Positions 1 through 64,000 of a stretch of 64,000 nucleotides of DNA are shown piece by piece; within the stretch, counting starts at the first letter, position 1, and each line of letters starts with the position of its first letter. The translations under genes were made by a program, and so were the position numbers. The notes beneath the pieces are model-generated. The model was given only the letters and a program-made list of their open reading frames with translations, ran no database searches and was not told the origin of the DNA. Source of the DNA: a virus. Its lineage: Duplodnaviria; Caudoviricetes. Location: positions 64,001 to 128,000 of the IMG/VR virus record IMGVR_UViG_2721755486_000001. One strand, 5' to 3'.

Positions 1-1340
1 GTGGCCACGTTGTCGATCGGCGCGCTGGTAGCCACGTACAAATCGGCGACCACCTTGTTCCCATCCTTGGACGGGAGGGGTGTGGTGGCTGCAATGGCGA
101 TGATGCGGGCCAGCAGGTCCGCCTCCATGTCCGTCCCGCCACCCGCGCGCATGGTGCTCATGAACACGTTCATAACGTCGGCGCCATACGTGCCGCAAAT
201 CAGCAGCGCGTCCTCGCTGTACTTCAACAACAGTTCGGGTTCGGTGTAGCTGGGATGGTAGATCAAGCGGCGATAGCCCTGGGCGTAGGCGCTCTCGATC
301 GACGGCAAGAAGGGCAGTTGCCGGATCGCTTCTGGCACGTCCCAGTCCTTCGATGGCGTCGAGCGGTGGCGCGCCATGATGCGGGCGGCCGGACCGGCGT
401 GCTCGGTCAGCGCCAATGAGGCCGCCACGAGGTCCATCGCGGAATGTTCGGCGATGACGGCGGACCCGAACAGCAACAAGCCGTTCGTACGTTCGGCGAG
501 CGCATCACGCAAAGGTCCAACGAGCGGCGTCGGCAAAGCGTCGGCGGTTCCCGCCGGCGTGACCGGTTCTATCGTGGGCCATGCTCCGGAGAACGGCACG
601 CGCGCTTGCAACTCGCCCTCGTCGGTGACGACGCCGATCAGTGCCGTTTCTTCGTCCACGTGCCCGTCCCTGGACGTGACCATGAGCCGAACGTCCTCGT
701 GGAGCATCTCGGGCGTCGGGGTGTCGAGCAGTACCGCGACACGATGCCCCGAGTCCAGCGCGTACCGGCAAGCGGTTTCAAGACGGCTCGCAGTTCCATC
801 CCAGGATTGCTGGTCGAGTTCGAGAGGGCCGACCACCAGCAACGTACCGCTGGGCACACGATCCAGGCCGGACGACCAGAGGCCGTATTCGCCCAGGTCG
901 ATGGCGCTGGACCATCCGTTGCCGGCGCGTTCGGCGTAGAGCAGCGCGCCGTCGGTGGCGTCCTCGTACACCTCCAATAGGGCGTCGATCGCCTTCTGGG
1001 AGGTCGCGATATAGACGCCGGGAACGGGACCCGACGGCCAGATCTGCGGGGCCCCGCGGGCGACGACCGCACCGGGCGGCGACAGCGCGACAAGCAACTC
1101 CTGCGGCGACATGTCGACCGCGAAGCGCTTCTTCAGGCGGAACGCCAGGCGGCCGGTTGAGGTGGTGTCCAGCTCGGCGGCGGCGACGCGCTCGGGGAAC
1201 GCCATCACCTCGGGCCAGTTACGAAGCCCGGGCAGCGCTGCGATCAGGTCGAGCGCCTGGCCATGACCAAGGGAGGGGTGCGTGGGCTGCAAAAGGCCGC
1301 GGACGAGCCCGGCCAGCAGCTTCAACTGCTGCGTATCCAT
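1..1340 (-). CDS. Hypothetical protein with glyoxalase-superfamily-like N-terminal motif; 3' end runs off the window
   Basis: Not in the ORF track because no stop lies in the window. Manual translation from ATG 1340 is open to position 1 (MDTQQLKLLAGLVRGLLQPTHPSLGHGQALDLIAALPGLRNWPEV...). GGAG RBS upstream. Confidence 0.7.
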   Translation of the reverse strand, partial: MDTQQLKLLAGLVRGLLQPTHPSLGHGQALDLIAALPGLRNWPEVMAFPERVAAAELDTTSTGRLAFRLKKRFAVDMSPQELLVALSPPGAVVARGAPQIWPSGPVPGVYIATSQKAIDALLEVYEDATDGALLYAERAGNGWSSAIDLGEYGLWSSGLDRVPSGTLLVVGPLELDQQSWDGTASRLETACRYALDSGHRVAVLLDTPTPEMLHEDVRLMVTSRDGHVDEETALIGVVTDEGELQARVPFSGAWPTIEPVTPAGTADALPTPLVGPLRDALAERTNGLLLFGSAVIAEHSAMDLVAASLALTEHAGPAARIMARHRSTPSKDWDVPEAIRQLPFLPSIESAYAQGYRRLIYHPSYTEPELLLKYSEDALLICGTYGADVMNVFMSTMRAGGGTDMEADLLARIIAIAATTPLPSKDGNKVVADLYVATSAPIDNVA

Positions 1341-1554
1341 TGCTTTCTCCAGGGCGGTAAATCCGGTGCACGCTTTGCGGACCGCCCATCGAAAACAAGG
1401 ACTATGGAATGGGGTGGGTGCGGTGGAACATCGTCTTCGTCATGCCCCGGAGGGCGCGTGCGGCAGGCGACGACAGCCTGGGCACACTATAGCAGGAAAA
1501 ATGCGCCCATCCGCACCGCTCAAAGGTGCTCGCGCACGCAACGCCGGCATCGGT

Positions 1555-2835
1555 TCACCGTGCCGTCGGAAGCCCCTCCCACTCGGTCGTGTAGCTGGGC
1601 GTTTTCGCGTTCTGGCTCATGTGCCAAGCCTGGTGACCCTCGACGTTCCCCACCCGCAGGGTCCCGCGTCCGAAGCGATCGTTCACGGCGTCCAGCGCGG
1701 CCATCAGGCGCTCGCGTCGTGGCGCGGGCCCGGCGAACAGGTCGGCTTGCTCCACCGTTCGGTCCGTCAGGTCCAGCAGCATCACCCCCGCCTTGGCGTA
1801 CTTGAAGCCCGGCTTGTACAGGCGGGCCAGGCCGGCCAGCGCGGCCTCCACCAGGCGCAGGGTGTCGCCCACCGGGACGGCGAGCGGCACCACCACCGCG
1901 GCGCTGTACTGCTTGTCCTTTTTGCGAAACGCGGACGTCTGGATGAACACGTGGACCTGGCCCGCCTTTAGCCCCTGGCGTCGCAGGCGCTCGGCCGCGG
2001 TGGCGGCGAAATCCCGCACCGCGATCGACAGGTCCTCCTGGGTCAGCACCGGGTGGCCGAACGACCGGGAGCAGATGATCTGCTTTTGCGGCTGGGCCTC
2101 GGCCTCGAACCCGTAGCAGGCGATCCCGTTCAGCTCGTGCACCGTGCGTTCGAGCACCACCGAGACGGTGGACCGGACGAACGACGGGCTGGCCCGTTTC
2201 AGGTCCAGCGCGGTGGCGATCCCGTCGGCGACCAGGCGCTCCCGCAACCGGCGGCCGACGCCCCAGACCTCGCCGACCTCGACCAGGCCCAGCAACTCGT
2301 CGCGATCGCGCTCCGGTAGCGCGGTCAGGTCGCACACCCCCGACCACGGGCGCCCGACGTTCTTCTTCGCGATGTGGTTGGCCATCTTCGCCAGGGTCTT
2401 CGACGGGGCGATGCCCACGCAGGTCGGAATCCCGATCCAGCGCAGCACGCGCTCGCGCATCAGTTGGCCGTAGACCGTCAGGCTCCCGGCGAGGGTGCCC
2501 ATCCCGGTGAGGTCCACGAAACACTCGTCGATCGAGTAGACCTCCTGCACCGGGCTGAACTGGCCGAGGATGGCCATCATCCGGGCGGACATGTCGGCGT
2601 ACAGGGCGTAGTTGCTGCTCAGCGCGACCAGGCCGGCCTCCTGCACCAGGTGGCGGATCTGGAAGAAGGGCACGCCCATTTTCACGCCCAGGTCCTTGGC
2701 CTCCTGGGACCGTGCCACGGCACAGCCATCGTTGTTCGACAGGACGATGAGCGGGCGCCCCACCAGGTCCGGGCGGAACACCCGCTCGCACGAGCAGTAG
2801 AAGTTGTTCCCGTCGACGAGGGCGAAGGTCGGCAT
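1555..2835 (-). CDS. umuC: Y-family DNA polymerase V catalytic subunit UmuC
   Basis: FALVDGNNFYCSCE, VLSNNDGC, YSIDECF motifs; C-terminal TPSYTTEW; directly downstream of umuD. Confidence 0.95.
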   Translation of the reverse strand: MPTFALVDGNNFYCSCERVFRPDLVGRPLIVLSNNDGCAVARSQEAKDLGVKMGVPFFQIRHLVQEAGLVALSSNYALYADMSARMMAILGQFSPVQEVYSIDECFVDLTGMGTLAGSLTVYGQLMRERVLRWIGIPTCVGIAPSKTLAKMANHIAKKNVGRPWSGVCDLTALPERDRDELLGLVEVGEVWGVGRRLRERLVADGIATALDLKRASPSFVRSTVSVVLERTVHELNGIACYGFEAEAQPQKQIICSRSFGHPVLTQEDLSIAVRDFAATAAERLRRQGLKAGQVHVFIQTSAFRKKDKQYSAAVVVPLAVPVGDTLRLVEAALAGLARLYKPGFKYAKAGVMLLDLTDRTVEQADLFAGPAPRRERLMAALDAVNDRFGRGTLRVGNVEGHQAWHMSQNAKTPSYTTEWEGLPTAR

Positions 2836-2838
2836 GGC

Positions 2839-3288
2839 TCAGGCCCGCACGCGTACCCGGGTGGCGAGCACCTGGCGCAGGTTCCAGGTGACCACGCCCC
2901 ATACGGTCATTTCCTGGGCGTCGGAGAACACGATGGGCGCGTAGGCCGGGTTGGCCGCCACCAGCTTCACGATCCCCCCGCGGCGGTACAGGCGCTTGAC
3001 CGTGAACTCCCCATCGACGCACGCGAGCACGATCAGGCCGTGCTTCGGCTCGATCGAACGGTCCACCACCAGCTTGTCCCCGTCCCAGATCCCGGCCCCG
3101 CTCATGCTGTCGCCCTCGACGTTGAACAGGAAGGTCGACAGCGGGTTGAGGACCAGCACGTCGTTCAGGTCGATGCGACGCTGGGCGTGGTCCTGGGCGG
3201 GGCTGGGGAAGCCCGCCGGCACGCGCGAAAGCGCCTCGACGATGAAAAGAGCGGCCGGGTCCTCGGCGAGGGGGACGGGGTGGTTCAT
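2839..3288 (-). CDS. umuD: DNA polymerase V autoproteolytic subunit UmuD (S24 peptidase)
   Basis: VPAGFPSPAQD cleavage motif, GDSM catalytic Ser, FTVKRL catalytic Lys. Confidence 0.95.
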   Translation of the reverse strand: MNHPVPLAEDPAALFIVEALSRVPAGFPSPAQDHAQRRIDLNDVLVLNPLSTFLFNVEGDSMSGAGIWDGDKLVVDRSIEPKHGLIVLACVDGEFTVKRLYRRGGIVKLVAANPAYAPIVFSDAQEMTVWGVVTWNLRQVLATRVRVRA

Positions 3289-3301
3289 GGTGATGCAAAT
3301 A

Positions 3302-3317
3302 CTGTATGGATATACAG
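3302..3317. promoter_or_regulatory. LexA (SOS) box
   Basis: CTGTATGGATATACAG matches CTG-N10-CAG, 13 bp upstream of the umuD start. Confidence 0.9.
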
Positions 3318-3517
3318 TCTAGCAGGTGAGGTTGCCGTTGGGGAGGTCGACGTGATCGCGACATCCCTGTGGCACCGGGGCTTTTGATTACAATCGTCGG
3401 ACATAGGGTGGGGCTGACGACACGGCTTGGCAGCCCCGCAATGCGTGCCGTTGCGCGAGGGCGGGAGAATCCTGTGCGCTGCGGTGGCGCCCAAAACGAC
3501 AACAGACGGGAGCGGTT

Positions 3518-5368
3518 TTGAGCATTCAAACGGTTTCGGGGTCGCAGTTCGCCAGAATGTTTTGCCTTCGCCCAACGCAATACGCATGGCTTTTGGGGGC
3601 GGGTGCTTCAGCCGCTGCGGGAATCCCCACCGGCTATGCGATGATCACCGACTTCAAAAAGCGGATTTTTTGTGATCTGTCCGGGGCCAAGCTCAAGGAG
3701 GTTGATGCTGACGATCCGCTCTGGATCCAACGCATCGACACGTTCCTTGCGTCACGCTCGGTCCTCCCGCCGCCGAACGATCCCACGGAGTACGCCGCGG
3801 CATTTGAGGCGGTCTACCCAACACCGCAGGACCGGCGAAACTACATCAGCCTGGCGGTGCAAAAGGGCACGCCGTCCTACGCGCACCGGGTGCTTGCAGG
3901 GTTGATCACCACCGGTCGCGTCCCTTGCGTGTTCACGACCAACTTCGACAGCCTAGTGGAAACCGCGGCGACGGTGACCGACCAGCTCGTGGCTCCCGAT
4001 GACCGCGCTAACCTGTCGGTGTCGGGGATCGACAACGCGGAACGTGCGATGCACGCCCTCGGCGAGAGCCGCGCGCTCTTGGCGAAGATCCACGGCGACT
4101 ATCAGTCGGTCAGCCTGAAGAACACCACCGACGAACTGCGTGAGCAGGACGCGCAAATGCGTACGGTCCTGACAAGTGCTTGCGGTCGGTATGGCCTGAT
4201 CGTGGTCGGCTACAGCGGGCGCGACGCTTCCGTGATGAATGCTCTGAACGATGCCCTGGCCCAGCCCACGCCGTACCCCGCGGGGATCCATTGGGTAACC
4301 CGATCGACCGACGGATTGTTGCCGGACGTCCGGGCCTTTCTCGAGGCCGCGGCGGCCAAAGGCGTGCGGGTCACGGTCGTCGAGTGCCAGACGTTCGACG
4401 AGTTGGCGGCAGACATTGCCGATGGTTCGACGTGGCCGCAGCAGCTCGACGCCCACATCGGGTCGTTCGCTCCGCCCAGCGTGGTTAGACCGGTGCCGTT
4501 GCCAACCAAGGAGCACAGCGCTTTCCCCATTCTTCGTTGCTCGGCCATCCCAGTGCTGGAGATGCCGAGGGTGGCGAGGCGCATCACGCTGGAGCGGAGC
4601 GTGACCACGCCGGATGCTCGTCAGATGCTGAGGGACGCCGACGTGTGGGCGATCGTCGCCAGCAGAGGAAAGGAAATAGCCGCGTTCGGGAATGACGAAG
4701 AGCTGGCTCGTGCCTTCGGACCAGCGGGCGGGCGGCTCGACGGTACGGTCAACCTGGCACCCGCCGACGACAGTTGGGCGCTCGGACTGCTATACGACGC
4801 TTTGACGCGAGCCGTCTGCCGAAATCGTCCGCTGAGGGTGCGCTGGCGGCGCAGTGGTCATGCGGTGATGGTTCGAGGTGACTCGGACAAGGAAACGCCG
4901 CAAGCGCGCGAGACGCGGTTGGCCCGGCAGGCCAGACTGCGGAACGCGTATTCGAGCGCGCTATACGGGAAGACGCCTCAGGGGTACCCCTTCCAGGAAG
5001 GGGTAGAGCTTCACCTGGAGCAGGCTGCCGATCGCTGGTGGTTGACGTTCGAGCCGGCCACGTTCGTCGACGTCCCTTATCCCGAACCCGCACAGGATCG
5101 CCCAGACACCGAAACTAGCCTTGACCGTCCGCGCTTCGTCGACCCCACCATCGACTGGCGGCGGGAGCGATGGGCTCAGCGCTACAACCACGTTTGGTCG
5201 GCCATCATCGACGCGTGGGCCGATACGCTGGCGGGCGATGGGAGCCGCGTTCTGCTGACGACGGGCGTTCCCCAGGACGAAGGCATCGACGCCGTGTTCA
5301 AGGTTTCGCCCATCACGGCGTGGAGCCGTCCGAGCCATGAGCATGCGTACTTCCAAAGGAACCAGTGA
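3518..5368 (+). CDS. SIR2-APAZ NADase effector of a short prokaryotic Argonaute system (SPARSA type)
   Basis: WLLGAGAS, TTNFD, KIHGDY and VVGYSGRD SIR2 motifs; long C-terminal region in the APAZ position; stop overlaps the pAgo start (GTGA). Confidence 0.9.
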   Translation: MSIQTVSGSQFARMFCLRPTQYAWLLGAGASAAAGIPTGYAMITDFKKRIFCDLSGAKLKEVDADDPLWIQRIDTFLASRSVLPPPNDPTEYAAAFEAVYPTPQDRRNYISLAVQKGTPSYAHRVLAGLITTGRVPCVFTTNFDSLVETAATVTDQLVAPDDRANLSVSGIDNAERAMHALGESRALLAKIHGDYQSVSLKNTTDELREQDAQMRTVLTSACGRYGLIVVGYSGRDASVMNALNDALAQPTPYPAGIHWVTRSTDGLLPDVRAFLEAAAAKGVRVTVVECQTFDELAADIADGSTWPQQLDAHIGSFAPPSVVRPVPLPTKEHSAFPILRCSAIPVLEMPRVARRITLERSVTTPDARQMLRDADVWAIVASRGKEIAAFGNDEELARAFGPAGGRLDGTVNLAPADDSWALGLLYDALTRAVCRNRPLRVRWRRSGHAVMVRGDSDKETPQARETRLARQARLRNAYSSALYGKTPQGYPFQEGVELHLEQAADRWWLTFEPATFVDVPYPEPAQDRPDTETSLDRPRFVDPTIDWRRERWAQRYNHVWSAIIDAWADTLAGDGSRVLLTTGVPQDEGIDAVFKVSPITAWSRPSHEHAYFQRNQ

Positions 5369-6816
5369 CCATGGACTACAACCTTTCGAAGGCGCCATCG
5401 TTTTCCTTGCTGGACGAGCCGGCCCTCACGTTTAACAGCGAAGACACAGACCTCGACGAGAACCCGCTGCGCGGCCTTTTGCGTTTCGGTGCCTACAACG
5501 GCAAGACGTTCGAGGGCTACACCCCGAAGCTTCGTGTCGCGACAATCGCCCCTGCATCAGGTTGGCCGAAGCTCAAAGGCTTGGTGGACACGATCCGATC
5601 AGGTCACGAGGCGAGCGACCGGCGCAACTACGTGCCGTCGTTCCCCGGATTTGAAAACCTGTTTCGCGTTCCGCTCGTCGCGGGGCCGAAGGACGTGCAC
5701 ATTAAGTGGCCCGACGATCTCATGGCCCTGGCGCGTACTGGGGCGCCCCATGAGCGGTTGTTTTCGGCGATGTCGGAAGCCATGGCGCGTCTCGATGCGT
5801 TGCACGATCAGTTTGATGTCGTCTTGGTACATCTCCCTGATGCGTGGGCAACGGCATTCACGGCCAACGGATTCGACGCCCACGACGCGTTGAAGGCCCT
5901 TGGAGCCCGGTACGCCATCCCAACGCAGGTCATCAACGATCGCGTTTTCACATTCCGGCTCAAGGCGTCGTTGGCCTGGCGCCTGGCCATCGCGCTCTTC
6001 ACCAAGGCGGGCGGCATTCCCTGGAAACTCGCGCCGATGGTCGGTGTACCAGAAGACACGGCCTATATCGGTCTCGCCTACGCGTTGCGCGGGGACCCCA
6101 AGTCCGCGCAGTTCGTCACGTGCTGCTCGCAGGTGTTCGACGCGGACGGCGGTGGCATGCAGTTCGTCGCTTTCGAGGCCAAGGAGCAGGTGGCGGATCC
6201 GCGCGAAGCCAGACGGAACCCGTTTCTCAGTCGGAGCGACATGCGGGCGGTAATGGCACGTAGCCTGAGCCTCTACCTTGGGCGTAATGGTGGACGGCTG
6301 CCGCGACGTCTCGTCGTCCACAAAACGACGTCGTTCAAGGACGAAGAACTCCAAGGCGTTTTCGACGGCCTGTCGACGGTTCCAGAGGTGGAGTGCATCG
6401 AGATCGGCAGCAGCGCCACATGGCGTGGCGTGTGGCTGAAGCAGGGAAAGAAGGGCGGACCCAAAAGTGTGCCTGATCGAGCGCCGGTGCCGCGGGGAAC
6501 TGTCCTCACGCGAACGGACCGGTCGGCGCTGTTGTGGGCATCGGGCAATGCCCCGTCGGCAGCGCTCAGCGGTGCCTTGTTTTTCCAGGGAAGCAAGAGC
6601 ATTCCGCGCCCGCTCAACATCATCCGTCACGCGGGCAGCGGTCCGCTGGAAGTTGCTGCGTTGGAAACCCTCGCGCTGACCAAAATGGACTGGAACAACG
6701 ACGCGTTGTACGACCCGGTTCCGGTGACCATTCGCTATTCGCAACGGCTCGCACGTACCATCGCGAATGTGCCAGATCTTCCGGGGCATGCGTACCCCTA
6801 TCGCCTCTTCATGTGA
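5365..6816 (+). CDS. ago: Short prokaryotic Argonaute (MID-PIWI, catalytically inactive)
   Basis: LDEPALTF N-terminus; MID motifs HDALK, PTQVI, TKAGGIPWKL; PIWI motifs RLVVHK, PRGT, LTKMDWN, PVTIRYS; C-terminal YRLFM. First catalytic Asp replaced (YIGLAY). Confidence 0.93.
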   Translation: MTMDYNLSKAPSFSLLDEPALTFNSEDTDLDENPLRGLLRFGAYNGKTFEGYTPKLRVATIAPASGWPKLKGLVDTIRSGHEASDRRNYVPSFPGFENLFRVPLVAGPKDVHIKWPDDLMALARTGAPHERLFSAMSEAMARLDALHDQFDVVLVHLPDAWATAFTANGFDAHDALKALGARYAIPTQVINDRVFTFRLKASLAWRLAIALFTKAGGIPWKLAPMVGVPEDTAYIGLAYALRGDPKSAQFVTCCSQVFDADGGGMQFVAFEAKEQVADPREARRNPFLSRSDMRAVMARSLSLYLGRNGGRLPRRLVVHKTTSFKDEELQGVFDGLSTVPEVECIEIGSSATWRGVWLKQGKKGGPKSVPDRAPVPRGTVLTRTDRSALLWASGNAPSAALSGALFFQGSKSIPRPLNIIRHAGSGPLEVAALETLALTKMDWNNDALYDPVPVTIRYSQRLARTIANVPDLPGHAYPYRLFM

Positions 6817-6821
6817 CTGCT

Positions 6822-7595
6822 ATGTCGAGCCTGACCTCACGTGATCGCCGTTGCCTAGAACCGTTCCTCGACATGGGCAGCGGTCTCGTGCTCAACTTTT
6901 CCGACCGAACGATGGGTGAGTTCTTCCAGGAACAGGTTGGCCTCAACATCTACGACGAGAAGTACCAGTTCAAAGGCACGTCCAAGGCCAAGCGGATGCG
7001 TGCCTTCTGGGAGCTGGAGTCCGACCACACGGTCGCTCGGGCGCTCGACGCGCTGATCGAATGGGGTGAGGAGTTTCGATGCTTGCCGGACGACCCGCAA
7101 CAGCGGGCCGCCGTCGAGGCGATCATTGCCCGGCTGAAACTCAGCAGTCCGGTCCCCGAGGTTGACGCCTTTACGGCGAGCGTCAACGCTCTGGACTTCA
7201 CCGCTGCGGCGAAGCACATTCGGGCCGCGATCGAGGCGAACGAGCCCGCCACGGCTTTGGACCGCGTACACGTCTTCATGATGAAGTTCTTGCGGACGCT
7301 CTGCGAGCGACGCGGCATTGCCGTCACGCGCGAGAAACCGTTGCACAGCCTGATGGGTGAGTACGTGAAGCACCTGCGTGGCTCCGGTCAGATCGAAAGC
7401 GAAATGACCGAGCGGATCCTCAAGACCAGCATCTCGACCCTGGAAGCGATGAACGCGGTTCGCAACGACCAAAGCCTGGCGCACGACAATCCCATGCTGA
7501 ATCACGACGAGGCCGTTCTGATCGTCAGCCACATCGGTGGCCTTGTCCGTTTTCTCAAAACCATCGAAGCGAAGACCCAGGCCAGCCAGTCATGA
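6822..7595 (+). CDS. Abortive-infection family protein (AbiJ-like N-terminus, Abi_C/HEPN C-terminus)
   Basis: GLVLNFSDRT and GTSKAKRMRAFW N-terminal motifs; RNDQSLAHDN HEPN-type motif; ATG 5 bp after the pAgo stop. Confidence 0.8.
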   Translation: MSSLTSRDRRCLEPFLDMGSGLVLNFSDRTMGEFFQEQVGLNIYDEKYQFKGTSKAKRMRAFWELESDHTVARALDALIEWGEEFRCLPDDPQQRAAVEAIIARLKLSSPVPEVDAFTASVNALDFTAAAKHIRAAIEANEPATALDRVHVFMMKFLRTLCERRGIAVTREKPLHSLMGEYVKHLRGSGQIESEMTERILKTSISTLEAMNAVRNDQSLAHDNPMLNHDEAVLIVSHIGGLVRFLKTIEAKTQASQS

Positions 7596-8113
7596 CCACC
7601 CAGAAGACCTCCAAACGCGGCGAGTTCAACCCCAACTGGCCAGTGCCCGACGATTACCTGCTCGAACTCGGGCGCATGGTGAGCGTGTGGGGCTCCCTCG
7701 AATCGACGACGGCGGTCGCGATCTCGAAACTGGCCGGCTACGAGTCGCCGACCGACATCCGCGCGTTGGCGATGGTGGCGCACAGCAACTTCCAGCAGCG
7801 GGTGGACATCGTAAGCTCCCTGTGTGGGCAGCTCGTGGATCAGGTGCCTCATTTAAAGGACTACGAGGCCGTCATCAAGAAGGTACGGGCGGCCCAGGCG
7901 GGGCGCAACAAGTACGCGCACAACGCGCTTTCTCTGGACGAGGATGGTCTGGTTCACATCGCATACATGTCGGCCCGCGGCACCTTCAAGACCAACGTTG
8001 AGATCGTGCGGGTCGCCGACATCAAGGAGGTCACCGCCAAGATCCACGAAGCGGCGGTGGCGCTGCATGGATTGATCACCAATACCGCAACCAAACCCAT
8101 GTGGGAGCGCTGA
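7592..8113 (+). CDS. Putative HEPN-domain protein
   Basis: LGRMVSVWGSLE helix and RNKYAH (R-x4-H); ATGA overlap with the upstream gene. Confidence 0.65.
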   Translation: MTTQKTSKRGEFNPNWPVPDDYLLELGRMVSVWGSLESTTAVAISKLAGYESPTDIRALAMVAHSNFQQRVDIVSSLCGQLVDQVPHLKDYEAVIKKVRAAQAGRNKYAHNALSLDEDGLVHIAYMSARGTFKTNVEIVRVADIKEVTAKIHEAAVALHGLITNTATKPMWER

Positions 8114-8152
8114 GCGCAGGTTGGGCAACAGCGTTGGCGGCTTGGGCGGAGG

Positions 8153-8869
8153 TCATCGGCGTTTGCTCAAGCGCAGCGTTCGAAGGCAGCGCCTCCACCA
8201 GGCCCTCTTCGGGTAGGGGGCCGGCAGGTTGCGGAAGCGGAAGGGGGTCCCGCTCTCGGGGGCTTCCAGGAAGATCCGCAACCCGATGTTGCCTGGGCGC
8301 GGGTCCGTCTCCTCGAAGATCCGCTCGAAGTCCGCCTGCGCCACCGGGTCCGGGCGACCGTCGGGCCACTTCGCGAACGCGTGGACGATGACCGCCGAAT
8401 GCGGTTCGATCCCGCCGGTGCGCTGGGCCCGGGGGACGGCGACGGGTTCGCGGTAATAGGTCGGCTGGTGGTACGCGTCGCCTTGGAGCGCGAGGTAGAA
8501 CAGGTTGCGCCAGTGCTCCTCGTGGTCGTCGGCGATCCGGCGGTGGACCTTCACGCCGATCTCGCGCTTCAGCGCCTTGTACGTTTCCAGGTTGCGGGCG
8601 GCCGTCAGCCAGTTCAACCGGTTGGGCGGGACCGGGGCGGTCTGGGTGCCGTCAACGGTCAGGGCGTTGTACGCGCGTTCGAGCGCTCGCACGGCCTGGT
8701 CGAGCAGCGCCGCGCTTTTCTGGTAGCGCAACGGGCGGGTGATGGCGAAGACCGAGATGAGCACGGTCACCACCGGCACGGCACCGGCCAGCAGCCGCAG
8801 CTCGCCTTCGGTGAGGTGCTCGATGAACGACATCACCGCCGTCCACGTGTGCGACAACCACGCGATCAT
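8153..8869 (-). CDS. Hypothetical protein with one N-terminal transmembrane segment
   Basis: ATG 8869 overlaps the upstream TGA; hydrophobic LLAGAVPVVTVLISVFAI; PNRLNWLTAAR segment. Confidence 0.6.
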   Translation of the reverse strand: MIAWLSHTWTAVMSFIEHLTEGELRLLAGAVPVVTVLISVFAITRPLRYQKSAALLDQAVRALERAYNALTVDGTQTAPVPPNRLNWLTAARNLETYKALKREIGVKVHRRIADDHEEHWRNLFYLALQGDAYHQPTYYREPVAVPRAQRTGGIEPHSAVIVHAFAKWPDGRPDPVAQADFERIFEETDPRPGNIGLRIFLEAPESGTPFRFRNLPAPYPKRAWWRRCLRTLRLSKRR

Positions 8870-9711
8870 GCCCGACCTCCGGGTGCGGGCACGCTCAGCG
8901 CGACGGGCGCGAGGTCCACGCTCAGGCGGTACTCCATGAGCTGAACGCGCGGGGCGACCTTGCCGGCGTATTTCAGCTTGTCGGAGATCGAGTTCGCCAC
9001 GATCACCCCGGACACGGTCTTGCCCTTGGCCACGTGGTGCTCGATCCACCCCATGTAGCGCTGCACCTGACCCAGCGCGGCGTCCGGCCCCCGGCCCAGC
9101 TTCAGCTCGAACACCACGAAGTTCCCCTCGCGATCCAGGAACACGAGGTCGGCGGGCCCGCAATCGGTCTGGTACTCCACGCCGTCCCGTCCGTCGGCGT
9201 CGACGAACAGGGTGAGGGGGCCGTGCGTGGTGGTGCTGGGCGGGTTCCGCGCCAGGTAGTCCCGCAGGTGGCTCTCGAGCGCGAACGCTCCACCGCCGAA
9301 CCCATCGTCCACCGGCTCGGCGGTGTCGATGTCGGGCGTGGCGGGCACCTCTTCGGTGGAGTCGTCCACGCGGCGGACCTTCAACCCCTCGGGGGTCTCC
9401 TCGATCGACCACAGGCCGTGCTTGTCAGGGTCGTACCAGACGACCTTGCCGCGCCCGGTGGCGTAGAGGAAGTCGTACGGCCCGTTGGCCAGGCGGGGTT
9501 TCTTGTTCTCCGGGTAGTGCACCCGGCTCGGGCGGTTGACCGTGCAGATGACGATCTGACAGTTCACCGTTCCCACGTTCAGGTCGGGGTAGTCCTGAGC
9601 CAGGATCTGCCGGATCTCGGCGTTGCTGATCTCACGGCCCAGGCCGAGCGGCTTCACCGCGTCGCGGATCAGTTGCCAGATGGGCGGGCGGTTGGTGGGG
9701 GTGGTGCTCAC
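8866..9711 (-). CDS. NucS/EndoMS-like PD-(D/E)XK endonuclease with N-terminal winged-helix-like domain
   Basis: FALESHLRDYL, GVEYQT, ADLVFLD...VVFELK, GQVQRYMGW motifs; GTG start at 9711. Confidence 0.8.
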   Translation of the reverse strand: MSTTPTNRPPIWQLIRDAVKPLGLGREISNAEIRQILAQDYPDLNVGTVNCQIVICTVNRPSRVHYPENKKPRLANGPYDFLYATGRGKVVWYDPDKHGLWSIEETPEGLKVRRVDDSTEEVPATPDIDTAEPVDDGFGGGAFALESHLRDYLARNPPSTTTHGPLTLFVDADGRDGVEYQTDCGPADLVFLDREGNFVVFELKLGRGPDAALGQVQRYMGWIEHHVAKGKTVSGVIVANSISDKLKYAGKVAPRVQLMEYRLSVDLAPVALSVPAPGGRA

Positions 9712-10006
9712 GGCTCGGGTCCCTCGCGTTGGTCTTGTCGCTGGGCGCCACGCCCAGGCAGGCACCGATTGAACCACGTCGCATCGTGCGGGCACCAGCG
9801 GAAAAGTGTTGCTCTCGGTCGCTGCGCGAACCACCCCCGGGGCTGGAGGCCCGGGCGGGGACAACCGGTGCTGACGCCGATGAGGCCGCAGGCGGGGTTC
9901 GTGCGCAGGAGCCCCCGGCTCCGAGGTCTTGCACGGGACACCGTCGACCCGGACGGAAGAGGGGTGCCGTTGCACCCCTTAGCCCCGCGCCCGGCGAACC
10001 GCTGGG

Positions 10007-12529
10007 CTACACCGTCGTCGGCACCGCGATCACCGGCGGCACCACCGGCGTCACCGTCACGACCTCCGGCACCATGCGGAGCTGGTTCGGCGTGAACGTC
10101 CGGTAGCGTCCGGTCCACAGCTTGCCGCGACGGTAAAGGAAGCGCCACGTGCTCGGCGCTGCCAGCAGGGCCTTGACCCGGTGGTGGTCGGCCGGGTTCT
10201 TCGCACGCACCACGAAGCCCGACGCCCACAGGAAGCGCCCACCGAGTTGCCCGGGGGTCACGTCAACCGGCGTCATCGGGCCGTCCACCATGCACGGCAC
10301 CAGCAGCAGACACTCGTTCGGGTCGAACGCGTAGAGCCCCTGCTTGCGCCCGTAGGCGTGCCACGCCTCGTAGCCGCGCAGGTCGCCCCCGTCGCGTGCG
10401 TGCAGCAGGTCCGAGTGGCCACGGAACCAGTCCAGCACCTCGGGATCGAGCTGCGCCTCGGGCACCACCTTCAGCTCCGCGTCGTACGGGCAGAGCATGC
10501 GGTGGGCGTGCTGGACGTCGGCGAGCGTCTCGGTCTTGGTCAGCTTCAGGAACAGCGGGGCGTCCTGCAACGGCAGGCGCACCTCGCGCCCGTGGCGGTT
10601 CGTCGCACGCACCGCGTCACCGTCGACCGTCCAGTTCTCCACCACGTACGCCCCGTTGGCGTTGGTGTTCACCCCCACCAGCACCTCGGCGAGTTCGTCC
10701 AGCGTGGTGGCGTCGGGGTCGATCGCGTCCCCGGGCATCGCCGGGTCCAGCGCCCACGCAGCCGGGCCCATCGCTTCGTCGCTCTGGCGGAACGCGACCG
10801 TCCACGGGGTGTCGCTCTCGTGCGGCATGTCCGTGCGGAACAGCACCGGTGCCTGGGTGGCCGGGCCGGTCACCACGATCGCGGTCAGCACGCTCGCCCC
10901 CAGCGGCCCGAGGAAGACGCGGCGGTGCTCGAAGTCCACCACCGAGCGGACACGCGGGCGCAGCAGGTTGCGCAGGGCCGTCCCGGCCTTGGTGCGCATC
11001 CACGCGTTCGGGGCGATCACCACCGAGCGGTCCGACTGGCTCTGCGCCTGCTCGATGAAGGCCTGGTAGAGGTCTGCCATTCCCTTCGCGCAGGTGCTGA
11101 ACGACGCGCGCACGCGCTTTGCGTAGTCCTTCGGCAGCTTGCCCAGCCCCACGTACGGCGGGTTGGCGATCGTCACGGAGAACGTGCCGGGCCAGCCGTC
11201 GAACAGGGCATCCCCGACGCGGGCGTTCAGCTCCGACGTCACGCCGTGCTCGGAGAAGAACGTGCGGTAGAGCGTGCGGAGATCTTCGACCGCCTGACCG
11301 TCCAGATCACCGACGAACAGCTTCTGCTCGCAGTAGCGCGCGACCTGCTCGTGCGTCAGGCCACGGGCCAGCCAGTGGGCGACGATGGCGAACACGATCG
11401 ACCCACGGCCGCACGACGGCTCCAGCACCGTTTCGTGGGGCTGCAGGCGGGCCAGCTCGACCATCGCGCTCGCCAGCTCGAACGGGGTGTAGACGACCCC
11501 GCCGACCATGCGCCCCTGGGCGTCCATCCCCGACGCGCGGACCAGCTCGGCGATGCGCTCGTACACCGCCGGGATCGTCATGGGCGCGACGGCAGGCTCC
11601 GCCACCGGCTCGGTCGGCGAAACGGCGGCCGGTTCCTCGACGGCCGGCTGGACCACCACCTCGGCGACGTCCGCGAACCAGTCGGTGGCGGCGAACAGGC
11701 GGTCGACCACGGCGGTCTCGTAGGCCCGCACCATCTCGCCGTTGGCGATGCTCGGGTTCCCGGCGACGCAGGCCTTGATCGGGGACCAGTCCACGGCTTC
11801 GAAGAGCGCGCGGACCTCGGCGACCCGGTTGCGGTCGGTCACGCGCACGAGGCGGTGGGAGTTCTTGCTCAGGTGCTTGGCGTCGAGGTCCTTCACCGCG
11901 CCGGCGTTCACCCCGATGCGCTGGATCGCGAAGTCGGCGGTGTCGCGCTGGGCGTACGGCACGAACGCGAAATCCGCGTGCGTGGTGGGCAGCACGATCA
12001 GCGCGCGCTGCTCGTCGCGGCGCTCCCACACCTGGAAGACCGTGGGCACCGCGGCCGGCTGGCCCTCGAAGATGAACGCGTCGAGCGGCAGCACCTCCTC
12101 GTGGACGAGGTGGAACGCGCGGGCGAGCTTGTTCTGGACCGACGGTTTTTGCCACGAGCGCGGCACGATGAACGCGATGCGTTCGGCGCCCAGCTCGGCG
12201 CAGCGGTTGAAGAACGCGACGTCGTGCTTGAACGGCGGGTTGCCCACCACCACGAGCGGGCGATCGTCACCGGTCGGGGGCGTCCAGTTAAGGAAATCCG
12301 CCTGAACGGCCCCCGGGCACTTCGGGTCGAGGTCCACCCCGAGGGCGTCCTCGGGCAGCAGCGAGAGGAATGCCCCGGTGCCGCACGACGGCTCGAGCCA
12401 GCGCACGCCGTGCGACCAGCGATCACCGAGGTGGTCGGCGATCAGCTCGTCGAAAAGGCGTTGAGCCAGTTGGGGGTTGGTGTAAAACTGGTCGAGATCA
12501 CGACCGATGGAGTTGCGTTGGGTCTTCAC
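10007..12529 (-). CDS. Tandem double N6-adenine DNA methyltransferase
   Basis: Two full motif sets: DQFYT/LEPSCGTGAF/GNPPF and VVYTP/LEPSCGRGS/ANPPYV, then a TRD-like C-terminus. Confidence 0.85.
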   Translation of the reverse strand: MKTQRNSIGRDLDQFYTNPQLAQRLFDELIADHLGDRWSHGVRWLEPSCGTGAFLSLLPEDALGVDLDPKCPGAVQADFLNWTPPTGDDRPLVVVGNPPFKHDVAFFNRCAELGAERIAFIVPRSWQKPSVQNKLARAFHLVHEEVLPLDAFIFEGQPAAVPTVFQVWERRDEQRALIVLPTTHADFAFVPYAQRDTADFAIQRIGVNAGAVKDLDAKHLSKNSHRLVRVTDRNRVAEVRALFEAVDWSPIKACVAGNPSIANGEMVRAYETAVVDRLFAATDWFADVAEVVVQPAVEEPAAVSPTEPVAEPAVAPMTIPAVYERIAELVRASGMDAQGRMVGGVVYTPFELASAMVELARLQPHETVLEPSCGRGSIVFAIVAHWLARGLTHEQVARYCEQKLFVGDLDGQAVEDLRTLYRTFFSEHGVTSELNARVGDALFDGWPGTFSVTIANPPYVGLGKLPKDYAKRVRASFSTCAKGMADLYQAFIEQAQSQSDRSVVIAPNAWMRTKAGTALRNLLRPRVRSVVDFEHRRVFLGPLGASVLTAIVVTGPATQAPVLFRTDMPHESDTPWTVAFRQSDEAMGPAAWALDPAMPGDAIDPDATTLDELAEVLVGVNTNANGAYVVENWTVDGDAVRATNRHGREVRLPLQDAPLFLKLTKTETLADVQHAHRMLCPYDAELKVVPEAQLDPEVLDWFRGHSDLLHARDGGDLRGYEAWHAYGRKQGLYAFDPNECLLLVPCMVDGPMTPVDVTPGQLGGRFLWASGFVVRAKNPADHHRVKALLAAPSTWRFLYRRGKLWTGRYRTFTPNQLRMVPEVVTVTPVVPPVIAVPTTV

Positions 12530-12711
12530 GAGGTCCGCTCCGAAGTGGATGGACCTCTACTTTTTTCTCCCACACCTCCGTAGCTGAGTCGCTCCCCGCA
12601 CGGGGCCTGGACCGCTTCGCGACTCACTTCCCGTAGCCCCGCGTCCCGGAAGGGCTGCCGCCCGTCGGGCTACAATCCCTGGAACAACACGACCAGCACA
12701 CCGGGGGCGGG

Positions 12712-14058
12712 ATGGCGACGGGCAAGGCAGCAGGGAAGGCGAACGCAACGACCAAAACGAAACGATCGGACGAGCGCGCGGACGACTGGAAGACCGTCCG
12801 GGGCAAGGCCTGGTCGCGCACGATGCGCTCGACGGTGGAGCGGGTGCTCAACCGGTCGGAGGACCTGCCGCCCCGGCTACGGGAGCCGCGTTTTCGCGCG
12901 CACCTGCTGCTGTCGTTGAAGCACCTCACGGGGGACGGGCGCGACGTGGACGACGCCCCGGACAAGGTGTGGATGATCTCGGGCCGGCAGATGGACAAGC
13001 TCAACGAGGCGCAGCGCGAGCAGCAGGGCGGTACCACGGGCAACGCCTGGACCCGGTGGGAGAACGGGGCGAACGTGCCGTCCGAGGACAAGATCCGCGG
13101 CACCTTCGGGCTGTTCCCCGGACACGAAACGGTGCTGGGCACCGACCACGACGGCAAGCCCTTTAAGGCGATCGACGTGGGCTTCGCGGAACTGTACTGG
13201 TCGGTCGGCCCGTGCGCGGACGACACTGTGACACCCGTACCGCTTTGGGCGATGATGGGCGGCGACACCTCGATCGCGGCCCTCTGGGTCCCCGTTCTGC
13301 GCTACCACGACGGCAGCGGCTTGGAGGGTCACGCGGTCGCGGACCACTTGGACACTGGCGTGGCGTTCGTCCGTTCGGACGTGCCGGCGGCGGGATCCGG
13401 GGCGAAGCATTCGATGTTCCCCAAGCCTGGCTTCACCCGATCGCCCGACGCAGCACCGTCGGCGTTCGACGGCCCGGCGCGCGCAGCGAACCTGCGTCTG
13501 AACCGGCGCCCGTTGCTCAACCCCGACCTCTCGCCGGCGGATCAGGTCACCCTCCTGAAGGCGAATACCAGCCACCAGGCGCAGCAGCTCGCCGAGCTGG
13601 GTGCGGATAGCTTTCTGCACCTCATGGGCGTCAGCAGCACCGAACGTGCGGGTGAGGGCAGCGCGCTCAGCGTGGGCGACGTAATCGTGCTGGCCTTGGC
13701 CACGATCTTCGCGAAGGGTGAGCGGGGCGACCTGCGCAGCCGGCTGGAAGACCCGGTCTTCACGGCGCTGCGCGAGCGGCACCGCGCGATCGTCCGGTGG
13801 GCCGCTCCGTTTGGGATCGAGGCCGGCGTGCGTCGCTGGTTGCGCACGCTGCACGGCGATTACCTGGACCGCAACGGCTACGCGTTCCTGCCGGTGGAGA
13901 CACCGGCACGGCCAGACGAGGAGCTGGAGTACGACCGGGACGACCCGGAAGCGGAGTACCTGGCGCACGAGGACAACGTGCCCACCGTCACCGCCGAGCG
14001 CGCCCGTCAGGGGCGTTTGAGCGGCGATCAACGGCTTTCCCGTCGGCGCAAGGCCTGA
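12712..14058 (+). CDS. Hypothetical protein with XRE-like HTH segment
   Basis: 448-aa ORF; GTTGNAWTRWENGANVPS resembles an XRE recognition helix. Confidence 0.55.
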   Translation: MATGKAAGKANATTKTKRSDERADDWKTVRGKAWSRTMRSTVERVLNRSEDLPPRLREPRFRAHLLLSLKHLTGDGRDVDDAPDKVWMISGRQMDKLNEAQREQQGGTTGNAWTRWENGANVPSEDKIRGTFGLFPGHETVLGTDHDGKPFKAIDVGFAELYWSVGPCADDTVTPVPLWAMMGGDTSIAALWVPVLRYHDGSGLEGHAVADHLDTGVAFVRSDVPAAGSGAKHSMFPKPGFTRSPDAAPSAFDGPARAANLRLNRRPLLNPDLSPADQVTLLKANTSHQAQQLAELGADSFLHLMGVSSTERAGEGSALSVGDVIVLALATIFAKGERGDLRSRLEDPVFTALRERHRAIVRWAAPFGIEAGVRRWLRTLHGDYLDRNGYAFLPVETPARPDEELEYDRDDPEAEYLAHEDNVPTVTAERARQGRLSGDQRLSRRRKA

Positions 14059-14258
14059 CGTTCATCGGCTCCGCACCCTGGGGCCGGCCACCGATCGGTA
14101 CCCCGGCTTCCTGCCCGGGTTCCCCGGGGTTTGTTGCCACGGGACCGCTGACCCCATTCCCACCACGTGAGTTGCGCGGCGTCCAAACCGCGACGCTGGC
14201 GTAACTCAGCCTGGGCGCCCCCCCCACCCACACTGGTCTCCGTCGAAACAACTTCACG

Positions 14259-14564
14259 GTGACCGGCATGACCCAGCAGACCCATACCTTCGCATTCCCG
14301 GGCAAACGCGCCCACCCGATGGTGGACGTCAAACCGCTGATCGAGCAGTCCTGCACCCACGTCCCGGCGTGGGTAGCGCAGGTGCTCGTGCCGCACGACA
14401 CGTTCGAGGAATGCGGCCAGCAGATTGACCGCAACCTCCCGATCGCCAGCCCGACCTACGCCGAAGCCCTCTGGTGGTCGCTTTTGCTCCGCATCCTCCG
14501 GGACGGCTCGGGCCGCATCGTGGTGCGGATGCCGCTCGACGACATCGGCCCGATCGACGGCTAA
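14259..14564 (+). CDS. Hypothetical protein
   Basis: Lies downstream of a GACTCA box and -10 element; plausible composition. Confidence 0.5.
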   Translation: MTGMTQQTHTFAFPGKRAHPMVDVKPLIEQSCTHVPAWVAQVLVPHDTFEECGQQIDRNLPIASPTYAEALWWSLLLRILRDGSGRIVVRMPLDDIGPIDG

Positions 14565-14711
14565 GGAGGATGGTCGACGCCTAACCCCTCTCCGCATCGC
14601 CCAGCGCTTGAGTCGTCCACGGTGCTGGGCGACCCCGCCTCACGACTCACCCAGAGTGGCCCCCCTCGCGATACTGAACCCATCGACACCACACACCCAC
14701 GGAGCAACCCC

Positions 14712-15788
14712 ATGACCACCACGAACATCGCAGCAATCCGTCGCCCGATCACGTCCATCGACCAGTTGATGAAGGAGGCCGATGCCCTGATCCAGCGCTA
14801 CTTCAAGAACGAAATCTCGCTTGAAAAGGCACGCTGCGTGCTGGACAAAACGTTGATGTCGGCGGCGCTGGAAACGATCGGGGGTCCCGACGCCGCCACC
14901 GCTGTTCTGGAGGCGGCCGTGGCGCTAGACCACCCGGCGTTCGTGAGGGAACTGCTCGATGCCGGTGCGAATCCCGACGGTCTCAAGTTCGACGGGTACG
15001 GCCCGGAAAGCAATGGCTGCCCCCTCGCTACTGCGATCTTCGACATCTATGAAATCAGCAGCGCGTTCATCATCAACATGCTGCTGATCGAAGGGGCAAC
15101 GCCGGACCGTCGCCGCACCGGGGACACCCTTCTGCACGCGCTCGCACGCGGCGGAGATCTGCTGGGCGCCGACCCGGACCGCGCGCAATGCTTCCATTGG
15201 ATGGTCGCTGCCGGTTGGGTGGTGAACGCTCGCAACGACGACGGCGCCACCCCTCTGATCGAAGCGGCCAATCTGGGGAACCACTACGCGGTCGCGGCAC
15301 TGATCGCGTTGGGCGCCGACGTCCACGCCGTCGACGTCTATGGGTACAGCGCCCTCGATATGGCACTGAAGAGCATCGATCAGAACGGGGTCGCGGCCTG
15401 CGTTGAAGCGCTGGTCGGCGCTGGGGCGAAACCGTGCAAGCCGTGCGGCGACGATTACTACGAAGAACGGGAACGCCTGCGCGGGGAGTATGACCAGATC
15501 ACCCAGCGTATCAAGACCAACGGCGATCTCACCGAGCTGGTCCAGATCCTCGACAAGGGGCAACACCTCGAATCCCGGGTGGACAACGAGGGCGCCACGC
15601 CCCTGATCGTCGCGGCCAAGCATGGCAACCACAAGGTTTTGACCTTCCTGATGGGGTGTGGGGCAAACATCAACGCGGTGGATCACGACGGCCTGAACGC
15701 TCTGGACCATGCGGTGGGTGCGGCACGCCAGTGCCGCACGGAGCTGCTGCTCAGCGTGGCGATGGCCACGCAGCCGGTAGGTGCGTAG
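14712..15788 (+). CDS. Ankyrin-repeat protein
   Basis: Several G-x-TPL repeats (GDTLLHALA, GATPLIEAA, GATPLIVAA); GGAG RBS. Confidence 0.88.
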   Translation: MTTTNIAAIRRPITSIDQLMKEADALIQRYFKNEISLEKARCVLDKTLMSAALETIGGPDAATAVLEAAVALDHPAFVRELLDAGANPDGLKFDGYGPESNGCPLATAIFDIYEISSAFIINMLLIEGATPDRRRTGDTLLHALARGGDLLGADPDRAQCFHWMVAAGWVVNARNDDGATPLIEAANLGNHYAVAALIALGADVHAVDVYGYSALDMALKSIDQNGVAACVEALVGAGAKPCKPCGDDYYEERERLRGEYDQITQRIKTNGDLTELVQILDKGQHLESRVDNEGATPLIVAAKHGNHKVLTFLMGCGANINAVDHDGLNALDHAVGAARQCRTELLLSVAMATQPVGA

Positions 15789-15919
15789 CGCCGTTTGCAG
15801 GCCGGCCGGCACGCGTGAGTCGCGACACCCCGGGGGTGAGCTCGGGCTCGCGACTCACCCAGGGCGGCCCCCCTCGCGATACTGAACTCATCGACACTAC
15901 CCACCCACGGAGCAACCAC

Positions 15920-16324
15920 ATGACCACCGGCATCGCCAACGCCTCCCTGTGCGCCGCGGCGTTTCTCGGCGACCTCGATGCCATCCGCGCGCACCTCGAC
16001 GACGGGGCGGACATCAACGGCACGACGACGAACCACGCCGGCGAAGCGCTCACCCCGCTGATGTGGGCCAGCGCCGGCGGCCGTATCGAGGCGATGTACA
16101 TCCTGCTCGCGCAAGGCGCATCGCCCACCTACACCGACCCGCAGACCGGCGTGACGGCGTTGCACTGCGCAGCGATGGCCAACCAGCCGGAAGCGGTGGC
16201 GGTGCTGATGGTCCATGGCGCGGACCGTCATGCGACGGCGGACCACAACCAGGGCACCGAGCTTGTGAAGCCCATCGACCTGACCCGACCCGGAACGGCG
16301 GCGCACGCGCTGCTGAGCCGCTGA
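15920..16324 (+). CDS. Ankyrin-repeat protein
   Basis: TPLMWASAGG and GVTALHCAA; about 85 bp upstream is duplicated from the gene at 14712. Confidence 0.85.
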   Translation: MTTGIANASLCAAAFLGDLDAIRAHLDDGADINGTTTNHAGEALTPLMWASAGGRIEAMYILLAQGASPTYTDPQTGVTALHCAAMANQPEAVAVLMVHGADRHATADHNQGTELVKPIDLTRPGTAAHALLSR

Positions 16325-16373
16325 ACCCTGAATCGTCCCAACCACCCGTTTTCCACCACCAAGGAGCTTGACC

Positions 16374-16934
16374 ATGGCCACCCAGATCCAATGCACGTCC
16401 GCAGAACTGCCGAACCTCATGCCGTTGCTCGCTACGCTGACCGATTTCACGTTGAACGTGATCCCGGCGGCGATCACCACCGCCGCGCAGGCCGCTCAGG
16501 CGGTCGTACAACCGGCGGTTCCCACTCCGGTGGCGCAGGTGGTGGCACCCACTCCTGTGGCCCCGGTGGCTTCCGTGGCTCCGGTGGAGGACTCGGCGAC
16601 CATGAGCACCGCGGAGGTGATGGAGCTGTTCGACTACGCCACGCCGCAAGCGGTGGCGGACCTGATGCAGCGCGCCGAGATCCCTGCGGTTCAGCGCGGG
16701 CGCAACAACTATTACGAGCGTGCCAAGGTGCTGGCCCTGAAGAAGCTGTACAGCGAGACGTTCAGCCTGTCCGAAGCCTCGGAGCTGGTGGGCTACAAGA
16801 ACCCGTCGGGCCTGCTGCTGCACATCGGGCAGCGCCGCATCACGCCGACGATGGTGGCGGGCCACATGCGCTTCCGCGTGAAGGACCTCGAGCAGTTCGA
16901 GAAGCTGCGCGGACCGGTCCGCCGCCGCTGGTAA
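16374..16934 (+). CDS. Tandem HTH_17 (MerR/excisionase-like) DNA-binding protein
   Basis: MSTAEVMELF and FSLSEASELVG...MRFRVKDLEQF repeats; AAGGAG RBS. Confidence 0.7.
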   Translation: MATQIQCTSAELPNLMPLLATLTDFTLNVIPAAITTAAQAAQAVVQPAVPTPVAQVVAPTPVAPVASVAPVEDSATMSTAEVMELFDYATPQAVADLMQRAEIPAVQRGRNNYYERAKVLALKKLYSETFSLSEASELVGYKNPSGLLLHIGQRRITPTMVAGHMRFRVKDLEQFEKLRGPVRRRW

Positions 16935-17113
16935 GCCCGGCATCACCACTCGCATCACCGCAGTTCCAGCACCACCCGCACCACCCGCAACACCCAGCGC
17001 CACGGCGCTCCTCCTCGCGACACGTCCGGGCCCCACCGGAGAGATCGCCCCGGTTCGTCGGGGGCTTCCACCGTTCCACGCATCCCCCCAACGCCAACCA
17101 CCGGGAGACCCCC

Positions 17114-17659
17114 ATGGCCATGCAGAACCGCGTCCTCGGCACGCCGTACGCGCGCCGTCCGATCGACCCGATCGCCGTCCAGGCGTCGGCCGCTCGCTCC
17201 GTTTCGATCCCGATGCCGCCGCACGGGGTCCCGTACGACTACTACGCGGCGGCGTACCTGCTCGCGGTGCAGACCGCCAACCAGCGCGGGGCGGTGCTCG
17301 CCCTCGACCTGGTGCGCAAGGCCCACACCGTCGACCTGCTGGGCATGGCGCTGCTGGGCGACCTGGCCGCCGGCGAGATGGTGGAGGTGCGCGAAACCCT
17401 GTCCTCGCCGTTGGCGGTGGAGCACCTGCACCGCGTGCGCTACCACCAGGACGACCAGGGCGGGGCGTTCGTCGCGTTCAAGGACCTCACGCCGCTGCAC
17501 GTGGTGGCCCTGCACGGCATGGCGAAGTTCGTCCGCCCGTTGCTCAAAGTCGGGGTGAATCCCCGTGCGCGGACCGCGTGCGGCAAGACCGCTCGCGACC
17601 TGGCGGAGCGCCGCGGCCACCACGCGGTGGTGAAAGCCCTGACCGCCCGGGGCGCATGA
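17114..17659 (+). CDS. Protein with C-terminal ankyrin repeats
   Basis: TPLHVVALHG...GKTARDLA. Confidence 0.7.
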   Translation: MAMQNRVLGTPYARRPIDPIAVQASAARSVSIPMPPHGVPYDYYAAAYLLAVQTANQRGAVLALDLVRKAHTVDLLGMALLGDLAAGEMVEVRETLSSPLAVEHLHRVRYHQDDQGGAFVAFKDLTPLHVVALHGMAKFVRPLLKVGVNPRARTACGKTARDLAERRGHHAVVKALTARGA

Positions 17660-17773
17660 GCACCGTTCCCGTTGAGTCGCGCCGTGCGTTTTCGACGAGC
17701 GGTCGGCGACTCAGCGGGGGAGGCCCGAGCCTGGACACTGGACCGGTCTCAACCAACCCACGAGGACACCACC

Positions 17774-18121
17774 ATGGGATTCATTCCGGAACTGATTGAC
17801 ACGCAATCCCCTGACCACTTGGACGGCGCCGGCTGGCTCACCTGTCCGGAACGTATGGACGACGCGGGCCGTCGCAACCTCCCGACCGTCAGCCGCTTGA
17901 TCTGCGAACTGGGCGAGGAGCTGGACCAGGAAATGCCGCCGCGGGCGTGGATGGCAGGACGCTTCCAGACGGTATTGAAGCACCTCGCCGCTGGGTCGCA
18001 GGACCACTACGTCATGGGCCCGCTGGTGCTGCGCGCGAGCGCGACCACGTGGGCATACGTGGCCGCGTTTTACCGCAACGGCGAGTGGGTGGCCCAGCTC
18101 CACGTCGGCGGCACCTTGTAA
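17774..18121 (+). CDS. Hypothetical protein
   Basis: GAGG RBS; downstream of a GACTCA box. Confidence 0.55.
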   Translation: MGFIPELIDTQSPDHLDGAGWLTCPERMDDAGRRNLPTVSRLICELGEELDQEMPPRAWMAGRFQTVLKHLAAGSQDHYVMGPLVLRASATTWAYVAAFYRNGEWVAQLHVGGTL

Positions 18122-18166
18122 CCCGACCCCCTGACCACCGCATCCCAAACCCACCAGGAGAACCGT

Positions 18167-19012
18167 ATGGCCCGCAAAACCACCACGAGCACGACCACCA
18201 CGACGAAGGCGTTCACCGACCGTGTGGAACGCTTCGCGCAGAACAACCCGATCCGCTCGGGCGTGAAGGCGATCCTTGACGACATCATCCAGTTGCAGTT
18301 CAACGTGTTGTCGGTCACGGCCCCGATGATGTACGCCCTGACCGCGGGCGCGGCGTGGTTCAACAAGGATCACCTGATCGCGCTGGACGAGTACCGCGGC
18401 CACCCGCAGGCATGGGCGGAGCAGTTGGCCCTTGGCGCGATGTACTTGGAGCTGGTGAAGACCTCGGCACCGTTCACCGACGTGCTGGGGGACGTCTACG
18501 GGTCCGCAATCGCACCGAAGCAGGCCAAGGCGATGGGGCAACACCTGACGCCGGCCGGTCTGGCGGACGGGCTCGCGCGCTTCGCGGCCCAGATGGGCCA
18601 GGGCGCGACGACCGGGGAGGCAAACCGGCCGTTCAACGCCAGCGAAGGCCAGATCGTATGCGACCCGGCGTGCGGCACCGGCGCGTTGCTGCTGGCAAAC
18701 CTCCGTCAGGCGTTCGCGGCCCACGGGAAGGAAGGGGTGGCGCGCATGTACGTGTTCGCGAACGACATCGACCCCGCCATGGTGAAGGCCACGGTGGTGC
18801 AGATCGTGCAGTCCAGCATCCTGCACAACGTGCCGTTTGGCGGGCTGCGGGTGCATTGCTCCGACCTGATCCGCCACTACCACGACGCGACGGCCGACAC
18901 GGTGGCGGTTCAGATTTGCCCGAACCGTGTCCGCAGCGCGGAGCACGCCTGTGACGAGACGGCCCGCAAGGAGGCGAAGGCAGGTCAGGCGACCACGAGC
19001 ACGGTGGCTTAA
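18167..19012 (+). CDS. HsdM-like (N-6 DNA methylase family) protein lacking motif IV
   Basis: DVLGDVY...GQHLTP, DPACGTGALL, NDID; no NPPF/Y. Confidence 0.75.
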   Translation: MARKTTTSTTTTTKAFTDRVERFAQNNPIRSGVKAILDDIIQLQFNVLSVTAPMMYALTAGAAWFNKDHLIALDEYRGHPQAWAEQLALGAMYLELVKTSAPFTDVLGDVYGSAIAPKQAKAMGQHLTPAGLADGLARFAAQMGQGATTGEANRPFNASEGQIVCDPACGTGALLLANLRQAFAAHGKEGVARMYVFANDIDPAMVKATVVQIVQSSILHNVPFGGLRVHCSDLIRHYHDATADTVAVQICPNRVRSAEHACDETARKEAKAGQATTSTVA

Positions 19013-19079
19013 CCGATCCGAACCCCGGGGCGCGATGGGCGCCCTGTTCAACGCACAAACAGCAAACTTGGAGAACTGC

Positions 19080-19658
19080 ATGAACGACAAGCCGTACGCC
19101 AACGGGGCGATGATCAAAATGCTCGTCAACGTGTTTGAGGTGAGCCGGAACGAGTACGAGAGCGAACACGAGCAAACGTTGCTCCACTACGCGGCCTGGG
19201 CAGGAAATGCCGAAGCCGCGCATGCGCTGATCGAGCTGGGGGCGGAGGTCGATGCCAAAACGCTCGACGGGCACACGCCGCTTCTTTTTGCCGTGCAGCA
19301 GCGCTCGGTCGACACCGTACGGGTGTTGATCGAGGCGGGTGCTGACGTGAACGCAGAGGACGAGTCGAACCGTTCCATTCTCGATCACCTCTTTTTGGAC
19401 AACATGGTTGAGACCACCCGTCGGAACGATCTGCGCGTGATCCGGCTGCTGCTTGACGGTGGGGCCGATCCGACGTTGGGCCTGACCTTTGCCCTCGGCG
19501 AAGACCATGGCTTGGGCGTGCGCGCGACGGTGCGCGCCGGCGCCGACGTACAGGCCGCATGCGCCGACGCGGGCGACCAAGCTGGGGCATGCGCACTCCG
19601 GCAGATCGACATCCTCCGTGCGCGGCGTGAAAAAAAACCGACGGACAACCGGGGCTGA
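19080..19658 (+). CDS. Ankyrin-repeat protein
   Basis: TLLHYAAWAG and GHTPLLFAV...GADVNAED. Confidence 0.85.
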   Translation: MNDKPYANGAMIKMLVNVFEVSRNEYESEHEQTLLHYAAWAGNAEAAHALIELGAEVDAKTLDGHTPLLFAVQQRSVDTVRVLIEAGADVNAEDESNRSILDHLFLDNMVETTRRNDLRVIRLLLDGGADPTLGLTFALGEDHGLGVRATVRAGADVQAACADAGDQAGACALRQIDILRARREKKPTDNRG

Positions 19659-19897
19659 TGGGGATCGAAACCCGGTGCTGACGCCGATGGGGCCGAAGGC
19701 CGGGGTTCGCGCCCAGGAGCCTCCGGCTCCGGTGGGGTTGCGACGTGCGAACGCAGGGCAGAAGGTGGGTGCCAGGGCACGGGTCGACCGTTCGTCCGAA
19801 GGGCGGCCCCACGGCTTGACGGGCCACCTGGACCCGCTAGGTTAAACGTATAGGGTACGCGCCAACGCAAAGCCCATTCACCCCCGGAGACCACATC

Positions 19898-20149
19898 ATG
19901 TCCACCCATGCCCCACACAATCCGCTCTCCCGCCTCGAAGGGCTCACGCCCGAGGAGGTGGCCGAAGCGTTGACGCACATCCGCTCCATCCGCCCGGAGC
20001 CGGGCTACTTCGACACCATGGCCGAGAGGGCTTATGCCGTCCTTTTCACCCGTCTGGGTGCTGAGCGTTGTGCTTCCACCGAGGCTGAGGTTGACCCCGT
20101 GCTGCAAGAGCTGGACGCCGGCGACCAGGATTCTGGCCTCACCGTCTAG
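19898..20149 (+). CDS. Hypothetical protein
   Basis: Has its own promoter, leader hairpin and GGAG RBS. Confidence 0.6.
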   Translation: MSTHAPHNPLSRLEGLTPEEVAEALTHIRSIRPEPGYFDTMAERAYAVLFTRLGAERCASTEAEVDPVLQELDAGDQDSGLTV

Positions 20150-20250
20150 CTGTGCCACGGCACATCCAACGCAGCGCCCCGGCCCGTACTTGACGGGCCG
20201 AAAGTACCCACTAGCCTGGACCGCGTCCGACCCGATCCAGGAGGTGCGCC

Positions 20251-21027
20251 GTGCCCATGCTGATGTTGAACGTCCCCTTTGCGCAAAAGGAGGAGGCCAA
20301 AGCCTTGGGGGCGCGCTGGAACCAGGCCGAGAAGAAATGGTACGTCCCCGACCACGTGGACCCGGCGCCGTTCCTGGCCCGGCCCGAGTGGACCGACCCG
20401 GAGTATGTCCCGCCGCCGCAGGTGCCCGGCAAGGGTCCGAAATGGCCGCTGTACGTCGACCTGATCCCGCGCACGGCCTGGTTCTCCAACCTCCGGTCGG
20501 AGCTGAACGAGGCCGAGTGGACGGCGTTGAAGCGTCGGACGTTCGACGCCGCCGGGTGGGTGTGCGAAGTCTGCACCTGCAAGGGGCCCAAGTGGCCGGT
20601 GGAGTGCCACGAGCGGTTCAACTACGACGAGGAGACGGGAGTCCAGACCCTGACGGGCACCATCGCCCTGTGCCCGTCCTGCCACGAGAGCACGCACATG
20701 GGGTTCGCCCGCACCCGGGGCCGCGAGGCTGAAGCCATGGCGCACCTCATGGCGGTCAACGGCTGGACCGATCCGGAAGCACGCCAGCACGTCCAGGAGG
20801 CGATGCGCACGTACGGCCGGCGCAGCGCACGGGACTGGCAGTTCGACGCCCGCTGGTTGCTCGGCCGGCTCGACCTGTCAGAGGAGACTCGGGAGAAGAT
20901 CATGGGGCACGCGGAAGGCCTGGCCCCGCGGATCGTCACCGAGGAGCAGCAGGGGATCCGGGACGCCCACGCCTACGAGGGGCAGGACAACGGGCTGTTC
21001 GACGACTTCTTTCACCAGCCCAACTGA
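20251..21027 (+). CDS. DUF5710 domain plus HNH-like nuclease domain protein
   Basis: LNVPFAQKEEAKALGARW...KWYVP; CEVC...ECHE...LCPSCH. Confidence 0.75.
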   Translation: MPMLMLNVPFAQKEEAKALGARWNQAEKKWYVPDHVDPAPFLARPEWTDPEYVPPPQVPGKGPKWPLYVDLIPRTAWFSNLRSELNEAEWTALKRRTFDAAGWVCEVCTCKGPKWPVECHERFNYDEETGVQTLTGTIALCPSCHESTHMGFARTRGREAEAMAHLMAVNGWTDPEARQHVQEAMRTYGRRSARDWQFDARWLLGRLDLSEETREKIMGHAEGLAPRIVTEEQQGIRDAHAYEGQDNGLFDDFFHQPN

Positions 21028-21150
21028 TTGGCCTACGCCCGTGCCCTGGCACGGGCCTATTTTTGGCCGGGTGGTTGACAGGGGACCAGGACCCGCTAGG
21101 TACAAAGGAGAGGCCCCGGCCTGGGGCCATCAATAGGAGGGGGATCTACC

Positions 21151-21513
21151 GTGCACATCCTGCAATCCTTCGTTCACATCGAGGTGTGGATCGCGATCTT
21201 CAGCCTGGCTCTGGCCATCGTTTGGCGGGCCACGCTGGGCGTGGCCATCCTCAGTGCGATGCACCGGGGCGAACGATTCGACGACCGCACGCTGAGCGGC
21301 CAAGCCATGAGCGTTGTGGGCACGCTCTGGACCTCGATCAAGCTGGGAGCCTGCCTGTACATCGTGACCGTCATTCCCGTGCCGGCGCTTTGGTTGAACA
21401 TCCTCCTGGCCCTGTTCCTGCTCGGCGACACGCTCCTCGGCATCCGGAAGATCGTGGGCCTGACCCACCTTGCGGGGCGCCTCGTGGTGGCGAAGGTGGT
21501 CCCCAAGCGCTGA
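21151..21513 (+). CDS. Small membrane protein
   Basis: Three hydrophobic segments; promoter and RBS. Confidence 0.6.
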   Translation: MHILQSFVHIEVWIAIFSLALAIVWRATLGVAILSAMHRGERFDDRTLSGQAMSVVGTLWTSIKLGACLYIVTVIPVPALWLNILLALFLLGDTLLGIRKIVGLTHLAGRLVVAKVVPKR

Positions 21514-21574
21514 TCAATCACCAGGTTCATGAAAGCAGGCCCCAGCCTGGGGTCACCACACGGAGGAGACGGCC

Positions 21575-21793
21575 ATGCTCATCACCCTCGGAATCGTTCT
21601 GGGGATCCTGCTCGCAGCGTTCCTGCGGCCCATCGCACGGAACACCCTGGCGATCGACTGCTTGACCAGCGCGAGCACGGTCCTGGTGGTCGCGTGCCTG
21701 CCCATCCGGGGCCTGCTCGTGAGCATGATCGTCGCGTTGGGCCTTCGGTTGGTCTGGGCCTGGCTCATCAACGGCACGGCGGTGCGACCATGA
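21575..21793 (+). CDS. Small membrane protein
   Basis: Hydrophobic throughout; GGAGGAG RBS. Confidence 0.55.
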   Translation: MLITLGIVLGILLAAFLRPIARNTLAIDCLTSASTVLVVACLPIRGLLVSMIVALGLRLVWAWLINGTAVRP

Positions 21794-22002
21794 CCACCGT
21801 AACCACCGACAGCCTCAACCTGGACCTGCTGAGCTTCGCCGCGGCCGGCAACGCCCTGGGCATCCGGTTCGCGCTGCACTACGGCGCGGACCTCCACGCC
21901 ACCGACGGGAACCACCGGACGGCGGTACAGCTCGCGGAGCAGAACGGCCACACCCGGCTGGCGCAGTGGCTCCTCGACATGCGGGCCCCGCGCTCCGCGT
22001 GA
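21790..22002 (+). CDS. Minimal ankyrin-repeat protein (about 70 aa)
   Basis: AAAGN...GADLHATDGNHRTAVQLA; ATGA overlap with the upstream gene. Confidence 0.7.
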   Translation: MTTVTTDSLNLDLLSFAAAGNALGIRFALHYGADLHATDGNHRTAVQLAEQNGHTRLAQWLLDMRAPRSA

Positions 22003-22268
22003 GGGTGGTGGGGCTGGAGCGGGGTGAAAACCCCACCTGGCCGCGGAGCGCCAGGTCGCAACACCGTGCTGACGCCGATGGGGCCGGAGGCACGGGGTGA
22101 CCGCCCAGGGGAGCTTTGGCTCCCCATTTGGTTGGCGCCACAGCGGCGTATCAATCCGTGCCACGGCACACTCTGAAATCCTCCCCGTCGGCGTTTGACA
22201 AGCACGCGGTACCTGCCATGTTGTTCCCACGGCCATCCGGCCGCAGCCACCCACCATGAGGAGACCCG

Positions 22269-22826
22269 ATGCAATACGCCCTGATCACCCTGAAGGACAA
22301 GCAGTTCATCATCGACGCCCACGAGTTGAGCGCGCTGGACAACTTCCGCGACGGCATCGCCGACGTGGAACCGAAGCCCAACGAGAACGGCCCGCTGTAC
22401 GTCGCGTACGGGGTCTACAAGCCCCAGCCCGGCATCGAGTGGGAGGACGCGATGGGCCACCTGCTCGAACGCCAGGACGTCTGGCTGGGCCACATCGCGG
22501 GAGAGCGCTGCCATACCCTCGGCTTCCACGCGGTCGAACCGCTCCCGCCGGTCCAGCAGGGCATGTCGTTCAGCATCCCGTTCGCGGCACTGATCCACGC
22601 GCACCCGGATCTGATCGAGCAGATCGGCGACCACGACCGGATCCAGGCCTTCACGGCCTTTGTGCGGTTCTGGAACATCAGCCCGGCGGACAATATTTTC
22701 AACCGCAAGGGCCTGCTGGCGTTCAAGGGCATCGAACGCCGCGGCACCACCACCGTGACGAAGGAAAACTGGCGCGAGCGCATCGACATCGAGCGCGCCG
22801 TCCTAACCGCGTTGCGGATCCACTGA
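22269..22826 (+). CDS. Hypothetical protein
   Basis: Promoter at 22195; GAGGAG RBS. Confidence 0.65.
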   Translation: MQYALITLKDKQFIIDAHELSALDNFRDGIADVEPKPNENGPLYVAYGVYKPQPGIEWEDAMGHLLERQDVWLGHIAGERCHTLGFHAVEPLPPVQQGMSFSIPFAALIHAHPDLIEQIGDHDRIQAFTAFVRFWNISPADNIFNRKGLLAFKGIERRGTTTVTKENWRERIDIERAVLTALRIH

Positions 22827-22893
22827 CCCGGGCCGCCTCACCAGCACGTGCGACCGTCACCCCGTGGGTGACGGTTCACTTCAGGCGGTGGTT

Positions 22894-23772
22894 CTACCTG
22901 GCTTCGCTGATCTGAGCTTCGATCAAGCCGGAAGCGTTGAGCAGGCAGGCGATGTTGTATTTCAGCTTCAGGTTGAAGCTGTTCTTGGCCGTGAAGGTTG
23001 AGGTCACCCTGGTGTTGCCATTCGCTCCGTCGGAGACCGCCACGTCCAACACCCGGGAGAAGTCCACGGTGCTGGGATGGGCCGCGTGAGATTTGGCGTA
23101 GCCCTCGCACAGCGCGACCGCCTGCCCATGGTCGATGTTGCGCGGCGCTTCGAACGGCTTGCGGCTGGCGACATCTTGGGGCGTGAAGAACACGTTGAAC
23201 ACCTGGGTGCCCTTGCCGCAGGTGACGTAGAACGTCGGATGCGCCTTGGTGCTGGTCGAACTGAGTGACGCGGAGGACGGGTCGATGTCACCACATCGGG
23301 AGTTCTCCCGGTGGATGCGATTCACCCCATCGATGATGGTCTTCTTATAGGGGAGGGTGGACTTGTCGAACTGAAAATCCGCCTCGGTGAAAACCCGTTG
23401 TCCCGACGCGTCGACCTGGGGCTTTCGCAGCGCGGTGGACGGCACCCAGCCGATGTGTGTGTCGTGCAGGAAATCCGGATCGGTGACCTGTACGCGGGAC
23501 CACGATCCTTGGGTGCACTGCTCGTTCACGGTCACGGAGTTGTCGATCGCCATGTACTGCGTGGTGTGCATGATCGCCGTGGCTTTCTCGTTCACGAGCT
23601 TCGAGGCCCCGGTCTTCGGAGCAGCCAGGAGCAGGACGTTCTGGCCGTTCACGCTGTAGCTTTTCCCGGTTGCTGTGCTGCCCGGCCCACAAGGGGCCGC
23701 GGTCTCTGCGTGAGCGACGTTCAAAAGGGCGGACGTGGCGAAAAGCCAGCCGACAAGAAATACCCGTTTCAT
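22894..23772 (-). CDS. Exported hypothetical protein
   Basis: Signal peptide MKRVFLVGWLFATSALLNVAHA; several Cys residues. Confidence 0.7.
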   Translation of the reverse strand: MKRVFLVGWLFATSALLNVAHAETAAPCGPGSTATGKSYSVNGQNVLLLAAPKTGASKLVNEKATAIMHTTQYMAIDNSVTVNEQCTQGSWSRVQVTDPDFLHDTHIGWVPSTALRKPQVDASGQRVFTEADFQFDKSTLPYKKTIIDGVNRIHRENSRCGDIDPSSASLSSTSTKAHPTFYVTCGKGTQVFNVFFTPQDVASRKPFEAPRNIDHGQAVALCEGYAKSHAAHPSTVDFSRVLDVAVSDGANGNTRVTSTFTAKNSFNLKLKYNIACLLNASGLIEAQISEAR

Positions 23773-23824
23773 GGTGGTCCTTCGTTGTTTTTGGTGGCCG
23801 TGATGGCGTGGAAGCCCGTGCGGT

Positions 23825-24268
23825 TTACGCAGCTCCCGGTGCTCCGTGAAAGTAGCCGCTGAGGAGGACCGGGGTCCGTGCCTTCCCGGTGTAGAACTCA
23901 AAATACTCCTCGCCACCGGCCTTTTGCGCGGCGTCGAACGCGGGATCGCCTTGCAGGCGCAACGATTCAAGCGTGTACCCGGTCGGGTCAGGAACGTCCT
24001 TGGCGAGAAGCTGGGCATGGCCCATGAGCATCAGGGCGAAGAACTGCTCATCCCCTTGAACCTCGATCCCAGCGCATTGCAGCGCCGCGTCGAAGAAACC
24101 GATGAAATACCCACGGACGAACGGCGAGTGGAGCTTGGCTTGGTAGTTGTCGGCCGAGCGACTGATCATTAGGGCTAGCTCCAGGAGATTCGCGGCCCCG
24201 TGAACAATACGACCGTCGGGCGATGCCGTCGCCGGCGCTGGCGGTTTTTTCTTGAAAAATCCAAACAT
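23825..24268 (-). CDS. Hypothetical protein
   Basis: MFGFFKKK N-terminus; AGGA RBS. Confidence 0.6.
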   Translation of the reverse strand: MFGFFKKKPPAPATASPDGRIVHGAANLLELALMISRSADNYQAKLHSPFVRGYFIGFFDAALQCAGIEVQGDEQFFALMLMGHAQLLAKDVPDPTGYTLESLRLQGDPAFDAAQKAGGEEYFEFYTGKARTPVLLSGYFHGAPGAA

Positions 24269-24665
24269 GCAGCGTCCTTGATGTTTTGGTTTTGTAAGGT
24301 GGGAGCCTAGCATAGGTGTCCCGTGCGCGCGACCGCGCTTGGCCCTCTCGGGCATCCCGGAAAGCGCCATGGGGGCGGAGAAGGACCCGTGGCGACTTCT
24401 GACCTGTCACCGGAACTCCACGCGATCGCAGACGCAGAAGCCTCCGCACCCGTCGAAGCGCGCGCCCGGCGTCGCCTGTAACCGCCGGAGGGGAAGCACC
24501 TCACCCGCAAGCGATGGCCCGGAGGGCGAGTGGGGCGCGAGCCCCGTTTCTCCTGTGCCCTGGCACGATTAGGTCGTTCTTCGGAATCCCGTCCCGGACG
24601 GTTGACGAGCGACCAAGACCCGCTAGGTTGTACCCATAAGCCGCGCGTCCGCATCGGCCATCCAG

Positions 24666-25178
24666 ATGAGTCGCCCCACCATGACCGACACCACCAGCAC
24701 CGCCCCCTGCTACCCGCTCGACGACTGGGCCTTGGAAGCGGCCATCAACGCGGGCAACACCGACTGGGTAGCCCAGCTCGTCGCCGCCGGCGCAGATCTG
24801 ACGCGCCCACGGTCCGACACGTACGGGCGAGGTGGCGTGACCCCGCTGGGCCTGGCGGTCCACTTCGGGAGCCCCGACATCGTGGAGCTGCTGCTCGACG
24901 CGGGCGCTCCGGTGAACCAGGTCGCGGTGCGGTGGGGCGGTACGGCGCTGCACATGGCCGTGGTGGAGAGCGTGGGCGATGGCGTGGTGGAAATGCTGCT
25001 CAAGGCCGGGGCCGACCCACTGCTGACCGACGGGAAGGGGCGGCGCCCGCTCGACTACCTGGGCTGGGCCGTGGCCGAGCACCTGTCCGACGGCGACAAG
25101 GACCTGGTGCGCATCGCCACCCGGCTCGCGATCAACACCGCGAAGTTGAACGGGCAGAAACGCCCGAAGCGTCACTGA
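24666..25178 (+). CDS. Ankyrin-repeat protein
   Basis: GVTPLGLAV, GGTALHMAV, GRRPLDY. Confidence 0.85.
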   Translation: MSRPTMTDTTSTAPCYPLDDWALEAAINAGNTDWVAQLVAAGADLTRPRSDTYGRGGVTPLGLAVHFGSPDIVELLLDAGAPVNQVAVRWGGTALHMAVVESVGDGVVEMLLKAGADPLLTDGKGRRPLDYLGWAVAEHLSDGDKDLVRIATRLAINTAKLNGQKRPKRH

Positions 25179-25197
25179 CTTGGAGGGAGGAGACCTC

Positions 25198-25815
25198 ATG
25201 CGCAACCCTGACGCCCGCTTTTTCAACGCCTTTCTGATCGGCATGCTCTCGACCAGCGTGCTGGCGATCGCCGTCCTGTTCACCACGGCCGCGATGGCCC
25301 CGCGGGCCCATGCGGCGGGCGTGGGTACGACCGTCCCGACGAACATCGCGGTCCCGGTCGGGCTGGAGCACCACACGGTCATCGACGGCGTGAGCCTGGG
25401 GTCTCCGCTCGCGGCGATCGGTCCGGCGTGCAAGGGCAACCCCGATCGTGCGACGGTCCCGTGCGTGGTCCGTGAGACGCGCACGCCACCACGGACCGAT
25501 GCGATTCCGGGGGACGGCTTCTACGACGTGCACGGCATGACGCTGCCGAAGGGGACCACGGACCTCTCGGTGGAGGTCATCCGTGGAGAGGTGCAGGCCG
25601 TCTCGTTCACGCTCGACCATCCGTACGGCGAGGACGCATGGTCCTCGGCCATCGCGGCTGCGTTGGGCTCGGTGGCGTTCGTGCCCGCCTCGGCCGCCCG
25701 GTATAGCTGGGAACAGGCCCATTGGGTCCTGCCGGACGGCTACCGCCTGACCGTCGGGCCGGAATGGGCATTGATCGGGCAGAGCACCAGGGTGACGGTC
25801 GAGAGCGGCCTCTGA
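25198..25815 (+). CDS. Exported protein, paralogue of 33803 and 34409
   Basis: Signal-like N-terminus; IDGVSLGSPL...PACKGNPDRATVPC. Confidence 0.65.
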   Translation: MRNPDARFFNAFLIGMLSTSVLAIAVLFTTAAMAPRAHAAGVGTTVPTNIAVPVGLEHHTVIDGVSLGSPLAAIGPACKGNPDRATVPCVVRETRTPPRTDAIPGDGFYDVHGMTLPKGTTDLSVEVIRGEVQAVSFTLDHPYGEDAWSSAIAAALGSVAFVPASAARYSWEQAHWVLPDGYRLTVGPEWALIGQSTRVTVESGL

Positions 25816-25944
25816 CCCGGATCGTGCTGCGTTTGACGGGCGAGCGGTTACTTGCAAGTCTGTAACGCTCCACCCGGACCCGTGCCAGGGCACGGCAAGC
25901 ACCACCGCTTCCGCGCCTGGGTCTGACCGCACCAGGGACCCACC

Positions 25945-26424
25945 ATGCGCAACACCACCGGCGGCGATCGGCCGCAAACCTCGACCCCGCGAGCGGGGAT
26001 TCGCACGGCCCATTTCTGGGCCGCCCTCTACGCGGGGCTGATGCTCATCACCCTGATGGTCTGCGCGCTCGGCGCGAGAACGTTCTTCGCCCGGTACGAC
26101 GACAATGCGCTGGTCATCGGCCTGGCGGTGCTGGCCTGCACGCTGTTGCTCGACCACGCGGACCGAAGGCTCCGCGAGCAGGGCCGTCGACTGCACCGCG
26201 TGAACGCCTACATCACCGGCTTCTCGAGCCCGATGCTCATGGGCGTTCTGGCATCTTGGCTCGTCGCCCCCCAGGCCATACACCTGGCCGCGGCGGGCTG
26301 GTCGGACAACCTGCACCTGCTGGTCGCCAACCTCGCGGTGCTCTGGACCGGCGTGACGGTCGTGCGGCTGTTGCAGGACCCGCACCCGGACCTGCGGGGC
26401 GGGTTCTTCCGGACGGGACGTTAG
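25945..26424 (+). CDS. Membrane protein (about 4 TM)
   Basis: Four hydrophobic segments. Confidence 0.6.
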   Translation: MRNTTGGDRPQTSTPRAGIRTAHFWAALYAGLMLITLMVCALGARTFFARYDDNALVIGLAVLACTLLLDHADRRLREQGRRLHRVNAYITGFSSPMLMGVLASWLVAPQAIHLAAAGWSDNLHLLVANLAVLWTGVTVVRLLQDPHPDLRGGFFRTGR

Positions 26425-28271
26425 GCCTCGGCGGAGGCCGCGTCGTCCATGTTCGGGGCGGCGACTGGGGTGACCGGGCCCTTCGCCAGCAGCGGCGGGG
26501 CGCTGTCGTAGATCTTCGTGGTGATCCCGTCGAGCTTCTTCTCCAGCGCTTCGAGCACCAGGTCCAGACGCGCCTCGATGAACCGCACCAGCGCGTCCGG
26601 TGGCAGTTCCGTCAGGGTCTCCTGCCATTCCACGATTTCCGTGGGCACCAGATGCGATTTCAGCACGCCAAGGAACGCCTCGCGGGCCCAGGTCGAAAGG
26701 CCCACGTACGACCCGAGGTAGTCCAACGGGTTCTTGTTGGAGATTTGCAGGTTCGTGAGCTGCGGCAGGTAGGCGATGTTCAGCAGGCTGTCCGACAGGT
26801 CCTTGTGGTCCAGGTTCGACTTCGCCACAAAATCGCTCGGGAAGATGTGGTGGAGGTTCGGCCGGTCGGTCAGCGTGTAGTAGACGGCGTTGAGCACCGG
26901 CCCGTGGCCTTGGCCCCAGTCGCGCGGATGGTGGTGGGCGTAGAACGCCAGCAGGGCACGCGCACGACCACCACGCGTCGAGTATTGCGTCAGGCGCAGT
27001 GCGTTGCGGTCCAGCGTGAATCCCTTGCTGAACACCTTCGAGCCGTCACCGTCCCTGAGCTGATCGACGTGCTCCCAGAGGCCCGTCGTGTTGCTCAGCA
27101 GGTCGCTCTGGTGGAAGGATGAGAACCAGAAATAGCGCTGGGCCAGATCGAGGCTCGGCGCCGGGTTGTCGAAGAAGTAGCCCGTCAACGTCATGTAGAC
27201 GTACCGGTACGGGATCAGGTTCGGCCCATTCAGGTCGAGCGTGTTGTCCAGGAAGCCCAAGGTCTTGCGGATCGCCGCCTGGGCGCCTTCCCACACGGCC
27301 TCGATGTCCTCGGCTTTCAGCTCGTTGAGGTACTTGTCGGTGATGTTCAGCACGGTGGCGCGACCGTGCACCTTCTGCTGGTGGATGCGTACGCACACCG
27401 CCACCATCTGCAAAAAGGTCCAGTCGTCCAGCAGGGCGTAGTTCGACGTGCCCAGGCTGGTCCGGAAACCCTGGATCAGATCGCGCAGGTAGAACCCGGT
27501 GATGCCCGCCTCGGGGTTCGCCACGCGGTAGGTCTTCGCCACCACGATGTCGAAAATGTTGAGGGGGCGCCCGGCCTGGTTCACCCGTTCGAAGATCTGG
27601 CAGACCTCCGAGACCTCGATCCCGTGCAGTTCGATGAACGAAAGGCGGTAGTTCGCCAGGATGCTTTGCATCTGGCGCAGGCGCTGACGCTCGGGGGCTT
27701 CGTAGGGGAGGTTCGACAGCTTGCTGTCGAGCTTGCCGAAGTCGAACACGATGTCGCGCAGGGAGACGATCAACCCCTGGGTGTACCGCATCTGGCGGCC
27801 CTTGTTGCGGATCAGGGCGCCGTCCTTGTCGTCGATCTCGTCCCAGAACAGGAAGCGTTCGCGGTAGCTCTCGTCGTCCGTCGGCCCTTTGAGGGCGATG
27901 GACAGGTCGACGTAGACGCTGGGGTCGGTGGATTGCCCCTCGATCGTGCCGCCATAGATCGACGTGTAGAGCGAGGTCGTGCGCTGCTGGCCGTCCAGGA
28001 TGTAGCGGTACTCGGCGGCGTTGAGCGGCTCGGTCAGGACGTGACCGCCGATGCTGCGGTGGCTATGGAGCGGCAGCGGGGTACGCCAAACCAGGATGCT
28101 GCCCAACGGGTAGAACTTGTACACGCTGTCCCAGAGCAGCTTGACGTTGCCGCGCTCCCACACGACGTCGCGCTGGAACGTCGGAATCTGGTAGGACCCG
28201 GCCTGGATGTTGCCGAGATACGTCTGGATGCCGAAGTCAACCGGTTTGATCCGGTCTTGGTAGTTGCTCAT
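26421..28271 (-). CDS. GmrSD-type (DUF262 plus HNH-like C-terminus) modification-dependent restriction protein
   Basis: IPTFQRDVVW, ILDGQQRTTSL, FERVNQAG; C-terminal LHHIFP...LLNIAYL...NLQISNK. Confidence 0.85.
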   Translation of the reverse strand: MSNYQDRIKPVDFGIQTYLGNIQAGSYQIPTFQRDVVWERGNVKLLWDSVYKFYPLGSILVWRTPLPLHSHRSIGGHVLTEPLNAAEYRYILDGQQRTTSLYTSIYGGTIEGQSTDPSVYVDLSIALKGPTDDESYRERFLFWDEIDDKDGALIRNKGRQMRYTQGLIVSLRDIVFDFGKLDSKLSNLPYEAPERQRLRQMQSILANYRLSFIELHGIEVSEVCQIFERVNQAGRPLNIFDIVVAKTYRVANPEAGITGFYLRDLIQGFRTSLGTSNYALLDDWTFLQMVAVCVRIHQQKVHGRATVLNITDKYLNELKAEDIEAVWEGAQAAIRKTLGFLDNTLDLNGPNLIPYRYVYMTLTGYFFDNPAPSLDLAQRYFWFSSFHQSDLLSNTTGLWEHVDQLRDGDGSKVFSKGFTLDRNALRLTQYSTRGGRARALLAFYAHHHPRDWGQGHGPVLNAVYYTLTDRPNLHHIFPSDFVAKSNLDHKDLSDSLLNIAYLPQLTNLQISNKNPLDYLGSYVGLSTWAREAFLGVLKSHLVPTEIVEWQETLTELPPDALVRFIEARLDLVLEALEKKLDGITTKIYDSAPPLLAKGPVTPVAAPNMDDAASAEA

Positions 28272-28391
28272 TTGGTCCCTCGTGCGAGCCTGTTTTTCAG
28301 GGCGATTTTCGATCGCTACTATACCAGTGGCGCTCCCCGGAAAGGCTCACCATCGCTCCCGAAAGGGCTCACCGTTGGCGTGGCGGAGGCA

Positions 28392-29111
28392 TCACGGTTG
28401 TGGTTTCGCCTGCTCCCCCAGCAGATCCAGGAGGCGGTTGGAAGTCTCAATCAGTTCGGGCAGTTTGTCGGCTGCCCGCGACGGGATAAAGCCGCCGTAC
28501 TGTTTTCGAATCGCAAGGATCAGATCGGCTGCGACCAGGCCGGCCTGGCCACATTCCCAGAGGTCGACCTTCAACCAATGGTCGTCGTCAAAATCGAAAT
28601 AGCTCGTATAAATGGCGGCATTTTCACCGCCAACGAACTCGAAGTTGTGGAAACTGTTGTAGACGTTTGCGTGGGCGGTTTGCTCGTTGATCAGATCCTT
28701 CATCCGTTTGATCTCGTCGGATTGCGCCTTGAAATGCTGACCGAGCCAGGCGTAGGCAGCTTTCGAAGCCTTTTGCGGGTCGTGCTTCTTGCCGTCCGTC
28801 GTATCGAAATAGTTCGTTGTGTCGACGTGGACCAGCGAATACGCCGCGTGTACGGTCGATTCGAGAAAGTAGCGCAAGACCATTTTGGCCTGAATCCGGT
28901 GCTGCCTCACCAGCGACATCAGGCACAGCGTGTGACCCTTCTTCATCTGCGAAAGAAAGCGGATGAAGATGTCGCAATCCTTGGTCGGCCACGTCATGAT
29001 GTTCGAGAGCAGCAGGCTTACATCACGAGCGTTGGTGAAGAAATCGCCATAACGCTCTTCGGCACCAAGGACCATCTGATGCTCGATGTGGGAGAACTCC
29101 TCGATGCTCAC
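28392..29111 (-). CDS. Hypothetical protein, lower GC than its surroundings
   Basis: 239-aa helical-looking ORF upstream of the GmrSD gene. Confidence 0.6.
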   Translation of the reverse strand: MSIEEFSHIEHQMVLGAEERYGDFFTNARDVSLLLSNIMTWPTKDCDIFIRFLSQMKKGHTLCLMSLVRQHRIQAKMVLRYFLESTVHAAYSLVHVDTTNYFDTTDGKKHDPQKASKAAYAWLGQHFKAQSDEIKRMKDLINEQTAHANVYNSFHNFEFVGGENAAIYTSYFDFDDDHWLKVDLWECGQAGLVAADLILAIRKQYGGFIPSRAADKLPELIETSNRLLDLLGEQAKPQP

Positions 29112-29443
29112 GGTGGGTGCCTCTCTCTAGTTGAAGTCGTTGACCGATAACCCGGGCCGAGCCGGTCAACGACGACTATACATTGGCCACACGGGGTGCC
29201 CACCCTCGACCACAGCACAGCCGCCCCTTCGCAAGAACCGTAGGTCTTGCCCAGGCGGCACGGTAGGACAGCGCGCGGCCCTTGCTCGCCAACCGGCTGA
29301 TGGACGGCGTGGACAACGCGCCGTCGCGGTGAAACGGGCAGGGCGCCGTCGGTCCCACCTAAATCACCGCCTGCTGAGTCGACCTGCATAGCAAAGCGGG
29401 GCATCGGCCCCGCTTTCGCAGTCCTGCGTGGCCAAGGCCACGA

Positions 29444-29950
29444 TCAGCCGGCGCGCGCCCGGGACCGCTTCGCGTAGTTTTCCGCCCACTCGGCGCGCAT
29501 TTGTCGCACGGCCGCCATCGCCGCGATCTTGCACTGCAGCTTCTCCTCCGGCGTCAACCCTCCAATGTGCAGCGCGGTGTCGGACACGAGATCCTGCCGG
29601 CCCAGGCTGATCATCTTCTCCTCGATCGCCTCTTGCACAACCATGCGCTCGAGCGCCTGGGGAGGCTGGCTCATCCTGATGGCGACGTACGTGAACAGGC
29701 GGTAGGCGGCACCGCCCGCGTAGAGGCCCCACCACGCGGCCAGTACGGTGACCAGCACCGCACTCACCGAACCCGGCACGGGCGGCGAGAACAGCGCGAC
29801 GGACGTGGTGACGAGGGCGATGATGCGCGAGATCGGCCCGGCGATCTGCGTGACCGGGTAGGCCCTGCTCAGGAAGAACAGATTGACGAAAAACAGCCAG
29901 CCGACGATCAGCAGGCCGGCGTCGAGGTACATGCGAAAGGTCCAGTCCAT
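29444..29950 (-). CDS. Membrane protein
   Basis: Three TM segments; own promoter, leader hairpin and GGAGGAG RBS. Confidence 0.65.
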   Translation of the reverse strand: MDWTFRMYLDAGLLIVGWLFFVNLFFLSRAYPVTQIAGPISRIIALVTTSVALFSPPVPGSVSAVLVTVLAAWWGLYAGGAAYRLFTYVAIRMSQPPQALERMVVQEAIEEKMISLGRQDLVSDTALHIGGLTPEEKLQCKIAAMAAVRQMRAEWAENYAKRSRARAG

Positions 29951-30407
29951 GGGGCTCCTCCAGAGGGTGGCCCCAGGCAGGGGCCGGTGCCCTCAACCAA
30001 GCAGATCCCTGGCAGATGTCAAGCTGTGCCCAGGCACACCTGCACCCCGTCCGGGCACTCCGCGCCCGTGAGGGGTTGTCACCCCGACACCGTTTGATCC
30101 CTCCACCCAGGGTGCTGAGCACCTGAACGATCGCGCACGTACACCGTGCGCTCGAACCCCCACGTGCGTGCAGGGCTCCCCCGTTGTGCGCCGATCCATC
30201 CTCGTCGTGAGGTGCTTTCGAACCCGTCGGTTAAGCGACGCCTGGCACAGGGCCACCCTTGATGCGCAATGGTCCGTGAACCCCGTCCTCACCCGATCCC
30301 TTGCGGGCGTGCGGCCTCCGGGCGGGCCATTGCGCCGGGTGTCCCCGTGCTGCTTCAGGCGCACCGACGGCTCCGAAAAGCACCCACTTCACGACGAGGG
30401 AAACACC

Positions 30408-31088
30408 ATGATCAGCGCACAACAGCCCAGCACGCAAACCCGGAACGGCAACGTCCCGACTCACCAAAAAGCACGGTTGAACGGCCACACCACGGCACCG
30501 GCCACGGCGACCAGCCCGGAAGCTCTGAAAACCGTGTTGACGCTGGTGGAGACCGCCCAGCTCGTCCAGAAGGTGTTGCGCGAGGCGTTCCCGGCCACGG
30601 GGTTCTACGTGAAGACCCAACGCGATGCGAACGGCGCACGGCTCCACGTCGAGTGGACGGACGGCCCCCGCGAGCAGCAGGTGAGCAAGCTCCTGCTGCC
30701 GCTGCAATCGTCGACCCCGGGCCAGTGGGGCGGCAACACCCCGGTGGAGCACTTCCGACTGACCGCGCAGGGCCCGCAACGCGTGCGCCTGGGCGCGGAC
30801 CGCATCACCCTCAAGCGCAAGTTCTCCGACGGCCTGGTGGGCAACGTCCTGCAACGCCTGGCCCACCGCCACGTCGGTCGCCTGGACCCGGAGACCCGCA
30901 AGCTCCTGACGGTCGAATCGTTCAAGAAAGGCGCCCTGATGGCGGTGGTGCTCTACGGCGTGCACTTCGGTGGCAACACCCTCCAGCACGACGTCGAGAC
31001 GGCGCTTCACGACCACACCGAGGTGCAGGGCTTCCCGCGCAGCGCCACGGCCGCCGGCCTGTTCGTTCGCAAGCCCCTGAAAGCCTGA
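30408..31088 (+). CDS. LPD29-domain protein
   Basis: ETAQLVQKVLREAFP..F.V...HVEWTDGP motif. Confidence 0.7.
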   Translation: MISAQQPSTQTRNGNVPTHQKARLNGHTTAPATATSPEALKTVLTLVETAQLVQKVLREAFPATGFYVKTQRDANGARLHVEWTDGPREQQVSKLLLPLQSSTPGQWGGNTPVEHFRLTAQGPQRVRLGADRITLKRKFSDGLVGNVLQRLAHRHVGRLDPETRKLLTVESFKKGALMAVVLYGVHFGGNTLQHDVETALHDHTEVQGFPRSATAAGLFVRKPLKA

Positions 31089-31149
31089 CCACGCTGGGGC
31101 CGCACGCTTCGGTTTGTCGGCCCCGCACCCATCCTTGGAGATCCGCACC

Positions 31150-31461
31150 ATGGCCTACAAAAGCACCAACCCTTACCTCGAGGCGCGCTGCACGTTCGTC
31201 CTCGCCAAACTTGCGCTGATCGGCGCCCCCGACGAGGAAGACACCACGTACGAGGCGATGATCGAGGCCCAGTGCCTTGGGCACCGCGACGCCGAGGTGT
31301 CTGCGGATACGGGCGAGACGATCGACTGCTCGCTGTTTTTCGCCGACGTCCCCGAACTCCAACGGGAATGGATGTTCGGCTGGAATCAATACTTCGAGAT
31401 GCGTGAGATGGAGGAGTGCGGTTCGTGCAACAGCGGCAACCCGTGCCCCATCCACGGGTGA
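31150..31461 (+). CDS. Hypothetical acidic protein with C-terminal CxxC-x5-CxxH
   Basis: ECGSCNSGNPCPIHG; GGAG RBS. Confidence 0.6.
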   Translation: MAYKSTNPYLEARCTFVLAKLALIGAPDEEDTTYEAMIEAQCLGHRDAEVSADTGETIDCSLFFADVPELQREWMFGWNQYFEMREMEECGSCNSGNPCPIHG

Positions 31462-31508
31462 GCGGCACCCACAGCAAAACGAAGCGGCCCGTTGGGCCGC
31501 TTGTCGCT

Positions 31509-31859
31509 TCAGGTGGGCTCGACGACATGGACGGCGATCACGCCGGGGCCGTCAGGGTCGTGGTTTTGCACGTGGACGTCACCGTGTTCATCGTGGTGGT
31601 GGGAAAGCAGCTCGGCGAGCCGGAGGGCGTTGTCCACCACCTCGGCATGGTCCTTTCCCACGCCGGCACGCACGAGCTTGTCCAGGAGCACGGCGTCGAT
31701 CGGCATCATCGACTTCAGCACCATGACGTAGCCGCCCGATGGGTTCGGCTCGGCGACACGTCGCTGGACGGGGTCGTTCCCGATCGCGGCGATTCGACGG
31801 TTGCGCTCATCCATACGACGATGCAACTCGTCGACGGTGAGCTTCGGAGGATGCGGCAT
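31509..31859 (-). CDS. Hypothetical protein
   Basis: GAGGAG RBS; follows 31871..32101. Confidence 0.55.
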   Translation of the reverse strand: MPHPPKLTVDELHRRMDERNRRIAAIGNDPVQRRVAEPNPSGGYVMVLKSMMPIDAVLLDKLVRAGVGKDHAEVVDNALRLAELLSHHHDEHGDVHVQNHDPDGPGVIAVHVVEPT

Positions 31860-31870
31860 GGGGTCTCTCC

Positions 31871-32101
31871 TCAGTGGCGCGTGGCGTCGCCGATCAGCGG
31901 GTTCGCCAGGGCGTCGCGCACGGCCTGGTCCGCTTTGGCCTTGTTGGCCTCGGCCGCAGCCACGGCGGAGGCGCGACGGACGGTCTCCGCTTCGAACGCC
32001 GCACGGTCCGCGCGCTTGTCGTGCACGCGCTTCAGGAACACGCCGAACGCGACGAACAGCACGAACAGGACAGCGATAACGATTCCGACGGTTGCCAGCA
32101 T
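31871..32101 (-). CDS. Small single-pass membrane protein
   Basis: N-terminal TM; own promoter and leader hairpin. Confidence 0.6.
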   Translation of the reverse strand: MLATVGIVIAVLFVLFVAFGVFLKRVHDKRADRAAFEAETVRRASAVAAAEANKAKADQAVRDALANPLIGDATRH

Positions 32102-32242
32102 GGGGTTTTCTCCTCCGATGGGTGGCCCCAGGCTGGGGCCGTCACCCTGTACTTAGCGGGTCCAGGCCGCGTGTCAACAGGTCGAGCGGGACCAACGAAA
32201 AGCGGCCCGGGTGGGCCGCTGCGCGATCGTGCGATGGGTGGT

Positions 32243-32557
32243 TCAGAACGGCATCGTGATCCGAGCCTGCACCCCCATGTGCCCGTGCACGCCCTCGTTC
32301 GTGACGTTCCGGGCGGCGAACGGGCCAAAGCCGAACTCGAGTTCGCCGGTGTGCGGAACGATTCGAGCATGATGGACAGGGCCAGCCTGCGGCGCGTTCG
32401 ACCGGGCCAGGGCGGCCAGCATCGCGGCCTCGCGTCGCTGGCGCTCCCGGCGTTGCTTCGCGACGGTGAAGACGGTGAGCAGGACGAACAGCGCCGCCGC
32501 GACGAAGGGCAGCAGAACGTTGAGAAGGTGGTCGAGGTCGGTCAAGAAGTTGAGCAT
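32243..32557 (-). CDS. Small single-pass membrane protein
   Basis: TM LLPFVAAALFVLLTVFTVA; GGAGG RBS; promoter at about 32645-32672. Confidence 0.55.
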   Translation of the reverse strand: MLNFLTDLDHLLNVLLPFVAAALFVLLTVFTVAKQRRERQRREAAMLAALARSNAPQAGPVHHARIVPHTGELEFGFGPFAARNVTNEGVHGHMGVQARITMPF

Positions 32558-33038
32558 GGGTTCCTCCAGTGCGTGAGCCCGGGGCGGTGCGGCGGTCGGG
32601 CAGGTCCGGCAAGGTCGGTGAGGATCCACCGAGCACCACCTCCAGACCTAGCAGCTTGTACGGTCTTGGCAAGTCCCCTTACGGGCAAAACCGGCACCGG
32701 AGGCCACGTCAAAAGCGGCCGGAGGCCTGGGCGGGGAGAACCCGCTGCGCGCCATGGGCCTGGGCCATCCTCCGCGGCCCGCACCCCGGGCGTCAGCACC
32801 GCCTTTCCCGCCTGAATCATCCGGTTCCCCTCCCGCGTACCCGTCCGACCGTAACCTGTGCCAGGGCACGACTAAACGCTATAGGGTCGGGCCATCCGAT
32901 GAAGAAATACGATCGGGGCAACCGACCGACAGGGTCCGGTTTATGACGGATGCGTTTTACACGGACCCCCTATAGCGCTAGGTTGAAGGCATAGGGTACG
33001 CGCGAACGCAAAGCCCATTCCCCCACGGAGACCCCACC

Positions 33039-33488
33039 ATGCCGACCACCCCGCAAGCCCTGCTCGAGATCCTCACCAGCGCCAAACTCGCCTGGGCCCG
33101 GTCGATCGACGAGCGCGACCACGGCTTCGACGACGGGGGCGTGTTCGCCCTGAACGCCACGCGCCTCAGCGTCGAGACCAGCATCACCATCGCCGGCAAG
33201 ACCTACGGCGTAACCTACGAGACGAACGACCACGGCCGCGTGTCCCGCGCACCGGCGGACGAAAGCGGCCTGGCCTGGGTCCTGTTCCAGCTCACCCTCA
33301 TGTTCGGCGAGCGCTTCCAGTTCGAAGGCGACAGCCACCAGGAAGACCAGCTCGAGCACCACTACCTGTGCGGCTCCGGCCGCACCAGCCCGGTGGGCCG
33401 GTTCGCAGCGCAGATCCTCGAACAGCTCGAACGCATCGCCGAACGCGCGGCCCAGGCTTTCGCGCAACCCGTCCTCGAAGCGGCCTGA
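33039..33488 (+). CDS. Hypothetical protein
   Basis: Leader nearly identical to that of the gene at 19898; GGAG RBS. Confidence 0.65.
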   Translation: MPTTPQALLEILTSAKLAWARSIDERDHGFDDGGVFALNATRLSVETSITIAGKTYGVTYETNDHGRVSRAPADESGLAWVLFQLTLMFGERFQFEGDSHQEDQLEHHYLCGSGRTSPVGRFAAQILEQLERIAERAAQAFAQPVLEAA

Positions 33489-33492
33489 CCCG

Positions 33493-33660
33493 ATGACCAC
33501 CGCCGCCGAACTCCTCGCCAACGACGTCCTGAAGCAAGGCTTCGCCAGCGTCCTGGCGGGGTACGACGCGTACCGCGCGGAGCAGATCCGCGCAGAGGGC
33601 GAGGCCCTGGCCGCCTTGGTGCAGCACGAGGACGAGCGGCGGTCACGCAAGCGCCTGTAA
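33493..33660 (+). CDS. 55-aa protein ending RSRKRL (below the ORF-track cutoff)
   Basis: Manual translation MTTAAELLANDVLKQGFASVLAGYDAYRAEQIRAEGEALAALVQHEDERRSRKRL. Confidence 0.55.
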   Translation: MTTAAELLANDVLKQGFASVLAGYDAYRAEQIRAEGEALAALVQHEDERRSRKRL

Positions 33661-33802
33661 AACGATCCACCGCTCGGGTTCATCCCGGTCAACACGTGCC
33701 ACGGCACGGCCAATAAAAACGGAATGACGGGCTTGACGGGTGTCCAAGACCCGCTAGGTTGAGGATAGAGCAGCACCACATCCGTAGGCAGAGGAGACCA
33801 GC

Positions 33803-34399
33803 ATGGAAAGCGCGAGCAGCATCTTTATTAAGTGTAGTGTGGCCTTGATTTTTGGCTCCTGCGCTGGCCTCGGCATCGTGGATGTCATGGAGGGTGTGTA
33901 TGGGCATTTTCACAGGGCGGAGCAGAGCCGCAGCGACGCGGTACAGAACGATCACGTTCTCCGGAGGACGCTGATCGCGCACGACAGCGACGGTCACAAG
34001 ACGCTGAACGAGGTTGCCCTTGGGGTGCCGCTGGACGATGCCATGCCGGCCTGCGAAGCCGACCCGGAAAAGGCGACGACCCTTTGCCACACGCCGCTGA
34101 CGCGTACCTACGAGGGGTCCAAGGAGCTGAAGGCGGACGTATATGGCTTCCCGGCGCGCAAGGACGATGACGGAAATCCGACGGTGACGAGCATGACGGT
34201 CACCACGAACCTCAGCTCCACCGTTGTCAAGGACGTTACGGCCAACATCACCCGTGTGTCGGCCTACAAGACTTTCCTGCAGACCAGTCAGGTGCTCGGC
34301 ACTCCGACCCACGTGGACGACAACTACACCAGTTGGAGCCCGGACCAGGGCCCGGTCGTTCTCTTGGACAACACGTTCATCAGCCTCTACCAGGACTGA
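33803..34399 (+). CDS. Exported or membrane-anchored protein, paralogue of 25198 and 34409
   Basis: LNEVALGVPL...PACEADPEKATTLC. Confidence 0.65.
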   Translation: MESASSIFIKCSVALIFGSCAGLGIVDVMEGVYGHFHRAEQSRSDAVQNDHVLRRTLIAHDSDGHKTLNEVALGVPLDDAMPACEADPEKATTLCHTPLTRTYEGSKELKADVYGFPARKDDDGNPTVTSMTVTTNLSSTVVKDVTANITRVSAYKTFLQTSQVLGTPTHVDDNYTSWSPDQGPVVLLDNTFISLYQD

Positions 34400-34408
34400 C
34401 CCACCACC

Positions 34409-34936
34409 ATGCGCAAGCACATCCTCACCCTCGCGCTGGCCCTAGCCGGCCTGACCGTCGGCACCGCGCACGCGGCGTCACCGCTCCACCTGCTGGCGCG
34501 CGACACGCACGGCCACCTGACGCTCAACGGGGTTCCCCTCGGCGTCCCGGTGGCGTCCTTCGCTCCCGCGTGCCAGGGCGATCCCACGGCGGCCACCCCC
34601 CCGTGCGTGCTGACGACTCCGGAGATCGACGGGTACGGCTTCGCACAGGTCTTCGGGCTCCCCGCGGTGAAGGACGGCGCGGGCCGGCCGGTGTTCAGCG
34701 GGGCCAACGTGACCACGCATAACGGCGTGGTCGACGGCGTGCACCTCGTGTTCGCCGACGATCGGTACGTCACGCTCTTCCGCACCGCCACCAACGAGAC
34801 CGTGGGCCTGGCGGACTTCACGGACCGCAACGGCGTGATGGAGTGGCACGGTGTGCTCAAGGACGCGTACATCGTCCTCGTCCCGGAGGGAGAGGGCGCG
34901 GCGTTCGGCGTGGTGCAGGAAGACCCGACGCCCTGA
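34409..34936 (+). CDS. Exported protein, paralogue of 25198 and 33803
   Basis: Signal peptide MRKHILTLALALAGLTVGTAHA; LNGVPLGVPV...PACQGDPTAATPPC. Confidence 0.7.
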   Translation: MRKHILTLALALAGLTVGTAHAASPLHLLARDTHGHLTLNGVPLGVPVASFAPACQGDPTAATPPCVLTTPEIDGYGFAQVFGLPAVKDGAGRPVFSGANVTTHNGVVDGVHLVFADDRYVTLFRTATNETVGLADFTDRNGVMEWHGVLKDAYIVLVPEGEGAAFGVVQEDPTP

Positions 34937-34963
34937 ACGGCACCCAACCACCAGGAGGAGCCC

Positions 34964-35284
34964 ATGGTGTTCGACCCGTTGCAGTTGTTTTTCGGTGGCG
35001 CGTGCGTGCTGACGCTCGTCACCCTCATTTGCCCCGTCTGCATGGTCGTGCTGGCGTCGGCGATCCTCTCGTACATGGTCGGCGCCGGCGTGGGCCTGAG
35101 CCTCGCGGTCGGACCCGGCATCGTCGTTCGCGCGCTGACCAGCGATCACACCCTGGGCTGGCCGGACAACTCGGGGCCCATCTGGTGCGTCGGGGTCCCC
35201 TTGGGCCTGGTGGTGTTCGTCACCCTCATGGCCCTGCTGTTCGGCGAGAAGGACGACACCCAGGCATCGCGTGCACACGCCTGA
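34964..35284 (+). CDS. Small membrane protein
   Basis: Hydrophobic; GGAGGAG RBS. Confidence 0.6.
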   Translation: MVFDPLQLFFGGACVLTLVTLICPVCMVVLASAILSYMVGAGVGLSLAVGPGIVVRALTSDHTLGWPDNSGPIWCVGVPLGLVVFVTLMALLFGEKDDTQASRAHA

Positions 35285-35543
35285 CCGGGTCCCGGCCTCA
35301 CGTGCGGGGCACCACCTGATGCCGGCGCTGCTGGTCCTGCTGCTCGTCATGGCGGCACCCGCCCAGGCGAAGCAGGCCCAGGCCACCCTCAACGTATCCG
35401 TGACGGTGCTCAGCTCGTGCGCCGTGTCCACGGACCAGCGGGTGGCCACCACCTGTACGGGCAGCAGCACCCCGCCCACCGTCGAGCAACGGGAGCAGGG
35501 CACCAGCCCGGGGAAGGTTCGGCTCACCGTCGTCACGTTCTGA
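35271..35543 (+). CDS. Small exported protein resembling a truncated Csu/spore-coat-U pilin (alternative start 35319)
   Basis: Signal peptide, ATLNVSVTVLSSCAVS...C, C-terminal TVVTF. Confidence 0.5.
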   Translation: MHTPDRVPASRAGHHLMPALLVLLLVMAAPAQAKQAQATLNVSVTVLSSCAVSTDQRVATTCTGSSTPPTVEQREQGTSPGKVRLTVVTF

Positions 35544-35678
35544 AGGGCCGTGCCTTGGCACGGCCCGACCGTTCGTCGTAAAGAGCACCAGGCGCACTTG
35601 ACGGCGCTATACGACCCGCTAGGTTCAACCATGAGGCAGCGCGGAGGAGCGGTGCCACCAACCCAACGAGGTACCGCC

Positions 35679-36011
35679 ATGTTCCTTTTCGATCCGTTCG
35701 CACCCGTCGGCAGCGATTTCTTGGTCTTTTGTCAGATGGTCGTGTGCTTTTTTGAGATTGTCCTGTTCTCCATGGTGATTCTGGCGACAACCGTGATAGG
35801 GGTGGGGATCTTCGCGTTAATCCTCGACGCGCTCGCCGGTGGCAATGCCGACACGAAAGACACGCCGCAGAAACGGGCTGACGGCGGCCCCGCCGCATCC
35901 ATCGCTTCCTCGACCGACGCCGCTCAGACCGGCTTGCAGTCCATCGCGCTCGATGCAGCGGTCCACCAGTTGACCGACGCGGTGACCCATTCGCAGGGCA
36001 CCCTGTTCTGA
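35679..36011 (+). CDS. Small membrane protein
   Basis: Long hydrophobic N-terminus; promoter at 35598. Confidence 0.55.
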   Translation: MFLFDPFAPVGSDFLVFCQMVVCFFEIVLFSMVILATTVIGVGIFALILDALAGGNADTKDTPQKRADGGPAASIASSTDAAQTGLQSIALDAAVHQLTDAVTHSQGTLF

Positions 36012-36066
36012 ACCGGCGCACGGCGCGAACCCGCGTCACCGTCCACCCACCACCCGGAGGCATGCC

Positions 36067-36333
36067 ATGTCCCTGATCGCTTTGTCCCACCTCATCCAGC
36101 TCGCTGTGCTCACGGGCGCCGAATCCCTTTACGTCGTGTTCGCCGCGGTGCTCGCCGGCACGGTCGGTCTGTTTGACGGCGCGGCCACGGGCCTTGCGGT
36201 CTTGCACGCGCACCTGAACGTGCTCGGCACGATCGCCCGGCACCCCTGGGTCGTGGGCCGCGTGGCGTGGGTGGTGGCGGTGCTCGTCGCGCTGGGCGGG
36301 GCCTGGCTGCACCAGAAGCGCACCGCGCACTGA
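36067..36333 (+). CDS. Small membrane protein
   Basis: Hydrophobic; GGAGG RBS. Confidence 0.55.
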   Translation: MSLIALSHLIQLAVLTGAESLYVVFAAVLAGTVGLFDGAATGLAVLHAHLNVLGTIARHPWVVGRVAWVVAVLVALGGAWLHQKRTAH

Positions 36334-36337
36334 TGCC

Positions 36338-36649
36338 GTGCTCGACCTGCTGAAACGCGTGCTGGGTGCCGCCCGCCTGGGGAAAACGGCCCCCGAGCCT
36401 GCCCAGACCAGGGTCCGTCTGTTTCCCAAGCGGTACGACCCGATCGGGACCGACGAGGACGGGTACCCGATCTATTCCCGCGAGGACATGGAGGAACTGT
36501 TCGGGGGCATCCTGGCGGAGCGGCTTGAAGCGGTACGGCTCGAAGCCGAGGAGCGGGCCCGGCGCCTGGCGCAGGAGCGCGCGGAGCTGGCCGCCGTCGT
36601 CGACACCGTGACGACCGAACTGCCGGCCGCGCGACGGCGGCGCCTTTAA
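36338..36649 (+). CDS. Hypothetical protein with Arg-rich C-terminal tail
   Basis: Ends LPAARRRRL. Confidence 0.6.
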   Translation: MLDLLKRVLGAARLGKTAPEPAQTRVRLFPKRYDPIGTDEDGYPIYSREDMEELFGGILAERLEAVRLEAEERARRLAQERAELAAVVDTVTTELPAARRRRL

Positions 36650-36674
36650 AGCGATTCACCGCACGAGGACCATC

Positions 36675-37493
36675 ATGGCCAACACCTTGGAACCCCACGA
36701 GCTTGAACGCCGACGTGCGATGGTCGAACACATCCACCCGCGATTCCGCCTCGCCAACCAGCTCCACAAAGCGGCACGGACCGGCGACGTCGAACGGGTC
36801 CGCGCGCTGCTGGCCAGCGGGGTCCCGGTCGATGCGGAGAACGCCGTCGGGCTCCCGCCGATATGGTCGGCCGTCCTAGCCTGGTCCGAGGGGCATAGCG
36901 ACAACGACGGGACCGTGCGCGTCCTCGCGGAAGCGGGGGCCGCACTGGACGTGGAATCCTCGCTGGGCTCTGACAACGTCTGCTACGGAGACCTGTTAGC
37001 GTTGGCGCTGTACGAGGCGGGCCCGCACGCGCTGGCCATTCACCGAACGCTCCTCGACGTGGGCTTCCCGGTGGACCGAAGGAACCATGTTAACGAAACG
37101 CCGTTGGACCGCGTGCTGCTCCGGCACCAGGCGTTCGTGGACACCGCCGATGTGACCCGGGGTGTGACTCGGCTGCTGCTGGACCGCGGCGCTGGGGCGA
37201 ACCAGGACCAGCAGCAATGGGCCAGCCAGCTCGCCTGGGCGGTGTGGAGCGAAGACCTCGAGGTGGTGCGGTGGCTGCTCGACGCCGGCGCGGATCCGCG
37301 GCATCCGGACGAGGACGGGCGCAGGGTGGTCGACCATGACCGGCTGTGGGGACCCAGGTACGTGCCGGTGTTGGACCTGGTATGGGAACGGCTGCATGCG
37401 CTCGACGCCCGGGACAGGGCCATGCTGCGCGCGGTTGCGGACGCTGAGCAGGCGGGACGGGAGGTGCCGACCTTCAGGCGCCGGAGGCTGTAA
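36675..37493 (+). CDS. Ankyrin-repeat protein with Arg-rich C-terminal tail
   Basis: LHKAARTGDVERVRALLASG, ETPLD, LLDAGADP; ends TFRRRRL. Confidence 0.8.
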   Translation: MANTLEPHELERRRAMVEHIHPRFRLANQLHKAARTGDVERVRALLASGVPVDAENAVGLPPIWSAVLAWSEGHSDNDGTVRVLAEAGAALDVESSLGSDNVCYGDLLALALYEAGPHALAIHRTLLDVGFPVDRRNHVNETPLDRVLLRHQAFVDTADVTRGVTRLLLDRGAGANQDQQQWASQLAWAVWSEDLEVVRWLLDAGADPRHPDEDGRRVVDHDRLWGPRYVPVLDLVWERLHALDARDRAMLRAVADAEQAGREVPTFRRRRL

Positions 37494-37804
37494 AGCTGGG
37501 GCGGGTGCCTGGCGGGAACGTCAAAAGCCCCCGGGTCGCATCCGCTCCCAGGGCACAAAACCCGGTGCTGACGCCGAAGGCCCTGGCGGGTAGCAAGGTT
37601 CCCCGCGGCCTGGGCCGAAGGCACCCAACACCGGAGGCGCTTGCGCCGGGTGGGGTGTCATGGGGTTGGCCGGACCCCACCAAGCCCGTGCCCTGGCACG
37701 GATCCCGTATCACCTCACCGTTCCACCGCCACGACTTGACGGCAGGCCAGGACCCGCTAAATCAGAACGAACGACAACACCGCAGCACTCGAGGAGAGCC
37801 AACC

Positions 37805-39400
37805 ATGAGCGTCATCGCACAACGCCTTCGCACGTCCACGTATTTCCTGAACGAACTGCCCGGCAGCGACAAAAGGATCGACATGATCCGGTTCGCGCGG
37901 AACGAGCGAACGGAGGCCGATGATTACCACGCCGGTGACGTCTACGTTGCATCGGACCGCCTGGACCCGCCATGCCCGTCGTGCGGTGCCACCATGGCAT
38001 ACCAGGAGGAGGACGTGTGGACCTGCGCCGCGTGCGCGGCGGCCCACGGTGAAGCGGTCCTGGCCGGGTCGGCGACGCTCCCGTTCCGCGGAACGGTGAA
38101 GCTGACCTTCGCCGAACGCGACCGGCTGTTCACGGTCATGGAAGAGCGGCTCAACCGCGAGGTGACACTGGCCGAGGCCAACGCGATGTGGGGCGACTGG
38201 AACGCGCGCCTGCAGGCCTTCGTCCCACCGGCTGCGCCCTTCCAGCGCAAACCGTTCGCGGTGGACCTCCCACCCGAGGCCCGGGCCCAGGTGGACCGCA
38301 TGGTGGAGGTGATCGACACCATGTACCCCAAGGGCGATGACCTCGCGGACTTCCTGGCCAACGCCTCGCCGTTGGTCCAGCAGGGGCATGATGCGATGTT
38401 CGACGCGCTGATCCGGGCCGCTGCGGCCCGGGACGGCATCAGCTCCGGCACGTACGTCACGTTCGGCATCGACGGGACCACCCGGGACGCCACGCCCCTC
38501 TGGTGGAAGCTCTTCAGGCAGGTGGCCGGGGGCGATCCGCGCCAGGCGTTCCGACAACCCAGCCGTCCCGAGACCGTGCGCTTTTACGAACTGGCGAAAC
38601 CGCTGGACGTGGCCCATGCCTGGCGCGTGCTGGACATCCTCGCCCACCACCTCCCCGGGTGCGTCACGGTCAACTCGATCCTGGCGCTTCCCAACGGCAA
38701 GCGGGGGTGGGAGAAGCAGGGCGAGGCCGCGCACCACGCCGTCTCAATGGCCTGGGCGGAGCACCGTTTCGTCCAGCAGCTCCACGCCGTCCAGGCCTAC
38801 CGTGCGCGGCACCCCCGTCGCCCGTGGCGCACGCACGAGGCGTTCAACCGGTTGTTCAACAGGACCTGGCGCTCCCAGCTCCACGTCCAACGGTTGATCG
38901 AGGCCGGCGCGAATCCAGCACAAACGCGGATCTGCACCAGCCTGCTGGGCTCGGGGCCTCTGCTGACCACCATCATCGAAAAGCCGCACCTCAGCGACAA
39001 GAAGACCGCGAAACTGGTGGCGTACCTTCTGGCTCACGGCGCGGACGTGAACGAAACGGCTTCCGGCGGCGAAACTGCGCTGACGAACGCTGCAAGCGCG
39101 GGATACCTGGCCACCGCCAACGTGCTGATTGCGGCGGGCGCCGACGTGCACCACCAGGACGACACCGCGTGGAGCGCCGGGCACTGGGCAGTCGTGCACG
39201 CTCACTTCGAACTGTTCGAACGGCTGGTTGCGGCCGGGCTCGACTCCATGCGGGTGATCGGCGACTACGCCCAGGGCCTCTATGGTCTGGAAACACCGAC
39301 CATCGAAGCGTACTACCGGGACTACGAAGCCAGGATCCTTCGAGAAGCGGCGGACGAGGCCCCGGCCGCACCGGTGCGCAGCGCACGGCGTCGCCTCTGA
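37805..39400 (+). CDS. Zn-ribbon plus C-terminal ankyrin-repeat protein with Arg-rich tail
   Basis: CPSC...CAAC; GETALTNAA, GADV repeats; ends SARRRL. Confidence 0.75.
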   Translation: MSVIAQRLRTSTYFLNELPGSDKRIDMIRFARNERTEADDYHAGDVYVASDRLDPPCPSCGATMAYQEEDVWTCAACAAAHGEAVLAGSATLPFRGTVKLTFAERDRLFTVMEERLNREVTLAEANAMWGDWNARLQAFVPPAAPFQRKPFAVDLPPEARAQVDRMVEVIDTMYPKGDDLADFLANASPLVQQGHDAMFDALIRAAAARDGISSGTYVTFGIDGTTRDATPLWWKLFRQVAGGDPRQAFRQPSRPETVRFYELAKPLDVAHAWRVLDILAHHLPGCVTVNSILALPNGKRGWEKQGEAAHHAVSMAWAEHRFVQQLHAVQAYRARHPRRPWRTHEAFNRLFNRTWRSQLHVQRLIEAGANPAQTRICTSLLGSGPLLTTIIEKPHLSDKKTAKLVAYLLAHGADVNETASGGETALTNAASAGYLATANVLIAAGADVHHQDDTAWSAGHWAVVHAHFELFERLVAAGLDSMRVIGDYAQGLYGLETPTIEAYYRDYEARILREAADEAPAAPVRSARRRL

Positions 39401-39499
39401 ACCGACGGGTCCGGCTCCCGTGTTGACCTGCGCCCAGTACCCGCTACGTTGAACCCATGCCGCGTCGGCGATCGGCGCTCACCACCAGGAGGATCTTTC

Positions 39500-39703
39500 A
39501 TGCGCTTCAAACCCCATTGCCCGTCCTGCACGGGTCCCGTCGTGTACACCCGCCGGCCCGAGTGCTGGTCCTGCGCCACCTGCGAGGTCGCGTACGGTGA
39601 GGCGGTCCAGGCGGACCGTGATCCTCCCGCGTACACCGGCACCTTCGGCCGCGCCGAATACGAGCGGCAGCGGGCCCAGGCCACGGCACAGCACAAGGCC
39701 TGA
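39500..39703 (+). CDS. Small Zn-ribbon protein similar to the N-terminal ribbon of 37805
   Basis: CPSC...WSCATCEVAYGEAV versus CPSC...WTCAACAAAHGEAV. Confidence 0.6.
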   Translation: MRFKPHCPSCTGPVVYTRRPECWSCATCEVAYGEAVQADRDPPAYTGTFGRAEYERQRAQATAQHKA

Positions 39704-40109
39704 CCAGGCCCGACACCATCCCGGCTGGGGCACGTCCGTGCCCTGGCACATCTCCAAGGCCCCACCCGAGGGGCCTTTCCTCATCTGAACCGTCCAGCGT
39801 CGCGTTGCTCCGATGCGCACGGGCAACAGCGCCCGTGTCGTGGTGCTGATGCTGTGGGAATCGTCGTGACCGTGCCGCCTGGCCCCGTCGTTCACCCCGT
39901 TGCGTGTTCCCCGGTCCGCCTCTTCTTCGACGCGTAGCTCCGCCCGTACACCGCGCAAGGGTTCGCTTCGCCAGGTCCTCACCCGGTCCCTCCCTCTGAT
40001 CGGGCATGCGGCCTCCGGTCCTGCCCCTGCACGTTGCCCTGGGCCTCGCTGACCCCGCGTCGAGGCGGCTCCAGCGAACACGGCAACAACGACGAGGAAG
40101 GGCAGAACC

Positions 40110-40298
40110 ATGAGCACGATCACCACCCGCACCACCAGCACCCCGAACAACAACGTCGCGGCGTTCCCCCGCACCCCCGAGGCTCACCAGCGAACAGCAG
40201 GGGAAGGCGACACCAAGGAGGTGGTGCTCAACGGCGCGCGAATCCTCATGCGCTTCACCGACGGGCAGTGGTGGAACGTCCGCGTGAGCAACGCCTGA
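40110..40298 (+). CDS. Small hypothetical protein
   Basis: Plausible RBS and composition. Confidence 0.45.
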   Translation: MSTITTRTTSTPNNNVAAFPRTPEAHQRTAGEGDTKEVVLNGARILMRFTDGQWWNVRVSNA

Positions 40299-40366
40299 CC
40301 CACAACCCGAACCGCAGGGCCCTGGGGCTAGGGCCTGCATCACAACCGAAACACAGGAGATCAACG

Positions 40367-40597
40367 ATGGCTTACTTTCTTCGCACGGGCGACGACTACC
40401 TCGACCAGGCCGTGAAATACAGCTCCAAGGCCGGCGCGGTCGCGGCGTTCCGCGAAACGTCCGACGAGCTGGACCGCTACGGCCAGTCGATCACGGCCTC
40501 CCTCCACATCGCGGACACCCTGGACGAGGTGGTGGAGTACCCGGACTTCGTTCTGGAGCGTGGCCCCCGCGGTGGCATCAAGGGCGAACGCGCGTAA
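40367..40597 (+). CDS. Small hypothetical protein
   Basis: AGGAG RBS; ends GPRGGIKGERA. Confidence 0.6.
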   Translation: MAYFLRTGDDYLDQAVKYSSKAGAVAAFRETSDELDRYGQSITASLHIADTLDEVVEYPDFVLERGPRGGIKGERA

Positions 40598-40763
40598 CGA
40601 TCCTAGGGACCATCTGATCAGATGCCGTGGTCTCAAGCCAGCCTCGGGGGCGTCGTCCAACCCGCGCGGGCGGCCTGGCGGAATGCTCTCGAGCTACTTT
40701 TCCAAGGCATTCTTCGGCTAACATTAACCTTTCGTTTAACCACAAAAATCAAGCGAGGACCAG

Positions 40764-41498
40764 ATGGAGCATTTTCGAAAACCGTTCTTTCAAAGTCAGG
40801 ACACGTGGCTTGAAACTCAATACACAGAGGGTGTCCTTGCACTTCAGAGCGGTGACTTCCAAACTGCCAACGAAAGGTTCGGTACGGCTGCTGCGGGCGG
40901 CCACGTGTCTGCGATGTACAACATGTCGATGTTGAACGGTGCAGGGTGCATGAGCCCTTACAACCTAGATCTCGCGATCGACTGCTATTACAAAGCCGCG
41001 CAAGGTGGCCATCCTACGGCAAAGGAAAGTCTGTGGCTTCTCGAGGCCGCTGACCGAGGTGGATTCGGTACGCAGAACTTGGCGAAGTATGCTGAGGCGT
41101 GGCGAAACGACGGGGTTCCTTTGCATCCGATGACTATGATGTGTGCTGCACGCTTGTATGACGTGTTATGTACAAAGTATGGCGCCGCTCGCGACGTGAT
41201 CGCGTACGAACTTGACGCTGCAAGTACCAGCGACAACCCGGCGGTGCTTGCTTTCGTCGACCGGACCGGAATCGCATCTTCCTTCTTTGAGAATGGGATG
41301 AATCGGCTGATCGCTGGTTCCGCTGCGGACCAGATTACCGATGGGCTGAATCAGCTCTGGTTTGGAATGAGAAAATCCGGGTTGACCGAAGAAATAGCGC
41401 TTATGGGGCGTTGCACGATCGTTGGCCACCTTGTCAGCAAATCGCCGTACGGCTCGACCGCGAGACCACTACTCGGTGTACACGACTTTTTCGCATAA
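40764..41498 (+). CDS. Sel1-like repeat protein, lower GC than its surroundings
   Basis: AAAGGHVSAMYNM...YYKAAQGGHPTA. Confidence 0.7.
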   Translation: MEHFRKPFFQSQDTWLETQYTEGVLALQSGDFQTANERFGTAAAGGHVSAMYNMSMLNGAGCMSPYNLDLAIDCYYKAAQGGHPTAKESLWLLEAADRGGFGTQNLAKYAEAWRNDGVPLHPMTMMCAARLYDVLCTKYGAARDVIAYELDAASTSDNPAVLAFVDRTGIASSFFENGMNRLIAGSAADQITDGLNQLWFGMRKSGLTEEIALMGRCTIVGHLVSKSPYGSTARPLLGVHDFFA

Positions 41499-41608
41499 CC
41501 CAGCGACGACCAACGGTGATGCTTCGGGGACCATTGTGGGCGTGGTGCATCACCTTCCCCGTGGTTCAGCTTTGGGGTGCCGAGGGACACGCTGGGTCTC
41601 ACCAGCGT

Positions 41609-42298
41609 TTACGCGGGCGCTGCTGGCCCCCGGTTCCTGCTGCGCAGGTGCTCGAGGAAGTCGGCGAACGTGAACTTGCCCGCCGCGATGGCGGCCTGGA
41701 ATCGCTGCCCCCATTCGGCGATGGCCACCCGCTCCTCGGGGGTCATCCCGTCGCGCCAGGCTTGCCATTCCCGTTCGCTTTCCGCGGCCAGGCGCGCGTC
41801 CTCCTCGGCCTGCCAGACCTGGTGGGCCGCATCGTCGCGGGCACGCTGCTCGGCCATGTCCCGCAGCATGCGGTTCCACGCTTCGAGCATCAGCTCGCGG
41901 TGGCGCTTGAACGACGGCAGCGGGGCGGGCCAGGGCACCCGTCCGGGGGTGTTCGAACGCATGGTACTCAGCTCACGCAGGACCTCCGCCTCGACGTCGG
42001 CCAGGCGGTGCTCGGCGGCGGCCAGCTCGTCGTACTTGCGGGGCAGGTTGCGCATGCGGTAGTCCAGCTCCTCCTGCTGCCGTTCGATGCGGGTCTGCAC
42101 CGGGTACGAGTCGACCCCGTTGTTCCCGTACCGCTTGCTCGCGTAACCGTGCGGGTCCGTCTCGAACTCGGTCAGCTCTTTCGTGCTGCTTTTGATGCGA
42201 CGGTCATAGTCGATGATCGAATCGCGGGCGCTGGTGACCTTGTTCTGCGCGGCGACGATGCGCGAGGCCAGGCGTTTCGGAAGAGGTGGGCGTTCCAT
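41609..42298 (-). CDS. Coiled-coil hypothetical protein
   Basis: Charged helical ORF. Confidence 0.6.
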   Translation of the reverse strand: MERPPLPKRLASRIVAAQNKVTSARDSIIDYDRRIKSSTKELTEFETDPHGYASKRYGNNGVDSYPVQTRIERQQEELDYRMRNLPRKYDELAAAEHRLADVEAEVLRELSTMRSNTPGRVPWPAPLPSFKRHRELMLEAWNRMLRDMAEQRARDDAAHQVWQAEEDARLAAESEREWQAWRDGMTPEERVAIAEWGQRFQAAIAAGKFTFADFLEHLRSRNRGPAAPA

Positions 42299-42726
42299 CG
42301 TTGGGCGTGCATGGGTCGGTGGTGCTGGACATGCTACACGACGCGAGGTTGCGGTCGTGCTGGGACCCGGTGCAACACCGCCGGGGCCGGAGGCCCGGCA
42401 CTCGAACACCAACACCAGGACACAGGCACCCCGAACGGCGCCGGGGGCAGGGAGCGGGGCGGTGGCCAGGGGTGGAAGGGCGATCCGTTGGCGCGAGCGA
42501 TGGCCCGGAGGGACCGGGGTTGCTGCGGGCGCGGATGCGGCCGTGTTTGCGGTTTAAGGTGTGCATGGGCACACCTTAAATGATGGCTATAGCGAGGCGT
42601 ATCTCGATAGAAAACGATTCCGGGAATGGTGTCGTAGCCCCTTGCTTAAGTATCTCGGTACGAGATGATGAGTATGTAGGCAGCGCGATCGACGCAACGC
42701 CAAATCCCAACCCCAAGGAGTTCACC

Positions 42727-43248
42727 ATGATCCACCTGTCCCGCAACGAAACCCTGGCTCTGGTTCGCAAAGCCCTTCGCGAAGCCTTCCCGGAAACCTC
42801 GTTCACCCTGCAACCGTCGCGCTCGAAGATCACCGAGCACGGTTGCGACAAGACGGTGTTCGTTAAATGGACCGATGGCCCGAACTCTTCGCAGGTCTTC
42901 GAGGTCATCGCGCGGTTCGAGGATCGAAAGCAAGTCTGGGATCAACCAAAGCCGTGGGACGACAACGCCAAGGTTCACCATCTTCTCGACGGTCACGCTG
43001 TGCGATTCGACCTGTCACGGTTCGGTTACAAACGTGAACTGAGCCAAGGGAGCTGGGACGTCATGGTGGCGAACGGGCGTCTGAACCCGACGCTCTACAC
43101 GACCGAAGCCGCGCAAGGCGCCCCGTCGACCCAACGCGTGAAACATGTCGGCAAGGGCACCTGGGAACGTCAGGAACTGCTCGACCTGGCCGCCGCCGCG
43201 ATGGCCGCCAACGGCCCCGCACCGACCCGGATCCGCGCACGGATGTAA
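42727..43248 (+). CDS. LPD29-domain protein with Arg-rich tail
   Basis: ETLALVRKALREAFP...VKWTDGP; ends TRIRARM. Confidence 0.75.
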   Translation: MIHLSRNETLALVRKALREAFPETSFTLQPSRSKITEHGCDKTVFVKWTDGPNSSQVFEVIARFEDRKQVWDQPKPWDDNAKVHHLLDGHAVRFDLSRFGYKRELSQGSWDVMVANGRLNPTLYTTEAAQGAPSTQRVKHVGKGTWERQELLDLAAAAMAANGPAPTRIRARM

Positions 43249-43339
43249 TCGCACCTCGCCCACAACGCTGCACCCTGGGCCCGCGGAAACGCGGGTTCGG
43301 CCGTACAGGGCACCCATGCCCATCCGTCCGGAGCATCCC

Positions 43340-43990
43340 ATGAGCACCACCCCGTCCACGGTCCTCGCGACCACGCAGGCCCTGACCGCTACCCAGCGCA
43401 AGGTGGAGGCGGCCCGGGCCGCGCTCCTGCAGTTCGACGAGCAGTTCCAGCGCGAGCAGCAGCACCGGGCGCGCGTCATCAACGCGGTGCGGACCTTCGA
43501 CGCCCTCATGGTCCTGCGACTGCTCGAAGGTGGGCCGGAGGACGACGGCCACGTCCGCCCGGGGGCGCCCGCTCCGAAGCGATTCGAACTGGGCTATCAG
43601 ACGCCGGCCGTCGACCTCGCGGGGGCCGTGGGTGTCGCGGAAGAGGTGCAGGCCTGGCGCGCGGTGACCCCGAAGGCCAGCGTCGTGCGTGCAGAGCTGG
43701 ACGGTCTGCTGGTGGAGCTGGTCGATGCCCTCGGCGAAAAGGACCCGTTCGACGGCCGGTTCTACGTTCCGCACGTCCTGGGGACCGCGCACCTGCTGGT
43801 GTCCGTCGGGTGCCGTGACCGCGTGGTGGACGGCGTCCCGTTGCGCGACCTGCTGCATCAGGCCTGGCGCTACAAGCAACGGAAGGACGATGCCAATGTG
43901 GTGCAGGCGGTGCTGGACCGATGGCTCAAACCGCCGCGCAAGCAGCGTGCGAAACCCGACACCCGCGCCAACACCAACCCGGGGGCCTAG
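43340..43990 (+). CDS. Hypothetical protein
   Basis: GGAG RBS; follows a GNRA hairpin element. Confidence 0.6.
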   Translation: MSTTPSTVLATTQALTATQRKVEAARAALLQFDEQFQREQQHRARVINAVRTFDALMVLRLLEGGPEDDGHVRPGAPAPKRFELGYQTPAVDLAGAVGVAEEVQAWRAVTPKASVVRAELDGLLVELVDALGEKDPFDGRFYVPHVLGTAHLLVSVGCRDRVVDGVPLRDLLHQAWRYKQRKDDANVVQAVLDRWLKPPRKQRAKPDTRANTNPGA

Positions 43991-44053
43991 CGGCCCAGGG
44001 CAGGTCAAAGGCAACATCCCCGGGCCCCGCGCAGCGGACATGGCCGGGCCCCT

Positions 44054-44281
44054 TGTCCGGGCAGCAGGGGCATGCTGTCCGGGTGCTCCTCACTGCAGGC
44101 CTGGACACCGTCCACCACGGCGAGGTCCGCCCGGCCTGGGCCAGCAGATCCAATGTCCGGGCTGTCCAGGTGTCCGGGCAGAAAAGCTCTGGTGTTGCGC
44201 GGAACGGCACGACGGTTCCTCGACCACCGACGGGCCACCCTCGACAACGGTAATCCGCTGTACCACCTGGACACCTGGACA
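44054..44281. repeat. Cluster of eight TGTCCRGG octamers in both orientations
   Basis: 44054, 44076, 44154, 44163, 44171 forward; 44100, 44266, 44274 inverted; in a non-coding gap. Confidence 0.65.
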
Positions 44282-44563
44282 AAACAAGAAGAACCCCAGC
44301 AGCGCCGGGCACCAGACCATGTCCAAGGTCATGCTCGAACACCTGGGCCAGGGCCTGGACCGGCGTCGGATGAGCCCGGTCAGACCCACGTTAATCCGTG
44401 CCAATGCACACGCTAAAGAAGGCTATAGCGTTTCGTGTTTCGATAGAAAACGATTCCGGGAATGGTGTCGTAGACCCCTTGCTTCAGTCCACAGGTACGA
44501 GAAACTGAATGTGTAGGCAGCGCGATCGACGCAATGCCAAAACCACCCCCAAGGAGCCTCACC

Positions 44564-44989
44564 ATGAACGCAACTTTCAACTTCGCCGATGACCTGAAAA
44601 TCGAAGTGCTCGACGCCGGGTCCCTCGAAAACTATGTGCTGAACGACGACGGTATCGAGACCATCGACGGCGAGTTCACGTTCTATACCCTGGCCGTCCA
44701 AGCCTTCGGTCGCACCTTCAACGTGCGTACGCAACAAGAGCCGAACGGTCACCTCATCGTCCCATCCAGCGAGAACACCGGTGAACCGGACACGGACGCA
44801 ATCATGGCCTGCTCGGAATACTTCGCACTCTTCCAGGCGCTGATCCAGAAGCACCTGGGCATTGAGTTTACGGAAGAAGACCACGAGAACAACGAGTGGG
44901 TTCTGCCCGAGAACATCCAGGCCCTGCATGACGCGGTTGTCGCCCACCTCAAGGCCGTTCTGACGGAAGAAATCGCCGCCACCGCCTGA
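44564..44989 (+). CDS. Highly acidic hypothetical protein
   Basis: D/E-rich; about 145 bp upstream is duplicated from the region before 42727. Confidence 0.65.
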   Translation: MNATFNFADDLKIEVLDAGSLENYVLNDDGIETIDGEFTFYTLAVQAFGRTFNVRTQQEPNGHLIVPSSENTGEPDTDAIMACSEYFALFQALIQKHLGIEFTEEDHENNEWVLPENIQALHDAVVAHLKAVLTEEIAATA

Positions 44990-45074
44990 CATCCAGGCTC
45001 CACGTTCGACCAGGGCCAGTCCGCAAGGGCTGGCTTTTGGGTACCAGCACCCCTTACCGAACCGGAGCCCTTCC

Positions 45075-45527
45075 ATGACCACCACCGCACCGTCCACCCC
45101 TTTGACCGTCAAGCAGGCGGCCCAGGCCTTGGGCGTCAGCGACGGGCGCGTGATGCAGCTCCTGCAGTCCGGCGTGCTTACCCTCATGAATCCCACGACC
45201 GCGCAAACCCGCTCGAAGCACCACCTGGACCCGGCGAGGGTGGAGGCCCTGCGTGCGCAACGTGCGGCCAACAAGCGGGACCCCGCGGTCGTGGAGGCAC
45301 GGCGGCTGGCCCGAATCGCCGAGCGTCGACGCATCGACAAACTGCGCCAGGCCCTGGCCCGCGGGTTGATGACCATGGCCGACGCAGCGCGCGAGCTGGG
45401 CGTTTCTCCCCAACGGGCTTACCAGCTCGTGAACGCGGGGCGATTGCCGACGGTGTTGATCGACGGCCGCCGGCTCGTTCGGCGCGAGGAACTCGACGCG
45501 GTGAAAGCGAGACGGGCACGGGGCTGA
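45075..45527 (+). CDS. Tandem HTH_17 protein
   Basis: LTVKQAAQALGVS and MTMADAARELGVSPQRAYQLV. Confidence 0.8.
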   Translation: MTTTAPSTPLTVKQAAQALGVSDGRVMQLLQSGVLTLMNPTTAQTRSKHHLDPARVEALRAQRAANKRDPAVVEARRLARIAERRRIDKLRQALARGLMTMADAARELGVSPQRAYQLVNAGRLPTVLIDGRRLVRREELDAVKARRARG

Positions 45528-45753
45528 ACGGTTCGACCGGGGCAGGGGCCAGGGCCAGTCCGCAAGGGCTGGTTTTGGGGTACCACAACCCCCCCCGATG
45601 AGGTTCTCCATCCTTTCCGGTCAACTCGACGTCCGCGGCCTTGCCGCAGAACTTGGTCTTTCCCAAACCGAGGTCGGCTTTAGGCTGACCAGGAGTGTTC
45701 CCCAGCTTTCCACCAAACGGATGCTCCTGGACTAGGCGGCTCCGGCCCCGGTC

Positions 45754-46227
45754 ATGGGCGAGACGGCGTCCGGTCCACGGCAACCCAGGTTCTCCGGTGA
45801 CCGTTCCCGTTCAGCGGAACGTGCGCCCGTGCCCGAGGGTTTACTCACCCGACGCCAGGTCGCCCAGGAGCTGGGAATCGTCGTGCAGACCGTGTCGTAC
45901 TTCATCCGGCGCGGGGCACTGGCGACGGTACGGCACAACGGACAAAGCTACGTCCAGCGCGACAGCCTGGAATCGTTCCGCGCGAGCCGATACAGCGCGG
46001 CACGTACGACGCCGACGACGCTGAACGGGGAGGCGGATGTGCTGGGCCTGCACGACGTGATGCGGCTGCTGGGTGTTAACCACCGTCAGGTGGTCGATCG
46101 GCTGGTCCGCGAGGGGCGGCTCAAAGGTACCCGCCCGGACGGCAAGCTCGTCGTGCATCGCGCCGATCTGGAGGCGTTCATGCACGAGCAGCCACGTCGC
46201 AGGGGACGCAAGCCCGTGAAGAACTGA
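45754..46227 (+). CDS. Tandem HTH_17 protein
   Basis: LTRRQVAQELGI and LGLHDVMRLLGV...VHRADLEAF. Confidence 0.75.
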   Translation: MGETASGPRQPRFSGDRSRSAERAPVPEGLLTRRQVAQELGIVVQTVSYFIRRGALATVRHNGQSYVQRDSLESFRASRYSAARTTPTTLNGEADVLGLHDVMRLLGVNHRQVVDRLVREGRLKGTRPDGKLVVHRADLEAFMHEQPRRRGRKPVKN

Positions 46228-46619
46228 CACCGAGCACAAGGGGGAAACAGGCACCGGTGCGAAAACATCAAAAGCTGGGCACAAGGCCCACTCGACCCCG
46301 GCCCGCGCAGCGGAGGAAGCGGGGCTCCAGGGCGCACGCCCGAACATCGCACGCGATCGGGGAGGGCCCATGCCCGTGGGGCAGGTGAAGCGATGAGCAT
46401 GGAGGGTGGCCGGAGGCTCGGGGTTGCAACGGGGCGTGAGCCCCGTTTTTCATGTGCCGTGGCACGGGCCAACCGTTCACCGCGGGGAGGGTCGACCGTT
46501 CGTCAGATAGCACGAAGTTTCTGCGTTCTTACCGTTGCTAAAGACATTGGGGTTTGTAGACTGAGTTTATAGGCAGCGCGCAACGACGCAACGCCATCAC
46601 CCCACCCCCGGAGTTCCTC

Positions 46620-47333
46620 ATGATCACCACGACCAGCCCCCTGAAGACCATCGAAGCCATCCGCCGCAGCGCGTACCTCGTGGCCCTCTACTTCACGAAG
46701 ACCACCAGCGAGACCATGCGCATGGAGTTCGACGCCACTGCTGTGGTCAGCGTGACGGTGGACGGCGTGGAGTACATGGTCAAGGTGAGCCGCAGCGCCG
46801 TGGGCGGCGTGGCGATGGAAGAGGACGAGAAGAGCGGTTGCGCAACGCTGAACGTGGCCCTGGACAAAGCCTTGGGCGAAGGCGTGACGCGGCGCGAGCG
46901 GCACGGCATCGAGCGCGAGATTTACCGCACCGCAGGTCTGGCCTTCGACGACGCCGACGATGCACTGACGGCGAAGGGCGCCGGCCTGGTGAACGCGGTT
47001 CGTGCGGCCGAGGCCTTGGGCGATGCGAACCTGCGCGGCATGCTGACCGAACTGCTGGTCCGCGCGCTGCTGGAACGTCACACCCACGTGCTGAACGCGC
47101 TCAGCGGAATCCGGGGTTTGGCGCACCTGGTGTCGAGCGGCCGCCTGCCGGACAGCTCGCTGAGCGAGGTGCTGCGCGAGTTCGCCACGGTCTACAGCCG
47201 GGTCAAGCGGTCCACCGGCGTGCGTCTCGAAGCGCTCCGCAAAGCGTCCGAGGTTCCGGTGACCGAGATCGGCAACGTGAACGTGGTCGCCGACCTCATC
47301 GACACCCTCTACGCGGACGTGGTCCTCCCGTAA
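46620..47333 (+). CDS. Hypothetical protein
   Basis: Own promoter, leader hairpin and RBS. Confidence 0.7.
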   Translation: MITTTSPLKTIEAIRRSAYLVALYFTKTTSETMRMEFDATAVVSVTVDGVEYMVKVSRSAVGGVAMEEDEKSGCATLNVALDKALGEGVTRRERHGIEREIYRTAGLAFDDADDALTAKGAGLVNAVRAAEALGDANLRGMLTELLVRALLERHTHVLNALSGIRGLAHLVSSGRLPDSSLSEVLREFATVYSRVKRSTGVRLEALRKASEVPVTEIGNVNVVADLIDTLYADVVLP

Positions 47334-47437
47334 GGACCGATCGACCAACGTTCAACCAGGGCCCGCGGCAACGCGGGTTTTGGCATAACGGGCCCCATGT
47401 CTTACCCTTCACGCTTGACGCAGGAGAACCGCTCACC

Positions 47438-48184
47438 ATGTCCGCACGCATTACCCCCACCACCGTTCAGGGCCAGGCCTGCCTTCGGCTGAAGGACGCC
47501 ACCGCGTACCTGGGCATGGCCACGAGCAGTAAGCCGTCGGTCTGGCGCAAGGTCCAGTCCGGCGTGTTGCACGGTCTTCAGGACGCCCGGGGCACGTGGT
47601 TTGTCCCGGTCGCGGAGCTGGACCGCTACCTGGCCCAGGCCGCCGACACCTCGCGGGTGGGCCCTCGCGAAGCGGCGGAGCTGCTCGGCGTCTCCATTTT
47701 CACGGTCAAGGCCTGGGCGGAGCGCGGCGTGCTGGACGGCACCCAGGACGATCGGGGCCGGTGGTCGTTCGCACGCAAGACCGTTTCGGCCCACGCGCGG
47801 ACCCTCGTGGAGCAGCGCGAGGGCCTCACCACGTCCGAGGCTGTCCGATTGTGCGGGTTCGGGCACGCCACGACGTTGAACGCGGCGGTGGACCGTGGTG
47901 AGATCCGTGCGTTCGTCGACGCCAGCGGCCGGCGCCGGTTCAAGCAGGACGAGCTGGCGCGATTCCTCGCCGAGCGCGCGAAGCTGGATCCCAACGTGCC
48001 GGGCACCATGAGCAGCCGGGAGGCGGCGGACGTCTTGGGTTTTGCAGCGCTGAGCAGTGTCGGGTGGTTCGCCGAGCGCGGGCACCTGGACCGCGTCCGC
48101 GTCGGGCGGTACTGGCGCTACCCGGTGAAGTCTGTCCAGGCGTTCAAGCGGCAGCGGGACAAGCAGGCCCAGGCCAAAGGCTGA
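47438..48184 (+). CDS. Protein with four HTH_17 repeats
   Basis: LKDATAYLG, GPREAAELLGVS, TTSEAVRLCG, SSREAADVLG. Confidence 0.8.
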   Translation: MSARITPTTVQGQACLRLKDATAYLGMATSSKPSVWRKVQSGVLHGLQDARGTWFVPVAELDRYLAQAADTSRVGPREAAELLGVSIFTVKAWAERGVLDGTQDDRGRWSFARKTVSAHARTLVEQREGLTTSEAVRLCGFGHATTLNAAVDRGEIRAFVDASGRRRFKQDELARFLAERAKLDPNVPGTMSSREAADVLGFAALSSVGWFAERGHLDRVRVGRYWRYPVKSVQAFKRQRDKQAQAKG

Positions 48185-48592
48185 ACCAGGGGCGGGGTGG
48201 GGAACACCGGAACCGGCGCGAAAACCAAAACCTGGGCACAAGGCCCACTCGGCCCCGGCACCGCGGAGCGGATGGGAGCGGGGCTCCAGGGCGCACGCCC
48301 GAAGAACGCACGCGGAGGTGGCGCCGGTCAGGGGCGCGGTGAGGTGGCAGGGCGTCGACCGCAGGTGATGGCCCTGTGGTGAGTTGGTCGCGAGCCCCGT
48401 TTTTTCATGTGCCCTGGCACGGGTCAAGCATTCACCGTCGAGGGTCGACCGTTCGTCAGATAGCACGAAGTTTCTGCGTTCTTACCACACAAATCCCGCT
48501 TACCGCCGTTGCTTGTTTTGATGGGTTTTGTAGACTGAATGTATAGGCAACGCGCAACGACGCAATGCCACAACCCCACCCCGGAGTCCTCC

Positions 48593-48775
48593 ATGCGCCC
48601 CATCGTTCACCTCTTCTTCCTCCTGGTCACCGTGCTCCTGATCGGACTTCTGTCCGTCGCTCAGCACATCGGCCGTGGCCACCTGGCCAGCGTCGTCCTC
48701 CTCACCTCCTTCCCGCTGGGCATGGCCGGCACCGCGCTGTACCTTGCGATCCGCGACCGCGTGAAGCGCACCTGA
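48593..48775 (+). CDS. Small two-TM protein
   Basis: Promoter, leader hairpin and GGAG RBS. Confidence 0.55.
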   Translation: MRPIVHLFFLLVTVLLIGLLSVAQHIGRGHLASVVLLTSFPLGMAGTALYLAIRDRVKRT

Positions 48776-48844
48776 ACCCACCGTCCAACCACTTGGCCCG
48801 TCGGGAGGCGGGCACCCCTCACACCCACCCCACGAGATTCGATC

Positions 48845-49279
48845 ATGACCACCGCTACCCCCACCAGCCCCGCCGACTTGAAATCCGGGATCAACTTCAC
48901 GTTCCGGAAGCTCCACCTCACCACCAAGTCCGTCGTGCGCTTCATCGCGCACAGCGGCAAGGTGTTCGAAGCGACCAGCCTCGAGGAAGCCATCGAGCTG
49001 GCCGAGGACGGCCTCGGCGTCTCGCTCGACTACGGTATGGAGGAACACGGTCGTCTCGAACGCGTGACCCTGGTCCGCAGCCGGTCCGGCAAGTGGCTCG
49101 AGCCGAAGGTTCGGCGTGAACGGGTTTGGCCGAACACGCCGGAATGGCAGGCGGTCCGTCAGACCCTTCGGGACGTGCTCGACGCGTTCCAGAACCGCGC
49201 CTTGGTTGGCCCGTGCCCCTACGACGAGGACGGCTACCTCCCGGGCGAGCGCGAGGCGGAGGCGGCGCTGGCCTGCTGA
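48845..49279 (+). CDS. Hypothetical protein
   Basis: Plausible composition; followed by a GNRA hairpin. Confidence 0.6.
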   Translation: MTTATPTSPADLKSGINFTFRKLHLTTKSVVRFIAHSGKVFEATSLEEAIELAEDGLGVSLDYGMEEHGRLERVTLVRSRSGKWLEPKVRRERVWPNTPEWQAVRQTLRDVLDAFQNRALVGPCPYDEDGYLPGEREAEAALAC

Positions 49280-49363
49280 GCGGCAGAGGCACCCAACGTT
49301 GACCCAGGGGCCGCGGGAACGCGGCTTTCCGGGTACCATCCACCGACCCCATCGGAGCAGCAC

Positions 49364-50080
49364 ATGAGCAACGAACAGAAGCCGAACCAGTTTGAGCGCA
49401 AACTCCGGGCGCAAAGCCCGGTGAATGACCTGATCTACGCGGGGTGCTACGACGACGCGATGGCGGCGATCCGTGCGCAGTTTTGCGGGGATGACCAGAC
49501 GGCGGTGCCGGAACGGTTCAACTTCTACCTTGAGAACTGGCTGTACGACGTTGTTGGCGCGGTACGGAAGCCGGAAGGTCGTTCAGCGTTCATCCGAGAA
49601 CTGCTGACCTTGAGCGACCAGGACCCGGTGATGGCGTTCTGGCGCGTCGCGAACACCCACGGTGTTCAGCCCGACGTTTACCCAGACCTGGTGGACATCC
49701 TTCGCGCTGACCTGAACCGCGTGGTCTCGCTTTACGTGACCCCTGGGCTCAACCTCTCCGCCCGGGAGGGCTCCGAGTTCATGGTTGGGCCGTTGTGGCT
49801 GGTCCTCCTGTTGTGCGTGTGCCGGCCGTCCCGGTCCGGTTCGCTCGGTGTGCTGGCGTACAAGAAGTCGTTCAGCGACGAGGACCTCGAGTGGATCGAC
49901 CAGGCCGCGGCCCTGGCGGTGAAGCATGGCGCGGACCTCGGGCTCTGCAACACGGTCACCTGGAAGCGCAGCAAGCCGGTCCAGCAGGCGATGGTGGCGA
50001 ACATCGAAGCCCGGCACCTGCGCCAGGCGGTGGGCGAGGACACGGCCGACCGGGAGCAACCCATCCGCGCACGGGTCTAA
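49364..50080 (+). CDS. Hypothetical protein with Arg-rich tail
   Basis: Ends IEARHLRQAVGEDTADREQPIRARV; terminator follows. Confidence 0.65.
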   Translation: MSNEQKPNQFERKLRAQSPVNDLIYAGCYDDAMAAIRAQFCGDDQTAVPERFNFYLENWLYDVVGAVRKPEGRSAFIRELLTLSDQDPVMAFWRVANTHGVQPDVYPDLVDILRADLNRVVSLYVTPGLNLSAREGSEFMVGPLWLVLLLCVCRPSRSGSLGVLAYKKSFSDEDLEWIDQAAALAVKHGADLGLCNTVTWKRSKPVQQAMVANIEARHLRQAVGEDTADREQPIRARV

Positions 50081-50108
50081 CGAGCAGGAGCACCGCCGTT
50101 CTCCCAGG

Positions 50109-50134
50109 AGCCCACCTTCACCGGTGGGCTTTTC
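50109..50134 (+). terminator. Intrinsic terminator
   Basis: AGCCCACC-TTCACC-GGTGGGCT-TTT. Confidence 0.65.
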
Positions 50135-50455
50135 CGTTCTGGCGAGGCGATCGGCATCGCCGGGCCCCATGACCCCAACCCAAGCCGGGGCTCACGCCCG
50201 GCACTCGAACACCAGGACCCTCGCACCCGAACGACGCCCGGGGGCAAGGAGCGGGGCTCCACCGCACGCGTTCAGACCGTGCCCTGGCACGCTCTGACGT
50301 CCGGCTATAGCGGTGGTGGGGCCATAAAAAAATACAAAGGGCGCACCCCGTGAATCGTCGGTCCAAGCCGTTGCCAAGGGCATCGGATTTTGTAGACTGA
50401 ATGTGTAGGGCGGCGCGATCGCCGCAGACCCACCACCCCTCCGAGGACCCCCGCC

Positions 50456-50671
50456 ATGAGCACCACCACCTGGAACATGTTTCGCTTCTACCCCAGCAAC
50501 GAGGACCGCTACACGGAGGCACCGACCAAAACGGAAGCGATAGCGCGTGGCCTGGGCCTGGCGGTCGACGAGCTGGATGCTGCGATGCTGACCTCCGACA
50601 ACTTCGCCGAGGGCTACGTCATCCGGGCAGTGCTCGACACCCGACCGGAGTACAGCGCGGCGCTGGCCTGA
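50456..50671 (+). CDS. Small hypothetical protein
   Basis: Promoter at 50371, leader hairpin, GAGG RBS. Confidence 0.6.
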   Translation: MSTTTWNMFRFYPSNEDRYTEAPTKTEAIARGLGLAVDELDAAMLTSDNFAEGYVIRAVLDTRPEYSAALA

Positions 50672-50763
50672 TCACCACCAGCACCACCGTTCGTCCAGGG
50701 CCCATCGCGAAACGATGGGTTCGTCCGTACCGGAGCATCCCGCTCCGTTCTACGGACACCACC

Positions 50764-51012
50764 ATGAGCAAGCAACAACACTACTCGAACGACAAAGACC
50801 TGCACCGCCACGTCGCGGGCCTGGTCAAGCAAGGTTGGACCTTCCAAAAAGGGCGGGTCCACGGGAAACTGATCGCACCCAACGGGCGGCGCATGTCCGT
50901 GGCGGTGAGCCCATCGGACCGTCGGGGATTCGAAAACCACGTGCACCAGGTCGAACGACTTCAAGCTCTACCGGCCGCGCCAACACGGACACGCAAGGGC
51001 AAAGGAAGATGA
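50764..51012 (+). CDS. HicA-like small protein with no adjacent HicB
   Basis: LVKQGWTFQKGRVHGKLIAPNGRRMSVAVSPSD pattern. Confidence 0.55.
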   Translation: MSKQQHYSNDKDLHRHVAGLVKQGWTFQKGRVHGKLIAPNGRRMSVAVSPSDRRGFENHVHQVERLQALPAAPTRTRKGKGR

Positions 51013-51062
51013 GGCAGGGCGGGTAGGTGAGGCGGTGCCCTGGCACGGGCACCGCCTGACGG

Positions 51063-51821
51063 TCAGTCGAAAATGCTGTCCCAGAGCGCGCTCACCGCGG
51101 TGACGGCGAGTCCGACACCGGCGGCCACCGCGACGACGGGCAGGCTCACCGGGGCGGACACGATCCCCACGGCAGCGGCGCCGGCGCCACCAACGACACC
51201 GGTCAGGCCCGCAGCGGTCAGCCCGTTGGCGATCGCGGTCGTGGCGGCCGGGGCCGACAAGGTAAGGGCCGCGCTTACGGTGGGGGCCAGCGATGCGGCA
51301 GCACGTGCGGCGGTGGCCGCGTTCACCGCGCTCGTCACCGTCGACGCCGTGCGCCCGGCGCTCATCATTTGTGCGGCCACACGGACCGTGGAACCCATCA
51401 CCTCCTGCGTTCCCCAGGTCTGGTACCAGCGGTACATGAAAGCGGTCGCGGCGGTGGTTCCCATCGAGCGGACCATCTTGTTGACCTGCTCGCTCGTGTG
51501 CTCATCCTCGATGCACCACGTAACGAAGTGCTCGCAGTTGTTGAAGACGAGGTTGTACTCCTCCTCGCCGATGCGTTGGCGGGCGCGCCGAACGCTTTCC
51601 AGGCGACCGTGCAACCGATCCGGGTGATCGACGAACCGGACTTTGCGGTCTTTGGCAAAGGCCGACATGGGCACCTCCTCGATCACCCCGGTGTCCCACA
51701 GCGCGTCCTTCCCCGAATATTGGATGACCGTGTTGGGCCCGGAGGCAAGCCCGTGGTGCTCGTAGCCGAAGCGCTGTACCCACAAGTGGTCCCCGGCGCG
51801 AATCGTTCGATCGTCGCTCAT
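51063..51821 (-). CDS. LRAT (NC domain, permuted NlpC/P60) family protein
   Basis: GDHL...YEHHG, YNLVFNNCEHF; hydrophobic Gly/Ala-rich C-terminus. Confidence 0.88.
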   Translation of the reverse strand: MSDDRTIRAGDHLWVQRFGYEHHGLASGPNTVIQYSGKDALWDTGVIEEVPMSAFAKDRKVRFVDHPDRLHGRLESVRRARQRIGEEEYNLVFNNCEHFVTWCIEDEHTSEQVNKMVRSMGTTAATAFMYRWYQTWGTQEVMGSTVRVAAQMMSAGRTASTVTSAVNAATAARAAASLAPTVSAALTLSAPAATTAIANGLTAAGLTGVVGGAGAAAVGIVSAPVSLPVVAVAAGVGLAVTAVSALWDSIFD

Positions 51822-52392
51822 GCTGGTCTTCTCGCTTGTTCGTGTTCGTGTTGTCGGACGCCTGCTCTACGGCAGATCGTCGCTGAACTTTACAGCAGCT
51901 TGCGCTCGGGCGGTGCGGTGGGCACCACCAAGGGGGCAGGCAGGACCGTGGCAGGGGCGGGCGGCGATGGGCCCGGCGGGCACCAGGGAAAACGGCGGCG
52001 ACCAGCGACCACACCAACACCCTGGGCCCGTGGCCCCAGGTCAAGGCGGTGCTGACGCCAACGGGCGCGGGCCAGCTCCGTTTCGCACCCAGGGCCGGAG
52101 GCGGGGTTCGTGCCCTCCGCCCATGAGGGTGGTGTCCTCGCGGTCGAGCGACCCCACAGCATCCGCAGCAGCCAAACGATCAACACCTCGCGTTCACCGC
52201 TGACCACAACACCCACCAGACGTTGATGACGCGAGCACCGGTCACGCATGGCGCGCCCACCGGTCGTCCGTGTCCCATGGGCCACCCACGTCTCCTCCCA
52301 CCGTACTTGACGAACCAGGATGACCCGCTAGGGTGGCCTGCAGCAGGGCCGCATCGAGCCCTGAACGTCAACGTCAACGAGAGGAGGAGACG

Positions 52393-52647
52393 ATGAGCAA
52401 GCGCACGGCTTTGCAGCTCAAGGAGCCCAACCACGAGGATCCCAAGATCACCCGCCTCACCAACGCCATCGAGCGCAAGCACCGCGTGGTCGGCGTCAAC
52501 CAGGCTGGGGAACGTGTGGCGTACGACTGGGACGGCGTGACCGGTGAATGGCGCCGCGACTGGGAGTACGGTTCGACCACGCCCTTGGGTCGCGCGTTCG
52601 GGGAAGACCGTTCCGTTGGGGCCGGATTCGCGTTCGACGGGTTCTGA
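52393..52647 (+). CDS. Small hypothetical protein
   Basis: Promoter at 52307; GAGGAGGAG RBS. Confidence 0.6.
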   Translation: MSKRTALQLKEPNHEDPKITRLTNAIERKHRVVGVNQAGERVAYDWDGVTGEWRRDWEYGSTTPLGRAFGEDRSVGAGFAFDGF

Positions 52648-52993
52648 CGGAGCGGCACATGGGACTGGTTGACCCGTGCCAACGCACGGACCCGACAGGA
52701 GCAGCGCCCACCACCTCGGTGGGCGTTGTGTTTTGTGGGGCTGACGACGTGCGCCTGAGCGGTGGAGGGCATGACACCTTCCCACGCGGCGGCGGAAGCG
52801 GTTCATCGCCATCCCCCAGCGTATCTACCGCTCGGTACCGAGCGTCGACCGTTCGTCCGAAAGATCGAGTAATGCACGAAGTTTCTGCATTCGTCGCAGT
52901 CGAGCCTATTGCCAACCTCATTGGGTTTTGTAGACTGAAAGCATATGGAAGGCGCAAACACATCGCCGACCCGCCACCCGATGGAGCAAGACC

Positions 52994-53443
52994 ATGAGCA
53001 CCCTGACCCTCACCACCAAGCTGAACGCCCGCATGATGGCCGCCGTCATCCTGGACGACGCTCGCGACATCCGCCGCCTGGCGAAGGAAGGGCTGGACGT
53101 GACCGGCGTCAGCCTGACCGGGGACACTTGGCTCGACATCGCGGTGGCCCGCAACCGCATGAACGCCGCCGCCGCGATCATCATGTTGTCCGGCAGCAAG
53201 ACCAACGTCCTGAACGCGGTCGACAAGACCGGTGACACGGTGCTCGACAAGGCCGTGGGCGTGGTGAGCGAGAAGTTCCTCGTGATGCTCCTGAGCGCGA
53301 GCGACAAGCTCAACCTCCTGCACCGGAACAGCAAGGGGGTCTCGACGCTGGACCTGCTGGTGAAGCTCAACAGCAAGCCTGTGAACGACGCCCTGGCGCG
53401 GAAGCGGAACCGGACCATCGACACCATGGCCCTGGCCGCCTGA
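52994..53443 (+). CDS. Divergent ankyrin-repeat protein
   Basis: GDTWLDIAV, NAVDKTGDTVLDKAV, GVSTLDL. Confidence 0.7.
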   Translation: MSTLTLTTKLNARMMAAVILDDARDIRRLAKEGLDVTGVSLTGDTWLDIAVARNRMNAAAAIIMLSGSKTNVLNAVDKTGDTVLDKAVGVVSEKFLVMLLSASDKLNLLHRNSKGVSTLDLLVKLNSKPVNDALARKRNRTIDTMALAA

Positions 53444-53461
53444 CCAGCGAACCGCACAACC

Positions 53462-53590
53462 CCAGGGCCACGACCCTGGATAACAACAGGAGGAGCAGGG
53501 CCAAACCGGAGGAGTGGCCCTGACAACAAGGAGGAGCACAACAACAACTAGGGGAGGAGGGTAAAGCGGCGCCAGATGGCGCCGCTTTTC
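53462..53590 (+). ncRNA. Candidate GGA-repeat sRNA or 3' UTR (Csr/Rsm-sponge-like)
   Basis: Four GGAGGAG at 53489, 53508, 53530, 53553, one in a hairpin loop; ends at a strong terminator. Confidence 0.4.
53563..53590. terminator. Bidirectional intrinsic terminator
   Basis: AAAGCGGCGCCA-GA-TGGCGCCGCTTTT between convergent genes. Confidence 0.75.
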
Positions 53591-53807
53591 ACATGGGCAG
53601 GCGTAGCGCGGTGCGGGACCCGTGCGCGGGGCTGGTCGTACCGGGTGGCGGGGCAGAACCGGACGAGTGCAAGACAGGGGCCGGGATCTGCAACGCGGCG
53701 GTGGCGATTCACCACCACCCCCGATTCACCACCACCCCCACACCGGGGCCACCGGCCCGGTCCCGAAATCCCGGTGCTGATGCCCGTGCCAGGGCACAAC
53801 CCCAACG

Positions 53808-54485
53808 TCACACGAACACGCACCGCTGCTGCTGCTCGGGTTGCCAGGGGCAGGGCGTGCGCGTCACAGCGTGCACCATCGGGGAGGCGTAGCGCGGATC
53901 GTCCGCGGGGAACTCCACCGGGGCTTTCTTCCACGAGAACGCGGGCAAGACCGGGACGATGAGCCAGTCTGCCTCGGTGGCGAGCATGTCGGCGAAGGCC
54001 TCGACCTCGACCCGGTTGGACCGGAACACCCGGTACTTCCCGACTTGGCGGCGCTCGGCGAACGTCCCATCGAGCAGGCAGGCACGCTGGGCGTACAGCT
54101 CTTCGTGCGACACCAGCCCATGCTTGCGCATCGTGCGGACCTGCAGGCGCTCCCGGGCCAGGGTACGACGGTCGTACTCCGGGTCCTGTGCATGCTCGGC
54201 GATGTCCGCCTCCATCGCTTCAACCACGTCCATCCCGTCGGCTGAACCACGGACGAGCAGGGCAGCCCAATGCTCGCTCGGCACGGTGAAGTAAAAGCCC
54301 ACCCGGTCCGTGTCGAACCAGGACGGGTCCTCCACCCACTCGGGCACGAACACGTCGGCGTGGGGCAGGCGACGTCCCGCCAGATCGTCCAAGGCCCGGA
54401 AGATGTAAAAGTGCGGGTCCAGGGACCGCTCGACCAGGTGGACCGGGCGGCGGCGCTTCAGCTTCTCGTTGGCGGCTACCTTCAT
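53808..54485 (-). CDS. Hypothetical protein
   Basis: ATGA overlap with the upstream gene; GGAGG RBS. Confidence 0.65.
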   Translation of the reverse strand: MKVAANEKLKRRRPVHLVERSLDPHFYIFRALDDLAGRRLPHADVFVPEWVEDPSWFDTDRVGFYFTVPSEHWAALLVRGSADGMDVVEAMEADIAEHAQDPEYDRRTLARERLQVRTMRKHGLVSHEELYAQRACLLDGTFAERRQVGKYRVFRSNRVEVEAFADMLATEADWLIVPVLPAFSWKKAPVEFPADDPRYASPMVHAVTRTPCPWQPEQQQRCVFV

Positions 54486-55882
54486 GCGGCACCTCCCATC
54501 CGGCCCGTGGCCGTGGCCTGGCTGGTCGGATTGAGCAGACGCTCCCGTAACGCGGCCAGGCGGTCCTGCACGTCCATGGGCAACGGGGCGCGCACCGGCT
54601 CGACCGCAACCGGAGCGACCGGCACCACCTCGTGCTCGCGCACCGGCAGGGGCTTACCCTCACGCAGGGCGTCCAGGAACTCCGCGTGGCGGGCAACGAT
54701 GGCGTCCTGGCGGTGGGCCAGCTCAGGGTTCAGCGGACGATAGAGCGGTGCCGATTCACCGGGCGACCGTACCGAACGTTCGGCACGCGGCGCGGCAGGT
54801 TCCGCTTTGCCCGTGCGCACGTCCTCCAGACGTTGGGCCAGACCGGCGAGCGCATCGTTGACCGGCTTCTCGCGCAAGGTCCGGCGACGCTGCTCCTCGA
54901 CCACCCGCTGTCCCGGCTTTGCTTGCACCGACCACCGGGCGACGCGTCGCGCTTCCTGCACCCACCGCTCGCCGGTGAGCAAGATGTGCCACCGCGCGTA
55001 GTGCTCGTGCCACCCACCGGGGGCCAGGCGTTCCCGCTCCTCCAATGCGAGGGACGACGGGCTGAACGAGGGGAAGGCGGTCCGCTCGCGATCGGTCATG
55101 CTCGGGCGCACCAGCACGGCGTTTTCCTCGACCAGGGCCCAGGCCGCCTCGTACCATCGGTCCAGGGGCACCTCGAACAGTGCGAACCGGCCTTGCGACA
55201 CGTCACGCGCCCCAAACTCGAATCGAAGGCGAAGGCGGACAGCACCACCCCGTTCGTTGGGCAGGCTCCGCAGGTCCCAACCGAAGTACCCCACCTCGCC
55301 GAAGGCCTGGGCCAAGACACGGAAGCGGGGGAAGGCCCAACGCTGACGCAGCGCGTGCATCGCGGCGTCGGTCCCCTTCACCGACAGCGGCAGCACATGG
55401 TTGGCCCCGTCCAGCAGAGCCTCACGACGGCGCGCGAGCAGCTTGACCGGATCGGTCGCGCGACCGAAGGCCAGCCAGTCCCGCCCGCCCTTGTCGTTCT
55501 GGCATTCCGCGCAGCAGAGCACGCGGTTTTCCTCCAGCGCCGTCCCGCCCAAGGCCAGGGGCACCAGCAGGTCCGCCATGGCACGGGGCGCACCGTCAAC
55601 CCGGCTCCCGGTGACCGAGAGGGTAAGACCGCAGTAGGCGCAGACCCCAGACTGCTGGTCGGCGAGGTACCGCACCATCCACGGCTCAGTGTGGCGCATC
55701 GACGCCCGCAGACCTTCGACAAGCTGGGAGAACAGCAGGTCCTGCAACGACCCGGGTTCCACCTTAACCGGTGGCACCTCGACCGGCTGATCCTCGTGGT
55801 CCGCAGGGTCGTACAGGTCCTCGTACGGCTCGTCGTGGTCGAACACCGTCAGGCTGGTGGGGCGCTTGAACATGCTCCCCAT
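54482..55882 (-). CDS. Protein with degenerate HNH/Zn-finger domain
   Basis: CAYCG...ADLLVPLALGG...NRVLCCAECQNDKG; catalytic His position is Leu. Confidence 0.7.
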   Translation of the reverse strand: MGSMFKRPTSLTVFDHDEPYEDLYDPADHEDQPVEVPPVKVEPGSLQDLLFSQLVEGLRASMRHTEPWMVRYLADQQSGVCAYCGLTLSVTGSRVDGAPRAMADLLVPLALGGTALEENRVLCCAECQNDKGGRDWLAFGRATDPVKLLARRREALLDGANHVLPLSVKGTDAAMHALRQRWAFPRFRVLAQAFGEVGYFGWDLRSLPNERGGAVRLRLRFEFGARDVSQGRFALFEVPLDRWYEAAWALVEENAVLVRPSMTDRERTAFPSFSPSSLALEERERLAPGGWHEHYARWHILLTGERWVQEARRVARWSVQAKPGQRVVEEQRRRTLREKPVNDALAGLAQRLEDVRTGKAEPAAPRAERSVRSPGESAPLYRPLNPELAHRQDAIVARHAEFLDALREGKPLPVREHEVVPVAPVAVEPVRAPLPMDVQDRLAALRERLLNPTSQATATGRMGGAA

Positions 55883-55884
55883 GG

Positions 55885-56118
55885 TCAGACCTCGCTGCTC
55901 TCAACCGGGGTAGCGCGGCGCAGGCCCGCACCGTGGACGCGCTCGACCGCCTCGACAATGGCGTCCGGCACGGTGATGCCGTTCAGCTTCGCGTACGACA
56001 CCAGCAGCGCGTCCAGGTCCAGGGGGACCAGCAGGCTCCGGCGCTTGTGGGTGGTTTTCGAGCGCTTCGCCCAGTCGGCGTACACGGCCGCGCGGCGTTC
56101 AGGGTTTTTCGACGGCAT
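55885..56118 (-). CDS. Small ribbon-helix-helix-like regulator
   Basis: KRRSLLVPLDLDALLVSYAKLNGITVPDAIVEAV; first gene of a three-gene operon. Confidence 0.55.
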   Translation of the reverse strand: MPSKNPERRAAVYADWAKRSKTTHKRRSLLVPLDLDALLVSYAKLNGITVPDAIVEAVERVHGAGLRRATPVESSEV

Positions 56119-57751
56119 GGGTCTCCTCCACGTTGACTAAGAAGGCTCGACGCCAAGGCGTCGGCATGACCCCAACCTAGCACCGCCTTGGGTTTGCGCA
56201 AGTCCATACGGTCGTGCCAGGGTACACCTCCACGGGGTTCGCCGGACGGCACCTGCAGGATCGCTCCGGCCTCGCCGGCCGGGCTGTCGGTTGTACGTTC
56301 GCGCTCGCCGCGCGGGCTGAAGGCTCTGACCTGGGGAGAAGGCTGAACCCGGATCGGTTCGATCGTGCTGTACAGGTGCAGGGGCAAGACGGCTCGGGCC
56401 AGGCGGAGGTCTACCACCACCAGGGGGAGGGTCGGACGCGCGGCTGGCCCGTGGCGTCGTACCGTGATCGAGGGGTGGAGGGATGGCACAGGCGGGGCAC
56501 TGCTCGACGCGCGGAGCGCGAACGGCTGAACGTCCAAGGAGGGAGGCGGCACCGCGCGCACGCGTGACCGGCACCGCCTCAACGGGACGGCACAGGACCC
56601 ACGCCGTCCCTGGTCCAGCGTTCCCGCACCGCAGCGCGGGCGGAGGTCGTGCGTTCGCTTCGCGGCACCGGCGCGGACGGCGCAACCGCTCCCGGTTCCG
56701 GCACCCCTTCGGGGAGCCGCGACCGGTCGGGTCGTCGCCTGATGTCCGCGCTCACGGTGCGCGCTCCGCGACCACGCACGCTGGACCGCCACCCCCAACG
56801 GCAGAGTCGGACACCACCCACGCTCCCCGGGGTACGGCGACCACGGGTCCAGCGTCGTCACCGAAGGACGGCGGGTACCGTTCACGCGTGCGCGTCCCAG
56901 TCGGGCGATGGGGCGGAACGGGAGCGCGGTGGCGGCGCACCGTCCACGGTCTGGATCACCCGTGCCAATGCACATGTTATACCGGTCATCAGGGCGTGAC
57001 CGGGGGCGCTGCGCGCGCTCGGCGGTTCGACCGACCGCACGTCGGACCCACCCGACCCGATCACGCGTTTCGTTGGTGCGAATGCCAGCGTCATACCGGT
57101 TACATGGGTCATACCCGGGGGCGCTGCGCGGCGCGAGCGTCCGGTGTACGTACACGCGCGGCGACGCACCGAGACCGGAGGCAGGGGAAGGCGGACCACC
57201 TCGCTGACGCGAACAACCCCAGCACCGTTACGTCCGCCTGGACTTGGCGACGCGTCGCCACGACCCGATGGGGCTGGGTCGCGCTGCACGCTGCGCGGCA
57301 ACGGCACGTCCAGGCAACGGCGAACGGCAACCCCGGACCCCACCGTCGTACCGCGTCGGCGTCACGCTGGGCGTTCCGTACCGCACGGCGACGGGCACCC
57401 CCACCGGGCAGCGGAGCAACGCTCCCCGGTACGGCAACGGCGAACCCCAACGGCGGGCGTTCGTCCGGGAGGCAGGGGCGGGTCCGAACGCTGAAGGCGA
57501 CACCGAACGGCGAACATCGAGGGAAGGAGGCTGTCCCTGGTGCGAGAGGAAGGGACGGGCACAGGGACAGCAGCGCGCACAGGTGGAGCAAGGACGTGCG
57601 CGGGGAGCAAGAGCGAGGGGGTACTGCGAAGGAGGAAAAGCGGTGAAGCGTCGTGCTGAAGCACTCGGTTCCTGGGATTTCGACGTCACACCTCCCTCTC
57701 GCGAAAAATCAAAGTCGGTACTCGGAGGGGGTGTTTGCGAAAATCCTGGAA

Positions 57752-57780
57752 CGACACACCCTTCGCACCTTCGGTGTTTA
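57752..57780 (-). other. oriT: Putative oriT nic site, MOB_F (R388/F-like) type; nick between 57756 and 57755
   Basis: Minus strand AAACACCGAAGGTGCGAAGGGTGT^GTCG compared with R388 GCGCACCGAAAGGTGCGTATTGTCT^ and F TTTGCGTGGGGTGT^ as recalled; upstream of accessory and coupling protein genes. Confidence 0.7.
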
Positions 57781-57831
57781 AGAACCTACCCCCAGAACCA
57801 CCGCCATCGCCTTGCTGGGCCTGGCTCGGCT

Positions 57832-57916
57832 GCTTATGCAACGCATAAGCGAAAAACGCACGGCATGCAGCAAAGCACCGTCGAGCAAGGCTCAACCTGC
57901 ATAAGCTGCTTATGCA
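57832..57916. promoter_or_regulatory. GCTTATGC inverted-repeat pairs next to oriT
   Basis: GCTTATGCAACGCATAAGC (57832-57850) and TGCATAAGCTGCTTATGCA (57898-57916). Confidence 0.55.
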
Positions 57917-58011
57917 AGTCGACCGTTCGTCGGCTGGTTCCGCCAAACGCTGGACAAACGGCGAGGACCTGCCATGTTGGGTCATCACCACTTCCAACAG
58001 GAGCGCCCAAC

Positions 58012-58497
58012 ATGCCCCGCACCCGCACCGTCCGAAGCCTCGCTGAAAACAGCCAGACCGACCGCAGCGCGACGCGCAACGGCAAGACCCTCGGCATCTA
58101 CGTCTCCACCGCGGAGGCCGCTCGTGTGGAGGAGGCACGCCAGGCTGCCGGATTCGACAGCACGAACCGCATGTTGCGCGACTTGCTGTTCGGTTTCCTC
58201 GATGGCCGCGACCAGCTCGAAGAACTGCGCGCCGAGCTGCTGGACAGCGTGACCCGCACGATCGAGGGAGCCGTCCCGTTGATGACCGATGCCGTCTCCT
58301 CGAAGACCGACGACAACGTCCGTGCGGCGCTGAGCGACACGGGCAAGTCCGAGCGGGAAACCCGGGCACGGTTGCAACTCGAGATGAAGAACCTCAGCAA
58401 CACCGTCCAGGCAGAGGTCGAGAAGATCGACCTGAAGTTCAAGGTGATCAACGACACGCTGGTCGCGATCCAGAAGGCCCTGGCCGCCAAGGCCTAA
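58012..58497 (+). CDS. Putative relaxosome accessory protein (RHH-like N-terminus, coiled-coil C-terminus)
   Basis: KTLGIYVSTAEAARVEEARQAAGFDSTNRMLRDLL; TrwA-like position after nic. Confidence 0.55.
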   Translation: MPRTRTVRSLAENSQTDRSATRNGKTLGIYVSTAEAARVEEARQAAGFDSTNRMLRDLLFGFLDGRDQLEELRAELLDSVTRTIEGAVPLMTDAVSSKTDDNVRAALSDTGKSERETRARLQLEMKNLSNTVQAEVEKIDLKFKVINDTLVAIQKALAAKA

Positions 58498-58523
58498 CCC
58501 CGGCGACATCACGGAGGAGACAC

Positions 58524-61136
58524 GTGAAAAAGATCGCACTGGCGGTACTCAAGATGCTGGGCGTTCCCGAAGCCCAGCCCCCGAAGGCAGCAGAACCCCA
58601 ACCCCCGAAGGCAGCAGAACCCCAACCCGTTCAGACCGCCGTTCCGTTGGTGCAGGACCGTGCCCTGGCACCCTTTGTCCTTCCCACCGAGATCGACCGG
58701 ACCAAACCGCTGGCGGGTCAGGCGCTCCTGGCGTACACCAAGCCGGGCTCGGCGGACGGGAAGACCCAGCCGGTCGAACTCGTCCTCACGTTCCGCGACG
58801 CCACCACCTCGGTCGTGATCCTGGGCGGCACCGGGACGGGCAAGACCACGGGCGCTGGCATCCCGCTGCTGAAACGTCTGCACGACGCACGCGTGGCGAT
58901 GCTGGTCACCGACGTGGTGAAGGGCGACTACGCCAACGTCTGCCGTCGCCTGGACGGGAGCGTGATCCTGGGGCCGGCGAGCGACACGATGCCCAGCAAC
59001 CTCCTGGCGGGCTGGTCGGACCAGAAGCTCCGCGATTTCCTGACGCTGTACAGCTCGAAGGTGAAGGGCGGTGAGGCTTACTGGGGGAGCGAGGGCGTCA
59101 CCGACGCGGTGCTGATCGCGCGGTTCATCCGCCACGTCGAGCGCCGGGAGCCCACCCTGGCGGACCTGTTCCACTACCTCAACGAGCCGTTGAAGTTCGT
59201 GGCGCGCTACAAGCTGGCCCACCGGTTCCAGGCGCTCTACACCACCCAGGAGCAGCGAGAGGCGGCGGAGGACACGCTGGTGGCGCTGCGCTCCCGGGAG
59301 ACCGGGGCTTACGTGTTCTCCATGCTGCATTTCGCCAAGGACCCGTCGGCGAAGAAGGGCAAGACCACCGACATCATCACCCAGGTGGGCAGCGCGCCCC
59401 CGACCAAGGTTTCGATGGTGACGACGGACGACGCCAAGATTTTCGAGCAGTACGCCTGGCACGTGGCCAGCCTGCTGACCATCACCCGTCCGTTCTACGA
59501 GAACCCGAAACTGCGCCGGGCCTTCTGCGCGGACGTGGCCACCGGGATCGACTGGTTCGACCTGGTGTACGTACAGCAGCAGTTCATCGTCCTGGAAATG
59601 CCCACCCACACCTACGGGGAGGCAGCGCTGTTCGTCGCCGAAATCCTGCGCATGCAATACCACGACGTCATCCGTGGCGCGCAGGACCACCGGGACAGCC
59701 TGGTGATCGACGGCAAGCGCGTGGTCTACGGCGTCGACCGTTTCACCGGCGAGCTGCACGACGAGTTCCAGAAGATCCTGTCGGCGGACGGCTCCAGCAA
59801 CGATGACTCCAACTGGATCGACATTTCCCGGGGCTACGGCCACATCAACATCTTTCTGACCCAGAGCATCACCTCGCTGCACGGCAAGGCCAAGAACCAT
59901 TTCGCCGTCGAGGCGTTCGTCCAGAACTGCTGCAACGTCGTGTGCTTGCCGACCATCGACGAGCGCACGCTGACCTACATGGAGACCCTGGCCGGGCGCA
60001 AGGCGACGACCGTGCGCGAGCACCTGGTGATCCGGACGGGCCGCGAGGCGTTCGTCTACTTCGCCAGCGCATCGCTGAACGGCGGGGACACCTGGTCGGA
60101 GCTGGTGGAGGTCGGCACCTCCCGGTTCCCGCACATGCGGCACACCGTCATGCAGGAGATCATGGCCCGACCGGCGCTGGTGCGCGCGGCGAGCGCTGAC
60201 CTGGTTGCTCCGATCGAGGAGACCCGGGTTCCCCAATCGACGGACGAGATCACCGGTCGGGTGTTCTGCGTGACCACGGCGGCGATCCACTCGGACGGGT
60301 TCCTGGACTTCAAGAAGCGCCTGAGCCGGGGCGGCCACGCGATCACGGAAACCGTCCGCATGAAGGCGGCGAAGGAAGGCGTGGACGCCCGGGGCCACCT
60401 GTCGGAGGCGCTGGACCGGCTGGACGTGCTGTACCCGAACAAGGGCGACATCGTGGCGGTGGTGCGCGGGGGCGGGGACGTGAAGAACGGGCAGTTCGAC
60501 ACCTACAACGCCCCCGAAAGCGTCGCGGCCCTGGAAGCCCTGCGCGAGCGTGGGGTCTTCGTCGTGGTCGGCGTCGGGCACAGCGCCAACGACGACTGGG
60601 CGATCCACCGGGCCTGCGACCACGTGTGCGACGTGCCTTACCACGCCGGTGAGGTGGTGTCCCACCTGCTCGACAACTTGCGGTCGGCGTCGAACGAGGC
60701 GAACGTGGTGCTCGCCCGGGTGGGCGGCATCACGCTGACCAAGGGCGTCAACACCGGCATGCCGGAACCGCAGCCCAAGCCGCTGGTGAAGCCGGTGGTA
60801 GACGACAAGGAGGACGCGGCGGCGGAAATCGCTCCGACCGTCATGTCGACGGAGGAACCGATCGACCCGCCGTGGGACCCGCTCCCGAAGACCGGGTACA
60901 CCCCGGCCAGCCGTCCGGCGACGCAACCCGACCCGTTCGACGAACCGGGCACCCCGTCCGTGTCGACCATGGGCGCGGGCAACACCGCAGCGGCGGCGTC
61001 GTCGGGCTCGCCCCGTGCCCTGGCACCTGTTCCGGCGAAGAAGCCGAGCTGGCACGCGGGTGTTGGCTCGCGGGACGACCAGGACATTCAGCGGATCTTG
61101 TCCGAGCTGGACGACCCGCAGGACGGCAAGGACTGA
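58524..61136 (+). CDS. VirD4/TraG-like P-loop ATPase fused to an exonuclease VII large-subunit catalytic-like domain
   Basis: GGTGTGKT Walker A, HDEFQ Walker B, SRGYGHINIFLTQS; C-terminal DIVAVVRGGG and GVGHSANDD...ACDHVCDVP; no TM segment. Confidence 0.75.
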   Translation: MKKIALAVLKMLGVPEAQPPKAAEPQPPKAAEPQPVQTAVPLVQDRALAPFVLPTEIDRTKPLAGQALLAYTKPGSADGKTQPVELVLTFRDATTSVVILGGTGTGKTTGAGIPLLKRLHDARVAMLVTDVVKGDYANVCRRLDGSVILGPASDTMPSNLLAGWSDQKLRDFLTLYSSKVKGGEAYWGSEGVTDAVLIARFIRHVERREPTLADLFHYLNEPLKFVARYKLAHRFQALYTTQEQREAAEDTLVALRSRETGAYVFSMLHFAKDPSAKKGKTTDIITQVGSAPPTKVSMVTTDDAKIFEQYAWHVASLLTITRPFYENPKLRRAFCADVATGIDWFDLVYVQQQFIVLEMPTHTYGEAALFVAEILRMQYHDVIRGAQDHRDSLVIDGKRVVYGVDRFTGELHDEFQKILSADGSSNDDSNWIDISRGYGHINIFLTQSITSLHGKAKNHFAVEAFVQNCCNVVCLPTIDERTLTYMETLAGRKATTVREHLVIRTGREAFVYFASASLNGGDTWSELVEVGTSRFPHMRHTVMQEIMARPALVRAASADLVAPIEETRVPQSTDEITGRVFCVTTAAIHSDGFLDFKKRLSRGGHAITETVRMKAAKEGVDARGHLSEALDRLDVLYPNKGDIVAVVRGGGDVKNGQFDTYNAPESVAALEALRERGVFVVVGVGHSANDDWAIHRACDHVCDVPYHAGEVVSHLLDNLRSASNEANVVLARVGGITLTKGVNTGMPEPQPKPLVKPVVDDKEDAAAEIAPTVMSTEEPIDPPWDPLPKTGYTPASRPATQPDPFDEPGTPSVSTMGAGNTAAAASSGSPRALAPVPAKKPSWHAGVGSRDDQDIQRILSELDDPQDGKD

Positions 61137-61217
61137 TCCACCCACCGGCAGGGCGCCCGCTCCCGCGCTCTGCCGGTGGTTCGAACCTGGGGGCGTACCT
61201 AGTTAGGAGGCGGTGCG

Positions 61218-61667
61218 ATGGGGATCTCGAAGCGAAGTGAGCCGGAGGGGCTGTCCGAGGTGCCGACCGAGGGCGAGAGCCCGTCGGTGATTGATCTGGA
61301 GCGCAACCTGGTGGCGGGGCTGAACGTCCTGCCGGAGGGAAAGCGGAAGGAGACGGTCGCGTTGCTGTTGAACGCGATTCGCACCCGCTCGACGGTCGTG
61401 CGGATCCGTGCGTTCGTCGCCATGGGCAAGGAGCATTGGATGGGCCACGACGATCACGTCCGGATTCAGCGCGCCCGGTGGCGCTACTGGTCGTTGCCGC
61501 GCGACGTGGTGGGGAGCAACGACGAACCGGCGACCGTGCAGGACGTGTCCGAACCGTCCGACCGCGAGGCGGAGAAGAGCTGGGCCCACCTGCTGGTGCG
61601 GTGCTACGGCCTCCCGTTGGGCGTGATCCTCCTGGTGGGCACCCTCGGCTACCTGGCGCTCCGCTGA
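61218..61667 (+). CDS. Hypothetical protein with C-terminal TM
   Basis: AGGAGG RBS; LPLGVILLVGTLGYLAL. Confidence 0.55.
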   Translation: MGISKRSEPEGLSEVPTEGESPSVIDLERNLVAGLNVLPEGKRKETVALLLNAIRTRSTVVRIRAFVAMGKEHWMGHDDHVRIQRARWRYWSLPRDVVGSNDEPATVQDVSEPSDREAEKSWAHLLVRCYGLPLGVILLVGTLGYLALR

Positions 61668-61926
61668 TCCCGATCTTGGTACGGGCGAGTCCGTGCCAGG
61701 GCACATCCCCATCCCGTGACACCCCCCAACCCCTCCCGGCGCTGGGGCCGGTTGACAAGCGGTGCTGACGCCGGTTCCTCGCGTGTCGGTGATCGACCCG
61801 GGCCCAGGGCGCGAAGCGGAATCGCCCGGTCCCGACCGGGTGGGGTTTCAGCGCGGTGGGGCGTAACTTGCGTAACGCTCCGCGACGGCTACCCTGGATC
61901 TTCCCATTCGGCAGGAGGACCAGGGC

Positions 61927-64000
61927 ATGGCCAAGATCGTTCACTGGGCGGCGTTCAAGCCGCCGGCCAACCTGGCACCTGACCAGCCGTACCGCCTGAT
62001 CGGCAGCGCCGTGGTGGGCGGTGCGGTCATCGGGACCGTCGCGTGGGCCGTGGCCGTGGGCGTGGAGTGGTGGGTCGCCAGCAAGACCGGTGCGCTCGGC
62101 GGGGTCAGCCACATGCCCCTGTCCAAGCACGCGCTCTACTGGTTTGAAACGTTCCTCCACCGCGAGATGCGCAACCGTCCGTTCGCCGACAACGTGGCGG
62201 CTTACCAGTACGGGCTGGACCAGATGAACTGGTGGCTGATCAAAGGCAAGGCCGCCCTGGCGACGGTGCCCGGTGTCGGGGTCGGCGCGTACATCACGTC
62301 GAAGATGAACCGCGTCTATTGCAACAGCCGACACCTGTCCGGCATGCAGTTCCACGACGGCAAGGACGCGGTGAAGCTCGCCGAGCAGGCGGTGCTCGAG
62401 CTGAACGGTGACCAGGCCCCGTTCCTCCCGTTGCACCCGGAGCTGACCTGGTTGAGCCAACAGGCGTGGAGCACGTCGGCGATCATCATGGGCGCGGCAG
62501 GTTCCGGGAAAAGTGCGATTCTGGCCCACCTCACGTACGAGGCATTGGTCCAGAACGTGTTCATGGTCATCATGGACGCCAAGGGCACCCAGAGCCACGT
62601 CATCAGGACGATTAACAAGCAGCTCGGGCGGCGGTCGGACAACGTGGCCACCATCAGTCCGTTCTCCGACACCGACGCGGCGTGGGACATTGGGCGGGAC
62701 CTAGTCCGCGACGAGGACGCCACGGTGTTCGCCAACGCTTACGTCCCACCGTCAAACGATCCCATGTGGTCCGACGGTGCGCGGGGCATCCTGCGAACCA
62801 TCGTCTTGTCGATGATCGTCGCCTACCGCGAGGCGTGCGCTCGTGCGGAAGCAGCGGGCGTGGAGAAGCCGAAGCCCTGGCACTGGGGCCACCTGGCGTA
62901 CCGCATCCAGTCGGCGATGAAGGACATTTACACCTGGGCGGCCGAGCACGACCCGGCGACCGCACGGCTGATCGCGGACTACGAGAAGTCCAACACGGTG
63001 AAGAGTTTTGAGGTGACGTTCCGCACGTTCAGCCTAGACATCATCAAGCTGGGCAAGGCGTGGGGAGAACCGGCCGACGGCGAACCGAAGCGTCGCCGCG
63101 TGTCCCTCCGGCTGTTCGTCGACCGGGTGGCGCGCAACGGTCGCAAGGGCGTTCACCAGATCGTGCTGCGCAACAACCTGGAGTACAAGGCCCTGACCAA
63201 GGGCTACCTGCTGGCGATGCACGCGTTCCTGACCGCGAAGATGCTCAGCCTGTCGGACAACCCGACCGATGGCACGGGCCGCACGCTGCTGTTCATGGAG
63301 GACGAGTTCACCAGCCAGGGCAAGAAGGAGTCGATTTTCGACGCGCTCGAGCTGGGCCGGTCGAAGGGCATGGTGCACGTCATCGCGGTGCAGACGGAGG
63401 ACGCTTTGGTCGAACTGTACGGGCAGGAGGGCCGGGGCCGGATCTCGGGCAACACCACGATCAAAATCCTGGGCCGGGCGGCGGCGCCGGAGATGGGGGC
63501 GCAGATGGCCGCCAACTTCCCGAAGCGCACGGTGCAGATCACGCACGAGGGGCGGCCCGCGGCGAAGGGCCAGCCGGCGACACCCACCACCTACGAGAGC
63601 GTCGAGGTCCCGGTGATCCGTCCGGAGATCCTGTCTTCCACCCGGGACATGGGCAAGCAGCGCGGGTCCTGGCTGGGAGGGCGCAAGGCAGGCATCAAAG
63701 CGGTGGTGCGGATCGGATCGGACCTCTACCACTTGCTCTGGCCGTTCATCGACAAGGACAAGATGCCGTCGGCGTCGGACGCGGCCGTTCCTCCGCTGGC
63801 CGCCTGGCTGGTGGGCGGGAAGGTCCCGGCGTTGCAGGACTACGCCCCGATGGTGCAGGTCGAGGCGCTGATGGCGCAGCAGGCCGCCACCCAGGCGGAG
63901 GCGTCCGCTGTTCCGACCGCCACCGCGAACGACGAGTCCGGTGGCGCTGCCCTGGACGCGATGCTCGCGGAGGGGGCGTCCGCGTCCGAGGAGCCGTCCG
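61927..64000 (+). CDS. Type IV coupling protein (TrwB/TraD family); runs off the window
   Basis: Manual translation: N-terminal TM segments, IMGAAGSGKS, IMDAKG, LFMEDEF...LGRSKG...AVQ...LYG. Confidence 0.85.
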   Translation, partial: MAKIVHWAAFKPPANLAPDQPYRLIGSAVVGGAVIGTVAWAVAVGVEWWVASKTGALGGVSHMPLSKHALYWFETFLHREMRNRPFADNVAAYQYGLDQMNWWLIKGKAALATVPGVGVGAYITSKMNRVYCNSRHLSGMQFHDGKDAVKLAEQAVLELNGDQAPFLPLHPELTWLSQQAWSTSAIIMGAAGSGKSAILAHLTYEALVQNVFMVIMDAKGTQSHVIRTINKQLGRRSDNVATISPFSDTDAAWDIGRDLVRDEDATVFANAYVPPSNDPMWSDGARGILRTIVLSMIVAYREACARAEAAGVEKPKPWHWGHLAYRIQSAMKDIYTWAAEHDPATARLIADYEKSNTVKSFEVTFRTFSLDIIKLGKAWGEPADGEPKRRRVSLRLFVDRVARNGRKGVHQIVLRNNLEYKALTKGYLLAMHAFLTAKMLSLSDNPTDGTGRTLLFMEDEFTSQGKKESIFDALELGRSKGMVHVIAVQTEDALVELYGQEGRGRISGNTTIKILGRAAAPEMGAQMAANFPKRTVQITHEGRPAAKGQPATPTTYESVEVPVIRPEILSSTRDMGKQRGSWLGGRKAGIKAVVRIGSDLYHLLWPFIDKDKMPSASDAAVPPLAAWLVGGKVPALQDYAPMVQVEALMAQQAATQAEASAVPTATANDESGGAALDAMLAEGASASEEPS

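Follow-up and report, generated by a model that had tools for sequence, protein, structure and literature searches.

A probable leading-region island of reused control modules and ankyrin-repeat genes in a Burkholderiaceae integrative conjugative element

The DNA between 12.7 and 57.8 kb of the 64-kb window (the whole stretch that was analysed) is read as the leading region of a TrwC-type (MOBF) integrative conjugative element (ICE) 149.7 kb long. It would probably serve establishment or anti-defence and be de-repressed when it enters a recipient (rough probability of this reading: 0.6). The arrangement itself is known; the island adds a large new case and does not represent a new kind of system.

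The window corresponds to G000:C1:1937597-2001596 of a 4.38-Mb chromosome; the element is thus integrated. It is a chromosomal ICE, not the plasmid presumed by the sequence-only reading. It is flanked by 22-bp direct repeats (exactly two copies in the genome, C1:1,873,490 and 2,023,180), with an adjacent gene for a 562-aa protein that has an Arm-DNA-binding domain. Integration is beside mutS; GC content is 66%. No recognisable mating-pore (T4SS) genes were found in the ICE, and its self-transfer is therefore unproven. Related elements are known from Burkholderia and Paraburkholderia; the island is syntenic with two Paraburkholderia elements (relatives A and B). By description, the element also resembles BcenGI15 of Burkholderia cenocepacia (107 kb; four ankyrin genes, a YadA adhesin and traA/traD; PMC5382208). 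Both are Burkholderia islands of about 100 kb or more with a relaxase and traD, lacking a complete recognisable conjugation machinery, and both carry a YadA-type adhesin, several ankyrin-repeat genes and mostly hypothetical genes. BcenGI15, which excises as a circle, differs in GC content (45%) and in location (at tRNA-Leu).

The putative oriT core (57750..57776, minus strand) comprises a hairpin (CACC-GAA-GGTG), a GGTGCG proximal arm and 8 nt leading to a predicted nic between 57756 and 57755. The minus strand from 57776 to 57750 reads 5'-CACCGAAGGTGCGAAGGGTGT/GTCGTT, the slash marking the predicted nic; the nic substrate of R388 is given as 5'-GCGCACCGAAAGGTGCGTATTGTCT/ATAG (PMC4176350). Shared with R388 are the hairpin, the proximal arm (6/6), the spacing of 8 nt and a purine after the nic; 4 of the 8 spacer nucleotides are identical, the other 4 differ, and the hairpin loop is of 3 nt here versus 4. 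As in R388, the relaxase is of the TrwC family with a RecD-like helicase, and oriT lies upstream of the Dtr (transfer) operon. At its end, the operon (58012-67996, plus strand) encodes the coupling protein (T4CP) and the TrwC relaxase. Its part within the window (58012..64000) encodes a 161-aa protein, an 870-aa P-loop ATPase, a 149-aa protein and the start of the coupling protein (61927-64497; Pfam TrwB_AAD_bind, 2.2e-18); the relaxase follows beyond the window (64628-67996; TrwC 2.8e-65, AAA_30 3.6e-47). In contrast to R388, the operon has the ATPase gene and two small genes as insertions. The oriT of R388 spans 330 bp (PMC4853378), the non-coding region here 1.9 kb (56119..58011). The latter contains palindromes (57829-57840, 57898-57909), ACGGCGAAC-type repeats (57296-57511) and a GACCGTTCGTC box (57921). 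Its substitutions relative to relative A show no codon periodicity (79/81/83), 1-nt indels are numerous, and identity is 91-95% over 57200-57600. The nic match on the minus strand and its position upstream of the T4CP and TrwC genes make it likely that the minus strand is the one transferred, with entry starting at 57755 and proceeding downwards. The same orientation had been proposed from the letters alone, and the R388-type match, conserved in both relatives, bears it out. The nicked strand also fits the rule known from R388 and F that transfer genes enter last.

Strand bias and boundaries are those expected from the first inspection. The island proper (12712..53443) holds 57 genes, called from codon usage with one added ORF (19898-20149); 47 are on the plus strand (binomial p 7.5e-7), forming 34 plus-strand units under a 60-nt gap rule. 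In the syntenic islands of the relatives, 48/54 and 71/77 genes are on the plus strand. One of the 10 genes of opposite strand is a GmrSD-like defence gene (26421..28271; GmrSD_N 8.3e-28, PADLOC PDC-M55C 1.7e-39), situated in a 4.4-kb segment found in this element only and absent from A and B. The plus-strand genes would be head-on to rolling-circle replication from the nic, so that co-orientation with replication would not explain the bias. The far boundary is an oppositely oriented umuDC (1555..3288, minus strand; Pfam IMS 2.7e-37, Peptidase_S24 1.2e-29). Between umuDC and the island lies a defence block (3641..12529) composed of SIR2-APAZ and short pAgo genes (3641-6816, plus strand; PADLOC E 2.7e-206 and 1.8e-203) and, by Pfam, an Abi_C protein, a NucS-like protein and an Eco57I-type methyltransferase (10007-12529, minus strand). 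On the oriT side, a three-gene operon (53808..56118, minus strand; 225 aa, 466 aa with an HNH-like motif, 77 aa) has orthologues in A and B. It runs away from oriT and is the first coding DNA to enter, yet the transferred strand is not its template.

Leading-region anti-defence islands bounded by an oppositely oriented umuDC have been described (Samuel et al. 2024, PMC11541004). Like these islands as described there, the present one adjoins oriT on the first-entering side, has the transferred strand as template, ends at an opposite umuDC, and includes numerous small uncharacterised genes besides a methyltransferase-like one. It differs in size and setting (about 45 kb, 57 genes and at least 10 ankyrin genes, in a 150-kb Burkholderiaceae chromosomal ICE), and in that no known anti-defence, SSB or PsiB gene and no Frpo-like single-strand promoter were found. 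Profile searches of 12.7-57.7 kb gave no match to the ArdA, ArdB, PsiB or SSB families, as anticipated, nor to any known anti-defence, SSB or SOS-inhibitor family; single-strand promoters of the Frpo type were looked for and were not supported. An ArdA-like gene is located outside the window (L003:1418-2020, E 8.3e-10), about 76 kb from the nic.

The island is built with repeated control modules. All four duplicated blocks reported earlier were found again: 14639/15847 (82 nt, 91% identity), 19835/32976 (72 nt, 86%), 42569/44406 (164 nt, 84%) and 46241/48199 (about 380-390 nt, 75%). In ten shuffles, no self-hit arose. The blocks are parts of promoter, leader and operator modules that recur. 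The 12-bp palindrome GTGCC-NN-GGCAC has 17 copies in 19769..53797 (starts 19769, 20152, 21041, 22158, 24555, 25882, 30026, 32858, 33696, 35550, 37688, 39738, 46454, 48409, 50279, 51035, 53786) and four others in the window (2712, 58660, 61015, 61693). The ICE contains 49 of the 81 genome copies; 42 of these 49 are intergenic, versus 23% of the ICE being intergenic (p 2e-20). In about half of the copies the flanks are non-complementary, as expected of a protein site more than of a hairpin. Matches to the 14-mer form cluster in all three elements (20/26, 22/23 and 19/22 of them), versus 3 per genome for its reversed control.

Class A promoters (TTGACR-N11-12-CCCGCTAGGT; 19816..19842 and 21075, 24602, 33733, 35598, 37736, 39423, 52307 on the plus strand, 32177 on the minus strand) have 9/9 genome matches within the ICE under the strict pattern; a looser scan was also made. 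Class C inverted repeats (TGAGTCG-N-CGACTCA; 12585..12626, plus strand, with others starting at 14609, 15816, 17673) lie upstream of genes, with 5/5 genome matches within the ICE; for the GACCGTTCGTC box this holds for 6/9. A promoter-leader module on the plus strand, captured by covariance model R1, occurs in 8 copies (19844-19900, 32985-33041, 42670-42729, 44507-44566, 46563-46622, 48537-48595, 50399-50458, 52937-52996). Its layout is a 5' stem-loop, a C-rich spacer, GGAG and a terminal ATG. The same model found it confined to 19.8-53 kb; a search of a further 120 kb of ICE and flanking sequence (L001-L006) gave 0 copies. In the leader stem, 80.1% of cells are paired, versus 22-45% with the partner slid, and compensatory changes affect 5/7 pairs; folding gives a mean z of -2.15 over 20 copies. 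The repeats are real, but the view that nearly every unit has its own was overstated: a recognised repeated element precedes 22 of the 34 plus-strand units, and a generic terminator scan found 14 sites versus 14.0 expected. Counting against the leading-region reading, a generic scan for promoters of the E. coli type yielded 2 sites in 33.6-53.5 kb versus 1.6 expected.

Copies of the palindrome, of the class A promoter and of the GACCGTTCGTC box are found outside the island as well, namely at the Dtr operon, par locus and far-left gene cluster; the control circuit therefore looks element-wide. The leading-region reading stands as regards nic, strand and umuDC boundary; a regulon restricted to the leading region, likened earlier to IncN CUP, does not. 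In IncN plasmids, CUP repeats under ArdK/KorA control precede leading-region genes that fire on entry. Repeated control sequences before leading-region genes are common to both systems as described, whereas the repeats here are of several kinds and are not confined to that region. In IncP-1 (RK2), under KorB/KorA, one short palindrome is repeated across the whole element, often directly upstream of the -35 box and also at the partition operon promoter. The same arrangement is seen here, with 49 palindromes versus 12 KorB sites and with unrelated sequences; no ParB-type protein was found. Candidates for operator binding are small RHH proteins or the tandem HTH_17 proteins. In the Bacillus plasmid p576 (pLS20 family; Reg576, EGeRS2), an operator lies by the -35 box, leader hairpins are short, and genes are replaced behind conserved control sequences (PMC8708921). 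Both systems have several copies of one strong promoter, with an operator (a candidate one here) immediately before the -35 box and with short leader hairpins (thought to stabilise mRNA); in both, related elements have different genes behind a conserved control sequence, and transient expression until a repressor builds up is proposed. There are dozens of promoters here versus four in p576, a 12-bp palindrome (a candidate protein site) versus a direct heptamer repeat bound by an RHH protein, sites that reach transfer and partition genes, and a proteobacterial ICE versus a Gram-positive plasmid (PMC8708921). By these analogies, the circuit resembles the KorB or Reg regulons more closely than CUP.

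The comparison of cassette gain and loss suggested earlier was made with a Paraburkholderia relative. In 15 of 26 gaps, a breakpoint falls at most 20 nt from a called start or stop, and breakpoints sit at the ATG and just after stop codons. In further isolates, 46529-47341 is swapped for 633 other letters. These data support the view that recombination at reused modules swaps the genes behind them. Plus-strand island genes (n=38) have a median dN/dS of 0.39 relative to relative A; the medians are 0.20 among the minus-strand genes of the island (n=8) and 0.18 in the middle block (n=16), and the Mann-Whitney p against these pooled 24 is 6.6e-5. This contrast could merely correspond to weaker constraint on small accessory genes.

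A possible but improbable alternative is an ordinary accessory region, whose cargo and maintenance genes would be co-activated with the transfer genes in the donor and play no part in the first minutes in the recipient, the bias and repeats being products of operon history and duplication. With the same operators at three loci outside the island (Dtr operon, par locus, far-left cluster), the circuit alone cannot single out early genes, and donor-side activation would be equally possible. Class A promoters are likewise common to these loci, defence genes are interspersed, and neither a single-stranded DNA promoter nor a known establishment gene was found in the region. Against this stand a strand bias kept in three diverged elements despite gene turnover, an orientation probably head-on to replication from the nic, a leader module restricted to the island, dN/dS above that of neighbouring blocks, and a frame from oriT to umuDC that fits the published island pattern (PMC11541004).

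Under the leading-region reading, the relaxase would nick the minus strand at 57756/57755, and this strand would enter 5' end first, from 57.7 down to 12.7 kb, with umuDC as the end of the island, on the R388/F paradigm. It would be the template of some 47 plus-strand genes, whose promoters would be of the usual double-strand sigma-70 type and fall into three recurring kinds. Many of the promoters have an element-specific sequence beside the -35 box that would act as operator, and eight have a leader whose mRNA would begin in a small stem-loop, probably a stabiliser. In the donor, a candidate repressor encoded by the ICE would occupy the operators. A naive recipient would lack it, and once the complementary strand is made, all units would fire until fresh repressor accumulates. 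The products would aid establishment, most plausibly by binding or blocking defence proteins of the recipient. Among them would be the ankyrin-repeat, LPD29, methyltransferase-like and DUF5710/HNH-like proteins and the tandem HTH regulators.

The island genes, earlier all called unknown, are partly identified. At least 10 encode ankyrin-repeat proteins: a 358-aa protein (14712..15788, plus strand; Pfam Ank families, phmmer/jackhmmer family), the products of 15920-16324, 17114-17659, 19035-19658, 21790-22002, 24681-25178, 36675-37493, 37805-39400 and 52994-53443 (the last assigned by language-model features, score 0.98), and possibly that of 39542-39703. Of the 12 Ank_2 matches in the genome, 8 fall in the island. 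Four tandem HTH_17 (excisionase/MerR-like) proteins are candidate regulators: one of 248 aa (47438..48184, plus strand; HTH_17 4.9e-27, 4 stretches) and its paralogues (16368-16934, 45075-45527, 45829-46227). Two LPD29-domain proteins (30330..31088, plus strand, and 42727-43248; PF18847 5.2e-10 and 1.3e-8) have a third paralogue outside the window. A methyltransferase-like protein (18167..19012, plus strand) has an AdoMet motif (DPACGTG) and an N6_Mtase match (4.5e-6) that spans only profile positions 3-80 of 311; no NPPY/F-type catalytic motif was recognisable by eye in its translation. One DUF5710/HNH-like protein is also encoded. Acidic small proteins would be among the establishment products; one of 141 aa (44564..44989, plus strand; pI 4.1, 18% Asp+Glu, 4% Lys+Arg) has an AlphaFold2 pLDDT of 76.9 and no fold match. 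The two uncharacterised proteins that were folded gave no convincing match (Foldseek E at least 0.089; best VIA Z 5.5 and 4.5). Three proteins searched against 5.8 billion sequences have 11-13 homologue clusters each, every named cluster being Burkholderia or Paraburkholderia; the 248-aa HTH_17 protein has 13, named ones Burkholderia or Paraburkholderia, and the 141-aa protein 11, named ones Burkholderiaceae.

The ankyrin proteins and a Sel1-like ORF of the island raise the somewhat less probable, doubtful alternative that these are effectors which a secretion system of the element delivers into eukaryotic hosts (such as amoebae, fungi, plants or animals), proximity to oriT being incidental. 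Elsewhere the ICE encodes YadA-type adhesins, a NarE-like ADP-ribosyltransferase and a flagellinolysin-like protease, and the ankyrin genes of BcenGI15 have been read as pathogenicity-related (PMC5382208). However, in each of the three elements every ankyrin gene is placed between oriT and umuDC, and the ankyrin genes have the strand, promoters and operators of their non-ankyrin neighbours. NCBIfam models of Dot/Icm ankyrin effectors matched only via the repeats, far under their cut-offs (e.g. 43 versus 600 bits), a T4SS of the kind that translocates effectors was not recognised, and the LPD29, methyltransferase-like and ArdA-like genes point to bacterial conflict.

It is very unlikely that the true nic is elsewhere or reversed and that the block enters last: the nic is predicted, and loose hairpin-plus-GGTGCG patterns are frequent in this GC-rich genome (124 genome-wide, 5 in the ICE), but among these five only the site at 57776 also fits the GGTGCG-N4-GNGT core. 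This site is kept in both relatives, is situated in the non-coding DNA that precedes the relaxase operon, and agrees in strand with transfer genes entering last.

The window corresponds to positions 1,937,597-2,001,596 of a 4.38-Mb chromosome; the host genome also includes another chromosome (3.39 Mb) and a plasmid of 177 kb (GC 61-70%). A 149.7-kb integrative conjugative element (ICE) is delimited here (host chromosome G000:C1:1,873,490-2,023,201; window -64,106 to +85,605). This delimitation is made because of a 22-bp direct repeat with exactly two genome copies, C1:1,873,490 (beside mutS) and C1:2,023,180, and because of an adjacent 562-aa protein that starts 107 bp inside the left copy and matches Arm-DNA-bind_3 (E 2.9e-5, under the Pfam cut-off). 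The PF00589 profile does not detect this protein, and a tRNA search at both ICE ends found none. GTATGCC-type arm sites, alike in both cases, lie downstream of each repeat copy. A tandem second element, with a classical integrase at C1:2024231, directly follows the ICE; prophage-like genes come next. At 66% GC, ORF lists are noisy; genes were called by a codon-usage model trained on long high-GC3 ORFs. Gene counts are those of this caller plus one ORF (19898-20149), which was included since its ATG is the end point of a repeated leader.

The transfer (Dtr) operon starts at 58012 (+), right of oriT. Its first three genes, according to the gene calls, encode a 161-aa protein, an 870-aa ATPase and a 149-aa protein, all on the plus strand. 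The profile searches then give a TrwB-type coupling protein (61927-64497, +) and a TrwC relaxase of 1122 aa (64628-67996, +; PF08751, 2.8e-65). No mating-pore (T4SS) family was found in the ICE at E 1e-5 (Pfam) or 0.01 (NCBIfam), except for weak VirD4-like and MobP1-like matches in one cluster (L005, window about -57.6 to -41 kb, -). This cluster encodes 1527-, 596- and 1013-aa proteins and small lipoprotein-like ones. The 1013-aa protein is a P-loop ATPase; the cluster proteins have almost no family matches, and the cluster promoters are class A promoters with palindromes, as in the island described below. The cluster may be a very divergent mating-pore module. PDB sequence searches with the 448-, 870-, 1013- and 1527-aa proteins gave nothing usable; the 448-aa protein matched only unnamed clusters in an Atlas search. 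Among plasmid records, 50-64 kb had no DNA match and the products of genes 52994 and 33039 (named by window start) had no protein match.

The oriT gap (56119-58011, 1.9 kb) is non-coding: substitutions relative to the closer relative element are spread evenly over codon positions (79/81/83) and indels are mostly of 1 nt. The predicted nic site is on the minus strand at 57776-57750, CACCGAAGGTGCGAAGGGTGT/GTCGTT (slash, nic), and a TrwC-family relaxase is encoded beside it. The nic substrate of R388 is GCGCACCGAAAGGTGCGTATTGTCT/ATAG; that study reports that the proximal arm is essential, as are the nucleotides leading to nic, and that a purine is needed after nic (PMC4176350). Common to both sites are a hairpin, GGTGCG, an 8-nt spacing (4/8 identical) and a purine after nic; from proximal arm to nic, 10 of 14 nucleotides are identical to the R388 oligonucleotide. 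The nic region of F, which we take to be …GGGGTGT/GG, is even closer to the last nucleotides of the window site. The site is present in both relatives, with an altered loop in one. Hairpin-plus-GGTGCG matches are found at five places in the ICE; one of the five, the 57776 site, also has the core pattern GGTGCG-N4-GNGT. The part of the gap that is most conserved (57200-57600) is 91-95% identical to the closer relative, above the neighbouring genes. It bears three or four ACGGCGAAC-type repeats, an array to which an accessory protein may bind, comparable to the StbA repeats of R388.

By the rule of R388 and F, the 5' end of the nicked strand goes out first and the transfer genes enter last, and thus the minus strand from 57755 downwards would enter first, relaxase cleavage at this position being predicted. 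The sequence-only reading placed a set of novel genes beside oriT on the side that is transferred first. This placement stands, with the direction taken from the R388/F paradigm: the nic motif is at 57776-57755 (-) and the gene block, or island, lies at lower coordinates. Between 12,712 and 53,443, 57 genes were called, 47 on the plus strand and 10 on the minus strand (p 7.5e-7). Most are therefore templated by the transferred strand, as had been claimed; the islands of the relatives are similarly biased (48/54 and 71/77). Three minus-strand genes (53808-56118) lie between island and oriT. Plus-strand genes are head-on to rolling-circle replication from nic, so that co-orientation with replication would not explain the bias. 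At the far end, umuDC is oppositely oriented (1555-3288, -), also as first described. Published leading-region islands are bounded by oriT and umuCD, and 90.3% of umu genes lack the orientation needed for transcription from the transferred strand, according to Samuel et al. 2024. The window fits this frame. A defence block (3.6-12.5 kb) separates umuDC from the island. It includes a complete short-pAgo system, formed by a SIR2-APAZ partner and a class I short pAgo (3641-6816, +; PADLOC E 2.7e-206 and 1.8e-203), which is found in the closer relative and is missing in the second. The rest of the block, from profile searches, encodes an Abi_C protein, a NucS-like protein and an Eco57I-type methyltransferase.

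Four duplicated blocks had been noticed in the island. They are real (no self-hits in 10 shuffles) and resolve into reusable parts. One part is a 12-bp palindrome, GTGCC-NN-GGCAC: 49 of its 81 genome copies are in the ICE, and 42 of these 49 are intergenic, vs. 23% intergenic DNA in the ICE. Complementarity is missing from the flanks of about half of the copies, which argues against the palindrome as a mere hairpin. Many copies have a -35 box immediately to one or the other side (GGCAC-N3-TTGAC). For seven class A promoters, the palindrome centre is 28.5, 31.5, 31.5, 41.5, 41.5, 42.5 and 42.5 bp before TTGAC by our own arithmetic. For the 14-mer form, 20/26, 22/23 and 19/22 genome matches lie inside the elements; a reversed control gives three per genome. 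The class A promoter itself (TTGACR-N-CCCGCTAGGT) has nine strict genome matches, all in the ICE; three of them have minus-strand orientation and two lie well outside the island. With a looser scan, it is spread over the left two-thirds of the ICE. The sequence GACCGTTCGTC has 6 of 9 genome matches in the ICE, all on the plus strand, including one before the Dtr operon at 57921. The class C inverted repeat (TGAGTCG…CGACTCA) is found only in the ICE (5/5 genome matches), with four copies at 12.6-17.7 kb. Two early motif guesses were at chance level and were dropped.

A promoter-leader module, which ends at the ATG, gave 28 covariance-model matches (25 distinct) in the 429 kb searched. Eight copies are in the window, all at 19.8-53 kb, and the others fall within the relatives' leading regions; none was found in the other 120 kb of the ICE and its flanks (L001-L006). 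The first ~25 nt of the leader form a predicted two-step stem-loop (mean z -2.15 over 20 copies). In an alignment that was fitted to the model, with related copies, and hence leans towards structure, 80.1% of cells are paired, vs. 22-45% with the partner slid; compensatory changes are found at 5 of 7 pairs, a number reached by 1 of 500 shuffles, and the covariation score is 0.140 vs. 0.068. RNAalifold on a MAFFT alignment of the leaders predicts zero pairs; the stem-loop is visible only by per-sequence folding and structure-aware alignment. Support for it is moderate. Stem-loops at the extreme 5' terminus are known to stabilise mRNA (ompA type). GC-rich hairpins with U-runs are found in short spacers within two-gene units. 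Rfam gave nothing over the whole window at gathering thresholds, and a scan with generic promoter and terminator consensus sequences (33.6-53.5 kb) stayed at chance level (2 vs. 1.6 and 14 vs. 14.0 expected). The sequence-only reading had given nearly every unit its own repeated element. With units defined by a 60-nt rule and with palindrome, class A, class C and promoter-leader module counted, 22 of 34 plus-strand units have one, so that "nearly every" was too strong.

These sequences support a leading-region island that would have ordinary double-strand promoters under an element-wide operator system. Single-strand (Frpo-like) promoters were sought: no long inverted repeat lies over any promoter, and transferred-strand folds of five upstream regions (z -0.68 to +0.83) are not better than shuffles. 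These results give no support to early transcription from single-stranded DNA. The palindrome is also present in front of the Dtr operon and the far-left cluster, and twice in front of the parA promoter. Of the proposed repeat-controlled leading-region regulon, the repeated control elements hold, but the restriction to the leading region does not, and the circuit is thus nearer to a KorB network than to a regulon of the leading region alone. KorB is the basis of a global network in IncP-1 plasmids; the window palindrome is likewise element-wide and found at transfer and partition promoters. Candidate regulators beside parA are two weak RHH-like matches (window 69158-69604 and 71249-71680), with palindromes nearby at 70329, 70416 and 71752. 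Tandem HTH_17 proteins encoded in the island itself are a further candidate. The closest worked-out model for the island circuit is p576: in this plasmid, several strong promoters have a repressor bound beside their -35 box, the genes fire briefly when the DNA enters without repressor, and related plasmids swap genes behind a conserved control sequence (PMC8708921). As in this type of regulon, the repeated palindrome adjoins the -35 box of several island promoters and genes are swapped behind the control sequence.

ArdA, ArdB, ArdC, KlcA, PsiB, SSB and anti-CRISPR families were not found in 12.7-57.7 kb by Pfam, NCBIfam or PHROGs, in agreement with the earlier statement that no ardA, ardB, psiB or ssb was recognisable. 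The single candidate for a gene type of published islands in this interval is a methyltransferase-like protein of 281 aa (18167-19012, +), with the AdoMet motif and, in our reading of the translation, without the NPPY/F-type motif. It is 92% identical in the closer relative, which makes recent decay of the gene improbable. At least 10 ankyrin-repeat proteins are encoded in the island: 9 were found by sequence searches, and 52994 by a phmmer link and language-model features. Eight of the 12 Ank_2 matches of the whole genome are in the island. Ankyrin repeats are protein binders. Other products include four tandem HTH_17 proteins, two LPD29 proteins, one DUF5710/HNH-like protein, a family of three paralogues without recognised function (25180, 33839, 34409) and several very acidic small proteins, e.g. 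44564 (pI 4.1). LPD29 is, by its Pfam name, one of the "polyvalent protein" domains that occur in conjugative elements and phages. The methyltransferase-like protein, without its catalytic motif, and the acidic small proteins would suit decoy roles. Among the minus-strand island genes are one for a GmrSD-like defence protein and one that is LRAT/NlpC-like. Much further left, beyond umuDC, the plus strand carries an ArdA-like gene (~76 kb from nic), the third gene for an LPD29 protein and the fifth for an HTH_17 protein. Predicted structures of the 44564 and 33039 products (pLDDT 76.9 and 77.3) gave no convincing fold match, and their profiles are unrelated to each other. The anti-CRISPR AcrF10 was rejected as a match of these folds (Z 4.1 and 4.3, within noise).

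Related elements were found by a contig scan with the 870-aa ATPase: Paraburkholderia sp. BL21I4N1 (86% identity; the closer relative) and P. phenazinium LMG 2247 (70%). A search for this ATPase in 77 other genomes of the genus gave none; a relaxase search in 400 genomes sampled from the order gave one other genome (32-34% identity). The 100 kb upstream of each ATPase locus is syntenic with the window, with DNA identities of 67-92% and 66-85% and many gaps. Island genes mostly have orthologues in the relatives (28-95% protein identity); 23825, 25945, the GmrSD-like gene, 36338-37493, 41609 and 48593 are private to the element of the window. Ankyrin-like genes number 9 and 14 in the relatives, every one on the plus strand. 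Three proteins searched against 5.8 billion clusters matched 11, 13 and 12 clusters, the named ones all from Burkholderia or Paraburkholderia; B. cenocepacia, B. cepacia, B. vietnamiensis, B. multivorans and B. gladioli are among the names.

A comparison of related elements for cassette gain or loss at repeat boundaries, suggested with the first reading, supports gene turnover at module boundaries. The alignment with the closer relative has 26 gaps of at least 100 nt; in 15 of these, a breakpoint falls no more than 20 nt from a called start or stop, where roughly one in five would be expected by chance (rough arithmetic). Several breakpoints are 2-5 nt past an ATG or 1-15 nt past a stop. Public contigs, from isolates of two organisms and from a soil metagenome, match 47.3-54 kb (window 47342-53999) at ~93-96% identity; in these, 46529-47341 (promoter module and gene) is swapped for 633 other letters, a replacement that starts inside the upstream repeat and ends 9 nt past the stop codon. 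Public sequencing runs hold closer relatives of the element than the species-representative genomes do. One RNA sequencing run gave contigs of a ~90%-identical relative, for 44001-44556 only; these have no bearing on expression here. Median dN/dS relative to the closer relative (Nei-Gojobori; genes under 70% coverage dropped) is 0.39 for 38 plus-strand island genes, vs. 0.20 for island minus-strand genes (n=8) and 0.18 for the middle block (n=16). The difference from these 24 pooled genes gives p 6.6e-5 (Mann-Whitney; 0.0012 for proteins <260 aa).

The original observation is thus confirmed and its first interpretation, a leading-region establishment or anti-defence island, is partly supported. 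In a bolder form, this Burkholderia/Paraburkholderia ICE family would carry a fast-turning arsenal of 45-60 kb with at least 50 undescribed counter-defence proteins. Most of the binding of recipient immune proteins would fall to the ankyrin proteins (10, 9 and 14 per element). De-repression of an element-wide network of ~50 copies of the 12-bp operator, a KorB-like circuit built from unrelated parts, would release the whole set. A probability of about 0.2 is given to this proposal. A plain accessory region, induced together with transfer in the donor, is a possible alternative because the operators are common to the island and the transfer genes. In another alternative, the ankyrin and Sel1 proteins are effectors that target eukaryotic hosts, a role proposed for BcenGI15's ankyrin genes (PMC5382208); YadA-type adhesins and a NarE-like protein are also encoded in the ICE. 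This alternative fits poorly with ankyrin genes that have strand, modules and position in common with their non-ankyrin neighbours in all three elements, and with proteins far under effector-family cut-offs (NCBIfam equivalog models of Dot/Icm ankyrin effectors: best 22-51 bits vs. cut-offs of 450-1400).

If the establishment or anti-defence reading is right, the island provides a catalogue of ~fifty candidate counter-defence or establishment genes from Burkholderiaceae ICEs, which are hardly covered by plasmid-centred surveys, and ankyrin repeats join the protein scaffolds used by mobile elements against bacterial immunity. The element-wide 12-bp operator is a simple handle for finding the regulator. 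It also marks family members and their limits: in three genomes, it outlined ~135-146 kb each. How such islands renew their content is illustrated by conserved promoter-leader modules and by gene swaps precisely at ATG and stop codons.

Other genes of the ICE lie outside the window. The left arm encodes a NarE-like ADP-ribosyltransferase domain (L004:11744-12265; window -28,256 to -27,732, +; Pfam 6.9e-15), whose gene adjoins a divergent class A promoter pair. A type I restriction-modification pair, HsdR/HsdM, with an IS21 element (L003:6861-14671; window -13,139 to -5,326) is missing in both relatives. In the right arm (L001/L002; window 76,794-82,088, -), TsiV immunity, VRR-NUC and PAAR proteins form a T6SS-type trio; the same stretch encodes an SRAP peptidase and carries a type XI retron-like RT-protease gene.
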